From assembly GCA_976551045.1 (NCBI GenBank), contig CDPCPM010000281.1:9548001-9612000 (forward strand): a stretch of 64,000 bases of DNA, written 5' to 3'. Below the pieces are notes generated by a model. The model saw only the letters and a list, made by a program, of their open reading frames with translations, was not told the origin of the DNA and did not search any database. The stretch is from Glaucostegus cemiculus (lineage: Eukaryota). Positions 1 to 64,000 of this stretch are shown here, piece by piece. The position numbers and the translations under genes are program-made. The first letter of the stretch is position 1. Each line of letters starts with the position of its first letter.

Positions 1-77
1 AACTCCTTGCTGAGGCAAGCTCACCCGATGAAGGGCAAGAGTGATGAGCTACCTGTCTCACCGGAGGCAGACCTTGG
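1..77 (+). CDS. Candidate 3' part of a coding exon of an unidentified host gene (frame 1: NSLLRQAHPMKGKSDELPVSPEADL-G), phase-2 donor
   Basis: Frame 1 is open from base 1 to 77 while frames 2 and 3 hit TGA; more GC-rich than the flank; followed by a consensus donor GG|GTAAGT at 78-83. Peptide not recognised. Confidence 0.5.
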
Positions 78-304
78 GTAAGTAAAGTGATAGGGGAATT
101 GCAGCGAACTACTGGTAGAAGATGATCATTGCTCTTCTTATGCCATATTTATAGCCCTCATATTCCAAGAGTACTCTCCCTCCTGTTTGTACAAGAAGTG
201 CTTTGTAAAAAAAAACCAAGACAAACATCTAAAACTTCCCAACAAGCCTCTAACGACTCTGAAGCTGCCCAGGCCCACTGCCTGGCTCACCAGTCACTGA
301 CATT

Positions 305-700
305 AGAGGGGGGATCTCATTGAAACCTACAGAATATTGAAAAGCCTAGATAGAGTGGACGTGGAGAGGATGTCTCCAGAAGTGGGAGAGTCTAGGACCG
401 GAAGGTAAAGCTTCAGAGTAGAAGGATGTCCCTTCAGAACAGAGATGAGGAGGAATTTCTTTAGCCAGACAGTGGTGAATCTGTGGAATTCATTGCCACA
501 GACAGCTGTGGAGGCCAAGTAACTGGGTATATTTAAAGTGGAGGTTGATAGGTTCTTGATTAATAAGTGCATCAAAGGTTATGGGGAGGAGAATGGAGTT
601 GAGAGGGGAAAATAAATCAGCCATGATTGAATGGCGGAGCAGACTCGAAGGGCCGAATAGCTTAATTCTGCTCTTATGTCTTAAGATCTTAAGGTCTTAA
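305..700 (+). mobile_element. CR1-clade (HER1-type) LINE, 5'-truncated 3' end
   Basis: Translates to DLIETYRILKSLDRVD...RRNFFSQTVVNLWNSLPQ..LGIFKVEVDRFL (CR1 RT C-terminus, with stops); 3' UTR GGGCCGAATAGCTTAATTCTGCTC and a TCTTAAG-like repeat tail. Confidence 0.93.
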
Positions 701-1129
701 ATCTCAAACTTTTGGGCTATTATCTAAATAAAAGACCTCATTAAAGTTACAGTGGCAGTGACATCAACACAAATTGGCAATTTCATTTTGGTGTGCCCTG
801 TTACTGTTTTGTGTCTAAAAGGATAAACACAAATCAATTTTGATCTCGGTGACTGTAACGTAATTCTGTTACTGATGCTCAGATGTAGCTCCCTTACAAT
901 GCAGATATTGAACTGATGTAACTCTGGTATATCAGCTCCTTGTTTGCAAGACTTCACACCTCAACTTTACTCTTGTATAGATCCATGGCAGTTTTATTGA
1001 TGCTTGTAATGAATAATCCTATTTATGAGTGCAGAAGATTTTTCAAGAAATGCAGATAAAGATCTAAAAAACTCAATACTTGGTTAAAGTGGCATTGAAC
1101 GTTTACAAAGTCATGCATTTATTTACAAT

Positions 1130-1358
1130 AATATACCGGAGTCTTTTAACAAATCTTTTTCTTTTCTATCTTTTACATTACACTTATGAACTGAGAGATT
1201 GTTGGAACTATTTATTTTATATATATCATACTTTATTGCTTTTTTTTTATGATTACCTACGATTGTTACTTGATATTTCTATAATACATGTGTAAACATT
1301 GTTGTTATATATCTTAACCTGTATTGATTTGTTATCAATAAAAAAGATTGAAAAAGAA
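1130..1358 (+). mobile_element. Probable L1-like LINE 3' UTR remnant
   Basis: Very AT/T-rich block ending TCAATAAAAAAGATTGAAAAAGAA, resembling batoid L1 3' ends (recalled, not searched). Confidence 0.45.
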
Positions 1359-3427
1359 TATACCTGAGGCTCCAGAAGGTACTGTACATTTGGTTACTAT
1401 GGAATTTAGTTGTCTTTGGAGATGCATGTAATTGATCAATTACAGTAGTGATTGATGTATACATTCTACTTCCCATTACGTTCATCACTGAGGCCTGAAA
1501 GATGTCATTGTGCTGCCATGCTTGCAGTGTATGCTTGCAGTTTAGTTGAACACTTCCATGTTCTGAGACCAGGGCTAAGCTTTGTATGGCTTTCTTTTCT
1601 GCATTTTTTTGGGGGTATCATTGTAAAGAAGAGATGATCGTGAGCAAAGATGTTACTTGAATTAAAATGGCATCAGGGCAGTGTCATGGCAAGTGTGCAG
1701 AAGGCACTTTTTGTGGTATGAATCATCTATGCTGTCAGTAACTTTGAGATTGCATTCTGAGCAGGAAGCTGCAAGAACAGAGGTAGGCTTTCCAAACTGT
1801 TACCCTGAATCCTTGATTCATACCTGTAGTAGGTGTGGCTCCTTACTGAAGTTACAGGATCACCAAATCACTCTTCTAGCCCCAAAAAAATCAGTCATCT
1901 TTCTACCTAAAAGTGAAAGTAGTTCATGCATGTTTCCGATCTGCTTAACATCTAGAGTAGGAGAAAAGGAGTTCTCCGGAAATAATCATTTCCTGTCACT
2001 TAAAAAATTGTTTCTAATTCATTCAAATTGCCAGCATTACCGAGGCCAATGTCTCTTCACTTGGGATGGAGAGAAGTGCGAGTGTCCCTGCTGCATTTTT
2101 GGACATCTTTCGCAATCAGGGTAAAGGCACTGATATCGGAACATAGGGGAATGACCCCCGGATGCTGATGCCCACAGGAGAACTGTTCTTTTTGCATTGC
2201 CTTTTAATTATGTAAACATCAGCAAGAAATTTACTTTAGACTTAGCCATCTTGACACTACAACATGCTGAATGGGTGTATTGGTGCCATTAGTTGAGGAG
2301 GAATATAGTTTGAAAAGCAGACCTCTGTTTATTGTCACATCTGAAATGTAGCTTCCCTACAATGCAGAAATTCTGCATTCTTTCACACTTTGTGCTCAGG
2401 AAGGCCCACTTCCTGGGCTTATCTAGACGTCCGTAAATTGTCTCTAGGGTGTGATCAGTGGCAGCACAACTGGACAGTTGTTTATCAGATTGAGTGGAAC
2501 CCTGGGGCCAAAGCAGAATAATACCTTCACCCATATGGGTTTACCCACTCCCTCGTTAGGTGCTGCCACTGCTATCAACTGGATAGGATTGAATGACCTC
2601 AATGTCCAGCTCACTTTAACCATACCGTTCTCACTTGTTATCAGTTGTTGCTTTCAAAATTATATCAATACACTCTTTTATCCAACATAAGAAATGTTTG
2701 GGTGGCTCCTGGGAAGATCAAGGATAACACATGCAGCTGTTGATGATATTTGTACCTTCCCAGGGTACCAACTTAGCATCACTATTAAAGGGTCCAATCT
2801 ACTAAACAGAGTCAGCGTAGACCACACAGTTGGGAGTTTAAAGGCTTTCCTGGATCTCTCCTGAGAAGATGTGCTGGAAAATAGTCTAATTCTTTTCTCA
2901 AGGGTTATGTCTGTGTGTTCTGTTTTGCAATGAAATCTCATCCTGGAGGTCCCAGAGGAGGAAAGCACTCAAGGCAGAAGTTGGGGGATTTGTCAGACAC
3001 ATGGCAACAGCAGTCAGAAGGGTCCCTCAGGTGTCCCATTGCTGACTGGAAGAGGCATTCACACTAATTTGATATGGCAGACCTTCTCTCAAATGCTACA
3101 CTGGACAACACACAGATAGTCCTAGTACTAACCTTATTTGTACCCAACACAGGAGTCCCACCATCTCAAATCCATTCTTTCCACTGTTTAGTTGCACATG
3201 TTTCAATGGGCTACCTTGCCAGTTGTATTCCCAGCCTTGGCAAGTACGGTATTTTCATGGAACAATTTAAAGAGTCATGTGCTGCCTCATGGGTATTGTT
3301 GGTGAATCATTAAAGCAATTAACCCAGGGGAGTGGTTGATTGCAAACCATTCCACTTTCCAGACCTGAAACAAGCCTCACAATGTTTTTGAATTGCTGTA
3401 TAATTGACACTGAGTACTTAGATCAAT

Positions 3428-3762
3428 CATGGGACACTGACGTCACTGGCAAAGCTGGAATTCCCGCTCATTCCAAACTGTCTTCTAACTGAGGGCACTT
3501 AAGGGTGTACCAGATTATTATTGGCCTGTGGTCACATACAGGCTCCAAACAGGGACAGTAGATTTCCTTCTCCAAAAGAAATTAGTGAACTGATGGGTTT
3601 TTACACATCTATTAGTTTCATGGTCACCGTCACAAGTACCAGCTTTGTGTTCCAAAGTGATTCAACTGGTTATAAATTTGCCAAGTGTCCCATTGGGATT
3701 TGAACAGGTGCCAGTCCAGATCTCTGGATTATAAATCCAGTAACAAAAGCACTTTGCTACCA
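3428..3762 (-). mobile_element. Old chondrichthyan tRNA-derived SINE with LINE-derived tail
   Basis: Minus strand has TTCAAATCCCA (B-box like), GGTGACCATGAAAC and AAACCCATCAGTTCACTAAT core; colinear with copies at 9016 and 63662. Confidence 0.75.
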
Positions 3763-4120
3763 TAACTACTGTTGCTATGCTGTTCTGCTGCTGTACAATA
3801 GTGTACACCTTTCAGCAATACTTCCTTCCTTTAGCGAACTTCAGTAAAAAAATACGGTAAGCAGGAATGCATCTTCCTCATTGTATCTGCAAACCTAGCA
3901 GCCACTTTCTGCTGAAGATCTTGATGCAGTTCAGTGTTATTTGGTGTGTAGACTGTAAATCTTTTGGCAGTATTTCTTCCCCAGTGATGGTAGAATCCCA
4001 GTGGTAAGGCGTTGCTACACCAGGAGCTTGTTTGACCCTTGGCTGATAAAAGTCTCGTGTGCTCCTATTTTCCATATCCCAGAGGGAGCTATATAAATTC
4101 AGGCAGAAGGTGTCCAGGTG

Positions 4121-4409
4121 AGATGAGATATCTTTATTAGTCACATGTACATCGAAACACACAGTGAAATGCATCTTTTGTGCAGAGTGTACTGGGGGCA
4201 GCCCGCAAGTGTCGACACACTTCTGGTGCCAACATAGCATGCGCACAACTTCCTAACCTGTACATCTTTGGGATCTGGGAGGAAACCGGAGCACCCTGAG
4301 GAAACCCACGTAAACAAGGGAAAAACGTACAAACTCCTTACAGACAGCGCTGGGAATTGAACCCAGGTCACTGGCGCTGTAATAGCATTATGATAACTGC
4401 TACACTACC
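4121..4409 (-). mobile_element. V-SINE (tRNA head + V-domain) with Rex1-like tail
   Basis: Minus strand: GGTTCAATTCC B box, V-domain CGTGGGTTTCCTCAGGGTGCTCCGGTTTCCTCCCA, tail CATTTCACTGTGTGTTTCGATGTACATGTGACTAATAAAG; second copy at 61326. Confidence 0.9.
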
Positions 4410-4881
4410 ATTGAAAGTTATTGAAAATCATGTTACCGTTGATGACAAATTCCAGAAACCAAAAGTAACCTGAAGAATCAGTGCTGGCAGATTACGATGA
4501 AAGCATGTGGTTATAGAGTCTTTTAAGCAAACAACATCCCTGCATCATTTGCTTATCCAGAGACCGATGTGACATTTTCACCTGAGGATTGCCCAAGCCA
4601 TCCTTCAGTGATGGTGGAATAGTTGCTTGAATTGGTGGCCAGGGGAAAGCCATTGCATTTTCCCAATGATCCACCCCACCATTTGAGCTGCTGGGATTGA
4701 GCACCATGGCAAAGGGGGCCAGAGTAAAACATGAACATTCCAACCTGCCTGGTGTCATGAATACCATTGTAACTTAAAATTGTGGAGACCTGGAAAATCT
4801 GCCAGCCATGTTTGGCAGGCAGGCAGCAACAGAGAGGACGAAAGAAGTCAGGCAAAATATGATTATGTCCATTAATAATAG

Positions 4882-5012
4882 AGAATGTTGGAAATACTCA
4901 GAAGGTCAGGCAGCATCTGTGGTAAAAGAAACAGTTAATGTTCAGTTCCAAGACCCTCCGTCAGAACTGGGAAAGAATTTTGTTTCAGATTTCCAACATC
5001 TGCAGGGTTTTT
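4882..5012 (-). mobile_element. Penelope-like pLTR remnant with short inverted piece
   Basis: Reverse complement reads CCAGTTCTGACGGAGGGTC...ACATTAACTG...CACAGATGCTGCCTGACCTTCTGAGTATTTCCA; followed by the plus-strand piece TTTCAGATTTCCAACATCTGCAG. Confidence 0.8.
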
Positions 5013-6039
5013 TTTGACATTTTTTGTCACTTTCATTACTGGGAGGATCATTGCAAGTGAGGAGCAGCAGCTATTTGGGACTGAATTTCCTACAGTATTC
5101 CTGGCATTCTCCCAGTTAATACACAGACTAGATCTCATAAGAAGAACCTGTACATCTTACCAATCCTAAGAATCAGCAGGATTCCTTGGAATACTACAGG
5201 CATTCCTCCTACCCTATCCCTCTTGCCTCCCCTTTCTCCAGGACTAACCTCACATAGGAACAGTCCCTCAGGTCCACTGCTGTCAGACTGGCATCTGATT
5301 TCCCACTCTTGTTCACAGGCTTTGACCTCATTGCCATTGGCATAAAAGTTAAAATTGGAGACCCAGACACATCTCAGGTTAAAATCCAGATTATTTTAGA
5401 TGTAGGGATTTGGTCTTTGACCTGATAAAATTAAAAGGACTCTGGAGGTGTGCATATACGTCACTTTTTATTGTTCAGAGACGATCATTACAGTGAGATT
5501 TATCCCATATTTCTGTTAGATGGTTTCACCTAAATATATATGTTCCAAAGTTCATCTTTCACTGGGACTTCCAGATACAGGATGTCTGTATAACTGGAGT
5601 TCAGGTACAGGTTAAGGGGTTAAATGCTCTTGCTCCTCTGTTCCTTTATAATTGGAGCGTTCAAGTGCAGGAAATTACATTGGCAGCTGCCTTTAAATCA
5701 AAATGCCTGGTCTTGAAAAGGCCTATTCTCTTTTCTCTCATCTCTCCCACTCTCCCATAGATTTGGAGCCTCTGCATCACATGGAGGGTTAATTTCTTTG
5801 GGGATTCTGCAGGTTCACTGCGTAATTTACAGGGAAGATCTAGCGGAAAATGGCACTGATGCTGATTTTCCTGGGGTATCTGCAGGTAATTAGTTTATGC
5901 CTGCATGGATCTACCCTGTCCTCCCCCCCCCCCCATATCTTTGTGCCACCCTGCCTCGGCTATAAATAACATGTATATAAGAGGATGGTTTCCTATCAAT
6001 GCTCAATTAGAGAGCACAGCTTGTCCTAACATGGTTATG

Positions 6040-6500
6040 GCACATCAACGAGATTTATAAAGGCCGTTTGCATATTAAACTGATCTAGGGTACAAGAAAT
6101 GCCAGAACTGTACAAACACATGCCATCAACACCATACTTCGTCTCTTTGTTCAGCCTAAGGCAATCATATAGCAAGTCTCTTAAGAAATAAAGGTAATTT
6201 AGAGCAAATGTGTATGATCAGATTCATTTTATGCCTTATGTTTAATACACAGCTTCTCTCCCCAGAGAATAGTAAACGCAATAAAATAAGAACAGTGCGC
6301 ATGGATGTTAAAGGATTATGTGTCTTTTTTCACTGCTGAGGGGAGAAGATTGTGTTTACAGGCTTGAATGCACACTTGCTAGGCCAAGGCAGCAGTTGAT
6401 TGTGCTAGAACGCTCTGTCAGGCAATGATTTGTCAAGTAGTTTATCACTAATGTCACTTTTCAGCGTGTTGTCAGAGGTAACATATCGCCCCTTTCCCTG
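6040..6500. promoter_or_regulatory. Candidate conserved non-coding element / enhancer
   Basis: Repeat-free; GATTTATAA, octamer-like TTTGCATAT, TTTTATG and TGTCAG motifs. Conservation untested. Confidence 0.25.
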
Positions 6501-8714
6501 CTTTATACCCATTTCATGTAGAAAATTTGTATTTACTTTGGGAGTGTAATTTGTTCCTCCTGGATAATATGACCCTTAGCGGAGCCGGATCATGGGTTAG
6601 TTGAAGTGATATTTTCCTGGTAATGGTAGTCGTACATCATCCTTGTCAGCCTGGGTTAGAAGGGAAGAACATTACAGCTCCATTTTAGTGCTTGCAGACA
6701 TCTGGGATTATTTGCCATAACAAAGTATGACATGACCAGTCTACAGAGTGCATTAAATTTTTACCAGCTCCTCCAGTGAGCTGCACTACACAAGCCCACA
6801 CCCCTGGCAAGCTTTAATGATGAAAGCCTCAGTGCTCCTGCCATCCTTCAGCAAGGTGATTGGATGATGTCATTTGTCAAGGCAGCCACTGCTTTCCCTG
6901 TGCCGTAGACTGCTCACTTCCTGCAGTCTCCCAGTGTTACACTCTGCAGCAAAGGGCAGCTTTGGAGTGACATACTGGCATTAGCAAGGCCCAGAGACGT
7001 GCTCGAGTTTGTGCAGAAATTACTTTTTCTGCTGAACATGGTTTAACCCACCCTTACGACAAACCTTTCTCCTGCTCTCAGTCAGCAGAGTCAAAGGGAA
7101 TGTGAAGCCTCTCCTAGCTGAAGCTTCGATGTATGAGCTGAAATCTGACTACTGTTGACACTGTACAGCTTGTTTTTTGACAATGTTTACAACCACAATC
7201 TGGACTATGTGATGTGCACTGAGGCCTACCTCTGAAGGCTTCACTTCATACGCACTTTCTCCCTGCCTCCAACCTTCTCTCCTCTTCCATTTTAATTGAC
7301 ATCTTTCCCACACATCTTATCACAGCTTAGTGCAGTTACACCAACATCGCCATTGATTTGACCCCAATTTACATTTGCAGATCCACTTCCAATAGAAATG
7401 ATGGGGTGTTGCACATTATGCTTTAAATCCCTCTCAAATGGAGTAGATCCCCGCACATGTAACACCTGGAGACGGGCAGTGCTTCTGGTCACAGATGTGA
7501 GAGAAAGGTCCTTTTTGCCCAACAATGCAAAAAGCAAATTACTGTCCTGCTCTGTCCTGCAGCAAGAACAAAATGGTAGTCACAAATGCATGCACCACCA
7601 CTGGCAGCCATTTTACTTTTGGAACTCAAACACTTTGATTTCCAAGGTAGAAAATAGACTCTGTTCAGTAGCATTTCCAATGCAAGTAGTGCATCTGTTG
7701 TAGTCTCTTGAAATATTGCAGCAACAACAGCTGAAAAATGTTTTATAATTATGGTTTAAACTTTGAAATGTAGTCACAGGTTTTCTTAAATGTATGCAGG
7801 ATTTAAAATGTGTATGTTTAACATCACCATAAAAGGTCTGATGACTCTGGACTGTTTTATAATCTGGAAATGAGCTAATTCTGTACCAGTTTCTGCACCA
7901 GTCCCAGAACTCCTGTTTCATTTGCCTCGTTCTCAATACAAGAGGCTAACTGTAAAGCCTCTTTACAGTGACACGAGCCTAGTCATCTTGTCACTTCATA
8001 CAGCCCTGTGTCAGAGAATCTCCCTGTTGTTGAAGGCTGTGACCCATTTCCTTCCTCCCTAGAATTACCTCCACCTCACTGCCTGTTATTGGTATATGGG
8101 GTGGCTCTTCATCTGGTCTTTGTGACACAAGTGAAACAACAAGACCCATTGTTAGCCCACATAACTCAAGTCTTAACTGTTTGATGTTCTGCATGCCACT
8201 GAAATACTTCTTGGGCTGAGACCTGGTTTTGTTATGATTGCTGTGGCACAAAGTGGAATTTTGACAGAATCCCCGAAATATGTTGAAGTAAGAGAGCCCT
8301 GTTATATTTTAAAATTACTCTACACTCTGTCCAGAGATGTTCTGAAATTACCTCACACCCTCTACCCTTCTGACTAGTTCTTTCCCACACCTCTAAAATG
8401 ATGGGAGCCCCCTAAACCTGTCCAATCTTATCTCTCCATCATTCATGCTTGTAAAGTCTGAGGTTTGCATCATATAATTGCTGCTTCCTGAACCTACCTC
8501 ATCATTCTTTGCTCAGTTCAGCACTAGTGCCAATATATTATGGGCCTTGGCCTTTTGCCTTGCTTTCTCAAGTGGAATAAAATGAAGGTTCCACTGGGAG
8601 TCCTGCCAAAACTCAGAGAGTAAATAATGGTCATTTCCTTATAATATTGCCCTGTTTGTTTCTTTATCTCATGAAGCTACCTCCTGCAGGAAGAAAACGG
8701 CTTTCACTTAGTGG

Positions 8715-8890
8715 ACCAGTTGGTGTAGCTGGTGGGTGGTTCTCAGTTATTGCCTTTCACCTCTGGAAGCCAAGGCAAAGTGATGAAGGTCTCATTTTAG
8801 TGATGACCATTAAGAGTCACAAGTATACCATGTTAACTGAAGGCTCTTTCTGCCTGGTCTCTAGTGGACAAAGTCTGGTCAGCAGCCAAA
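8715..8890 (+). mobile_element. LF-SINE-like relic
   Basis: GCCTTTCACCTCT and CTAGTGGACA in the order of the remembered LF-SINE consensus; very diverged. Confidence 0.4.
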
Positions 8891-9015
8891 CATTCATGAA
8901 CAGAGAGCTGAATAATAAAGTTCAACCATACAGAGAGTTGTCTGCTGGGTAATGGTGGATAAATTCATCTTACCTTCTGACATTTGATTCTGATGTTTCA
9001 GTGGAATTTCAATGG

Positions 9016-9350
9016 GTGCTGAGTAGAGCAATGTTTAAATTACTGGAATAAAATCCAGAGGACTGGACCAATTATCTGAAGACATGAGATTGAAAGACAG
9101 CATAACAATTGGGAAATATAAATTCAAGGTATTAATTGAATCCTTTTTGAAACATAAGCTTCTTTGACTAAAGGTAAATCACTAAAGCTCATCTGGTTCA
9201 GTGACATGCATCAGGGAGGGTAAATTTACCAGCGTTACCAATTGTGGACAACATGACCCTGGCCCATCAAATGTTGTTGACCCTTAACTGTACCCTCAGT
9301 ATCAGAACCAATTCAGGGTGGACAATAAATGCTGACATTGCCATCAATAT
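9016..9350 (+). mobile_element. Old tRNA-derived SINE (same family as 3428)
   Basis: ACTGGAATAAAATCCAGAG head, CTCATCTGGTTCA core, tail AATTCAGGGTGGACAATAAATGCTG. Confidence 0.7.
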
Positions 9351-9368
9351 CTACCGAACAGACAGTAC

Positions 9369-9610
9369 CCAGATAGGGAACACACAGCGTGGGCCCAGAT
9401 AGGAAACATGCGATGTGGGTCCAGATATTGGAAAACACAGTGTGGGCCTAGATACGGAATACGTGGCGTGGGTCCAGACACAGAACACGTGGTGTGGACA
9501 TGGACATGGAACATGTGGTGTGGGTCCAGACACAGAACACGTGGTATTGATGCAGACACAGAGTACTAGGTACGGACCAAGACATGTATAGGGTGTGGAT
9601 TCAGACATGG
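9369..9610. repeat. Degenerate 26-bp minisatellite, about 9-10 copies
   Basis: Units such as CCAGATAGGGAACACACAGCGTGGGC, CCAGATAGGAAACATGCGATGTGGGT and CCAGACACAGAACACGTGGTGTGGAC. Confidence 0.9.
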
Positions 9611-9831
9611 AAGTCTTAGCAGCTGAATTTCTAATGTGCCGGCCTCTTCTCACTGCTCCAGCTGGCAGTGATCATTCTCAGTGACTTGTGCTTTGGTGCC
9701 TCAGTTTAGCTTCTTCAGACAAATAGTCCACATTAATTGCCAGGTGCATGCTCCTTGATTTAAGGCATTTGGCTATTCTGTTAGTCAACTTTTATCAGCT
9801 GCATCCACAGTATATCAATGAATACTACAAA

Positions 9832-9950
9832 AAAATACTTCAGGTGCTGGAAATCTGAAGTAAAATCAGAAAATGCTTGAAACACTCAGCAGCTCTGGCA
9901 ACATCAGTGGAAAGAGAAACAATGATTTAGGTCATAAATCCTTCACCAGC
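9832..9950 (-). mobile_element. Penelope-like pLTR remnant
   Basis: GCTGGAAATCTGAAGTAAAATCAGAAAATGCTTGAAACACTCAGCAG...GAGAAAC...CCTTCACCAG. Confidence 0.8.
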
Positions 9951-11261
9951 CTCCTTGCTTGTGTTTTGCTTCAATCTAAATTCTGATTTTGTGATCCAGG
10001 TCTTTGTGTTTGGCCTACCACGCCTTGAGTCTGAACCCCTGTAGTTGTTGGTGGTGTAAGTGACCAGAGCCACTTCACCAATGCCCCCAGGGATCAGTAG
10101 TAGAACAGCAACTAGAATACAGTGAAAGTTAGGAAAGAATGGTTTGTTCAGAGAACTACTGATTGGTGAAGGCAGAAATGTGTTACAGAGGAATTCTAGT
10201 CACCTTCTGCTGACTAATGATTGTCTGTTTTGTAATTTTTCCTATGTATTTAGAAGGAGGCTTTTCACCATTTTGACATTTTTCCTGAATTTGTAAAAAG
10301 GTCACATTTGAGCTACATAACACTTAAATGGCCTTAAGGTGAGTCTTTATTTTCATATTTTAACCTACAAACACGGAGGATCTGTAGTTAATTTCTTTGA
10401 TGTGTAAAGAGGAAAAGAATCTCATTATAGCCTGGAGGCACATTGCATGAAACAAAAGCATATGACCTTGTAGGCTGAACTGTCGCAATTTAATCAAGGT
10501 TCTTCGTTGAGCTACAAGAGGCAACTTAATTCTCACAACCTTGACTGATGATGATCGCTAAAGTGGTTGTTAATTGGTGAGAATAGCTCTCGTCAATCCT
10601 GAAAAGGTCTCCTTGGAGGGATCTGCGTTTCATGTAGTGAACGTGACAGATTGTCTGCATTTCCATACTGGAACCAGCCCTCACTGTTCTCCACATAATG
10701 CGCGTTCAGTCTCTGTGGTGGGATTCGAATTTACCCAATAAAAAATTAATTATGGGAATGTCAACAAAATATATTGCCTGTCAAAGAGTAATGGGAGGGC
10801 AGTGGTTACTGCTGGTGAAATTGAGGAAGGCCACATGGGACAGTGCAGAAAGGTGTACAGCCTCTGGCAGCATTCCTCTGGTTCACAGGGAGTTTAACCT
10901 TGGCAAGAACTTGGGAAATTGGTTCCTTTTGAGTAATTGATAGTATTTGAATTGCAGTGCAAAGCAGGAGGAGGCAGCAAGGAATGTGAGCTTAGTGAAA
11001 AGGCAAGTGCTATGGAGCCGTGAATTTTAAATGGAATGCATCCAAATACAACAAAGAACGGTAGTTTGAGGATTGGCTACAAACTATTCAAAGCAAACTG
11101 CAGTCAATTTTGCTACGTTGGAGGCTGGAGGTCGAAGTGCCTCCTAAAGAAAACGGCTTTCTATATTCTGTTGATTTTAATGTTGTTGCCTGGTCTGTCA
11201 GGAATCATTTAACATCAGCAATGCACTGAGCAGTAATAATGTCAGAGGCATTGCAGCCTAG

Positions 11262-11548
11262 TAGCAGACAGCCAGGTCCCACAAACAGTGATGACATAAA
11301 TGACTGAAGCATCTGTTTTAAGAGTTAGTCAAGGGGTAGATGCCGGCCAGAACACGAGGGAGAACCTCCCTGCTGCTCTCTGGGGTCTTTGAGGTCCATC
11401 TGAGAGAGCAGACATAGTTGTGATTTAGCATCTCATCTAAAAGGCAAAATTGCAACATTTATTCAGCCCTACATTGAACTGTTTATGTCCATGTAGGGCT
11501 TAAACCTGTACGCTTTGATTCAAAGAGTGCAGCCACAGGGCCAAGGGT
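11262..11548 (-). mobile_element. SacSINE1-like DeuSINE
   Basis: CCCACAAACAG, GGCCAGAACACGAGGGAGAAC, CATCTGAGAGAGCAGAC and CATCTCATCTAAAAG match the Deu-domain SINE on the minus strand. Confidence 0.75.
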
Positions 11549-12267
11549 AAACTAAATGTACATGGTTTTCTTCATGTATCTTTACTAATATTTTTCTTGT
11601 GCATAACATGGAATATAGCCAAGGCATAGTGTTCCTATGTTTCTGTGGGCTTAAAGCTTTTATAAAGAGAGTCACAGATCCAGCAAATATTTTGCTATTC
11701 TACTATAAAGCCCTAAAGGATATTTGAAAGATATTTCTCTTCTCGGTGTTGCTCACTTTTTTGTTCACTCCCTGAGTTTCCAGTTAAAAGTGTAGGATCC
11801 CAGAATTACTTATTTAAATCTAGGTTTTTGTCCAGGTCATTTTTTTCTTGCACTTAAATAAAATAATTACTCAAGGAGTGGATATGGGTGGAGTGTTTTT
11901 CTTTCCTTCAGTTTGCAAGGCTCCACCATGTGACCAGGTGAGGCATTTGGCTGTGAATGAACTCAACAGTCCTTTCTCTACCACTGGAACTTTGCTTACC
12001 ATTCGTCAACCATCAACCAACAGCCTCCTATGGAAGGAACAACTGAAGATCCCCCACCATTTCAATGATGTGTGTGCAGCCTAGGATTACAGATCTGTGC
12101 TATGAGGAAACAGACTTGACTCCCACTCATGTCTATTCAAGTCATTGTTCAACGTTGTCAACTCATTACCTCAGTTCAGTGCTTTTTTATCCAGCTATGA
12201 ATCTACATTTGCTCAAAACTGTGAAAGGCACAAAATAAAGTTCAGAACTCCTTCTTTAAGCAAAGAC

Positions 12268-12470
12268 TTTTTTTTTACCCAGTGATGGTCTGGAGTTTGT
12301 TGCCTGAATGGGTGGTAGAGGCAGAAATTACAACAGATTTGTAAAGGAGCTAGATGAGTATTTGAAGTTGAGATGTAGGAATTAGGATTATCTAAAAGTG
12401 CTCTCCTTTTGGTTGAGCTGGGCATGATGAACCAAATACCTACATTTCGTGCCAAAGATTTCTGCAGTTT
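12268..12470 (+). mobile_element. Degraded CR1 3' fragment
   Basis: TTTTTACCCAG...TGCCTGAATGGGTGGTAGAGGCAGA...GAGCTAGATGAGTATTTG. Confidence 0.6.
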
Positions 12471-13483
12471 GATGATTGTGTAACGTGATATCATGCACAT
12501 TTCCAGAAATGCAGTAAATCTCATTCACTAATCATAGTTGAACTTATACAATTATACCTGTTACAATTAAGTTGCACAAGACATTTTACCACACTATAAT
12601 AGCATCATAAAAATACAAGTTGTCAGCACTGTTGTTCGATCTCTGAACTTTTGGAACCCCTTTACTGGTATTCACAGTATTTCCTTTGCCAATCAAGATA
12701 GTGAAGGATGTCTGTCCTGAACTCCAGTATGCAGTAAGGTCTGTGAAGAGCTTGATTTTTTTTGTGCTGATGTTCACAGCATCACTCCTTTGACAGACTG
12801 CACTTGCAAAGTGTGAGGACTGTGAATACCAGTCAAAGTGGTTTTCACACATATTCTCATGACAAAAACTTTTATTAAAATCTCCAAGAGGCATGTAGAG
12901 TTGTGAGTCAATATGAACTGTGAAGGTAAGAGCCCAAATTGTGCAAATTCTGTTGGCCCACATTTTCCTCAATTTGAATATATTCAAATTGAATTTAACC
13001 AACATAGGAATCCGTTTTTAATTAACTCGTGAATGTGAGCAGATTGTTCTTTTGGTAGCACAAAAGCCAACGATTATTCCTTGTTCTAAATGTTGCCATT
13101 GCAGAAATTATCCTGCTGTGAGCTTGCATAGGAACTAATCATATACGCATGATGGAAAAAGCACATCATTTTGATAATATTAGAAGCCAGGAACCTCATA
13201 TACATGAAATTTTTAAAAATAATCAAGAAAGATGAAAAAATGTAGCAACAATGTAATAGAAGGAGGTCAGGTAGTCTTGAGGTGAAAAGATTGATATGAA
13301 AAGGTGTTCCCCACAACCAACAGAAAATACATACTTTGATCCCATTTAAAATACTTAAGCATTATAGCTGGAAGAAGCAAGTGGAATTCAAATCGCGATC
13401 CAAGTAGTGCTCTCAGTAGATCATTACTGTTAGTTATAAATCTCAACTTGCTTAGTATCAGCAATAGGAATCAGAATTGTATG

Positions 13484-13769
13484 ACTCCCTGTTCCCTCCA
13501 TCCCTCCCACAAACACCAAAAGATGCTAGGCGTACAAAAATGCACCAGCACTTTAAATGTCCATTGTCTGCTGTGTCTGTACGCTCACTCTAAGATTGTT
13601 TATTCGAGTCGCTATTTAATTTTGTGGTTCCAATGTTGTTAATGTCTTTGTGTCTCTCATTGTTTTTTTAATGTGACAAGCACCTTGATCTGTGGAGTAT
13701 GGTATTTTGCTCCTATGCATGCTGAATGTGTATATGGTAGTGACAATAAAACTGATTCTGATTCTGATT
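13484..13769 (+). mobile_element. Rex1/Babar LINE 3' UTR copy
   Basis: Colinear with 18552-18842; ends GACAATAAAA(CTGATT)3. Confidence 0.88.
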
Positions 13770-15844
13770 GGTGGGCAATAGTTGAGTCACAACTAATACT
13801 GCAGTGCGGGATTCTGGAACCACTGAAAGTTCCAGAGAGTTTTACAATGATACTTATCCAATCAGGCAAAATGCAGTGGAAATCTCCAGCTTTTAACAAA
13901 ATTGGATGTGACTAGGGAATAAGCTGCTCCTGACTCTGTTATCATTAAATGTACTGATATTTGCCACAGTTTTCCATTGAATTGGAGGGGGATTGATGGA
14001 TGTACAAGAGAGAATAGATTATAAGGGAATAAGTGGGGCAGTGGGATTGATGGGAAGCCCTGAGTGCCTGCATTAACTTGATGGGCTAAATTGTCATGTT
14101 GTGAGAAAATGTGAGGAAAAAATAAAATAAAATGAGATGCATATGGAATATACAACAAGAAATGGTGATTTTCCTTGTAATATACTGGAGTCACATAGGT
14201 AACAAGGAGAACATGGTCTTTAGCTTCCTCCACAATGATCAGAAGTTGTTTCACAAGAAGGCTAACGTGCACCACACTCATGCACATAAGGCAGCTGACT
14301 ACCCTCTGATTAACCAGTCACGGGAAAGAGACGGAGAAAACACAGGAAGGGCCTGGAAACCTACCTGACCCCAGGGAACAGAGGTGCCACTATACCCTGA
14401 GGCTGCAGTCGTCCTCTTAAAGAGAGAAAGGCAGTAATGAGCACCTTGCTCACTTCCCAGATTCCAAACTGTCCATTTTGTTTACATCAAGAATCAGAAC
14501 AATACCTCACACTCTTCTGTCCTCTCCAGTGTCAGCCTCTTGCCATTTCTTCCCACACTGTGGTGGTTTCCACAAGAGACTATGTATCATTGTACCTGGC
14601 AATGGTGAGCTTCTTCTTAACGGTGGGAATCCATTGGGGAGCCCATATTACAAAACGTGAGATCCCTAATCCAAGAGAACAGTTTGTATTCGCAGCAGAA
14701 CCAGCACGCAGTGGTCCTGTGCCAACTCCCATCCAACAGTGAAGGCATCCTGGAGGGAGATGGAGGCCTATTCAAAATTTAGAAAATATACTAGGAATCA
14801 AAACCAGGCTCCTCAGATGTTGTCCATTGGCCTGAATCTGTTATTTTTCATTCATAACCTGATTGGTAATAAGTGCAAGGATAGAATGAACCTTCACATT
14901 GCTTTAACTGACAACTGTCATCAATAATTACAAATTTCATCGAGCAGTCTCAGATGACACTTTGCGTGTGGGATTGGGCACAGGAATTCTATCCCTGTTA
15001 CCATTACAGGTGGTGAAGAGAGTTGCTTATTTCAATCTTGGTGGGAATTGTCCTCAAGCATCTGATGGAAGCTTGAGATTATGCATGGTTCCTTTCAGGA
15101 GGATGTAACTGCCACAAAACCATTAATGTTTAATAGAAAAGAAATTTTCAAATGACTGGAAATAAGTCAATGGTGATAATTCAGCATTTCTGGTTTATTT
15201 CTTAATTACAATCTAGTTAAATCAACATAATAGAAAGCTGTCATTTTTTAAATGCTAGTGCTAGTTGCAGCTTTACCCCAGAGCAAACTTGATATTTTAT
15301 TCTGTTTTTAGTATTACACAAAAACCTCAAGGGAAATTAGATCATATTTATAATACTCTTTTCATTTACTGGGTTGCCATTGATCCCATTAACTTTTTGT
15401 CTAGACCTTAACAACTGGGAATACAAAAGAGGTCCTGGCCTGCCTGCTGTTTATTTTAAACCTTTAAGTGGCAGGGTGCAGTTTGCCCTTCCAGGACAAG
15501 TGTTTAGCTATTAATCTGACACTGGTCTATCTAAAATGTGAATGCTACACACACTGGGTGTTTGTTGTTGGGGGAGAGACACCCATTGCCACATCTGTCC
15601 CTCATTGCTGGCAAAGTTGAGGCTGGAAGTCATCCTGCTGACCTTTCACTTATGGCCCCTCACCTTCAGTTTCTTGGGTCATCTATTGCATAAAGCAGAA
15701 TAAATACATGAAATATAAAACCTGGGTGATAAATTAGTCTTGAATTCATTTTTGGAATTCTATTGGTGCCACCATTACAATTCTCCAATTCCCATTCAGT
15801 GAGCTATTTTTGTGTAAAGTAGATGTGTGAAGAATGGAATTAGA

Positions 15845-16430
15845 GATAAGAACATAAGAAACAGGAGAAGGAATCGGCCATGCAACACCTTGCGCTGGTT
15901 CCAGCATTCAATGGCTGATCCTGTGCTTCAGAAACACTTTCCAACCTGATCCCAGAATCGTTTGATTTTCTTGGTGTCTAAAAATCTACTGATTTCTCAT
16001 GATTAAATATCCACAACTCCTTGGGTAGGTAATCCCAACAATACTCCGAATAAAGAGATTTCTCCTCATTTCAGTTTTAAGTGGCCAACTCCTTATCCCA
16101 AGATAATGCACTGATTTCTGAATTCTCCAGACTGAGGACATAGCCTCTCAACATCTGTCCTGTCAATCACTTTCACAATCTTGTATGTATCATTCTTCTA
16201 ACCTTCTGTGAGAATAGGCCAGTCTTATAATATCTTTGTAGGACAAAACAGTTCTTCCAAGCAAGCTGCTTTATCTCACATATTCTCACATCATACTCAT
16301 CCTACATCTTCATGCTCATTCTCTCAATTTGTTACCATCCATTTGTACACGACTTTCAATTCCCTCAACAGCTCCCTTTCACACTTAGCCTTGTATCGTC
16401 AAAAGTGAACATGCTACATACTACCTTTTC
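15845..16430 (-). mobile_element. Degraded CR1/HER1 LINE 3' portion
   Basis: AAGAACATAAGAAACAGGAG tail, ATTTCTCCTCATTTCAG and CTGTCAATC...AATCTTGTATG are reverse-strand CR1 motifs. Confidence 0.75.
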
Positions 16431-16612
16431 AAAGTCAAAGGTGAGTTTATTGTCACATGCACGAGTGCATTATGCACAGGTGCAATGAAAAACTTACTAG
16501 CACAGCATTACAGGCACATAGCATCAGAGACACAACATTCACAAGAAAAACATAAATTAAACATTTTTATAGAATATTTACAAGAAAGAACACAATTAGA
16601 ACAAAAAAATTT
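16428..16612 (-). mobile_element. Rex1-like LINE 3' UTR (second subfamily)
   Basis: TTTATTGTCACATG...ACAGGCACATAGCATCAGA...ACATTCACAAGAAAA; reverse complement of the copy at 60607. Confidence 0.7.
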
Positions 16613-16732
16613 GTCTAAGATATTAATGTAGATTGTGAATGGCCACAATTGACTAACTTCCCAAGACCTGCGTTTGTACAGTGGGGCTGTGAGTAAGGGT
16701 AGCTAATAACCAGGAGACTTACCTCCTTCACA

Positions 16733-16820
16733 CTGTGCCTATGATGCTGCTGCAAGTAGGTTTTTCCTTACACCTGTGCACACATGTGTTTGTGCATCTG
16801 ACAATAAACTTGACTTTGAA
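16733..16820 (+). mobile_element. Short Rex1-like 3' tail, inverted relative to 16428
   Basis: TGTGCCTATGATGCTGCTGCAAGTA...TGACAATAAACTTGACTTTGA. Confidence 0.7.
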
Positions 16821-17949
16821 CACCTTCAGAAAAGAACTCTGAAAACTTTTTTTAAAAATCCATGTTTTTTTGAATTCAGTGTCTTCGGGAATTTTTATTT
16901 TCACACTTTTTGTTTCTTTAGTATTATCCTTGAATGTGATTGTGTATCATAAGTGGGTTAAACATTGGAGTTAATCCTTCAGTTTAAGTCAAGCCTTCAC
17001 TGAAGGGTTAAGAATGTCCCTAATCTGTTGGGTGCAATGTGTGAGTTGTGTCTGCACAAAGCCATTCCAGTTCCTCAGGGGCACAGGCCTACGGAACAAA
17101 ACCTTCACAAACTCAGTGCCAATTTCCAATGTCTCTCGATCGAGCATCAAGTTGAATTACTATGGAAACAGGTGGAGACAAATAACATTCTCCTTCATTC
17201 AGGGATGAATTAATGGTTTCTGCACTGCACAAAATTGCAGCAACAAAGTAGACAGTTTTTGTTACCACGTGTAGCTTTGCTGTGTCACTGAGGAAACAGA
17301 GGGAGATAAACCAGATAATGTTTCAGGTGGGTAAAGTTTCATTGGAAATGCACCTTAAGCTTTCCAGCATGACAGCATTTTGCTTATGCATTTGCATTTG
17401 TTTTTTGACTCTGCTCACTTTTCCCTTGGCTTGCTGAACCTTGCAGCCCAACAGAGCCCCACTTTTGATTCTTGATCTGCATTGAGTTCGCTGCTGGGTG
17501 TCTGAAACCAAGTTCCATTTTCCATCCTTCACTTTGAAGAACAAAACACTGCGAAACAAAATTTGAAATGAGTGGATCGCCTGACATTCCTTGGGCCAGT
17601 GTCTCTTTCACATGTTAGAAAGGTGGCTTTAACTTTTAAAGGCTTCTTGATCCCTCAAATCATGGAAGAGAGTAAACACAGGTTTTGAAAGTGACAAACA
17701 AGGTGGACAGCAGAATTCAATAGAAGGGTTACTTGACAACTCACAGATCGTTATCAGTTACCCTTGCTGTGCTAAGTGCCTAAAACCTTCTATTTACTGT
17801 TTACCCATCTCCATGACAAGGCTGGAATTTGGGAATGCAGGAGAGTCAGACCTTTCTTGCTGGACAAAAGGTGAACATACTTAAATACTGGACTTTGATT
17901 CTCTCCTCTTGTTGATGTAATAACTCATTGCTGGATACATGTCCAAAGG

Positions 17950-19108
17950 AAGAAAGAAAGAGACATATCCCTGTAGCCTCAACCAGGACATCCCAAAGTA
18001 CTTGTGCAGTTTAGTTACTTCTGTAATCTGGGAAATGCAGCAGTCAGTTTGGGCAAGGAAAGCTCCTACAACAGCAATGTAGTAATGAGAAGGTAGTCTT
18101 TTTTTTAATGATGTTTGTTGAAACAACATTACCTGGTCCATTAACACCATGGCCCTCACCAAGGAAGCCCAGAAGCGCCTCTACTTCCTGTGGAGACTGA
18201 GGAAAGTGAACTCCCATCCCTCGGTTATGAAAACTTTTTATAGAGGGACCATTGAGAGCATCCTAACAAACTGCATCACTATTTGGTTTGGGAGCTGCTC
18301 AGCTGCTGGACGGAAGTCCCTCCAGAGAATAGTGAGAGCGGCAGAGAAGATCATAGGTGTCTCTCTACCCTCTATTGCAGATATATATAAAGATCGATGT
18401 GTTAGAAAGGCCACAAATATAATGTCGGACCCTTCTCACCCCTCCTACCACCTCTTCACACTCTTGCCGTCTGGAAGAAGGCTCCAGTGCATCCGGGCAA
18501 GGACAACTAGACTGTGCAATAGCTTCTTCCCACAAGCTATTAGAACTGTGAACTCCCTCATCCCTCCATCACTCCCGCCAACACTAAAGGATGCTAGGCG
18601 TACAGAAACGCACCAGCACTTTAAATGTCTGCTGCCAGTATGCTCACTTTAAGATTATTTATTTAAGTTGTGTTATTTAATTTTGTGGTTCTAATGTTTT
18701 TAGTGTCTCTCTGTCTTTGTGCCTCTCAGTGTTTGTTTCTTTTTTTAATGTGACGAGCACCTTGACCTGTGGAGTACGGTATTTCACTCCTATGCATACT
18801 GAATGTGTATATAGTAGTGACAATAAAACTGATTCTGATTCTGTTTCTGAACAATGAACATTAGCCAGGATTCTGGAAATAGTTCCTCTGCTTTTCTCAG
18901 AAGTAATGCTGTAACACTGGTTACATACGCTTTAAGTGGGCACGTGGGGCCTTGGTTTAATGCAGCTCTTCAGTTGGTGCAGCAGCCCTTCAGTACTGCA
19001 GTGTAGTGTCAGCCTAGAATCTTGTTCTTGGGTTTCCAGAGAGGGATTGGAACCTACAAACTTCTGACATGGAGGTAAAAGTATTAACACCTGAACCACA
19101 AAGATACC
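17950..19108 (-). mobile_element. SacSINE1-like DeuSINE split by a Rex1 insertion (pieces ~17950-18120 and ~18845-19108)
   Basis: AGGACATCCCAAAG...ACAGCAATG (3' part) and GGGGCCTTGGTTTAA...CAGTACTGCA..GTGTCAGCCTAG...GAACCTACAAACTTCTGAC (5' part). Confidence 0.82.
18121..18842 (+). mobile_element. Rex1/Babar LINE, 5'-truncated: RT C-terminal ORF remnant (18149-18652) plus 3' UTR
   Basis: AQKRLYFLWRLRK..FYRGTIESILTNCITIWFG..DPSHPSYHLFTLLPSGRR..NSFFPQAIR is the characteristic Rex1 C-terminus; tail GACAATAAAACTGATTCTGATT. Confidence 0.95.
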
Positions 19109-19394
19109 TAATGCCCCTTAGTTGTTCGTCCAGTTGCATTAATTATAGCAATTATCAGCATGCTGGGGAAAAAAAAGACACAACATAGTGAACACCGGTG
19201 GTGCACTTCACCTGCAGGCATCAATTTGCACAAGGAGCTTTAGCTGATGTTTCCATGCCTAATGCAGACTGTTGCCCCGGCTGACATCAGATGATTCATA
19301 ACGGATCAGAAATCAGAACTGGGATCTTGTTGGACTGCACAGTTCAACAAACCACTGGAAAAGTGATTGGTGTCAGAAATAAATACTAACCCAA

Positions 19395-19525
19395 ATCCTG
19401 CTGAAATAAACACAGACAATGCTCTTAAAGTGAAAGGTCAATGCCCTGAACGTTAATATTCTTTCTGTCTTCATAGGTGTGCCTGACATGCTGAGTATTT
19501 CCAGCATATTCTGTGTTTATTTGAG
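19395..19525 (+). mobile_element. Penelope-like pLTR remnant with short inverted arm
   Basis: TGAAAGGTCAATGCCCTGAACGTTAAT...TGCCTGACATGCTGAGTATTTCCAGCA; upstream AAATAAACACAGA is the inverse of TCTGTGTTTATTT. Confidence 0.75.
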
Positions 19526-20339
19526 ACAGATGCATGGTATATGTAAATGCATGATGTCACTGCATAGAATATTTGATCATGTGTATCGCTTTGTGCATGT
19601 GCACAGTCTGAGGTGAACCTTGAATAAACCACAAACACCTTCCTGAGCTCTCTGTGTTTCCCACAGATTACTCGGCACACTGCATGTTACTCTGCTGGAG
19701 ACTGGCGACCAACAGGGATCTATACATTACAAAATGTGCAGATGTTTTGTGATAAATTTGTGTCTGCGACTCCTGCGCAAGTTAATGCTCAGGGCTGTAA
19801 TACTCTCAAAACATCGGTGATCTAAATTACATGCACATTTCAAATACTATGAAAGGAAGTCACATGGAGCTGTTACATCAAACTGGTATCAAATAGCTTG
19901 ATACTATTGTATTGGAAGCAGGCCAAACCCTTTCACTAATGGCACAACAGGACCCAGCTGTTTGATGCATCAGCTTTGGTCTTAGGATAAAGCTGAATTT
20001 CTTTGTCATATTAAACCTAGACTTTAGGAACGAATGTTCATAAATCTGGGTATGACTGTTGTTTCGCCTTAACATACTTCCAGTACAAATTACACATTGT
20101 GCAGCATTTTTGTTTAGATGGCAGGACTTGCTATAAAGTATTTGAAAGCATCAACATCTGAAAGACAAAATGATTATCCAGAAATTTATCAACATATTCA
20201 ATGACTTTTTTGACGTAGATCACCAGCGTGTGATGTTTTGGACTTTCAAGGTTGTAAATGTCAGGGAAATAGATTAACAGTGAGGTGGGAGATCTGAATT
20301 TATATTTCTGTTTAGAGTGGAGAAAACGTAACTTCTGTA

Positions 20340-21240
20340 TGTAAACATTACAGGATGAAAATGGCGGTGAATAATGGCACACAGTGACAGCTGTTAGACC
20401 AGGCAATGGTGAGGCCTGCTGCTTTCTCAGTGATAATTTAGCGCTGCTGTGTAATTCCATCTTTTCTCCCCTGGATGGAGATCCACAGGCAGATGGTAAG
20501 AGCTGAAAGCTCTCTGTAGAATAATCTCAGCAGCATGCAGAATGCACTTCCGAGAAGTTGGGCCTCCATGGGCATTTTATGACAGCTTAATGTGCATCGT
20601 TCACATTTGCTCATTTCAATTTCGCATTATATAAAAGCAGTTTAAAATGCCAGTTGTGGTGCTGTAAAATGTTCGCTTTAGTGTTTATCTTTCTTGTTAT
20701 CAAAAACCAATGCTGAATAATGAAGCTGAAGCTTTGCCCTTTGGTAGCACGATAGCTCATTACCCAAGAGCTGCCTCCATCTGCACTCATGGGTGCTTTG
20801 GGAGCCATTATGATTATGGTGGAAATCTCAGAAGCCATTATCAAGAGGAGACAGAGGGCTTACTGTAGACTGCCTAATGGGCTAATTTGTAATTGGGAGA
20901 GGGAAATAAGTTACTAGCTATAGCTTTATTTGATGGAGTGTGGCAGAGTGCATGCTAAATGTGATAAATGAGCAGGAAGGCTTGTTTGCACAATGGGTTT
21001 TACAAAGCCTCTTTTCTCCCGAGCATTGGCAACATGCTGACTGGTTTTGCGATTTGAGGGAAGGGAAACTCTGGGGAGTAGGTGAAGGTGCAAGAAGTGT
21101 TGTTAAATGGCAATATCATGAAGGAAGCTAATGGCAAGGAAAAGCCCTCCAGACTGCCTACTTTTGCACGCAATTATGGAGCTGATTTTTGAGATAAAAA
21201 TATATCAATGTGAATTTGAAATAATAATCTAATTTTGTGT
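20340..21240. promoter_or_regulatory. Candidate conserved non-coding enhancer block
   Basis: Repeat-free; AAAATGGCGG (YY1-like), TGACAGCTGTTA at 20385-20396, TTTTATGACAG at 20575-20585, multiple TAAT/ATTA motifs. Confidence 0.4.
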
Positions 21241-21627
21241 TTTTACCATTAGAGGAGGTTTATGCTCATTAAAACTTGGGTTGAACACACAGATATGTTT
21301 TCATGCAATCATGTGACTGCCTGAAAGGTAAATTGAGGGCATTTTGAGTAACCAGGAATGTATCATTATAGTTGTGTGATATTAGAGTTTGTTAGTGGAC
21401 TATAGACTCATATATTTATGTTCTGGGAGAGGGATGTTTCTCTTGGCTATGTTTTAATGCAAGTCATTGCAACACATAATATTTTTCCGGTATGAAAAAT
21501 CAAAAGGTCAAAATGTTTTTGTGCACATGCAGATCCTTGCTAAAATGGCATCAGTTTTGTGTAGGGAAGCAATTTTCTTTTGTAGTTCATGTGTCTGGTG
21601 TCAAACACATAAGCATTTGGAAGTGCA

Positions 21628-21724
21628 GCACCCAAAACATTGGAGTCACTCAGCAGGTCAGGCAGCGTCTATGGAGGGAAATGGACAATCAACATTTCAG
21701 GTCGAGACCCTTCACCTGGACTGA
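21628..21724 (-). mobile_element. Penelope-like pLTR remnant with degenerate hammerhead motif
   Basis: Reverse complement: AGTC-CAGGTGA-AGGGTCTCGACCT-GAAA-TGTT-GATT...AGACGCTGCCTGACCTGCTGAG. Confidence 0.85.
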
Positions 21725-21794
21725 GACCCTCTCTCCTCTGGCATTTGAAATAGTTGTACGCAGTGACCATGTGTTGTTACATATGAACCTAAGA

Positions 21795-22232
21795 AATAGA
21801 AGCAATAGTAGGCCAATGGAACCTCTCGTGCTGCACTGGCATTCGATACAATCACGAATGATCTTCAACCCCAGCACCATTTCCCTGCACCAGCCCCACA
21901 TCTCTTATTTTCCTTAATATCTAAAAATCTGTGGATCTTAGTCTTAACTACCGTCAACTTCATTATCCTCAAAATATCCCCAGCCTGCCTAATCATTAAG
22001 GTATTTTCAAAAAACATGAACATAAAACCATCATCCCATATCACAGTCAGAACTCTTATAGCAATGAGAACTGCTTTATGAGTCATTGGGGTGAACTTGG
22101 GCCAGCTTTTGCCTGCAGCTGGCAGTGGTCACAGACTTCCAATCAGGAAAGCATCCTTCCACAACTGCCCTCTGCCTCCTATCACCATTGCCAATTTTGG
22201 ATCCAGTTAGCCAGCTTGCCTTGTATTGGGTG
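21795..22232 (-). mobile_element. Degraded CR1 fragments (3' tail ~21795-21960; RT piece ~22160-22232)
   Basis: AGCAATAGTAGGCCA tail motif; CCCTCTGCCTCCTATCACCATTGCCAATTTTGGATCCAGTTAGCCAGC encodes an LANWIQNW-like RT segment on the minus strand. Confidence 0.55.
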
Positions 22233-22485
22233 GAATGCAGATTTCAGTGGTGGCCTTCCCAAAGAGGGCTCAGATAACTTGTGTTCCAGCAGGCTTTCTT
22301 CCTTCTACTTAAGTCTGCTCCCGCAATTAATGACTGCATCATTTCTGAAGCTTGTAAACATGCTTAAATGCTCCAACAGTACCGTCCAACGTGTTGCGTG
22401 CCGACTGATGTCACATGCATCGAAGATCGTATTACAGTTTCCCTTGTGCTCTGTCTGCTCATGTAAGTGCCAATGACATTTACAG

Positions 22486-22682
22486 AATCAGAAAACACTA
22501 GGCAGGTAAGGCAGCATTAATGCAAACAAAAACACAGTTAATGTCTCAGATCTGAGACCCTACATCAGACTTGAAATGATAATTCTGTTTCTCTTTCCAC
22601 AGATGCTGCCTTTCTAGCTGATCATCTCTAGCATTTCCTGTTTTTATTTCAGGTTTCCAACATCTGCAATTTTTTGATTTTT
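22486..22682. mobile_element. Inverted pair of Penelope pLTR fragments
   Basis: Minus arm GGCAGGTAAGGCAGCAT...CATCAGA joined to plus arm CTTGAAATGATAA...CACAGATGCTGCC...TTTCCAACATCTGCA. Confidence 0.8.
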
Positions 22683-25600
22683 CAATCACATATAGCAGTC
22701 AGCTTACAGCTACAAATCTGTCGCATCATGATGAGCGTGCGCTGGCAACACAATTTCCAGTCTGTAATCTTTAGAAACAGGCATGAGCTATTCCTTTTTC
22801 ATGGTCATTGCATTCTACCCACCATATTCCTTAACTGTTCTCCAGAGATTCAACCAGTTGCCTTGTGAACCAATTTATTGCCAGCTTCGATAGGAAAGCC
22901 AAAGAGAGCTTTCAAGAATGCAGCCGATGATCATTGTTCTCTTGCATTGTATTGCATCGGTACCTCTGGTTGCTCTGGGATTTGGCATCAGAGTATGCAA
23001 CAAAAATAAGAGAGTTCTGTCTATAACATAATATGCTGTTTTTACTTTTGGCCATAAGGATGACTCATATGGGGATAATAGCCAGGTTTACTCTCCGAAA
23101 ATGGTCCAATTTATTTTGAGCCACATGACTCCAGAATAAAGATGTTTTGTCTGGTCAGATATCCAAGGGAGGGCAAAACTACTTGATTCAAATACAAGTA
23201 TCTTTTGGATTTTATTTGTATTTATGTTTGATCTGAAGCTCTTTTTGAGTCTAAATTTCCTTTGTCCCAGACTAATATTGAGGTAATTTCCCAGCCTGTC
23301 TGCTGAGTTGTCCATCCAAAGTCACTGGAGAAAGAAAAGCCTGAGAGACTCAATAGACTGTTAGCAACATCACATAAAGGTTAATAGTCAAGGGCTTTGA
23401 GTCTGGGCCAGTTTATGTTGCTTATTAGCACAGCATATGTGACCATTTATTATTTTTTATCTTCTGTGGAGGGATAGTTAGACATATAACTACTGTAAAT
23501 CTACGGTATGGTGTTGCTTCTGCTCAATTATCCATTTACTGTTTAATAAATCTGCTTGGCAGTTTATTGCTGAGACACAGTTCAGTGAAAGGATATTCTA
23601 TCGAGTGAGAACTTTCTGTCCTGGGATTGCTCTATAATTCCCGTGATATTGGGTAGATAAAGGGCAGGTCATAGCTTCAAGAGCTCACCCATGAGAGTGG
23701 CTCGGAGGACTAAAATCAGAAATTTTTGGGGGGGATGACAATTATAAAATACCCATGACAAACCAACCACTGTATACGCACAATCTTCCTGCACCATGGT
23801 GTCAGCCCTTTTTGTCTGAATACCATTGCAGGATTTAATCAGAGAAAATATGGCATTTGTTTGCAGGATTTATGTTTACAATGCTGCTGCCAGGAATTGG
23901 TCAGAGCACAAAATGTCTTTAAAATCCACAAAGTTGGGCAGGTACAAGCTCAGTGCACTGATTAGCCAGTGTTAGACTATAGCAGATCAACAGAGTAAGG
24001 GTAATATTGAGCTTTCCAGGCCACGACTGATGTGGCGAGATGCATCAAGGAGTGCAGGGTAATCAGATGGGTGAAGATCAATATAAAAGCAGCTCTGACC
24101 TTTCCTGGTAACTTACTGCACAATTCTGTTGACCTTTGGTGACGAAGCTTATTTTTCACTTTGAGTTCTTCTAATTTAATTTTTAAGTTGTATACCTACT
24201 GCTAAAAACTTCATTGCTGTGGGAAAAAAATTGACAACATCAATTTTGTCATTTCTCCCTTCCTCTTCAAAGTTTCAATTGAGTTGCTACAAAACAAACT
24301 AAACTTCCTTAACCTCTTTTTACAACTCAGTCTTCTTATTCTGACAGTATCTTTGTTGCTCATCATTATCCTTTGAAGGGCAATAATATCTGTTCAGTGT
24401 TTCATTAATATAAATTATACAATATAAATGAGTTAAATTAGACATGTTATATTATACTCTCGATTGACTCTGTCAGGATATGACCCCTTCTCATTACCAC
24501 ATTGACATGGAGTTAAGTAAGAATAAGATTGGTTGAGGCTCAGGAACAAGTTAACATGTAACACAGCTCCGCTATATAAATTGGAAGGACTAAGTTGCTT
24601 TTATGAAGCACACCACACAGAAAGCACTTCATATAGAATCAATTACTTTGAAGCACAGTCACAGTTGTTATGTAGACAAAAACATCATGAGCAAAGGAAG
24701 GTTCAAGTTAAACAAAAGCCATACTATATTTCAAATATGCTAACATTGTTTTTGAAAGTAAGAAGCAAGCAAAATTTGAGTCACTTTGCGAGCAGCTTCT
24801 CAGCAGGTCAGGTAATTTATTCTTTTTGAGTAGCAAAACATTGTCTTTGCCAGCCTTTTTGAATTGCTTTGTTATGTGCACAGTTAGTAAGGGAGAACAG
24901 ACAAAGAGGGAGAAGGAAAGGCTGAAGGCAGGATCTGAGGAATTGAAGTAATGTATTTATACCTTAGGCTGTGCAATCTGTTGTCAATCACAATCCACCA
25001 GGGCTAGCAACCAAGACCTCCCTTCATCACAGCTCCTGACCTTAGAGTCCAGCCAGACATTTGGAGTCACAGTAATGGCTCAGTAATTGCTGGAGTGGGA
25101 TATTGCCAGTAGAAGATGCCTTATCAGCACTTACTTCACTGGCTTTCTTATATAATTGATTGGGATAATGAACCCTAATTTCAGTGATTAATGGTGGGTA
25201 ATCTTTTGTCAAAGATTACATTTGAACTGCCTTTCTGGCACTGAAGGTATGTTTGTACTGGGATACGTTCAGTGTGATTTCTGGAAGAATCAACTTGGGG
25301 AAGCTCAGTTCATCAGCTGAGGTTGGGGAGTCGGTCCTCCAAATATGAGCAAAACACGTCAGAGCTCCCCTCCACTTTAGTAACCTTCATCTTCCATTTC
25401 ACGTATTCTGGTACAATCCCACATTTCATAAATTTCAACTCCTTGCATCTAAACTATTACATCTATAGTTTATGCTCCTGATATTTGAGAGTGACTTTTT
25501 GCAGTCCCTGCCTGCTGCCTGCATGTGTTAGCTTGGGGTCTGAGTTACTTGTCCATTTACCTCCCTTCCAACTGTTACTTCCAACCTGCAAGATCTGAGG

Positions 25601-26123
25601 AAACACTTATGAATAGCCCCAGTTATCCCAATACAGAGACAAGGCTGAGCAAACTCCCCTTATTCCTCCAATTTTCTCCAATGCCCTCTTGAATGGCTTC
25701 AGGCTTAATGTCACAAGATAATACTGCTTCTTTATGAACTCTGCAAAGTATTCTGGTTTTGTTCTTAGCTCCAGAGTTTGACCTGTTGATTAATCACTGC
25801 CTGAATGAGCACAAATATCCCCAGTCAAAACTCACTCACTAGCTGAAGTGAGCCTTTTGTCTGACACTCCTGAGAGTGATTTCCAAGTTCTATCAATGGG
25901 TTTAGATATCTTCCACTTACATTCACTTGAAATGATGGGGCAGAGTATTGCGTGTCTGCCTGGGACATAATTTGGAGAATCCACTCAAATATCCTAATTT
26001 CTGTTGTATTGAATTCAGTGGAAAGTGAAGAATACTAGATTACCAGCTATCAGGTAACGATAAAGGTTGTGCCTTGCCTACTATGGTTTGTTTATGCTGA
26101 ATGTCTTAATGTGCTATTCAGTT

Positions 26124-26375
26124 GGCGGCACGATAGCGTAGCGGTTGGTGCGACGCTGTTATAGCGCCAGCGATCAGGGTTCGATTCCCGTCACTGTCTG
26201 TAAGGAGTTTGTACGTTCTCCCGTGTCTGCGTGGGTTTCCTCCGGGTGCTCCGGTTTCTTCCCACATTCTAAAAAGATGTACGGGTAGGTTAATTTGTGC
26301 GCTTAAAATGGGCAGCGCGGACTCATTGGGCCGAAAGGGCCTGTTACCATGCTGTAAATAAAATTTAAATTTAAA
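26124..26375 (+). mobile_element. Young V-SINE (HE1-like) with CR1-type tail
   Basis: A box TAGCGTAGCGG 26134-26144, B box GGTTCGATTCC 26178-26188, V-domain, tail GGGCCGAAAGGGCCTGTTACC; CpGs retained. Confidence 0.93.
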
Positions 26376-26465
26376 GATTGAAATATTGTGTAGTTTAGTG
26401 GGAAAATGCACAGAATGTCATGGGTTTGGTCTCTGGTCATTGTAGAGTTTGAATACAAAATCTAT

Positions 26466-26710
26466 TCCCATCCTGTTCCCACACTGGCCTCTCTGCCTTT
26501 GGTGTCCTCCACTGTTCCAACGAAACTCAACATAAACTTGAGGAACAAAAACTAGGAACTTATTTCATTTCTAACCTTTCCTAGTTCTGATGTAAGGTCA
26601 TCAACCTGTAGCATTAACTGTGGTTCTATCTCCACAAGTGCTGCCTGACCTGCTGAGTATTTCTAGTGCTATTATTTCAGATTTCCAGCACGTCCATTAT
26701 TTTGCTTTTA
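26466..26710 (+). mobile_element. Penelope 3' fragment (GIY-YIG C-terminal remnant + pLTR)
   Basis: SHTGLSAFGVLHCSNETQHKLEEQ-like peptide, then AGTTCTGATGTAAGGTCATCAACCTG...GCTGCCTGACCTGCTGAG. Confidence 0.82.
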
Positions 26711-27127
26711 GATTGGTGGTTTTTAATATGCCTGCCTTGTGGGGGGACAAACAAAATGAGTCAAGAGTGCCCATATCCATCAATAACTTACTTAAAAATG
26801 TCCAGATTAAGTAAACTGGGTCGGCCTGCACACATTATATGGTCAGATCAAAATGCTAAGCATTAGCATAACATTTACATTCGACCAGAACTTCTAGTGG
26901 CTGGAAAATTGATCCAATGGTTTGAGAGACCAAAATCACATTCAATTTTACCTGTAAAGTTCTTTAGAGTTCAAGTCGGATCATCCAAGATTCTGGGCAA
27001 AAAAAATCATATTGTGGTTGTCTGCTGTTGAATCAGTCAGCTTTCTCATATGTAAAATCTGACCTGACATAACTTGTGTTCAGACTGGTAGACATCCTGA
27101 CTAGGATAATATCACCATATCTTCACC

Positions 27128-27610
27128 ATTACTAGGTCAAAATGCTGGGACAATTTCCAACAGCATTGTTAGGAGTGTTTCAGCCACAGTAACAGCACAG
27201 AGTGGTGCAGCTATTAGAGTCGCTGCCTCACAGCTCCAGCAACCTGGATTCAATCCTGACCTCCAGTTCTGTGTGGAGTTTACATGTTCTTCCTGTGTTT
27301 GGACGGTCCAGTTTCCTCCCATATCCCAACAGCATACAGGTTGGTAGGTTTTTTGCCCTGGTGTCTAGGAGAGCGGTAGAATCTGGGGGAGATGCTGGGA
27401 ATATGGGAAGAATAAAATTGAATCTTGTGTTGGATTAGTGTAAACGGATGCTTGATGGTCAGTGCAGACTCGGTGGGCTGAAGGGCCCATTTCCATGCAG
27501 TACATCTCTGTGACTAACTGCAGTGATTTAAAAAGAAGGCCCACCACTGCATTCTCAAGAGAAACTAAATCCCAGCTTTGTCAGCGAAGCCCATATTCCA
27601 AGGATTAACT
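27128..27610 (+). mobile_element. 3' end of an old chondrichthyan LINE interrupted by an HE1 SINE
   Basis: GGTCAAAATGCTGG...AACAGCATTGT before and ACTGCAGTGATTTAA...CCCACCAC..TTCTCAAG...GCCCATATTCC after the SINE; same family as 37845. Confidence 0.65.
27194..27515 (+). mobile_element. HE1-type V-SINE with HER1 tail
   Basis: GCTGCCTCACAGCTCCAG..GGATTCAATCC head, partial V-domain TCCAGTTTCCTCCCA, tail TTGATGGTCAGTGCAGACTCGGTGGGCTGAAGGGCC. Confidence 0.88.
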
Positions 27611-28249
27611 TTAAAAATTGAGGACAATGAATGCCAGATGTGATTCATAGCAAAGTAGTTCACAATTCCTGCAGAACAAAACGTGTACAATGAAATCCTC
27701 ATTGTCTCTGTGCTGTTTATACTGCATTAGCCTCAGGATCAGGCCTGTAAAATCACTTACACACATGTACACAAAAAGTCTATTGCTTGTCTGTCTAGGG
27801 TTTCATGGGTATTGCCTCTAAAGCCAATGTCACAAATGACCTGGAACTAGTTCAAACACATTTGGAAGGGAATTTAATTTTAAAGCCTTTTTGGATTCCA
27901 TTTCATTTAATATAAGTGATCCATTGGGATTTGGAAGCTTGGTGGGGATAACCATACAGTGTGCCAAAATGTGTGAATAATTATAGCAGTTACGATGTCT
28001 GCCAGAAAGCGTGGAATGTTCACGTTCTTGATTAAATTCAGTTAAACACGGCTGTAAATCATGGCTGCCACAGCTTGGCAGTCCAGGCCAGCAGTTGGCT
28101 TCAGCAGCTGGAGCAAACCCCACCTCTCCTTAAAAAGGGCAATCAGTCCCTTATTGGAGGAGCTCTGTCTTTAGAGCTTCATAATTAGTGGGAAAACAAT
28201 AACTAGTTGCCAATTCTTCATCATTTGGTTGGTTAGTTAACCAGTGATG

Positions 28250-28560
28250 AACCAGACATTTATGTATTTTATAGATTTAGACCATTTTGCCAGAGGGACT
28301 GCATTACAGGAATTAATATAGGATTGTGAGAGACTCATAAATCAACGGGGCTCCAGGCGTAAAGGAGTTATGACTCTTTCTCGTGAGTCAGTCAATGACA
28401 CAAGTGTAATAGGCTATTTATTCTATGGGTTTGATTTAAATGCATGATGGAGTGCGATGCGCAGTGCAGGTGCAGGCTGCTGAATAATCACTAAATGCAG
28501 ATAATTCCACAGACCAAGGGTGTGATACTTATCGCGAGAACCACAAAATAAACACCAAAT
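28250..28560. promoter_or_regulatory. Candidate conserved non-coding enhancer
   Basis: TCATAAATCA 28335-28344 (PBX-HOX TGATTTATGA on minus), TGAGTCA 28384-28390, TGATTTAA; several retained CpGs; repeat-free. Confidence 0.4.
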
Positions 28561-28834
28561 TATAGAGCAAGAGGAGTTGTGAGGAAGGTTTGGATCATTT
28601 TAGCTGCTTCCACTGCCAAGCATTCTATAGTACTATGCAGTTGAGAAGGGAACTAGACGGATTGATAAGCATATGAGGATAGTGACATTGGAATAAAGTT
28701 ACCATTGGGACATGGTTGACAGAACTGAGGAACACTGTCAACACTTGTTTAAGAAGTTTCAACACACAGAGTCAGACAGCATGGAAACAGACCCTTCAGC
28801 CCAACTGCTCGCTGCCCATGGAAAGGTGAATGTG

Positions 28835-29300
28835 TTACTGCATTGAACATCTTGCATACTTATTTGGCTGCATTAGAAGTTGTTGGGCAGTCTGTTTTGG
28901 TATGTTGATCGATGAATTAAGAGGGCACCATGAATAAGTCTCCTTCTTTGAATTGGTTCTTTGGAAATTGAGACACCACCACTGATAGTGCAGCATGCCC
29001 TCTGTACAGCAGTGCACCGCTCCCTCACTACTGCAGTGCACCGCTCCCTCACTACTGCAGTGCACCGCTCCCTCACTACTGCAGTGCACCGCTCCCTCAC
29101 TACTGCAGTGCACTGCTCCCTCCGTACAGCAGTGCACCACTCGCTCAATACTGCAGTGCACCACTCCCTCCATACTGCAGTGCACTGCTCCCTCATTACT
29201 TACTGCAGAGTCAGCCTTGATTATTGTGCTTAACTTTGTGGAGTGGGACTTGAGGCCACAATCTCCTCACTCGATGCTTCCAGCTAAGCCCCAGCTGGCA
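28835..29300 (-). mobile_element. SacSINE1-like DeuSINE remnant containing an expanded minisatellite
   Basis: GTCAGCCTTGATTATTGTGCT...GGAGTGGGACTTGA (SINE 5' region on minus) directly abuts the array. Confidence 0.75.
28987..29206. repeat. 24-bp minisatellite, 9 units (AGTGCACCGCTCCCTCACTACTGC)
   Basis: Units 2-5 (29011-29106) are identical; flanking units are diverged. Confidence 0.97.
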
Positions 29301-30821
29301 TTTGAAGATTGTGCAGAAGAAAGATGAATGATTTAAGGCTATTATCAGGTCTCAAGAGCACTCTTGGCTCACAGTTGAATGAGAAGTAAGACGAGGAGCT
29401 GGGTTTCAGTGTCCTATGTTTAAACAATGGCTGAAGAACCACACAGCTCTGACCTCGAGCAGTAATTCATGACTTACCTTGCTATTATGTCTGGTACAAA
29501 ATACACAGAGGAAAAGAGTCAAGTTTACATACATGGCAGATGTGGCTCTCTGTCAGTTAGTAATTTGAAAGTCAAATGCATTCAGAGACCAAATAGTATC
29601 ATCAGGAAGAAAATTGTTGTTTCATTTTTGGGAATTTTAAGGTTGAAATTGAGACTCTACTTGATAATAGCTTCCCCTTCCTCTGTCAACAGTAAGGGTC
29701 CAAAATGAACAGAATTAAAACAACCTCAATTGAATTTCAGATGGTGTAAATCAACAACAGTTTGGGATCTGACCAGGATGGCTGAGCTGTGAAGGTGGGG
29801 CTCCTCACAGAGGATTAAGACAGATCCAAGGGGCAACAGAGAGGGATGTTTACGGCCCGCACAGAGCGCATGGTGCTTAGATGAACATCAGACCTGTATC
29901 ATAGAGGCGGGAGGTAGAAATTTGTCTTCAATAGCGGTGCGAAATGGCCTTCTCAAATCAGCTGCTGCTGTGCACACCACCTGATACAGTCATACCTACA
30001 TTGAGGAATCTTCAGTTTTTGCTAAATTTCAATGTTAAGCCAAAACCACAACTTTTAGGCTTGGGACCATCATTGCTGAGCGCTGCCTCACTCATTCGCT
30101 CACACATTGACTCTTTCCATCTCTCACTCCCACACACGTTTCTCTAATCGGGCACCCAGTCCAGAAAGGAGAGTGGGTGACAGCAGAGAGAGGGTGACAG
30201 TGGAGGGTCAGCAGCAACAGTGTAAGGGAAGGAGGGAGTACAAAGTGATTGGCACATGGATGTTCTGGTCAGGGTTCGGGGACCAGAAAGGGTTTTTTGG
30301 GAGTCATCCAGTAAGGGGCAGTTGGCAGGTTAGTGGGACTGGCTCCTGGGGATGGATGAAACTGCGAATTAGGGCTGTGCCTCCACCACCCTGGGTATGA
30401 GAGGGAACAAAGCATCCCTTCTCATATCCCAGACCCAGGGTCATTACTGTTGAATGCTGCCCCCATTCATACTGGAGAATGGCAAGTAATGGCAACTGGT
30501 TATCAACAGGAGCGACAACTTCAAAATTAGCAGATAAAATATGTTTTTTAGAGAGTGTTGATGCCGTTTACGCTCAATACTTTCCACTACTTTGCCTGTT
30601 AAAACTCAGCCGCGGTTTTAGTTCATCTGGGAATTTAGGCAGGCCCTACTGAAGTATAATTCCACAGCAATCAGTGGAATTAAATATCGTGCCACATTTG
30701 TGAAGCAAAATAGTCAGCAAATATATGTTATTTTAGAAGCTTACCTGTTCTTTGTTCTCACCTGGAGGTAGCCTTATCAACAATTTAGCTTTCATCATCT
30801 CCACATGAAGTAGATTGAAAA

Positions 30822-30985
30822 TCAAAAACTGCTCATTCTAGAAATCTGATAAAAAAAACACAAAGTGCTAGAAATAATCAGTGAGTCAGGCAACATGATA
30901 AAGAATCCTGAAATGTTATCTCTGTTTCTCTCTGTACACATGCTGCCTGAACTGCTGTGTGTTTCCATCATTTTCTGTTTTTTTT
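30822..30985. mobile_element. Inverted pair of Penelope pLTR fragments
   Basis: GAAATCTGA..GTGCTAGAAATAATCAGTGAGTCAGGCAACAT joined to CCTGAAATGTTA..ATGCTGCCTGAACTGCTG. Confidence 0.78.
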
Positions 30986-31639
30986 TTCCATTGTGAACTA
31001 GGTTTAATTTGTATGATGGAGAACTACAAATTGTATAGTCGTTAGCTTTGCTCAATGATTAAAGTAAAAATTATGTCCTCTAAAATCAGATTGTTGAAAG
31101 CCTAATTCATTAATTTGAAACATAGCTCAATCTTGCAGATATATTTTGGTTTGCAAGTACCCTTTAGCAGAAGTGAACTAGTTTTCTTGGGAATATCCAG
31201 TTTCCTGTGCATTCTAAAATCTCACTGTCAGAGAGTATCATTGGCATTGTCATAGAATCTTCTTCTAAGTTGTCTAAATCCAGTGCCAGTATAAGTATAA
31301 AAGCTTCTGTATAAGTATCGACTCATCGAGTTAATATTCAGCTAAATATAACTTCTGAGTGGTCCATTTGAATAATGAAGTATAGCATCAACAGAGCACA
31401 ACCGGCAGAAACCAAGACAAGTTAACCATTCTACCTCCCCCTGCCACCATTGTAACCAATGCCTGATTTTTAATTCCATTGTCATTAGTGCAGTTAGATA
31501 TCAGGCAATGTGAATTAAGGGTGGATGATACATTACAGAATTACGCTGGATGAATTTCTCTCAGAGAGTCTTTGTGATCTCAACAATTAACCACAAAGTG
31601 ATTTTTTCCCCCCAATTTCTCAGCCACACAATGTTTGCT

Positions 31640-32238
31640 GTGCTTCACTTCTGTATCAGAAGCTTTTGGGTTCAAGTCCCAATCCAGATACTTAAGCACA
31701 AATATCCAGAATGATACTCCATTCCAATATAGAAGAAATATTGCGCTGGTTAAGATACTGTCATTCAGATTAGCCATTAAATATGGACTCTGTCTGTTTT
31801 CTGAGGGGGATGTAAAAAATCTCAAGGAATTATATGGAAGGGTAGTGGAATTCTCTCCATTGTACTGGCCAGTATAGAACCCTCACCCAGCATTTCTGTT
31901 TGTGGATCTTGTTAAGTACAACAAACAATCTGCTGGAGGAACTCAGCGGGTCAAGTAGCATCTATGGGGGGAAAAGGAATTGTCAATATTTCGGGTCAAA
32001 ATCCTGCATCAAATGTCGACAATCCCCCCACAGATGCTGCTCGACCCGCTGAGATCCTCCAGCAGATTGTCTATTGCTTCAGATTCCAGCATCTGCAGTC
32101 TCTGGTGTCTCTATTCCTAAGTGCAATTTTGGCCACCGTTTTTTCTACATTGCAAGAAGGAGGTGCCTCAGATGTCCTGCATTTGCTGTAAATGCTTTGG
32201 GATATCTGGAAAGAAAGGTGCTATGCAAATGTAGTTCT
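31640..32238 (+). mobile_element. SacSINE1-like DeuSINE interrupted by a Penelope-derived hairpin
   Basis: TCAGAAG..GGGTTCAAGTCCCAATCCAGA (B box), GGATGTAAAA, CTGTTTGTGG, then after the insert GCTGTAAATGCTTTGGGAT..AAAGGTGCTATGCAAATG. Confidence 0.82.
31922..32117. mobile_element. Non-autonomous Penelope-derived hairpin element with probable TSD
   Basis: Arms 31925-31991 and 32011-32070 are near-complementary; flanks TAAGTACAA (31913-31921) and TAAGTGCAA (32118-32126). Confidence 0.88.
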
Positions 32239-32679
32239 CAGTTTAATAGATCATTCCTGTCATTGGATGGGGGGTGGTGGGGGGGGTGGAGGTAGGTGAA
32301 ACGGACAACTGGGAAGACTTGAGAATGAAAGCTAGGAAGATAGAGGAGAGATAGGATAGCTTCACTCACAAAGAATAATTTCAACAGAATAACTGCAGTA
32401 CAGAACAGTGGAAGACCACTTTCTAAATAAGGTTGCAGATTTTGAATTTCAAACCAGTAAATTAAAAATGAAAGGAAGCCTTTTCTCCCCTCCTCATTCT
32501 AATATGCAGGAAGTTGAATGGCAATGTCTAACAAAGTTTTATTTTATCTTGGGCCTCTAGCCGCAAGCTCCATTTTCATTGCATCCCCTTTCACCTTCTT
32601 TTTATTGCCTTTGCCTATTCATTCCTTTCATTTTTTTTGGTTGGACCAGCTATTTGTTTCGGACCCCAGAGGCGTTCAC

Positions 32680-33135
32680 AAGCACTAGGTTGTTAATGGC
32701 AATCAAACGCTTTCACACTTAAGGCAGAATGTTTGATTTAATCGCAGAGCTGTCTATTATTCTGCTGCACTATTCCATGGAGGCAGCCTTCTGATCAAAT
32801 GCTCGCTCCCAGGAGCATAGGTTTTTTTTGTTATGTCTAAATCCTCAGTACAAATTGCAGTATTCCTGTGCTCCCAGTGGGATTCATTACTGCCTGTGGG
32901 GCATTAAAGATCATTAATAGTGCTGTCAGAGAAGCTAGCCAGTTGCTTAGCTTCTCATAAATGGGAAATTAATACATCTGGTTCATTAATAATGCCTTGT
33001 GTTTGATGTTTGTTGGCTGGCAGCTTTAATGATGTAGGTCTGGGGCGACAGGGCGCTTCACCAAGTTAGATTTTCCAATTAGCCAGCCCTTTTTTTTTCT
33101 CCTCTCTTCCAAAGAATCAGTCCTCAATTATCACT
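32680..33135. promoter_or_regulatory. Candidate conserved non-coding enhancer
   Basis: Dense TAAT/ATTA, TGATTTAAT 32734-32742, CTGTCA 32923-32928, CTCATAAA, GTTTGAT; repeat-free. Confidence 0.45.
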
Positions 33136-33524
33136 TGTGTGTAAAAAAAATTGGGGTGTGGTAGAAGCAGGAATGTGATGACAACAATTTACACTCTTAC
33201 CATTTGTCCATTAATCTTAGTTCTTCCCGGAACCTTCCTTGCAAAATGTTCCAGCGAAACAGTTTAATCAAAGAAAATATTTCATTTGTTTGCAGCTCAA
33301 AGGAAAGAAGTTCCATTTGTACAATGCCTCTACTGTGATAAAATGTTTCAAGCATCTCTAGTGAACCAAGAGGTGATTGAAGAAATAGCGTTGCTATAAT
33401 ACCAACTGAGCCTTTGTTGTATCCAGCCTTGCACTGGTCTCCCAGCCAAAGTCCCTGGGAGATCCTTCATGACACTGCATGAGTGTCATAGCTTGCTGCT
33501 GTAGAGGCAGCTACAATGGGAATG

Positions 33525-34016
33525 GGCCATCATCCATCTACTACTAGAATGTGCATTTGCCAAGAAAGTCTGGAAGGGGATGTAGTGGTCTTTGTCAAGG
33601 TTCATCCTTTTCAGCTGCTTAACACATGACAGTGCTCAATGAACTGTTCCTAGGAACACATACTGAGGCAAACATCAACTGCTTCTGGAAGATCATCCAC
33701 TTGGTGAAAGGTTCTCTTTGGTCTGCCCAAAACTGACTGGTGTTCCAGTGCAGGTGCATGCTACAGACTAGCACTCTAAGATCTAGGACTACATGCTGAA
33801 GGATTTGTTGAAGCTTGGTGCATTGGCCAGAAAGGGTCTAAAGGGAAAGGCCACATTTTATGGTTCCCCCTGCCATTATACACCAAGGGTCCGGGCCCGT
33901 GTAAAAACCCTGTGGACTGTCACACTCATGCAATGTAAATGGGAAGACATGGCTTGCACTAAAAACAGTGACATGAATGGCTGTGATTATATACACATCA
34001 AAATTCTATGAATAAA
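33525..34016 (+). mobile_element. Tx1/L1-clade LINE 3' remnant
   Basis: IIHLLLECAFAKKVWK (zinc-knuckle end), GTHTEANINCFWKII, DYMLKDLLKLGA; ends near TATGAATAAA. Confidence 0.85.
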
Positions 34017-34079
34017 CAAACACATTAGGGACATGTAAAAAGAAGCTTCCTAGTTTGAGCTTGTTCAAAACTCTTTTGG

Positions 34080-34390
34080 CCATATCCAAATCCATATCCA
34101 TTCTCCAGTTCCATTTGCCTATTTTGGCTACCAGTTTAATAGTGCCTCAACTAAAATTCTAATTTTAACATCTAATTTCTTTGAAAGCCGATTCTTTTCT
34201 TCCTCAGTAACCACCTCCATCCCTTTATGAGCTCTGTGCTTCTCTGCTTTTGTTATTTTGCATGTCTCTGATTTTCTAATGTGCACTGTTGATACCTTCA
34301 GCTTCCTCAGCCCTAACTTCTGGAAATCCCTCCTCTGGAAATGACAGATTCATTGTTCTGCCAGACTCTTTTTGGGGTACAACTCATGAA
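34080..34390 (+). mobile_element. Degraded L2 3' fragment
   Basis: CCTTCAGCTTCCTCAGCCCTAACTTCTGGAAATCCCTCC (AFS..P.LWNSLP-like). Confidence 0.5.
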
Positions 34391-34689
34391 TCTCACGTTA
34401 GCAGTACAGACTTTTACAGTGGGTGCCCCTTCGCATTACCAGTGCACTCCATTAGGTTCTTGTAATTTATTGTGGAATATAACAAAATTTCAGTTGGAAT
34501 ATCAAGAGAATAGACCAGTTTCTGTGGCAATCATTTCTCCATCTATCTGATAGGATGCTTCAATGGTTAAGCATATTACACAGTATCCGAAGAGAGTCAT
34601 GATCCCACCAACTTTAAACATAATGGTTCATACACATGAGCCAGAATTCAATGTGAATGTGTAACACCTCCCTAGACCCCAGAAAACAA

Positions 34690-37230
34690 AGAAAAACTAC
34701 AGAATAAAAACAGTTAACACTGGAACTGCTCAGTAGATCAGGCAGGATCTATGGAGGGAGAAACAGAACCAATGTTTCAGGTTGATTCCTTTCATAAGAA
34801 AGAGGCTAAGTTGGAAAATGAACACATTTTTCAGTTGCAGGGATAGGGTAGAGAGGTGGAGAGGACACAGGATATCTGTGGTAGGGTGGAGATCAGGAGA
34901 GATTGAAAGAGATTGAAGTGGTGGTGGTGCCGACTGAGGGAGGGTGGTGAAGCCTTGTTAATCACAGCTGATCTGCCTATCGAGAGGTAAACAGGAGATG
35001 ATTAAGAACAGAAAACAGAGGAAAAAAAAACAGTGCTGGATCTGTGAGATGCAAAACACTGCAGTTACTGGAAATCTGGAACAAAAGACAATGCTGGAAA
35101 TGCACAGCAGAAGAGGGAAAAAAACAGATTTAACAACATTTTGATGACTTTTCATCAGAACTGGCAAGTTCTGAAGGCTGGACTACTCCATTAGACCCAT
35201 TGCCTCAGCCTGTTCTTGACCCAGGAAACTTATTCCTTCCTTCCTTGCGTACAAACATATGAATTAGGAGCAGGAGTTGCCACTTGGACCCCTGAGCCTG
35301 CTCCATCATTCAATAACATAGCTGAAATGATAATCTCAACTCCGCCATTCCACCTACTCCATGTAACTTTTCCCACTTTGTTTATCTATCTTGGTCTTAA
35401 AACTATTCAAAGACTGTACTTCCACCACTCTTTGAGGAAATGACTTCCAAAAACTCACAACCCCCCTCCGAGAGAAAATAGTTCACCATCCCTTATTTTT
35501 ATACAGTGACCCCTAGTTCTATATTCAATCTCATTCACCCTTATCCACCTAAGCAAGACTCTTCCAGATTTTAAATGTTTCAATATAGTCATCTCTCACT
35601 CTTCTAAACGACAGTGGCAACAAGTCTAGCTGATCCAACCTTTCCTCATAAGACATTTGAGATATCAGTCTAATAATGGCACTCAATCTGCACTCATACC
35701 AATGTATATAGATCCTTCCCAAAATAAAGAGATCCACGTAGCAGACATTACTACAGAGGTGGTCTTATCAAGCCCTATATAGCTGAAGTATGAGCTTCCA
35801 ATTTTTGTATTCAGTTCCTCCAGCAATAAACAATAACATTCTGTTAGCTTTCCTAATTTGTATTTACATTCTACCATTTGGGGAATCATGCATTAGGATA
35901 CTCAGATCCCCTTCCCCCTCCATCCCACTTCAAGGAGATCTGAGGGCATTTTACTTCATTGAGCAGGGTCCCTCTCCATCACCAAACTCCTTCGCTTGGA
36001 TGGACTCACTCACACAATGACCAACTTCTCATTCACTTCCCCAAGGTGTAGCCATGGGAACCCACAAGGATCCAACTTTTCTGAGATTTGTGGAAGAGTT
36101 TTTGTTTCAGTTCAACTCATCACCCCACCCGCCACCGGGCTCTTCTATTTTTGATACAATGGAGCTATTTTCTGCTCTCAAGCAGAATTCAAATGTTCTA
36201 TCTTCTTTGCTGCTGGTTTTTGCACTGCTCTCACATTCATATGGTCCATCTCTGACTGTTGCTATCCCTGTCATGACTTCTCTATTACCAAGGGTTAGTG
36301 ATCATTATCCATTACAAACCCACAGCCTCCCACAGCAATCTTGACTGCGACACACAGACACATTATTGTAAGGACTGCATTCCATTCTCCCATTGTCGAG
36401 GGCTCCATTGTACCTGTTCTGACGGCACTTTCCTTTTCCCTTCCCACCACCCAGGAACCCTAACACTCCTTCCAGGTGAAGCAGCAACTCTCTTGCATGT
36501 CTTCTAATTTGGTGTACAACATTCAGTGCTGAATATGTGGTCTCTGCTATGTTATGGAATCCAAGCATAGATTGGGTGACCACTTCACAGAACACATGGG
36601 TGACCTTTAGTTCCCCATCACTTCGATTGTCTATTTCACTTCCAATCTCAACTTCCTTTCTTTGGTCTGTTATGCTATTCCAGCAAAGTCCAATAAAAGC
36701 TCAAGGAACAGCACCACATTTACACCCCTAAGAGCTCAGTATTTTCATCTAACTAGCCTTTTCAGTTTGTGTTGGAACTGGCCAGTTCTAATGAAAGATC
36801 ATCAACCTGCAACATTAACAGTTATGCACTCTCCACAGATGCACCCTGACCAATTGGCTATTTCCAGCATTCTCTTTTATTTTGCTTTTCCAACAATGGC
36901 AGTGTTCTGTATATCACACTTCTGGCATTGATTTAATTTCTCTTTCATCTGTCTTCATTCAAATCCTTGTATTCATATCTCTTCCAGACAGATCAGCTGC
37001 TATCAGCAAGAACTCATCATACTCTCTCAAGTAGTTTTGCTGCCTTTTCTGTCACACAGATATTCTTGATCTCCACTCCACCACAGACATTTCCTTTATT
37101 TGCTCCACCTCTGTAATTTAAAGCATACTCCATTTCTAACTTCTGCAAATTTCAATGAATGGTCATTGAGCTGAAACATTAACTTTGTTTCTCCCTCCAC
37201 AGTTGCTGTCTGATCAGCTGAATAGTTACA
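34690..37230 (+). mobile_element. Internally deleted Penelope-like element: inverted pLTR pieces (34690-35165), RT and GIY-YIG remnants (35905-36760), two plus-strand pLTRs (~36780-36920, ~37140-37230)
   Basis: QGVAMGT at 36042-36062; IHYKPTASHSNLD..CKDCIPFS at ~36300-36390; FQVKQQLSCMSSNLVYNIQC*ICGLCYVMESKHRLGDHFTEH at 36470-36595. Confidence 0.87.
35250..35905 (-). mobile_element. CR1/HER1 LINE 3' portion lying inside the Penelope element
   Basis: GAATTAGGAGCAGGAG tail; minus ORF SYEERLDQLDLLPLSFRRVRDDYIETFKI. Confidence 0.88.
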
Positions 37231-37239
37231 ACATTCTCA

Positions 37240-37680
37240 GTGTACACCTCCTTAATTCTCTCCACCCTATTTTAAGTTACTCTTTAAAATTTGTCACTTC
37301 TTTAATCAGGGTTTTTGACATCTGTCCTGAAGTCACTCCAATACCTTTGGAAAGCACTGAGGGAAATTTTACTCTGTTAAAAATACTACACAGATGCCAA
37401 CCTAACTGAGAGCAGAATCAAGAAGCAACCTTTAACAGGAGGAGAGGCTTCAACGATGTGACAGGACTTAAGAAGAGAGGTCCAAGTATTGACGGTTGAA
37501 AGATCTATCACCAAAGAAACCATACTTGGAAAGTGAGGTGTGCAGGAGGTTCGACTTAAAGGATCATGGACGTTGGCTGTGATGGAGGGCTAGAGAAGGT
37601 TGTAGAGCAAGGACGCACATAGACCAAAGGTAGATTTGTGAAACTATATTTAAGAAACCTGATGAACAAGGCAGATTAGA
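37240..37680. mobile_element. Degraded L2-like fragments
   Basis: CTCTTTAAAAT..CTTTAATCAGGGTTTTTGAC..CTGTCCT 3'-end pattern, followed by a purine-rich reverse piece. Confidence 0.4.
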
Positions 37681-37844
37681 ACTGTAAATGATTTATTTTA
37701 AAACATCAAAATGTTTTTTTTTTCATTGATTTTCATTAATTCAGTTTCCTAAGCCACGTATTAAATACTTAGATATGAATGTGAGCATCAGTTCATTGCT
37801 GTGTCTGTTGAGATTGGGAGCATAAATTCCCCCTTTTGTTTTAT

Positions 37845-38160
37845 TTTCTTAGTTTTTGAGATGTAGACACGGTAGGCAAGGTCATCATTTATTGCCCAAC
37901 TGTAATTGTCCTTTCGAAGTTTGTCATGAGCCACCTCCAGAATCCTTCTGGTGAAGGTACATCCATGGTACTGTTGGATTGGGAGTAACAGAATTTAGAT
38001 CCATCCATAATAAAGGAATAGTGATAAAATTCCTGCTGCAGATGGATAACTTGGACAGAAACTGCAGTTGGTGATGTTTCCATGTACCTGATTCCATTGC
38101 CCTTCTGCAGAGCAGGTCATGGGTTTTGGAGCTCCTGACATTGTTGCAGGATAATTCTGA
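37845..38160 (-). mobile_element. 3' end of an old chondrichthyan LINE
   Basis: CATTTATTGCCCAACTGTAATTGTCCTT..GAGCCACCT..GGTGAAGGTACATCCA; tail resembles that of the SINEs at 3428 and 9016. Confidence 0.75.
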
Positions 38161-39464
38161 GAGGGTTCCATTCTGGATGATAATTTTTTTTAAAAACTTT
38201 AAATATTAGTGATTCATTTCAAGGAGGCTTTAACAGGCTTTCTTCATCATTTGGATTTAAAAGATTGACCTTGTATACATTTATAACAACCACAATCTGG
38301 GCCCTGGCACTTGAAGCAAAATGGTGGTCTTGTGGTAGTTAAATACCAGGACCCGTACAGCCACCGTAAATCGTGGTCAAGGTTGGCAGTTGAAATGTTT
38401 TCAGACCTGAATGTGGAACTTTATTCATCTCTTCTGTCTGTTGGGCTGAAGAGTGTAAATTGATAAACTTGTCCAGACAGCTAACTACCACAGGAATCCA
38501 TCAGACATACTCAATGTTTCAAAGCCACAATGAGTCCAATTTAAAGGTTGGCTTTTGTGGATGCCAGCAATTAAAAAAGACGTACTCTGAACTTAACCAC
38601 TGGCTGTGTTGATAGAAAAGGGAACCAACTGAACATGTCACCATAATGGCAAACAGGTGTTCAAATATGGATTTAAAAAGGCCAGTCAGAATAAAAGGCT
38701 TGTTTTTAGGTTTTAAACTTTTAACTCAAGCTTTTCTTTCACTGAGCTATGCAGTAGTTTTTCAAATGGTAGCTGGCTCTTTGGAAGGAGTCAGATAGAA
38801 TTTCTCAGCATTTTGCCCAGCTATTGACAATTGGGTTGAAAACGTGTAAATGAAATGCCAATGGCAAGTCCTCGAAGAGAACAGAACTGAAAGGCAATTC
38901 ATATTTTTTTTATGGTCATGGATTGAAATATATATTAATAATGGACTTTAAACAGAATTATAAATCAGTTCAGTTAGATGGCTCCTAAACAGAATTATTC
39001 ATCTTACAAAAGAGTACTTCATGCCTGCTAGCAATAAACCATGTTTCACCTTCAAATTCACCTGTTGAAAGGGCAGGTCTCTCCTGGCAGAATTCCCTTG
39101 ATTCATTATTGTGTGTTGCTTTATGAATTTTTTATTTTTTTATATATCAGGGTATGTGAATTGCTGTTTCAACTGCAAAGGCTAAGCCCTGACGCATAAC
39201 ATATCCCAGACCTCAGGAAGAATCATTAAAACATGTCTCTGTAGGACTTGAGCTGCATTCAATAAAAGATATTAAAGCCTACCATTATAATGGAAGATTC
39301 TCACTAATAGTACACTGAGAAACTACAGATGTGTTCAATTACTTTTTTATCTAGTTAATAAGGAAATAATTTCTTTCTAAAGAGTTTAATGTATGCAGGT
39401 TTTAACTGGTGGTATTTTCAGTCTCTTGTGATATTTTACACCCGTTCAGACTGTAACCTTTATA

Positions 39465-39633
39465 GATCATAAGACATCGGGGCAGAATTAGCCCATTCGG
39501 CCCATCAAACTGCTCCTCCATTCGATCATGACTAATTTGCTTTTCCCTCTCAACTCCATCCCCCTGTTTTCTCCCTGTAACCTTTGACACAGGTCAAGAA
39601 CCTATCAACCTCCCCTTTAAATTTACCCAATGA
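39465..39633 (-). mobile_element. CR1/HER1 3' end
   Basis: CATAAGACATCGGGGCAGAATTAGCCCATTCGGCCCATC...AAGAACCTATCAACCTCC; reverse complement of 525-690. Confidence 0.92.
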
Positions 39634-41252
39634 GATATCAGGCACATATATTGTATACCTAGAATTTTGCTGTCACTAGTTCAGAGGAAAAGAAATCCCT
39701 CATTTGAAGTGCGAAGCTCCAGCTGTCGACCCCTGCAGTATCTAAGCTCCTCGTTGCTCAGAGAGTGGCGTGTTCAATAACAGCAAAGGTGCCACAAGAT
39801 TGAATCTGCTGTGATTTTACAGAAAAACCATCTGAGGGCTCAACAGCGCAATCTTGATAAGATGTTTAGATGTAGAGCTTCAACTGAACTAGTCCAAACA
39901 ACATATACTGCTTTTTCAAAAAAAATAGTAAATCAAAGTCTATCTATTTCTTTCACATCTCTTCTGCAACGGTTTTACTAAACATTTTGCTGTATGAGCA
40001 GACAAGAACTATACACACTTATTTACTTGCACCTACCTTGTTGTTTGTAATAAATTAGTATAATTGTCTCAGCTGCTTCTCAACTAAATATTTTAAGAGT
40101 TTGCTTTACTTTCAGAGAAGCACCATCCGAGTCTGTTGCTCTATTCAAGAGATGGTTTTAATATTACATGTGGAATGAGGGATGGATAGCAAGCTGGAGT
40201 TTATTAAAAAGAGATGCTGAATTGCAGTTTTTTAAATACAGTTATGTAAACTCAATGTTTCCCCTTGTTTTTTCTCGTTCTTGAGTATATCATGACCTGG
40301 AGCCTTTTTATGACTAACCTTCTAAGTTCAATTTTAGCAGCATCCAATTCTTTGGCAATATCAAACGGCTTGTGCGTTGAACACTATTTGCTGGAAAACG
40401 GGTACAGTAGAATGTCTCAAGTGATAACTTTCACAAACCATCAGTGTAAGATCCAATAAACTGTCAGTGCAGATTCCACTATAGGCCAGTGGCCTACTTA
40501 TTCATCTCCATGCAGGAGATCTGTTTATCACACATGTTTCTGGGAGTCATATTGTGGGAGTTCTGTATTGAATTATTTTGATTTCAAAGCAATTCAGGGA
40601 ACAGCAATGGCTCAGTAGTCAAATTACTACCTGGCTTTCTTTGAAGTCTCATAAGTTTATCCATCAGGTAGTTAAGCCATACAACTAGCTTTGGCGCAAT
40701 GGCTCAAAGTGTGTGCCAAAGGGAAATGATACATTGCAGTTCCCAGCATTGAAGATTGTGGGTACCACACGCACTCTGACCAAAATTGAGGAATGCAGTC
40801 GTTCACCTCCCTTTGTAGAGTCTTCCTCAAATGGGAGCTGTATAGGGAGGCACGAGTGGGGGTTCTCACTCATGCCTCCTTATACTGCTCCCATTTGTAC
40901 TTTCACTGCTGTATGGCTTTCAGTTCCCTTTCCTGCATCCCTGGCAACAGCATTTCTAATCCATGAAGCCATGTACTATCATATAAACAAACAGTCCATG
41001 TTGCGCTACCAGGACCACTAGTGAACTATATCCTTGAAACGATCCTTCTGTGCCAACAATTCCATATCCATGGCCAAGTTTGCTACAGGCTTAGCTCTGT
41101 GGGGAGATGTTAAATGTGTTTAAATTAACAGAAGGACTACTGTTAGGAAATTTGGAACACACTGCTCCTTCAGAAAATAATTTTTGCCACATTTAGAAAA
41201 TCAGAACGTACATTTAATAAAAGAAATGCTTTAAAAGAAATCACTTCACAAA

Positions 41253-41497
41253 CCAGTTCTGATGAAGGGTTCCAGACCTGAAAGTTTAGTTGTTTCTCTT
41301 TCCAGAGATGGTGCCTGATCTGCAGAGTGTTTCCAGCACTTTTTATCTTCATTTCAGATTTCCAGCATCTGCAGTTTTGTTTTGTAGGAATTGTAGAGGA
41401 AACTGTAGAGGAAGCTCGCAGTATCTTGGGATGAAAGCTGAAAACGTTGTTAATACCCTGCAGATCAGGGAGCATCTGTGGTGAAAGAAGTACAGTT
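41253..41497. mobile_element. Penelope pLTR (+, 41253-41380) with best-preserved hammerhead core, plus a minus-strand piece (41436-41497)
   Basis: AGTT-CTGATGA(41259-41265)-AGGGTTCCAGACCT-GAAA(41280-41283); TTTCAGATTTCCAGCATCTGCAG. Confidence 0.85.
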
Positions 41498-42379
41498 GGT
41501 TGTGGTGACGTTGCTAGTGATTCCAATCACAACTAATGGCATTAAGTCATTTAGGCAGCAGTAAGCCCTGGATTTCTGCACTGATGCTACAAGACAAACA
41601 ACCCTGGGATTTATGGGACAGCTTCAGAAGGCTGAAGGTCGCTGCTTTACTCAGCGGCTGGACTCCACATGGACCTTAGCAGCAAAGCTCAGTCTGGCTG
41701 GGATTCCTCTTGGGAATTGCCGATTTGATCCCAAAGTGTGGTGTAGGATTCCAAATCCCATTCATTCATTGGGGTTTGCAGTTTGAAGATTTAGGAAGCA
41801 AAACAAAGTTACTTCTTTAAATTATTTTGCTTTATTTTAGTTTTTAATTATTTATGTATGTGTTTTATGTTTGTAGTTAATTACATTTTTTAAATTATCT
41901 CTTTAATGACTTACTTCAATATTAATTGTTGTTGAATTTCTTCAAGTCGGAAACATTTAACAGTTATTAAAACCAGTGAAAATGTTTACAGTGGCAAAGC
42001 CCTGGCCCCAGGTTTTTGAAAGTTGCCAGGGATGATTTTGGGAGATGGGGTCTCCTCATTTGCAGTCATCATTCAGACTGAGCTGCAGGGAGTGGAGGAC
42101 CAGCAAGAAAGACCTCCCACCTCTGGCTCGTTGAAGTATGTGCACAGGAGGACCAAGACCTGTGATGCCAGGCAGGGGGAGTAGGCCAGAACCATCCAGC
42201 CCACTATTTTCAATGATCATCATAAATTGCTACTAAACATTGCTTGGGTCATGATAAAATACTTTTTAATCCCCTACTTTATAAAGAATGCAGTGAGTAC
42301 GCAGCATTGTCACCAGACTGATACTCAGAGTAAGTTATCAGACAAAACTAAAAAATACTGGCATTATTTCTATTGGATT

Positions 42380-42705
42380 CGAAAAGTCAGGGAGAGAGGT
42401 TTAACACTGCTTTTTAAAATGGTGAAGGTGAAGAGGTTAAGACAATTTCCTTCAGTGAGGAAGTCAAGAATGAGGGATAATCAATTTAAATCTGTCATCA
42501 AAAGAATGTAGAGGGAAGCGGAGAGATTTATTGATGCTGAGCTTATTGGAAGTGCCTTCCTCGGGGACTGGGTAAGGTAGAGACCATTGCATTTTTGATG
42601 GGAAGTGTGGATTCATATTTGAAGCAAGGAAAATGGACAGGATTGTGGGAAGAGGGCAGAGCAGTTGGAATAATTCCTGGTTATTCTGACCATCAGCTGG
42701 CATTG
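42380..42705 (+). mobile_element. Degraded CR1 3' fragment
   Basis: TTTCCTTCAGTGAGGAAGTCAAGAATGAGGG..TTTAAA and CATTGCATTT..GGGAAGTGTGGAT motifs. Confidence 0.55.
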
Positions 42706-43620
42706 GCAAAGTAAGCCATATTGAAGCCCTTAAGGAATCATAGAATAATCATGGAGTTCTTGTAGCACAGAAGAAGGCCATTTGGCCAATCAAGTCAGTG
42801 CCAATTGCTAGTAGAGAAATCCCATCAGTCCCATTCCCTTGCATTTTTTCCCCTATTCTATTTCTTACAGCTTTGCATAAAGTAATCCAACTGCTCTGCT
42901 CTCTCCTTGCAATCCCGTATCTTGCTTTGTTTCAAATATTTATCTGCTCTTACCCTTAAAAATGACAATCTTGCCTACGCTCTGTAGAGCACACTTTCCA
43001 CTGTGAAAACATCTTGCATCTTGCTTTACCATTTACCGGAGAGTTAAAAATGAGGGACTTCAGTGGTACTAACTGAATTATTATTTCAAAGAGCCATCAT
43101 GGGAATGGTGGGTTGAATGGCCTTTTTCTGTGTTGCAAAATTGTTTGATTCAATAACTGTCAGTGTTTTTAAAATGTGCAAAACTCAGACACTTTTTCCA
43201 CATTGATAAAACTTCAGTGTCAACCCAAGCCTTTAGAAAACAGTGATTAATGTTGTCATTCTCTGGCAGATTATCAAAGTTGGAAAAAAAAAGGAGAAAT
43301 AAAGGTTTTGTTTGTCTTTTGAATCAGTGATGTTCAGTGATATGTCTCCATGCAGCTGTAATTAAGCATGGATTCAGAATTTCAGAACTGTGTACACTTT
43401 AAAAACCTGAAAACTCTTACCTGACATCAGACAAGGCCTGAAGTAAACCACTGAAATTAATGGCTGAAACATGTGCAAGGTTCTGAACAAACCACCCATC
43501 TCTTGCAATCTATGTAGTCAGCATCGAAGTAAAAGAAAACCTAGTTTACGCCATCTGAATATGAAGTGAAACAACAGCCCACCAGATTCAATCTATTAAT
43601 CATAAAGGCACAATGTTATC

Positions 43621-43679
43621 GGGGTGGTGGTTGTGGGGGAGGGGGCGAGGGGGTGGTGAGGGGGGAGGGTGGTGGGAGG
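43621..43679 (+). other. G-quadruplex-forming G-rich tract
   Basis: Seven runs of three or more G within 60 nt. Confidence 0.75.
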
Positions 43680-45529
43680 TTGTGTACGTTAATTCAATCC
43701 CTCAAGCTGTAAGGAACAGACTGCTGGATGAGGCTGTAATTATCCACTCTGGGCACTAGACCGTTCCTGCAGTGTGAGATTCTCCCAAGTGAGTTTTAAA
43801 AAGTAGAATTTAACTTCAATTTCATTTTGTGTGTATGTGTGCCTGGAAATATGTGCCCAGCACATGCAAGCAGCGATGTGCTGGAACTCTCATGGACACG
43901 GTACTTATGCAAAGAATGCAGTCTTACAAAGCTCCTATTAGAGTGAATTGGAACTCTAGGATTTAATGTAAACCAATTAGGATACATTCTAGAATTGTTT
44001 TTTAAAGGCGGACCACATATTGAAAAAAATAATTGGCATTTGTTCTTCAGACACTAGCACAATGGGATAAAATTAAGTGTTATGCATTGCTTGCATGTTA
44101 TCTCATCTTTCGATTGAAAATACCACCCAGCTGCTTGGAGTCATATTTGCCCCCAATGATGGACATGATTGGCCTTAAATTCCAAGTGGGATTTAACCTT
44201 CTACTGGGGTTGGTGGCAGCATAGCAATTTATTTCTGTTGTGTATTAGAAACCATTTATTTATTTTTAAAGAGCGTATAAAAGGCTGCAGTCTATCATTA
44301 GTCAAGCTACAACTGATGATCTTTGTGAAATTAGATACCCTACAAGACTTGAAATCGTTTCCATTTCCTGAATGTTTCACAGATGCTGATGAGGGAATCC
44401 AATGTATTTAATATGCCCATCATTTAAAAAAAAATTCTGGGGCCAAAACCTATTATAAAATGTTCATTCTTTTAATGTAACATTTTTAACCTCAACTGCA
44501 AAGGAGTTTCCTCACACACCTACTTCAGACTATAGGGTCTGCAGTCCAGACCTGCGATGGAATGGAAATGCAGCATCATGGCATGGTATTTTTGGGATGG
44601 CACATGGACACATTGACGTAGCCAGAGCCATGCATCTGCTGGAGTACAGGAACTTATACACTTCCCTTAACATAAGCAAATGTAGTGTTATTTGTTAGAT
44701 CTAGGATAAGTTTGCTCGTTTACAATTTGGAACTGATTGGCTTTTAGATACTGCTGAATGAAAATATGTTTTCAACCTTGATATACTCCGATTATTTCAT
44801 TATTGATACGGTATTATTAAAATTCCCAACAACACACAATATTTAGCTAGATAAGGCAGATATATTCTAACTTATTGTTCAGAAAGTTGGTTCTTTCACC
44901 ATACAACCAGGGATGAATCATAAATTTCCTTTGCCAGCTGAGATGCCCAACAGCTTTATTAGTTAAGGTTTGAATGCGTATCTCTTGGATTATACATCTC
45001 TTCTGCTAGATAAACAGAGATTGTGCACAACCTCCCACGAGCAACAGACCATTTGGGGAAGAAGATTTTTTTTTAAAGATTGAAAAATAAATGGAACCAG
45101 TGATAAGAAAAGACCAGCAGTGATAATATTGGTTTTACAAAAGAACAAGTTTACCATGAAAGTTTTATCAGTAAGGTATTTTGTTAAGGCTTTGCAGTAA
45201 ACAGTCTCATGACTGACTCATGGGAGTCTGCTCACTGTCTCTGGGTGGTGCTGCTATATGAAACCAGTTATTGTTGACGTCCTTCTGATCTAATTGCCAT
45301 CTGTGTTATGTCCTCCTGGGAACAGGAGGTTGTAGAACAGTTGTAGTTGTCAGCGTCCTAAATCAGTTTCTATACGTCTATTCATTCCAGATAGATACCT
45401 TATGCTTAGTTCTTCATGCCCTAATTCCTGGTGGAATAGCTTAATCCTTTGGAATGGGAGGATTCCTGCTTCCACTTGCAAGCCCCTTTATTAAATAAAT
45501 CCCTTTGATTTGTGTAAAACACTGAGTTA

Positions 45530-45596
45530 TTGTTGTGTGTGTGTTGTGTATGTACGTATGTGTATATGTAAGTGTATATACATGTACATATGTGCT
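45530..45596. repeat. Degenerate (TG/TA)n microsatellite
   Basis: TGTGTGTGTGTTGTGTATGTACGTATGTGTATATG... Confidence 0.8.
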
Positions 45597-46084
45597 TTCT
45601 TAACTTTCTCCTTCATGTGTTCCTCCTTCAGGATTCTGAAATCCTATAAAATGTATGTTTGAAAGAGGAAAAGATTGAACAAATACAGCCAACATTATCA
45701 TGCATATTCTGAAATTAGGAGGTGAATGGGAATAAATCCTATGATGCTGCTGTTTTGTCATCAGTGTATGGTTTTTCATTGTTTCCAATTGCTTCACCAG
45801 TGAGGCCCCTCACCCTAATACAGCAGCTGGAAGCACCCTTCTCACTCTGTGAGCTTCATACAATGATAGGCACACCCATGCCCATTAGAACCTGCTTGTC
45901 AAAATTGGGCTGCTTTTAGTTTCTAAGCAAATATCTAGCACTTTTTATGCCACTATTACATCTGTGTCCTTGCTAAGTTTAGTTACATGGCAATAAGGTG
46001 TTAAAATAAGGCTAATGTTGAGGTTCAACCTTGGAGAATTGTAAACAGACTCAAGGGAATGGATAGCCTACTAGTTTACCCATT

Positions 46085-46560
46085 TAGAAAATAGGAGCAG
46101 CAGTAGGCCATTTAACCTTCTGATCCTGCTGTTCCTTTAAATACAGTCATGCCTGATCCTCCATCTCCATGCTGTATTCCTGCTTGCTCCCCATACGGCT
46201 TGGTGCCTTTTGTGTCTCAAAAAGTACCCACCTCCTTCTTAAATATATGAAGAGGCTTGGCCTTCACAGCCTTCTGTGGCAGGGAACTCCAGTGGTTCAT
46301 TACCCTCTGGCTGAAGATATTTCTTCTCAGCTCAGTCCAACATGTCCTTCCCTGTATCCTGAGACCGTGACCCTTCATTTTTGAGCAGCTGGCCAGGGAA
46401 AACATCCTCGCAGCCTCCAGTCTTCCCAGCCATATAAGAATTTAATACATTTCAATGAGATCTTCTCTTGTTCTTATTATCTCTAGTGAATACAGGCCTA
46501 GTTGTCTTCTCTCTTCTCTCCTCATGTGACACACTGGTGAACCTTCACTGTACTCGCTCT
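46085..46560 (-). mobile_element. CR1/HER1 LINE 3' end
   Basis: Minus ORF GHGLRIQGRTCWTELRRNIFSQRVMNHWSSLPQKAV; tail AGAAAATAGGAGCAGCAGTAGGCCATT. Confidence 0.9.
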
Positions 46561-46817
46561 TTTTTTTTGTTCTTATGTTCGATTCAAACTAAAAACATTT
46601 GGGTTTGGTCTGAGCTTAATCTGATTCTTGCAGTTCTCAATAAGAGAGATTAAAATTTAAATTGTTTTGTGCTGGTGTACATTTTCTGCTTGTACAGACT
46701 TGCATCAAATAGTTAATTCCTCTAATTTAGCAAAAAGAGGGAAATGATGTAAACATTTCAGGTTTGTTTCACCCGCAGCTACAAACACCATAGAGACCCA
46801 ACAATTTTAGAAATAAC

Positions 46818-47210
46818 AAAACAGAAAATGAAGGGAAAGCTCAGCCAGGGTCCCTCCCCAATGACCGAGAGCAGCCAGGTTCTGTTTCAGGTCAATGATC
46901 CTCTGTTGGAATTGGAAATGTTGGAGATAAACCACTTTTAAACATGTACAAACTTTGTGACAAAGGACAGGGAAAGAATGAAAGGGAGGGTCTGCAGTGG
47001 AGTTGAGGGCAGGAGAGATTCAATGGCAAAAGTGATGATGCTTTAAGATAAAGGAAGGTGACAATAACTGGCTCACCCCTTGCTTAACAGCTATCCATCT
47101 TCTGATGAAAGATCTTCAACCTGAAATGTTAACGCTACAGATGCTTCCTGTCCTGCTGAGTGAATCTAGCAAGTTATGAGTCTATTTCAAATGTCTAGCT
47201 TCCATTTTTG
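46818..47210. mobile_element. Inverted Penelope pLTR fragments
   Basis: Minus arm TGTTTCAGGTCAATGATCCT plus a purine-rich stretch; plus arm CTGATGA(47102)..CCTGAAATGTTAAC..CAGATGCTTCCTGTCCTGCTGAG. Confidence 0.75.
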
Positions 47211-49210
47211 ATTGACCAGCAGTTTTAGGCTTGGTGAACAGAATTAAATTTAGAAATGCCTTTATGTAGATGACAGGAAGGAGTTGAAATTCATTTCCAA
47301 AGTCTATGACCCCAGTCTAAATTGAGACAATAAAGTGTGATCTAACTGGAAGTGAAGTGATACCAGAGGGAGGTTGAAGAAAATTAAATTTTCTGCATTT
47401 TAGGGGTTATGGAATGAACAAATGCTCTTGCTCTGCATACAGCTGAATGAAATGGCATCAATCAACACTTCCCCACTTACATAGATTATGATGTACTCAG
47501 CAGCCCTCAGCACTGTCAAAACACATCAGTTTAATGGTCACTTTGCATCATTCTTATAAACCACATGATTCCCTGTGATTTCTGTTCCCATTGTTACTTG
47601 CACTACCAGTGTGCACGCTCAAGAACCCAAGATCACACTTCCTTGCTTCTTCCATGTTCATCGGAGCCACTGACGCAACCTACAGACCCAGAAGGGTTAG
47701 ATTTGTGCTGATTATAACTTTCCAATTGTGATTCAACAGTTATTCTGAAGGCTGTGTGAGCTCAGGGTTATGTTTCTAAAGGCCCTGACAGGAAGCCAAC
47801 AACAGTATGAAATGTAGAATCATTAGTACACCCTGCTCCTCTACTGTCTACCTTCACAAATCCAGCAGTGAGATAGTTGCATAACTGCCTGCATTCTTTG
47901 AATTTTCTCTCTGCTTCTTAGTAGAAGAAGAATGTGGTCATTGTCTGAAAATAATTTTAAAATGTCAATGTGTTGCACTAACCAAAATCTGCATCACTGC
48001 CTCATTATGACCACAAGTAGAGGGCTGCCATTGACCTTTTTATTTAGATGAGTGTTTCCTAACACAACTCAAAGTGGAAAAGGTATCCTAAATGTGTGTC
48101 ACACACAAAAAAAGAGATTGCTTTCCAAACCTCTGTCAATACTGAAATTAAAAATTTTGTAGATGTGCATTTTTTGACCAGTAATGTTTGTACACAGAAG
48201 CCCACATATGCTATTTAATGCTCTGACTTTAACAATGATAAGTCAACAGAAACAATCTTTGTTGATTTATTAGTAATAGGACTATAACATTTTTTTTACA
48301 TAAAGCAAAATGCTTTATTGTGTCACAAAAGTGAATTATGTTTAAAATCCAATCACTAAATGCAAATGGGACCATAGCACACTGCCCAAATTCAAAGATG
48401 CATTTACACTCATACACCACCAGCCACATGCAATGACCCAATGACCCTTCCTGTGTAAGATTCAGTTATGCAGTCGAGGCCCACAAGTGATGCCAGCTAC
48501 CCACACTGATGTCGGCTCTCGGTGAGGCTTGTTCTGGCATGAGTAAACATGTAACTAAGGCTGCTGATGGCCTCAGGAACCTGCTCACCTGTCCTCCTCC
48601 TCTCTTCCACCGATCCCCAGTTTAATTGTCTCTCCAACGAAGTCCCCACCTTTGACGTAAGCACATCTTACAACCCCCATCCTGCGCCTCCCCATGACAC
48701 AACCAATTCCCAGAGCTGATCCTCCTCCCCTCCTTCCAGGTCCAATCTATTCTCCGTTCCCTACTCTTCAGCCACTCCCTTTCTTCCCCATTTATGCAAC
48801 CCCACTCCTGCTTTCCCAAACCTCACCATTGATTCATGGTCTACCTGACCTCCTCCCACAGGACTAGTGGAGAAAAGGCCTTTACTACACTAAGGTGTGT
48901 GAAGTCCATTCTCCCACTGACAAAGAGCCTCTTACCAACCAAGTGCTGCTTCAACATGCCTTTCCTGACAGGAAAGAAATTCCAACCAGCTTTTTAAAAG
49001 CAGTATGCAGTATCCCTTTATGTGTTCCTTTGGACAGAGCAATAACTTATGCAACTATAAATGTTAAAGCTTGCCACTCAAACCAATATGTGAACAAATT
49101 CTTTAAACCTCATTTATCTGCAAAAATGAGCAAACAAAATCCTCTCTCTGCTCTCTATGTACAGAGCCTCTCAAAAATTTGGTCAAGATTTTGCTCTCTG
49201 CTGGATTAGC

Positions 49211-49363
49211 ATCATAGATATTGACAGCATAGAAGGAGGTCTTTCAGCCATGGAGTTAAGGGGCTTGGTCTACTCGCGCTGAATATACAGTCATTGGAGA
49301 AAGCTGGGTGTTTTGTAAGTTACCACCCATGTTCAAATCTTCTGTTTGATTTCTGATCCAAAC
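49211..49363 (+). repeat. Direct repeat, copy 1 (partner 50442-50599)
   Basis: GCTGAATATACAGTCATTGGAGAAAGCTGGGTGTTTTGTAAGTTACCACCCAT.. versus GCTGAACATACAGTATTTGGAGAAAGCTGGATGTTTTGCTAGTTGCCACCCAT.. Confidence 0.85.
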
Positions 49364-49714
49364 AGATCCTCATTGTGGTATCAGTTGGTCCTTCAGTGAG
49401 ACTTGCTTTGGCCTTAGGAAAATCTTATCTGGTTTGTCGCCAGTGAATCTAAGGCGTCCACTATCTTGCATGCTTCTGAACTTAGAAGAACAAATAAAAG
49501 AAAGGCATTGTCTTGCTCATCCCAGCAATTCTCAGAAGGAATGGATCCAGTTTAGTTTTGATGCACTCCAAACTTAAGTGGTTGAATTTGAGTAAGGTAA
49601 ATCAGTTGGGCACTCAGGGACATAGCCTTGGATGTTAGCAGGAGTTATCACCAGCAGCACAGAAAAGGCTTCAGCTTAAAATTAAACAGAAAATTTTAAA
49701 CAAAAATGTGCATT

Positions 49715-49945
49715 CATAAATGTAACAAAACATCACAAAGTGCATCACTAGAAAACATTGAGAGCACACCAGTGAAGGACACAGCATACCAGTTGGTCAA
49801 AGCAATAATTTTTAAACTGAGTGTGAGAGGAGGATGAAGTGGTGAATGACAAAGAGATTTTGAGATAAATTCCAGAGTGTGGGGCCTTAGCCAGCTAAAA
49901 GCACGGCAGCCAATACTGAGATTCACAAGACTCCAAAACTGGAGA
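49715..49945 (-). mobile_element. L2 3' fragment
   Basis: AATTCCAGAGTGTGGGGCCTTAGCCAGCTAAAAGCACGGCAGCCA (reverse of the AFS..GP.LWNL motif). Confidence 0.65.
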
Positions 49946-50164
49946 AGTGCATCTCAGTGTTGGCAGCAGTTATTATCACGTCGGGAGGGAGTGAAAGAGT
50001 AAGGGTTTCTTGTTAGTTTTGGGCTTGCACAGATTTGTCAGTCAGACGTACAAAGAATGTTAAAACTGAAACTTGACCAGCTTCCTGATCATGGCTGAAT
50101 TTCAAAATGGAGTAGTTCTTTTCCACAGCTTTTTGATATCAATGAAGTTTTTTATATCTGAATG

Positions 50165-50350
50165 AGAACTAGTTTGTGCTCAATTGTGGACAGTTCTGTG
50201 ATACTGATTCACACCCATGAGAACTGTACTGAAACTGTTCAAGCCTTGACTGCCAGTTGCTGCAGGAAGCACTCCTCACATCAGTCCTGGTTGGATTTAA
50301 ATCCAGTTCCCAGAGGTGAAAAACGAATGCCTAAAACAACACACTAGTCA
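50165..50350 (-). mobile_element. LF-SINE-like relic
   Basis: Reverse complement: TTTCACCTCTGGGAACTGGATTTAAATCCAACCAGG ... TTTCAGTACAGTTC ... ATCACAGAAC..CACAATTGAGCAC, in the order of the remembered LF-SINE consensus. Confidence 0.55.
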
Positions 50351-50441
50351 GTTTCTCATTGACTGTTGTTATTTTTCAAAAGAGCTAAGTACTTATTATC
50401 TGAATAAACATTTTATTTGCTCTCTGTGTAAGAATGATAGA

Positions 50442-50599
50442 ATCATAGAAATTCCCAGTCTGGGAGGAGGTTGTTTAGCCCATTGTCTGGGGGAAATCTC
50501 TTGAAGTAACCATGCTGAACATACAGTATTTGGAGAAAGCTGGATGTTTTGCTAGTTGCCACCCATTTTCAAGTCCAGTGTTTGGTTTTTGATCCAGAC
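50442..50599 (+). repeat. Direct repeat, copy 2 (partner 49211-49363)
   Basis: Colinear with copy 1 at an offset of about 1.23 kb. Confidence 0.85.
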
Positions 50600-51854
50600 T
50601 GGCTAGAAATTGGATTTCATCCATTTTGTCCATTTTTGCTGTGCTGGATTCCACCCCCTCCCCCCCACCCCCAAATCAGAGAAAACATTATTGTGGTTTA
50701 CTCCCTTTAAGGAGCATTAAGCCCAGATTTACATGTTCATTGGTTGCAGCAACTGCCTCCCTCACACACTACCTTCTGGGAAGTAGGTCAGTGTCACTGA
50801 AGGGATCTTTCCACGGCAGGCCCCCACGAAGGTGAGGGAAAAGCGGCAGGGTGGGGGGAGGGGAGGGGAGGGCTGCCATATCAGAGTGGAGGAAGGATTT
50901 AACCTTGCCAAGACCTGGTGCCACGATTGGCTTCAGTTTGCTATCAGACCCATCAGGTCACTCCATAGCAATCATTGGAGCCTTGGTGCTGCTCATCTGC
51001 TGATGAAGGAGAATGCATCCAATTTCTGGACATTTGAGTTAAATAGAGCTTAGGGAACATAAATGACATTTTGCAATCCCTTAAGGGTTCCTAATGGCCT
51101 GCAGTCTAGGAACATGGACAGATTAATCTCTGGATTCCACTGAGTGAATTCAAATCTTTAAATAACACTATTTTTTTAATGAATAGGATTTTAGGAACTT
51201 TTGAATATTAAGAAATAATGGACCTCAAAGGGGAATTTTTTAAAATTTTAACTATAGGGAAAAGCTAATATTTGATACTTACTCCATTTTTCTTTTTTTT
51301 AAACCTAATACTTAAGAACTAAATCTAATTCTTCCCCTGTCAGTTTCCTAAGGCAATGATTAGATCTAGGTGTCAGTATGTGTATTTGTAGATAGAACAC
51401 TATTACTGAACACTGTGATATGGAAGGACAGAGTAGCTCAATATTATTTTTATGATTCAATAATAGATAATAATAATTGTATTTTCATCGGTTAACCTCA
51501 GCCCCATTCATTTACCCAGGAGTAAGAGTCTGACTTCCCTTCTCTGTTTATCTCTGTCGTATACTGAAATGGTGAAGCTGTGCATCAGGCCCTGTGGCTG
51601 GGTTGATTGCAGTGTCTTAGTGATGTTTCTTACAGTTTACAAACAAAATAAAATAGATTAAAAACATTGCATGAGGTAACCTGGTGGTTCCGATGGTTAG
51701 TCTGCCAATATGCTGCTCCAACGAAGGAGAGAATCCAGATGTGTCTTCCTTAGAACCCTTGGCCAAAGAAACACCTTCAGTTAAAAGTTGTGTGTTTAAC
51801 CTCTTACTGACCACTCTATATTGGTTCCAGAGCCTCAGAGCACATCACTGTGTA

Positions 51855-53017
51855 GTTTAGGTTGAGGTACGATAGGCTCCAAACCTATCTCTGGGAAGCA
51901 AATAGACTGAAAAACCCTGGAGAATGTGGACCATTTACTACATCTCAGGAGCCACCTCTTGATGAAATTCACCAATGCTTTCAGTGTGCCATCACAGCCT
52001 TTGTTTGGGAGAGGAGGAGGAGGAGGATATTTGAAGGTCAAGACCTTAGACCTGGCACAAAACTCATGCCCAGTGGAGCAGCGATGATCACTGCCCTCCT
52101 ATATGCTTCTGAGATCTGGACTAGCTGCAGCAGGCACTTAAAGGAACTGGCAAAATACCACAACGCTGTTCTAGCAAAATACTCCAGACCCAGCATCAGT
52201 GTCCTCTCCCAGGCTGACATCCCCAGCATTGCCCCTCTAGTTGCACTCAGCTGCCTACGATCTGCAGGCTATGTAGTTCATTTGCCTAATACCAGACTGC
52301 AAAGTTAGGCAACAAACAATCTGCTGGAGGAACTCAGCGGGTTGAGCAGCATCTATGGGAGAAAAGGAATTGTCAACATTTCGGGTCAAAATCTTGCACC
52401 AGGGCTCCCTCCTCACTTCACCAATCACCTCAGACTCCTGTCTCACCACTCCCCTTCTCCCTTTTATACTGGCCATCACCCTCCTGCACTCCCAGTCCTG
52501 ATGCAGGGTCTCGACCTGACACATCAACAATTCCTTTACCGCCGCAGATTGTGCACGACCCTCTGAGTTCCTCCAGCAGATTGTTTGCTGGTCCAGATTC
52601 CAGCATCTGCAGTCTCTTGCGTCTCCAAAAATAGGCAGTCTATTGTAAGTTCTGTCATGGGAAGAGATTACCAGACAGGTAGAGGAAAAGATTCAAGACG
52701 GTGCTCAAAATTTCCTTGAGGAAAGACAATATCCCCAGCCCCTTCTGGAAATCCCTGGCACATGACTGCTCAAAATGTCAAAGGAGCATTCAGAGTGGCT
52801 TTGAGAACCTGAAGTTCATGCGTTGGAAGCAGACAGAAGTGGTGGGAGGAGCACACCACTTCACAAGCTACGCCACTTGGCCACAACTTCTGTCCCATTT
52901 GGGGAAGGTTCTGCAATTCCCACAATGGCCTCAGCAGCCACCTCGACACCTACAGAATAACACAGTGGAAGCAAGTCATCCACAGTGACCCTGGCCTTGT
53001 CCCTAAGAAAAGGAAGG
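51855..53017 (+). mobile_element. RTE-clade LINE 3' portion, interrupted at ~52312-52625
   Basis: LDEIHQCFQCA..IFEGQDLRPGTKLM..ALLYASEIWT..SVLSQADIPSI; resumes with RKRFKTVLKISL..WKSLAHD and a C-terminal CPIWGRFCNSHNGLSSH motif at ~52891. Confidence 0.9.
52312..52625. mobile_element. Non-autonomous Penelope-derived inverted-repeat element with TSD
   Basis: Same termini as 31922; TSD CAAAGTTAGGCA (52300-52311) / CAAAAATAGGCA (52626-52637). Confidence 0.9.
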
Positions 53018-53409
53018 ATTAGTGTGGGGATCACAGATGATCCAGCTGATGTGTATTTATGTATTTTTAAGCAGAAGTAGAAACAAAGGCTGACATCACT
53101 GCTTCTTAGCCAATGGTGCTGAGGCCAATTATAGTAAGTCAACCACCCCCCTGACTGATCAATCTTCTCAACACAGGCTGTGACATGGATAGGCAACTTC
53201 ATGGCTTGTTTACTTGTTTCTATTTTGGTGAGTTAACTGAGTAACTCACCCATTGGAGAAAATATTTAAAACATGTTCAGAGCACTGATGGACGGAGGAC
53301 TGTGTATTACGGTTCTAACTGAGGATATTTTACGATGCTATCCCAAAAGTGACTGACAGCCATTGTGCTCAGATTTATCTTTTGGAAAGTGTAGCTTCAA
53401 TTCAAGCAT

Positions 53410-53640
53410 AGACTTAAGGGAGAAGGATTAGAAGGTAGGTGAGAAAAAGAATCTTTCACCCAGAGTGTGTTGGGGTCTGGAATTCACTTCCTGAAAGAAA
53501 CCCTCATCATATTTAAGTTGTACCTGGATGGGCTTGATGGGACCTTCAGGGCTATGGACCTGGTGCTGAATGGTTGGATTAGGTTGGAGAACTCTTATTC
53601 AGCTGGCACAGACCTGACGGTCTGAATTACCCACTGTGTG
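53410..53640 (+). mobile_element. Degraded CR1 3' end
   Basis: TTTCACCCAGAGTGTGTTGGGGTCTGGAATTCACTTCCTGAAAG..ATTTAAGTTGTACCTGGATG. Confidence 0.7.
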
Positions 53641-53929
53641 TAAAGCTGTTGCAATTTTATGCAGAGGTTTACATTTGGTAGAAGTTAGTCTTTAAATCAC
53701 ATATCTCTTTGCTGTCTTTGGGCATTGGGTTTTCACAGCCAAACCAGAGATTGTTAAAATTCAAAAATAAGTCATTCTTAGATTTAACAGCAAAACTATT
53801 GCTGCTGAAGATAAAAAGCTGACAAGCTACCTGTGAATGAGTAATGATGTCTCCAGTTTTGCTGACTGGGTTCAAGTTAGTTGACAAGAAAAAGAAGTCA
53901 GAATTATTGACTGCATGTAAATACAGGCA

Positions 53930-54330
53930 TTGTAATGTTCATATTTTTTTCAGTTCAGCCAAGATGGGTTGAATCAATCAGTCCATCAATAAAGCGCAGA
54001 CAAGTTTAAAGAGAGTGCTCTTGAATTTTTATTTTTAAAAAAGCACGATTGACAGAGGTGCCTAGATTAATATTTTACTATTTTTTTCATGCTCAGCGAA
54101 AGTGCATTAATGCTGCTTTGATATATTCAACATTGAAAAGAAACATTGAGAGGTAAAAATTGCTTCAGTTCACATTCATTAGTCTGCTGAAACTTTCCCC
54201 TGGAAAAATAATGCCCTATTGAAATGCAGTGGGCCTGTTGACTTCTTAGCAGAGGACATAGTTTTGGCTTTGCTGTTTATTAATGATTAAAAAAAACAAT
54301 CGGCATGAGAGATGTGCCAGACACCATCAG
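53930..54330. promoter_or_regulatory. Candidate conserved non-coding enhancer (PBX/MEIS/HOX motifs)
   Basis: ATCAATCA 53973-53980, CCATCAATAAA, CGATTGACAG 54046-54055, GCATTAATGC. Confidence 0.4.
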
Positions 54331-55924
54331 TTTGTTTCCTCCTCTCAAATTCCTCCTTAGTTGATGTGAAATCATTAGCTTGCTGAGGACCAATTTACTG
54401 GTTGTCCTCATCTCCTTGCTCAAGTAATGACTGTTAGAAGTCTATTTAACCCTAACTATGTTGCAGCTGAGCCCAGCTCTGCTCTCACACAGGTCTAGAG
54501 ATAAACTGTAGGAACATTACATGGACTTGCCACTGCAAGCTTCAGTACTTCTGGAGACCCAAGGTGTAGAGTGCTATTGAGTGACAGTGGCACTCTTTGT
54601 GTGAAGTGCTCCAGAACAAGTGAGGGAAAGTGCAGCATCCAGGACTGAGACCGGGGCAGGGATCAAGAGGAAGCCAATGATCGAGGACCTGGTTGGACCC
54701 CTTTGGAGGTAGGCTCTTGTTCGTGTTGGCTGGCTTGAGATTGATTCTTGTGGAATCAAATTTCCAGAGAGACATGATTCAACCAGGAAATGCTTGCCAT
54801 CGCATTTCGCTCTGGACAATAACTCAATTTATAGATAAATAACATTGAAAGGAAAGTGCTGAGTATGCGAATTGTGAGGCCACGGTATTCCAGAGGTGAT
54901 CATTGCATGACAGACAGTGGTAAACATCATGAATGACTTTTTGTCCATACAACTAAATATTATTGAGATGTGCCCATTTCCCAACTTGTATCTGATAAAA
55001 TGCACGACTTAGTGTGACTTGTGTTTGTTTACTGAGCCATGGAGAGAGCATTTTGTTTTACACTGTAATTCTTCTTGTTGCTCTGTTAAGATAAGGTCCA
55101 CAAAATAGTCCTGCTTGGCTGAAGGATTGTTAAATACTTTCTTACCTCAATCCTCCTAAAATCTATGGATGCTACATCAATTGAGCTTTCAAGACTGCGA
55201 AAGATAGGTTTGTGTTAGGCATTGGCATTCAGGGATCTTTAGAAAAGACAGATGTGTGGATTTTAAAGACAATTATCCATAAGCAAGCTGAGGCAGGAGG
55301 CCATTCAGTGTGGACTGAATAGCCCCCTGTTATTCTAACACCAAAAGGAGCAAATTAATGTAATGACATAGTGCCTTGTTGTACAATGATGAACATCCTC
55401 ATTTCCCTTGGTACTTTCTTTGATGGAATGTGTCATCAAAGATAAAATGTTAAAATATTCCCAAGTCCTACCAAACTGGCATGCTTGTTGATTAACCCAT
55501 TCCTCTGTGCCTGTCACCACCTCTGGCACGTGACTCAGAGGTGGGGTAGAGTGAAGGCATTGAGCAGTGGGATCTCTCCAGGTTACGCGACAACACCTTG
55601 CACCAATGGAGTAGTTTAATATTCAAAGGCTACTTGCCTGTCATGAACCTGGAGCCTGCAGGAGAAAGCTGGCCCCAACCTTCCTGATGATGACCTAAAA
55701 GCATCACAGAGAGAATCCAAAGCTAGTCCTGTCTGTTGGAAAAAAGATTGACAGCCAGCTAAACAATGCCTACTCACTTTGTTGCCAAAAACAAATTATT
55801 TCTGAATGCTTCAGAAATGCTTTAAAACATTAAAAGATTGAAAATCATTCCAATCATTTTGAAATGACCGAAAAAGAGTAAGTCCATTAGGCGTATATTG
55901 ACCTAAGTTTAGCAGAGACCAACT

Positions 55925-56286
55925 AAAATTCTAACCGGACTAGTCAGATTAGATGCAGTAAAGATATTCTCGATGGTAGGGCAGTCTGGGACCAGGGATC
56001 ACAATCCAAGGATAAGGGGTAAGCCATTGGAGATTGAGATGAGGAGAAAATTCTCCCCCCATAAAGTGGAGAAACTGCAAAATTCTCGACCACTGAAATT
56101 AGTTGAAGCAACGTCATTAAATATATTTAAGAAGGCATTAGATAGTTTTTGTAGTGCCAGGGGAAATCAAGAGGTTTGGGGAGAAAGCTGGAACAGGGTA
56201 CTGAATTTGAATGATCAGTCATAATCGCATCAGATGGCAAGGCAGGCTCAAAGGGGCGAGTGGCCAACTTATGATCCCATCTTCTA
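55925..56286 (+). mobile_element. CR1/HER1 LINE 3' end
   Basis: ORF VGQSGTRDHNPRIRGKPLEIEMRRKFS..VEATSLNIFKKALDSF; 3' UTR GGCAGGCTCAAAGGGGCGAGTGGCC. Confidence 0.88.
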
Positions 56287-56487
56287 AGTAAAAGCCTAAG
56301 TGCCTAACTGAATTAAAACACAGTGGATCACTAAAAAATCTACACCGCCTTAATCCTTGGAGCCATTCTCCTCCTACAGGGAGGCATAACCTATTTTGAC
56401 CCCATTGAGGATCTTTGGGTGGATTCCCCTTGGGCAGTATTGGGGAACCACCACACCTTCCCTGTCCCATGCTTCAGTCTGTTACTG

Positions 56488-56602
56488 CTTTTCCCTTGTG
56501 CCACTGATGTACTGATGTTGTGAAATGATCTGTATGGATGGCATGCAAAGCAATGTTTTTCACTGTACCTCTGTACATGTGACAATAACAAACCAATTAC
56601 CA
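56488..56602 (+). mobile_element. Rex1-like LINE 3' tail
   Basis: ATGATCTGTATGGATGGCATGCAAA..TTTTCACTGTACCTCTGTACATGTGACAATAAC. Confidence 0.7.
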
Positions 56603-56729
56603 GTTACCGTGCTGCAGTCCGTGAGGTTCCACCGTTGGGAGTGTTGTGGGCTGCGTGGTATTCCACAAAGCATCGTCAGCAACCTCGATATTCACTAGCA
56701 GGGAAATGCAGAAGTTGCTTTCTGTTAAG

Positions 56730-57850
56730 CGGGATGATGTTATCAAAATTGCTTCTTTTTTATTATTCAAGTCAGATATTTAATAAAAGATATTCACATA
56801 AAACAAAAGCATAAAACATTTTAAATTCCTATGATTTTTCTCCCAAGTTTCTTGTTTAGGATGGATTTTTGAGCTGTTTTGCAATGGCAAGAATATACTT
56901 ATATTCTTGAGATTTATGGAGGAGCAAAGTTTAATCGTGTTGCGTGTCATAACTCTGCATGTGACAAATAAAATCACACAGTAATTTCAAAGGTTTGTTG
57001 ATGAGCTGCAATATTAATTTTTTTGATACTTAGTGTGTAAAGCTTTAAATTATATTTTATTTGTGCTTTATTCTAATCAATATTGTTAAATTAGGTTTAT
57101 TTTTGCAATTGTGCAATCCTGTTCGTACCCCTTCAACTCTACTGAAGGCAACAATCTGTTCTTGAGCTTGCTTCCTACCCAAGAATAGCCCTTTGGTAAC
57201 ATGCCCAATGGGTATTCTCGTGAACTAAAATTGTTAGTGTTTGCAGGGTTTGGAGGCAGGCATAGAATCTATACACTCAAACACTGTGGCATAGATCACA
57301 AGATAATAAATAGGAGTAAGAATCATAGCTGATTTCTCTGATTCTGGCTCAAGGACAATGTTTGTTCTCCCTTGATGACATCAGCTAACTTGGTCTGAAA
57401 CGGTGACTGACCTGTTGCCTCTTCGTGTTTTATAAGTTCAAGTGACACACCATAAGATTGAAATTAACGTGATCCTATTTTTGGTTGTTATTGGACCATG
57501 GGGCAATCTACAGCAGCACAAGCAGTACCTCAAGTACTTGAATGCCCAGAGAGTAAACCACCATTTTCACACAAACTCATTTGTTGTAACTGATGAGATT
57601 TGTTGCCTCTTGGCTGATTCACAAGCTGGTGAGATTTTGTGTGATGACGGTTTCTGTCTTGAAGAACAGCAAATCTGAAAATGCCCTATTCCTTTTGTAT
57701 GAATAATAGTGTCACTTTGTGAAGGAACATGATTATAGAAAAGCCTCTGGCACAATTTGCCCTGCTCTCTAAACTAATAGAAGATCCATTGCGTCAATTA
57801 TCTGGCAGAAGAAAAAAAATCTAATTAACAAAATAAATTGATGCTCACAC
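56730..57850. promoter_or_regulatory. Candidate CNE cluster (~56730-57120 and ~57560-57850)
   Basis: Repeat-free; GATTTATGG, TTTAATC, TTCAAAG, CCTTTTGT (SOX-like) and CAATTA motifs. Confidence 0.3.
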
Positions 57851-59790
57851 AAGTACAAAATACTCTTGTGAATTAGTGATACTCTAATTTGTGAATTTGG
57901 ATGATTGACATGCTTCTGGTGGACCCCATGTTACAACACTGGTACAGTATGCTTAAAAGCTCATTGTCATCTGATAAAGCTTCTTGCAAAGCAAGTTGCT
58001 AGTCCTGCAAAATAGGAGTGGGTGACATGTCATGTCTCCTCATGGTAAGAAACTTGAAATGGATCATTGATAGTGGCAGTTCGTAAATTCAGAATGATAT
58101 TTGTTCCTTTTGTTAGGGAATAGAGTATCTGAATTTAAATTTAGCTGAGATTTTCTACAAAGCAACAAATCCAATATTATTAGCTTTGCAATTATGGACT
58201 ATTCTAATCTTTAGTTCCTGTGTGCTTCTTCGTTATCTAACCATTCTGATGGTTGGTTCAATTTACAAGCTTTCTAACCATACTTTTTTGTTTAGGATTT
58301 CGGTGCTATCTAGGAATAGAGCTTGAACCTGGGATAACTTTTCAATGTAATCTCTGTAGAGATAAGTGAATACCTTCCACCATGAGTATAATTAATATTG
58401 GAGGAAATGTAGAATCATTTATTTTCTGATCAATGATTCTTAAAAGAAAAATGATCCAATTAGAATTGAGAGAGAGTGAAGGAGAGTGTTCATTTAACTT
58501 ATTAGAGGTGTCAAAATTGACAGACAAAGATAAAGGAATCCTATAATTTTGACAGAGCTTATTGCGTAGTTCAATTCTGCTAATTTTGTTTGTATAGTCA
58601 ATCGAACATGTGCTGTATTAAAAATTAAAGAGCCTTGTTTTTTCTAGCTGGGACAGTGGACCGTCTGTTACAACACAGCAGACATGTAAAACCCAAGAGT
58701 CCATTACCATAGGTTACAGCAAATGTTAATCAGTACCAATGCAGTTAAATAATGCAGTTAGTACAGATGGCAGCTACTACATTCAGTTGCAGATGCGTCC
58801 TAGTGTCCCTAAGGCAGTCATATCACAGTAGTTGTCAGTTACTGTCAGGGAGGATGCTGAGCAGCGTGTCGACTTTTTTGTTGGACTCTGCCATATAATC
58901 CAGACAGAGAGTATGGCTCTCCTTTATTGTAATCAGATGAGCAAGATTGTAATATATCACCGAGCTGAATGAATACATAACACAGCTTAGTATTCATTTA
59001 AAGTCAACATTTTTCCTGCTAAGTGACATAAAAATAGTGAAGCTTTTCACAGCTCAGATACTTGTTAATAGTTTCCAACTTCACAATTTAGACCGGGAGC
59101 TTTGGCTGCAGAGAGATACGTGAAAATTCTCATATACATTGCAGCCAGCTGGTCAGAAAATCCTGCTTGTTAAGTCCAGGTGCCTCCTTTTAGCTGCGGG
59201 GACCAAACTAGGCTTGGTATTTCAGAATGCCAGCACTGATGTACTGGCTAGTGATCCCATATAGGATGGCACTAAAAATCAGTTGCAGACTGCCAAGGCT
59301 ACTTCTCCAGGAGAATGACACACCATGGGACCACCACTCTGGTTCTGTGCCAGTGCAGAAAACATGAACAAGGAACTCCTATTTTTTCTTCTCTCATGCC
59401 TCTCTGCTTTGATTGCTGTTGGATACTCTCATTGCCATACATTTCCTCCACTGATCTTTATCAATTCCCAGTCAATTCTATAAGTTTCATCCTAACAATT
59501 AGATTCCTGAGTTAGCATATTAAATTACTAATAACTAATTGTGAGCAGAAACTAGATTAGGGAGCAATTATAGGAGATAACTAGAGAAACCGGAGCAAGA
59601 AAATTTGCCAACACTGGCCTTCAGAAAGTACAGTTTGAAGCTGCACTTAAAATTTATTCCGGTGCAGTGACTCCTCATCTTACATTAGAAGAACCTGTCT
59701 TCTTATTCATTGTTCATGGTAATTTATTTAAAATTTCTAAGAGACAATAAGAAATAAGTAGGGATTGGAAATGTGCTGGTGCAGAAGAAG

Positions 59791-60046
59791 TTTTTTTTTT
59801 AATTAAATTTTATTTACAGTGTGGTAACGGCCCTTTCGGCCCTCCAAGTCCACGCCGCCCATTTTAAACCCCCAAATTAACCTACCCGTACGTCTTTCAG
59901 AATGTGGGAGGAAACCAGAGCACCCAGAGGAAACCCACGCAGACACAGGAGAACGTACAAACTCCTTATAGACAGCGACGGGAATCAAACCCCGATCACT
60001 GGCGCTGTAACAGCGTCGCGCTAACCACTACGCTATCGTGCCGCCC
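59791..60046 (-). mobile_element. Young V-SINE with CR1-type tail (same family as 26124)
   Basis: Reverse complement is colinear end to end with 26124-26375; A-rich tail; CpG-rich. Confidence 0.94.
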
Positions 60047-60606
60047 TATTCTTCTGACAGCTTTTAACGAACTATCTAGATAAGACCTGTGCTTCAAATA
60101 ACCTTGCTATCTTTGCATTAGAGTTCCTGATGCTAACAGTGAATATAGAAATGTTTCATTCTCTAAGGATGTTCATAATCTTTGAAAATCTATACCCACA
60201 AAAATTATAAATTGGCAATAAGATGATAGTGAATTGTTTACATGGGCACACTATCAGTTAAGGAATTTGGCACTAATTCTTCAGTAGTGAAAAAGTTTTT
60301 TTTCAAAAATGATTTAGTTTAAAATAAAAATCTTTCTGTAGAGCCAGAAGGAGCATGAATAATTCCCCACTCTGCACTCCTCATCGTGACAACCCCCGTG
60401 ATTAGCCACATGTCCAACTGTCTCTAGCACCTCCTCTAACCCCCTAGTCCCAGCCTTTTGCCTGATCATCTTAAACTCCCTCCTTGAGTTCATCTGAGGA
60501 CCTCTGTTGATGATTTAAAATTCATGTATTTCCACTTGTGCCAGGCAGAAACTAGATAAGGTCCAAAGTCCAACTTTGGGAGGCTTTGAACATTTGTATT
60601 TGTGCT

Positions 60607-60805
60607 TGAACTCATCTGGACTGCAATGGACTTTGTTTTTTTTTGTTCTAATTGTGATCCTTCTTGTAAAAAGTGTGTGTAATTTACGTTTAGTTTACAC
60701 TTTTCTTGTGAATGTTGTGCATCTGATGCTATGTGCCTGTGATGCTACTGCAAGTAAGTTTCTTATGGCACCTGTACAAGCATGTACTTGTGCTTATGAC
60801 AATAT
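60607..60805 (+). mobile_element. Rex1-like LINE 3' UTR (second subfamily)
   Basis: TTTTCTTGTGAATGTTG..CTGATGCTATGTGCCTGTGATGCTACTGCAAGTAAG..ATGACAAT. Confidence 0.72.
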
Positions 60806-61325
60806 TTCAATTCAGATTGTCAGACTAGTATACTTTAACCTTTGTTTGCTGCAGTATGACAGTAGTTCTTCACATGGCAGTTTATCTTGAAAAATCCCAT
60901 CAACAACCTTTCTTAAAAGGGTATACCAAGGTCTCAATCGATTTATCCTAATCATATTTTATGGTACCACAGTTTTTTATATGTACATGTTAACTTTGAG
61001 AAATAATTGATCTGTGCATCATCCTAATAATAATGTTATCCTTTTATCCTTGATATGTTAGTTTGAGTTTCAATCCACTATGACGATCTGTAATACAGTT
61101 TGTCACAATTGATTGGATTGAGATATCACTGTGGGCTTGTTTTAAGGTCAATATCAATCAGATTTGGAGCCTCATGGTTACAACAATCAAGGCAGGAATG
61201 CCAACAAAAATGACATGATGAGTTATGCATGCTAAACCTGCTATTGATTTCAAATCTTTTAAGTGTGTTTGTTTAGGTAATTATTAACATGGAAAGGCTT
61301 CAGTGTTTACCTATGCAGATTTTAT

Positions 61326-61582
61326 AAGATAAGATAATATTTCTTTATGAGTCACATGTACTTCGAAACACAAGGTGAAATGCATCTTTTGCGTAGAGTG
61401 TTCTGGGGGCAGCCCACAAGCGTCGCCGCGCTCTCGGCGCCAACATAGCATACCCACAACTTCCTAACCCATACATCTTTGGAATGTGGGAGGAAACCCA
61501 TACAGTCACAGGGAGAATGTACAAACTCCTTACACACAGTGGCCGGAATTGAACCTGGGTCGCTAGCGCCGCAATGGCGTAA
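61326..61582 (-). mobile_element. V-SINE with Rex1-like tail (same family as 4121), internal V-domain deletion
   Basis: GTCACATGTACTTCGAAACAC..TGAAATGCATCTTTT..GGGGGCAGCCC..CAAACTCCTTACA..GGAATTGAACC. Confidence 0.9.
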
Positions 61583-63661
61583 TAAAACCAGTACGGTTCA
61601 TATTCGCTACACAAAACAGGCATTTGAAATGTTTCCTGCTGCTCTAGAACTCAATATTTTGAACAGAACCATTTTAGGAGCAGGTACATATCTCAAAACC
61701 AGTGAGTGCACCACATATGATTATAGAGAAATGTGATTTTTCTCTTTCTATCCCACTCTCCTACACCTTAGACAGACCTCTAAACCTGAAACTTAAAAAA
61801 GTAGTTTCCTTAATGTACAAGACTTCATTGATGTCACATATGCAAGACTGTATGAATTGTATAGGCTTTGCTTCATCCCCTGGCAGTCTATGTCCCGTGT
61901 TGCTACATCCATGTACTCTGATGCTGGGCTTTTACCCTGTGATGCATTTGACTCCCCATTTAAATCTCCCAAAATGTATGTTTATTGTGCTGGAGCTTCT
62001 ATTATAAGGAGTCCTTAATGGCTTCTCTATTGACAGGGCAACTTCTTGGAGAGTTTTGTTACCACTCCTTGGGACATCTACAGAAGGAAAAGGAATCATG
62101 TGATAGTCTACAGTTTGGAACAAATGGCTAAATACATTGTAGCAAGACCAGCATAATGTCCTTCTACTCTTGGTCATTTGTGTGACTCTCTTAATAAGTT
62201 TAAAGGCTCTGGAGAGTAATAGAGGGTAAGAACACCTGCCTTTGTAAGTTGGTGTAATACCACCATGCCTCGCCCAAGTTATCCATGGCCTCCCTTGAAA
62301 TAACTTACTGAAACTGCTTCTCAGGATGAATGAAGCATCGTCATTTTACTACTTTGCCAACAATGCACTAACTGTCTCAATTAATGTAGGCAATCTTACA
62401 TGTTTTTTTAAAGAAAAGACCATACACATTTATCTGCCACATTTAGATTTAACAAGCGAAAAGATAAGTACAGAACATACAAGTTGTTTTAGGAATTACA
62501 TGATTCGTTAAATTAAAGTACAGGTTTTTTGACCCCTGTCTCCATGGCAAATGTCCATTGCTGTATGGTAGATGGGAAGAAGAAAGGAGGCTGGGATGAA
62601 TATTCTCCATCCTGCTAGTTTAAGCCGGTTCCATGCCTGGACTCAGCAAGTGGTATCTGTGATTCTTTCCTTACTTGGGAATGGGCACGCATTAATAACT
62701 GATACAATTGCATTGTTTCCTGGTCTTATCACCAATGGATGATGGAAGGTGCACTGTCATGTTGTGCAGAACCTGTTGGCTCAAGCAAAGGTTTACAAGT
62801 CATCCTGCAAGGTTTTTGTGTTCACCACACTTCCTCCAGCACCAAACACCAGGCCTTCTTCGTAAAACAAATACTCTTCTCCCAGTTGCAGCTTGTTGAC
62901 TGTTGCAGTCAGAGTCCTTAATGGTAGCTCCAAAGGCGGCGAGATTACACAGGGTAATCCCTGTGCCACTTAAACCAGTTTGGTGTCTCACTCCACACTT
63001 GGGAAAGTAGCATCAAATAATTAGGTACAGCTCCCAAAAATGCTGATCATTCAAGAAGAAAAAGACAAGCTGAAATATTGGCCCCTGGCCAGAGTACAGC
63101 TTCACGGTGGCTGATTAAGTTAAGTTTTGCTCCTGGTACATGGTACTCCATTACTTATGGATCAGATTCTACAGTTGGCCAATTTTCTGTATAAGTTGAA
63201 ATTCACTTGATCTATGTTGTGTAAAAACAAGTTACTGCACTGAAAATGTAGTGCTAAATCAGCTTGTTTGAACTTAAGCAATCCTTTGGTACACTAATAG
63301 GTATCCCTGTTATAATAGTGCTTGTATGCTGGACAAATAAAGAAAATTACCCCAAGGAACAGTAGTAACAAATTATATGAACTTCTGCGAGTAGTTAAAG
63401 CATGGGGCAAGGACAGACAGTGATGATCTAACTCCTCACTGAAAACGAAAAACAGCAGGAAAAAACTTTGCATCATTTATTACAATGATCAGGAAATATA
63501 TGGTATTAATAAAAATGCACCGTTGTTCTCAGATTTCCTGTTCAACTATAAGACAGAGTCTAATGAATTTGCTTAAGTACATCTAATGATGTGATGTCAT
63601 AATGATCAGAGTTTTTTTGGGATATGACTAACAATAATAAATCAGTATTTGCTACTCATGT

Positions 63662-63910
63662 CATAAGGGTATTAAGAATCAGCCATGTAGTGTGTGACAA
63701 GACCCATGTGTTGGCCAGATTGGGTACGGGATAGGACTGCTTTCCTGAAGAGCATTTGTTGGACTTTTATGATAATTGAGCAGTTTTTGTGGTTTTTTTG
63801 GTTGGTCCTATTTCCAAGTTACCAGAGCTATTGAATGTCTTTGTACAATTTCAATAGTGGGATAATAAAATGGTTCCCTCTAATAATGACCAGTTTACTC
63901 TGTTATGCCA
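63662..63910 (-). mobile_element. Old tRNA-derived SINE (family of 3428/9016)
   Basis: GGGTATTAAGAATCAGCCA..GGCCAGATTGGGTA..TTTCCTGAAG, colinear with 3500-3760. Confidence 0.6.
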
Positions 63911-64000
63911 GTGAATATATCATGTAATAACTGTATGGTCCAGATCCTGATGTGATTAGGATCCAACTGATGTGTTGTCATGAAGCCTTGTCTGCCATAG

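What the first reader, a model, noticed from the sequence alone, without database searches (positions are those of the whole stretch)
4882..52625. Penelope-derived short elements carry a minimal hammerhead ribozyme motif
Seen: about a dozen copies can be aligned by eye to AGTY-CTGATGA-(A)GG..CCY-GAAA-CG-TY-RACT. Core CTGATGA and GAAA are intact at 41259-41283 and 47102-47126. The loop appears as CG (19451), TG (47127, minus copy at ~21692) and CA (37177), the pattern expected from CpG decay of a palindromic ACGT. Established: Penelope-like elements encode minimal type I hammerheads whose short palindromic helix III is thought to work as a dimer. Inference: the ancestral element was self-cleaving, and sense copies in this intron are degenerate, possibly selected against cutting the pre-mRNA.
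Basis: partly seen in the sequence, partly recalled or inferred. Interest (0 to 1): 0.7.

Follow-up and report, generated by a model that had tools for sequence, protein, structure and literature searches.

The report
Decayed Penelope ends with hammerhead fossils
These scattered repeats are the broken-off tail ends of a known kind of jumping gene (Penelope-like) and carry worn copies of the small self-cutting RNA motif already described for that class; they are likely inactive, and a test in other genes' introns gave no overall sign that the host weeds out copies that could cut its transcripts.

Summary
The window has 20 copies of a ~140-bp repeat. Their subfamily majorities have a minimal type I hammerhead layout: helix I, CUGANGA, one unpaired A, helix II, GAAA, palindromic ACGU. 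Penelope origin is shown: decayed RT and GIY-YIG coding sequence (35968-36723) lies just before the copy at 36784. A core-plus-ACGT pattern has 14,623 genome matches against 12 in the control. The CG/TG/CA states fit CpG decay. Only 2 of 12 core-spanning window copies keep all core bases and neither keeps ACGU. The selection idea is not supported. In 1.2 Mb inside eight genes of known strand, copies are 127 sense and 131 antisense, intact cores 11/58 and 4/44, and the core decays no slower than the tail. One weak post hoc excess of A6/A9 changes in sense copies remains. No host exon was identified; the + strand is only inferred as sense. This is the min-HHR of PLE pseudo-LTRs (PMC4209133). This scan found the same thing before on other DNA, including this genome.

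The parts
41254..41292 (+). Best-preserved hammerhead relic (old subfamily B): all core bases, helix I 5 bp with two G-U pairs, helix II 5 bp, helix III AGUU instead of ACGU, cleavage triplet UUU
   Evidence: hammerhead-like fold -2.6 vs MFE -6.0 kcal/mol
41241..41387 (+). Whole repeat copy carrying the 41259 motif and the optional tail
   Evidence: nhmmer E 3.5e-34
41391..41513 (-). Tail-only inverted copy, 3'-joined to the 41241 copy
47084..47217 (+). Copy with intact core (47102-47126) but helices I and II of 2 bp; helix III AUGU
   Evidence: hammerhead-like fold +5.1 kcal/mol
35968..36723 (+). Decayed Penelope-like coding sequence (RT then GIY-YIG endonuclease), with stops and frameshifts
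   Evidence: tblastn with pieces of loci L121 and L011, E 2e-8 to 2e-12; E 2e-13
36770..36915 (+). Repeat copy (subfamily B) directly downstream of that coding relic; core broken at two bases
37134..37268 (+). Repeat copy, CA at 37177, core broken
26569..26710 (+). Repeat copy, three core changes
19407..19541 (+). Repeat copy keeping CG at 19451 but without CTGATGA or GAAA
4837..4982 (-). Repeat copy (subfamily B), two core changes
9825..9968 (-). Repeat copy (subfamily B), three core changes
21596..21735 (-). Repeat copy of the younger subfamily A, TG in helix III, two core changes
22468..22682 (.). Inverted pair of 5'-joined copies (22586-22468 minus; 22534-22682 plus)
30816..31012 (.). Inverted pair of truncated copies
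31893..32111 (.). Inverted pair, subfamily C (CUGAUGC core)
52287..52625 (.). Inverted pair, subfamily C (CUGAUGC core)
34682..34822 (-). Repeat copy, one core change, helix I 5' strand lost
35046..35175 (-). Repeat copy with a deletion across helix II

Best explanation
The repeats are 5'-truncated 3' ends (pseudo-LTRs) of endonuclease-positive Penelope-like retrotransposons, each carrying a decayed minimal type I hammerhead that likely cut the parent element's RNA as a dimer or with protein help and is now likely inert. Shown: the motif sits a short way downstream of the GIY-YIG coding end on the same strand; the subfamily majorities have helices I and II and a palindromic ACGU; copies often sit as 5'-joined inverted pairs and end at two points about 30 nt apart. 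Inferred from homologues: two hammerheads in a tandem element transcript pair through ACGU to form helix III and cleave after GUC or GUU. Inferred: once inserted, a copy decays at about the neutral rate, fastest at its CpGs, and has no nearby intact same-strand partner, so the host has little reason to select on its orientation.
For: PLE link: RT and GIY-YIG relic at 35968-36723, about 65 nt before the core of the 36784 copy. In all 32 loci fetched by the family's GIY-YIG piece (4 of them re-fetches of the same places) a same-strand repeat copy lies downstream of it, and L121 also holds RT sequence. That piece matches an intact RT-GIY-YIG protein of this genome at E 1e-11. Layout: subfamily A CAGUC/GACUG, subfamily B CAGUU/AACU, a C-G to U-A swap at pair 2.1:1.1 (C:G 35 of 55 in A; U:A 20 of 37 in B). 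An unrelated young PLE keeps the same core and ACGU with different helices, UUCCC/GGGAA and GCUC/GAGC. Genome count 14,623 vs 12 control. 124 of 307 copies are in inverted pairs, 61 of 63 pairs 5'-joined; 3' ends cluster at 90-104 and 120-139 nt after C3, as described for PLEs (bioRxiv 2021.04.23.441226, passages). Decay: core vs tail mismatch 0.108/0.082 (A), 0.165/0.149 (B), 0.132/0.097 (C). Orientation: 127:131 overall (95% CI of sense fraction 0.43-0.55), solo copies 77:83.
Against: No cleavage was tested, so ancestral activity rests on homologues; a review says dimers are likely (PMC6765202, passages), while a lizard PLE hammerhead cut only with protein added (PMC11167929). Core mismatch is slightly higher than tail mismatch when pooled (145/1110 vs 326/3108, p=0.023); shared sub-lineage variants such as U4A (12 of 55 in A) could cause this. 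A6 and A9 are changed more often in sense copies (16/92 vs 2/68; post hoc, permutation p 0.14 for the top position and 0.048 for the top two). CA exceeds TG at ACGU (81 vs 52, p=0.015) without an orientation difference, unexplained. The 2.1:1.1 swap is one lineage event, not many independent ones. Rfam gave no hammerhead match in the window or in four loci with intact motifs.
Confidence: 0.88

Rival explanations
1. One reading: intronic sense copies are degenerate because the host selects against cleavage of its pre-mRNA.
For: A6/A9 changes 16/92 sense vs 2/68 antisense (post hoc). Core mismatch a little above tail mismatch overall. Xenopus non-LTR retrozymes are reported as under-represented in introns (bioRxiv 2026.07.22.740005, Results part 1), but the part read reports no strand test.
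Against: Counts 127:131; intact cores 11/58 sense vs 4/44 antisense; core+ACGU+helix I 4/58 vs 2/44. A strict descriptor gives 3 sense vs 2 antisense complete motifs in 1.2 Mb. All 12 core positions together: 75/552 vs 65/408, p=0.31. The tail also shows a strand asymmetry (A>G 0.078 vs 0.054; T>C 0.059 vs 0.078), so part of any excess at A is mutational. The two core-intact window copies lie on the likely sense strand.
Confidence: 0.07
2. The short repeats are a separate non-autonomous retrozyme or SINE family that spreads through circular RNA released by its own hammerheads.
For: Most copies are short and lack coding sequence; non-LTR retrozymes are proposed to derive from pLTRs (bioRxiv 2026.07.22.740005). 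Head-to-tail arrays of another hammerhead exist in this genome.
Against: 5' ends are ragged and run continuously into GIY-YIG and RT sequence in longer copies. Window copies are solo or inverted, not tandem.
Confidence: 0.04
3. One window copy (41259) is a domesticated intronic ribozyme, like the conserved amniote intronic hammerheads.
For: It keeps all core bases and can form helices I and II with wobble pairs.
Against: The hammerhead fold is 3.4 kcal/mol above the MFE, ACGU is lost, the triplet is UUU, and no intact same-strand partner is near. Core-intact copies are common among decayed ones (18 of 119). Its best genomic matches are paralogues at 80-87%.
Confidence: 0.01

Closest known systems
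Minimal type I hammerheads (min-HHR) in pLTRs of metazoan Penelope-like elements (Cervera and De la Pena 2014, PMC4209133)
   Same: Type I topology, short helix I, one unpaired base between positions 9 and 10.1, palindromic 15.2-16.2, thousands of mostly solo copies from truncated PLEs, opposite-strand pairs nearby.
   Different: Host is likely a cartilaginous fish, not named in the parts of that paper read (supplements not seen). Helix II is short (4-5 bp). Subfamily B closes it with G-U rather than G10.1-C11.1. Subfamily C has C at position 9.
Insertion units of canonical EN+ PLEs (Neptune, Penelope/Poseidon); PAc of Anolis (PMC11167929; bioRxiv 2021.04.23.441226)
   Same: RT followed by C-terminal GIY-YIG, 5' truncation, adjacent inverted 5'-truncated copy, optional 30-40 nt tail, hammerhead in the pLTR.
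   Different: No intact ORF of the window's families was recovered (longest open frame 591 aa among 150 scored hits). The clade was not determined by phylogeny.
Non-LTR retrozymes of animals (bioRxiv 10.64898/2026.07.22.740005)
   Same: pLTR-related, hammerhead-bearing, non-coding copies; reported in one chondrichthyan genome.
   Different: Window copies are dispersed truncations, not tandem monomers of fixed length.

Membership tests
PLE minimal type I hammerhead | Core CUGANGA, GAAA, UH in type I order | tested here: met
   Met by majorities of subfamilies A and B and 14,623 genome matches vs 12 control; only 2 of 12 core-spanning window copies keep it. Subfamily C has C at position 9.
PLE minimal type I hammerhead | Helix I and helix II complementarity | tested here: met
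   A: CAGUC/GACUG and 4-bp helix II. B: AGUU/AACU and GGGUC/GACCU. One compensatory swap between subfamilies. Broken in most window copies.
PLE minimal type I hammerhead | Unpaired base between 9 and 10.1; G10.1-C11.1 pair | tested here: met
   A at that column in 91% of 194 copies. G-C in subfamilies A and C; G-U in B (TG in 55 of 78).
PLE minimal type I hammerhead | Palindromic helix III stub (15.2-16.2) | tested here: met
   CG/TG/CA states: A 31/9/21 of 67, B 6/17/33 of 81, C 5/18/19 of 51, consistent with an ancestral ACGU.
PLE minimal type I hammerhead | Self-cleavage as a dimer or with protein help | not testable with these tools
   Needs an in vitro assay.
EN+ Penelope-like element | RT followed by C-terminal GIY-YIG, motif in the pLTR downstream | tested here: met
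   Window 35968-36723; L121 and the other GIY-YIG loci.
EN+ Penelope-like element | 5' truncation, inverted 5'-joined copy, optional 30-40 nt tail | tested here: met
   61 of 63 inverted pairs 5'-joined; two 3'-end clusters about 30 nt apart.
EN+ Penelope-like element | Placement in Neptune or Poseidon clade by RT phylogeny | not tested
   No tree was built.
Non-LTR retrozyme | Tandem monomers of fixed length between intact hammerheads | tested here: not met
   No such array in the window; ragged 5' ends.
Domesticated intronic hammerhead (RECK type) | Conservation at the orthologous site across species | not testable with these tools
   The genome has no relatives held.

The most novel reading that the evidence does not exclude
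Penelope lineages with shared changes in the catalytic core spread widely in this genome: subfamily C (CUGAUGC, 3-bp helix I; 58 of 276 classified copies) and a U4A group (12 of 55 in subfamily A). Either these are working hammerheads with an undescribed core, or the fold was kept for protein binding and cleavage is dispensable for spread in vivo, as shown only in vitro for a lizard element.
Probability: 0.25. Interest if true: 0.45.

Novelty: new member of a known kind. Interest (0 to 1): 0.2.

Why it matters
As a class it is known: Penelope-like elements carry minimal hammerheads in fish, coelacanth, frog and reptiles. What this adds is modest. The relics are very abundant here (307 copies in 1.464 Mb sampled; about 600,000 genome-wide if the sample is representative, an extrapolation). 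The first strand test we could run argues that they are harmless passengers in introns. The same genome offers natural variants (core changes, long versus minimal helix III) that make the open question of what PLE hammerheads do directly testable in vitro.

Tried and rejected
Rfam scans gave no hammerhead match in the window or in four loci with intact motifs; the minimal form is evidently not caught by those models. A Pfam RT search of the genome returned long open frames that were not followed up. The GIY-YIG family search led to a different, young PLE family rather than the window's. Host gene: no Pfam hit over cut-off in 299 ORFs, no CpG island, splice-site candidates uninformative. Sequencing runs: no RNA holder listed; no read data were obtained, so expression, exons and the transcribed strand remain open. 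Lunse et al. (dimer cleavage of PLE hammerhead variants) is not held; it is known here only from a reference list and a review passage, so the A9C and U4A variants could already be described there. Searches for a shark or ray report: 1 paper, which mentions only the shark-head shape; 0 papers; 2 papers, unrelated by listing. Rows dropped: 31 of 307 copies were too short to classify; 119 of 276 reached both helix I and the tail and entered the core test, 102 of them in genes of known strand. Rejected: chance match, retrozyme, domesticated ribozyme, selection on sense copies.

Full report
Observation. The two cited cores are present, but the loose pattern alone is within chance (3 matches, 1.08 expected, 12 of 100 shuffles). 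The family is not chance: an iterated profile finds 20 window copies at E<1e-3 among 24 hits, on both strands. The CG copy at 19451 lacks the rest of the core, and the 41259 copy has GT there. Twelve of 20 copies span the core; 2 of 12 keep all 11 invariant bases.

What the repeat is. The genome is 2.85 Gb. That it is a shark or ray is my recall of this repeat type and the wording of earlier notes, not a result of a call. An exact intact-core pattern found 45 copies and 0 controls. Several of the 30 fetched share upstream sequence of varying length that translates to a GIY-YIG end. That piece has 35,362 first-look candidates in the genome and matches an intact RT-GIY-YIG protein at E 1e-11. 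In all 32 loci examined around it (4 are re-fetches) a repeat copy lies downstream on the same strand, and L121 also carries RT sequence. In the window, decayed RT and GIY-YIG sequence at 35968-36723 runs up to the copy at 36784. So 'Penelope-derived' is shown for both the younger and the older subfamily. In 1.464 Mb sampled there are 307 copies; 124 lie in inverted pairs, 61 of 63 pairs 5'-joined, with ragged 5' ends and two 3'-end clusters about 30 nt apart. These match the inverted copy and optional tail described for PLEs (bioRxiv 2021.04.23.441226, passages).

The hammerhead. I split 276 of 307 copies into four groups by the tail; the number four was my choice, as BIC favoured two. Subfamily A has helix I CAGUC/GACUG, a 4-bp helix II and a GUC site. 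Subfamily B, which most window copies belong to, has AGUU/AACU, a G-U-closed helix II and a GUU site. The 2.1:1.1 pair is C:G in 35 of 55 A copies and U:A in 20 of 37 B copies: a compensatory swap, but a single lineage event. An unrelated young PLE keeps the same core and ACGU with other helices. Subfamily C reads CUGAUGC or CUGAGGC in 20 of 33 copies. A core-plus-ACGT pattern has 14,623 matches against 12 for the reversed control; many belong to tandem arrays of that other family. Intact A copies fold helices I and II at about -11.5 kcal/mol, within about 2 kcal/mol of the MFE, in which the core pairs with the cleavage site; the window's best copies score -2.6 and +5.1.

Decay. At ACGU the states CG/TG/CA are 31/9/21 of 67 in A, 6/17/33 of 81 in B and 5/18/19 of 51 in C, as CpG decay predicts. 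CA exceeds TG (81 vs 52, p=0.015) equally in both orientations, which I cannot explain. Non-CpG core positions differ from the subfamily majority about as often as tail positions, slightly more when pooled (145/1110 vs 326/3108, p=0.023). There is no sign that cores are preserved.

Selection on sense copies. I located eight large genes by same-strand Pfam CUB or Ion_trans exon hits and fetched 1.2 Mb inside them. Copies: 127 sense, 131 antisense (CI of sense fraction 0.43-0.55); solo copies 77:83. Among 102 copies that reach helix I and the tail, intact cores are 11/58 sense and 4/44 antisense, and complete motifs 4/58 and 2/44. CG retention is 20/94 and 20/98. Against my reading: A6 and A9 are changed in 16/92 sense against 2/68 antisense cases. 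This is post hoc (permutation p 0.14 for the top position, 0.048 for the top two), all 12 positions together show no excess (p=0.31), and the tail has its own A>G strand asymmetry. The sample is small and made of CUB-domain and ion-channel genes only. For the window itself no exon was found. TA skew has the sign of the gene strand in 8 of 8 known genes and is positive in the window (+0.023), so + is likely sense; + copies average 1.4 core changes (n=5) and minus copies 1.86 (n=7).

Mechanism. Shown: anatomy, position in the pLTR, decay. Inferred from homologues: in the parent element's tandem transcript two hammerheads likely paired through ACGU and cleaved after GUC or GUU. Cervera and De la Pena saw no monomer activity and low dimer activity for a schistosome motif (PMC4209133, parts 1-2 of 4 read; supplements not seen). 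A lizard PLE hammerhead cut only with protein and was not needed for insertion in vitro (PMC11167929, passages and second part of the main text). Dispersed, decayed copies without a partner would therefore be inert, which fits the lack of strand bias.

Literature seen. PMC6155905, PMC6765202 and PMC5408684: passages. bioRxiv 2026.07.22.740005: abstract and Results part 1 of 2; it reports retrozymes in one chondrichthyan and links them to pLTRs; its supplements could not be seen. Lunse et al.: not held. Searches found no paper on shark or ray PLE hammerheads or on a strand test; subscription journals are not covered.

Verdict. A real, ordinary member of a known class. Earlier notes of this scan reached the same reading on other DNA; they are not independent evidence. 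Interest 0.2.

Noticed in passing
L074:5822-5880 (also L071, L072, L073, L082, L084, L085, L087): A young, intact PLE family (740-aa RT-GIY-YIG ORF plus an 855-aa upstream ORF whose tail looks like an SGNH esterase by recall; Pfam did not call it) carries a hammerhead with a full 5-bp helix III whose MFE is the hammerhead fold (-18.4 kcal/mol), so it is predicted to work as a monomer. Esterases in fish Neptune-like PLEs are mentioned in PMC5408684.
   Followed up: partly
G000:C4:8736-99608 and L086: More than 60 identical minimal (ACGU) hammerheads of that same family in head-to-tail arrays with about 1.1-1.2 kb period near contig ends, with TTAGGG runs nearby. This is a dimer-ready, retrozyme-like context and a natural pair with the long-helix-III version.
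   Followed up: partly
window 31893-32111 and 52287-52625: Subfamily C has C at core position 9 and a 3-bp helix I as shared traits; a U4A group exists in subfamily A.
   Followed up: partly
eight gene regions, L123-L242: Repeat tails show a strand asymmetry of transitions (A>G higher on the coding strand), as expected for germline-transcribed regions.
   Followed up: partly
window 28998-29200: 24-bp tandem repeat, 8.5 copies.
   Followed up: no
window 9358-9562: Degenerate 26-bp tandem repeat.
   Followed up: no
window 4116-4409, 26124-26341, 59829-60045, 61327-61583: A second dispersed repeat family with a weak tRNA-like hit at 4342-4409 (E=2), possibly a tRNA-derived SINE.
   Followed up: no
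window 18122-18652 and 13484-13769: Open frame resembling the 3' end of a LINE ORF2 (by recall), with a related copy about 5 kb upstream.
   Followed up: no
window 40830-40895: A short near-perfect hairpin with sub-threshold miRNA-family hits.
   Followed up: no
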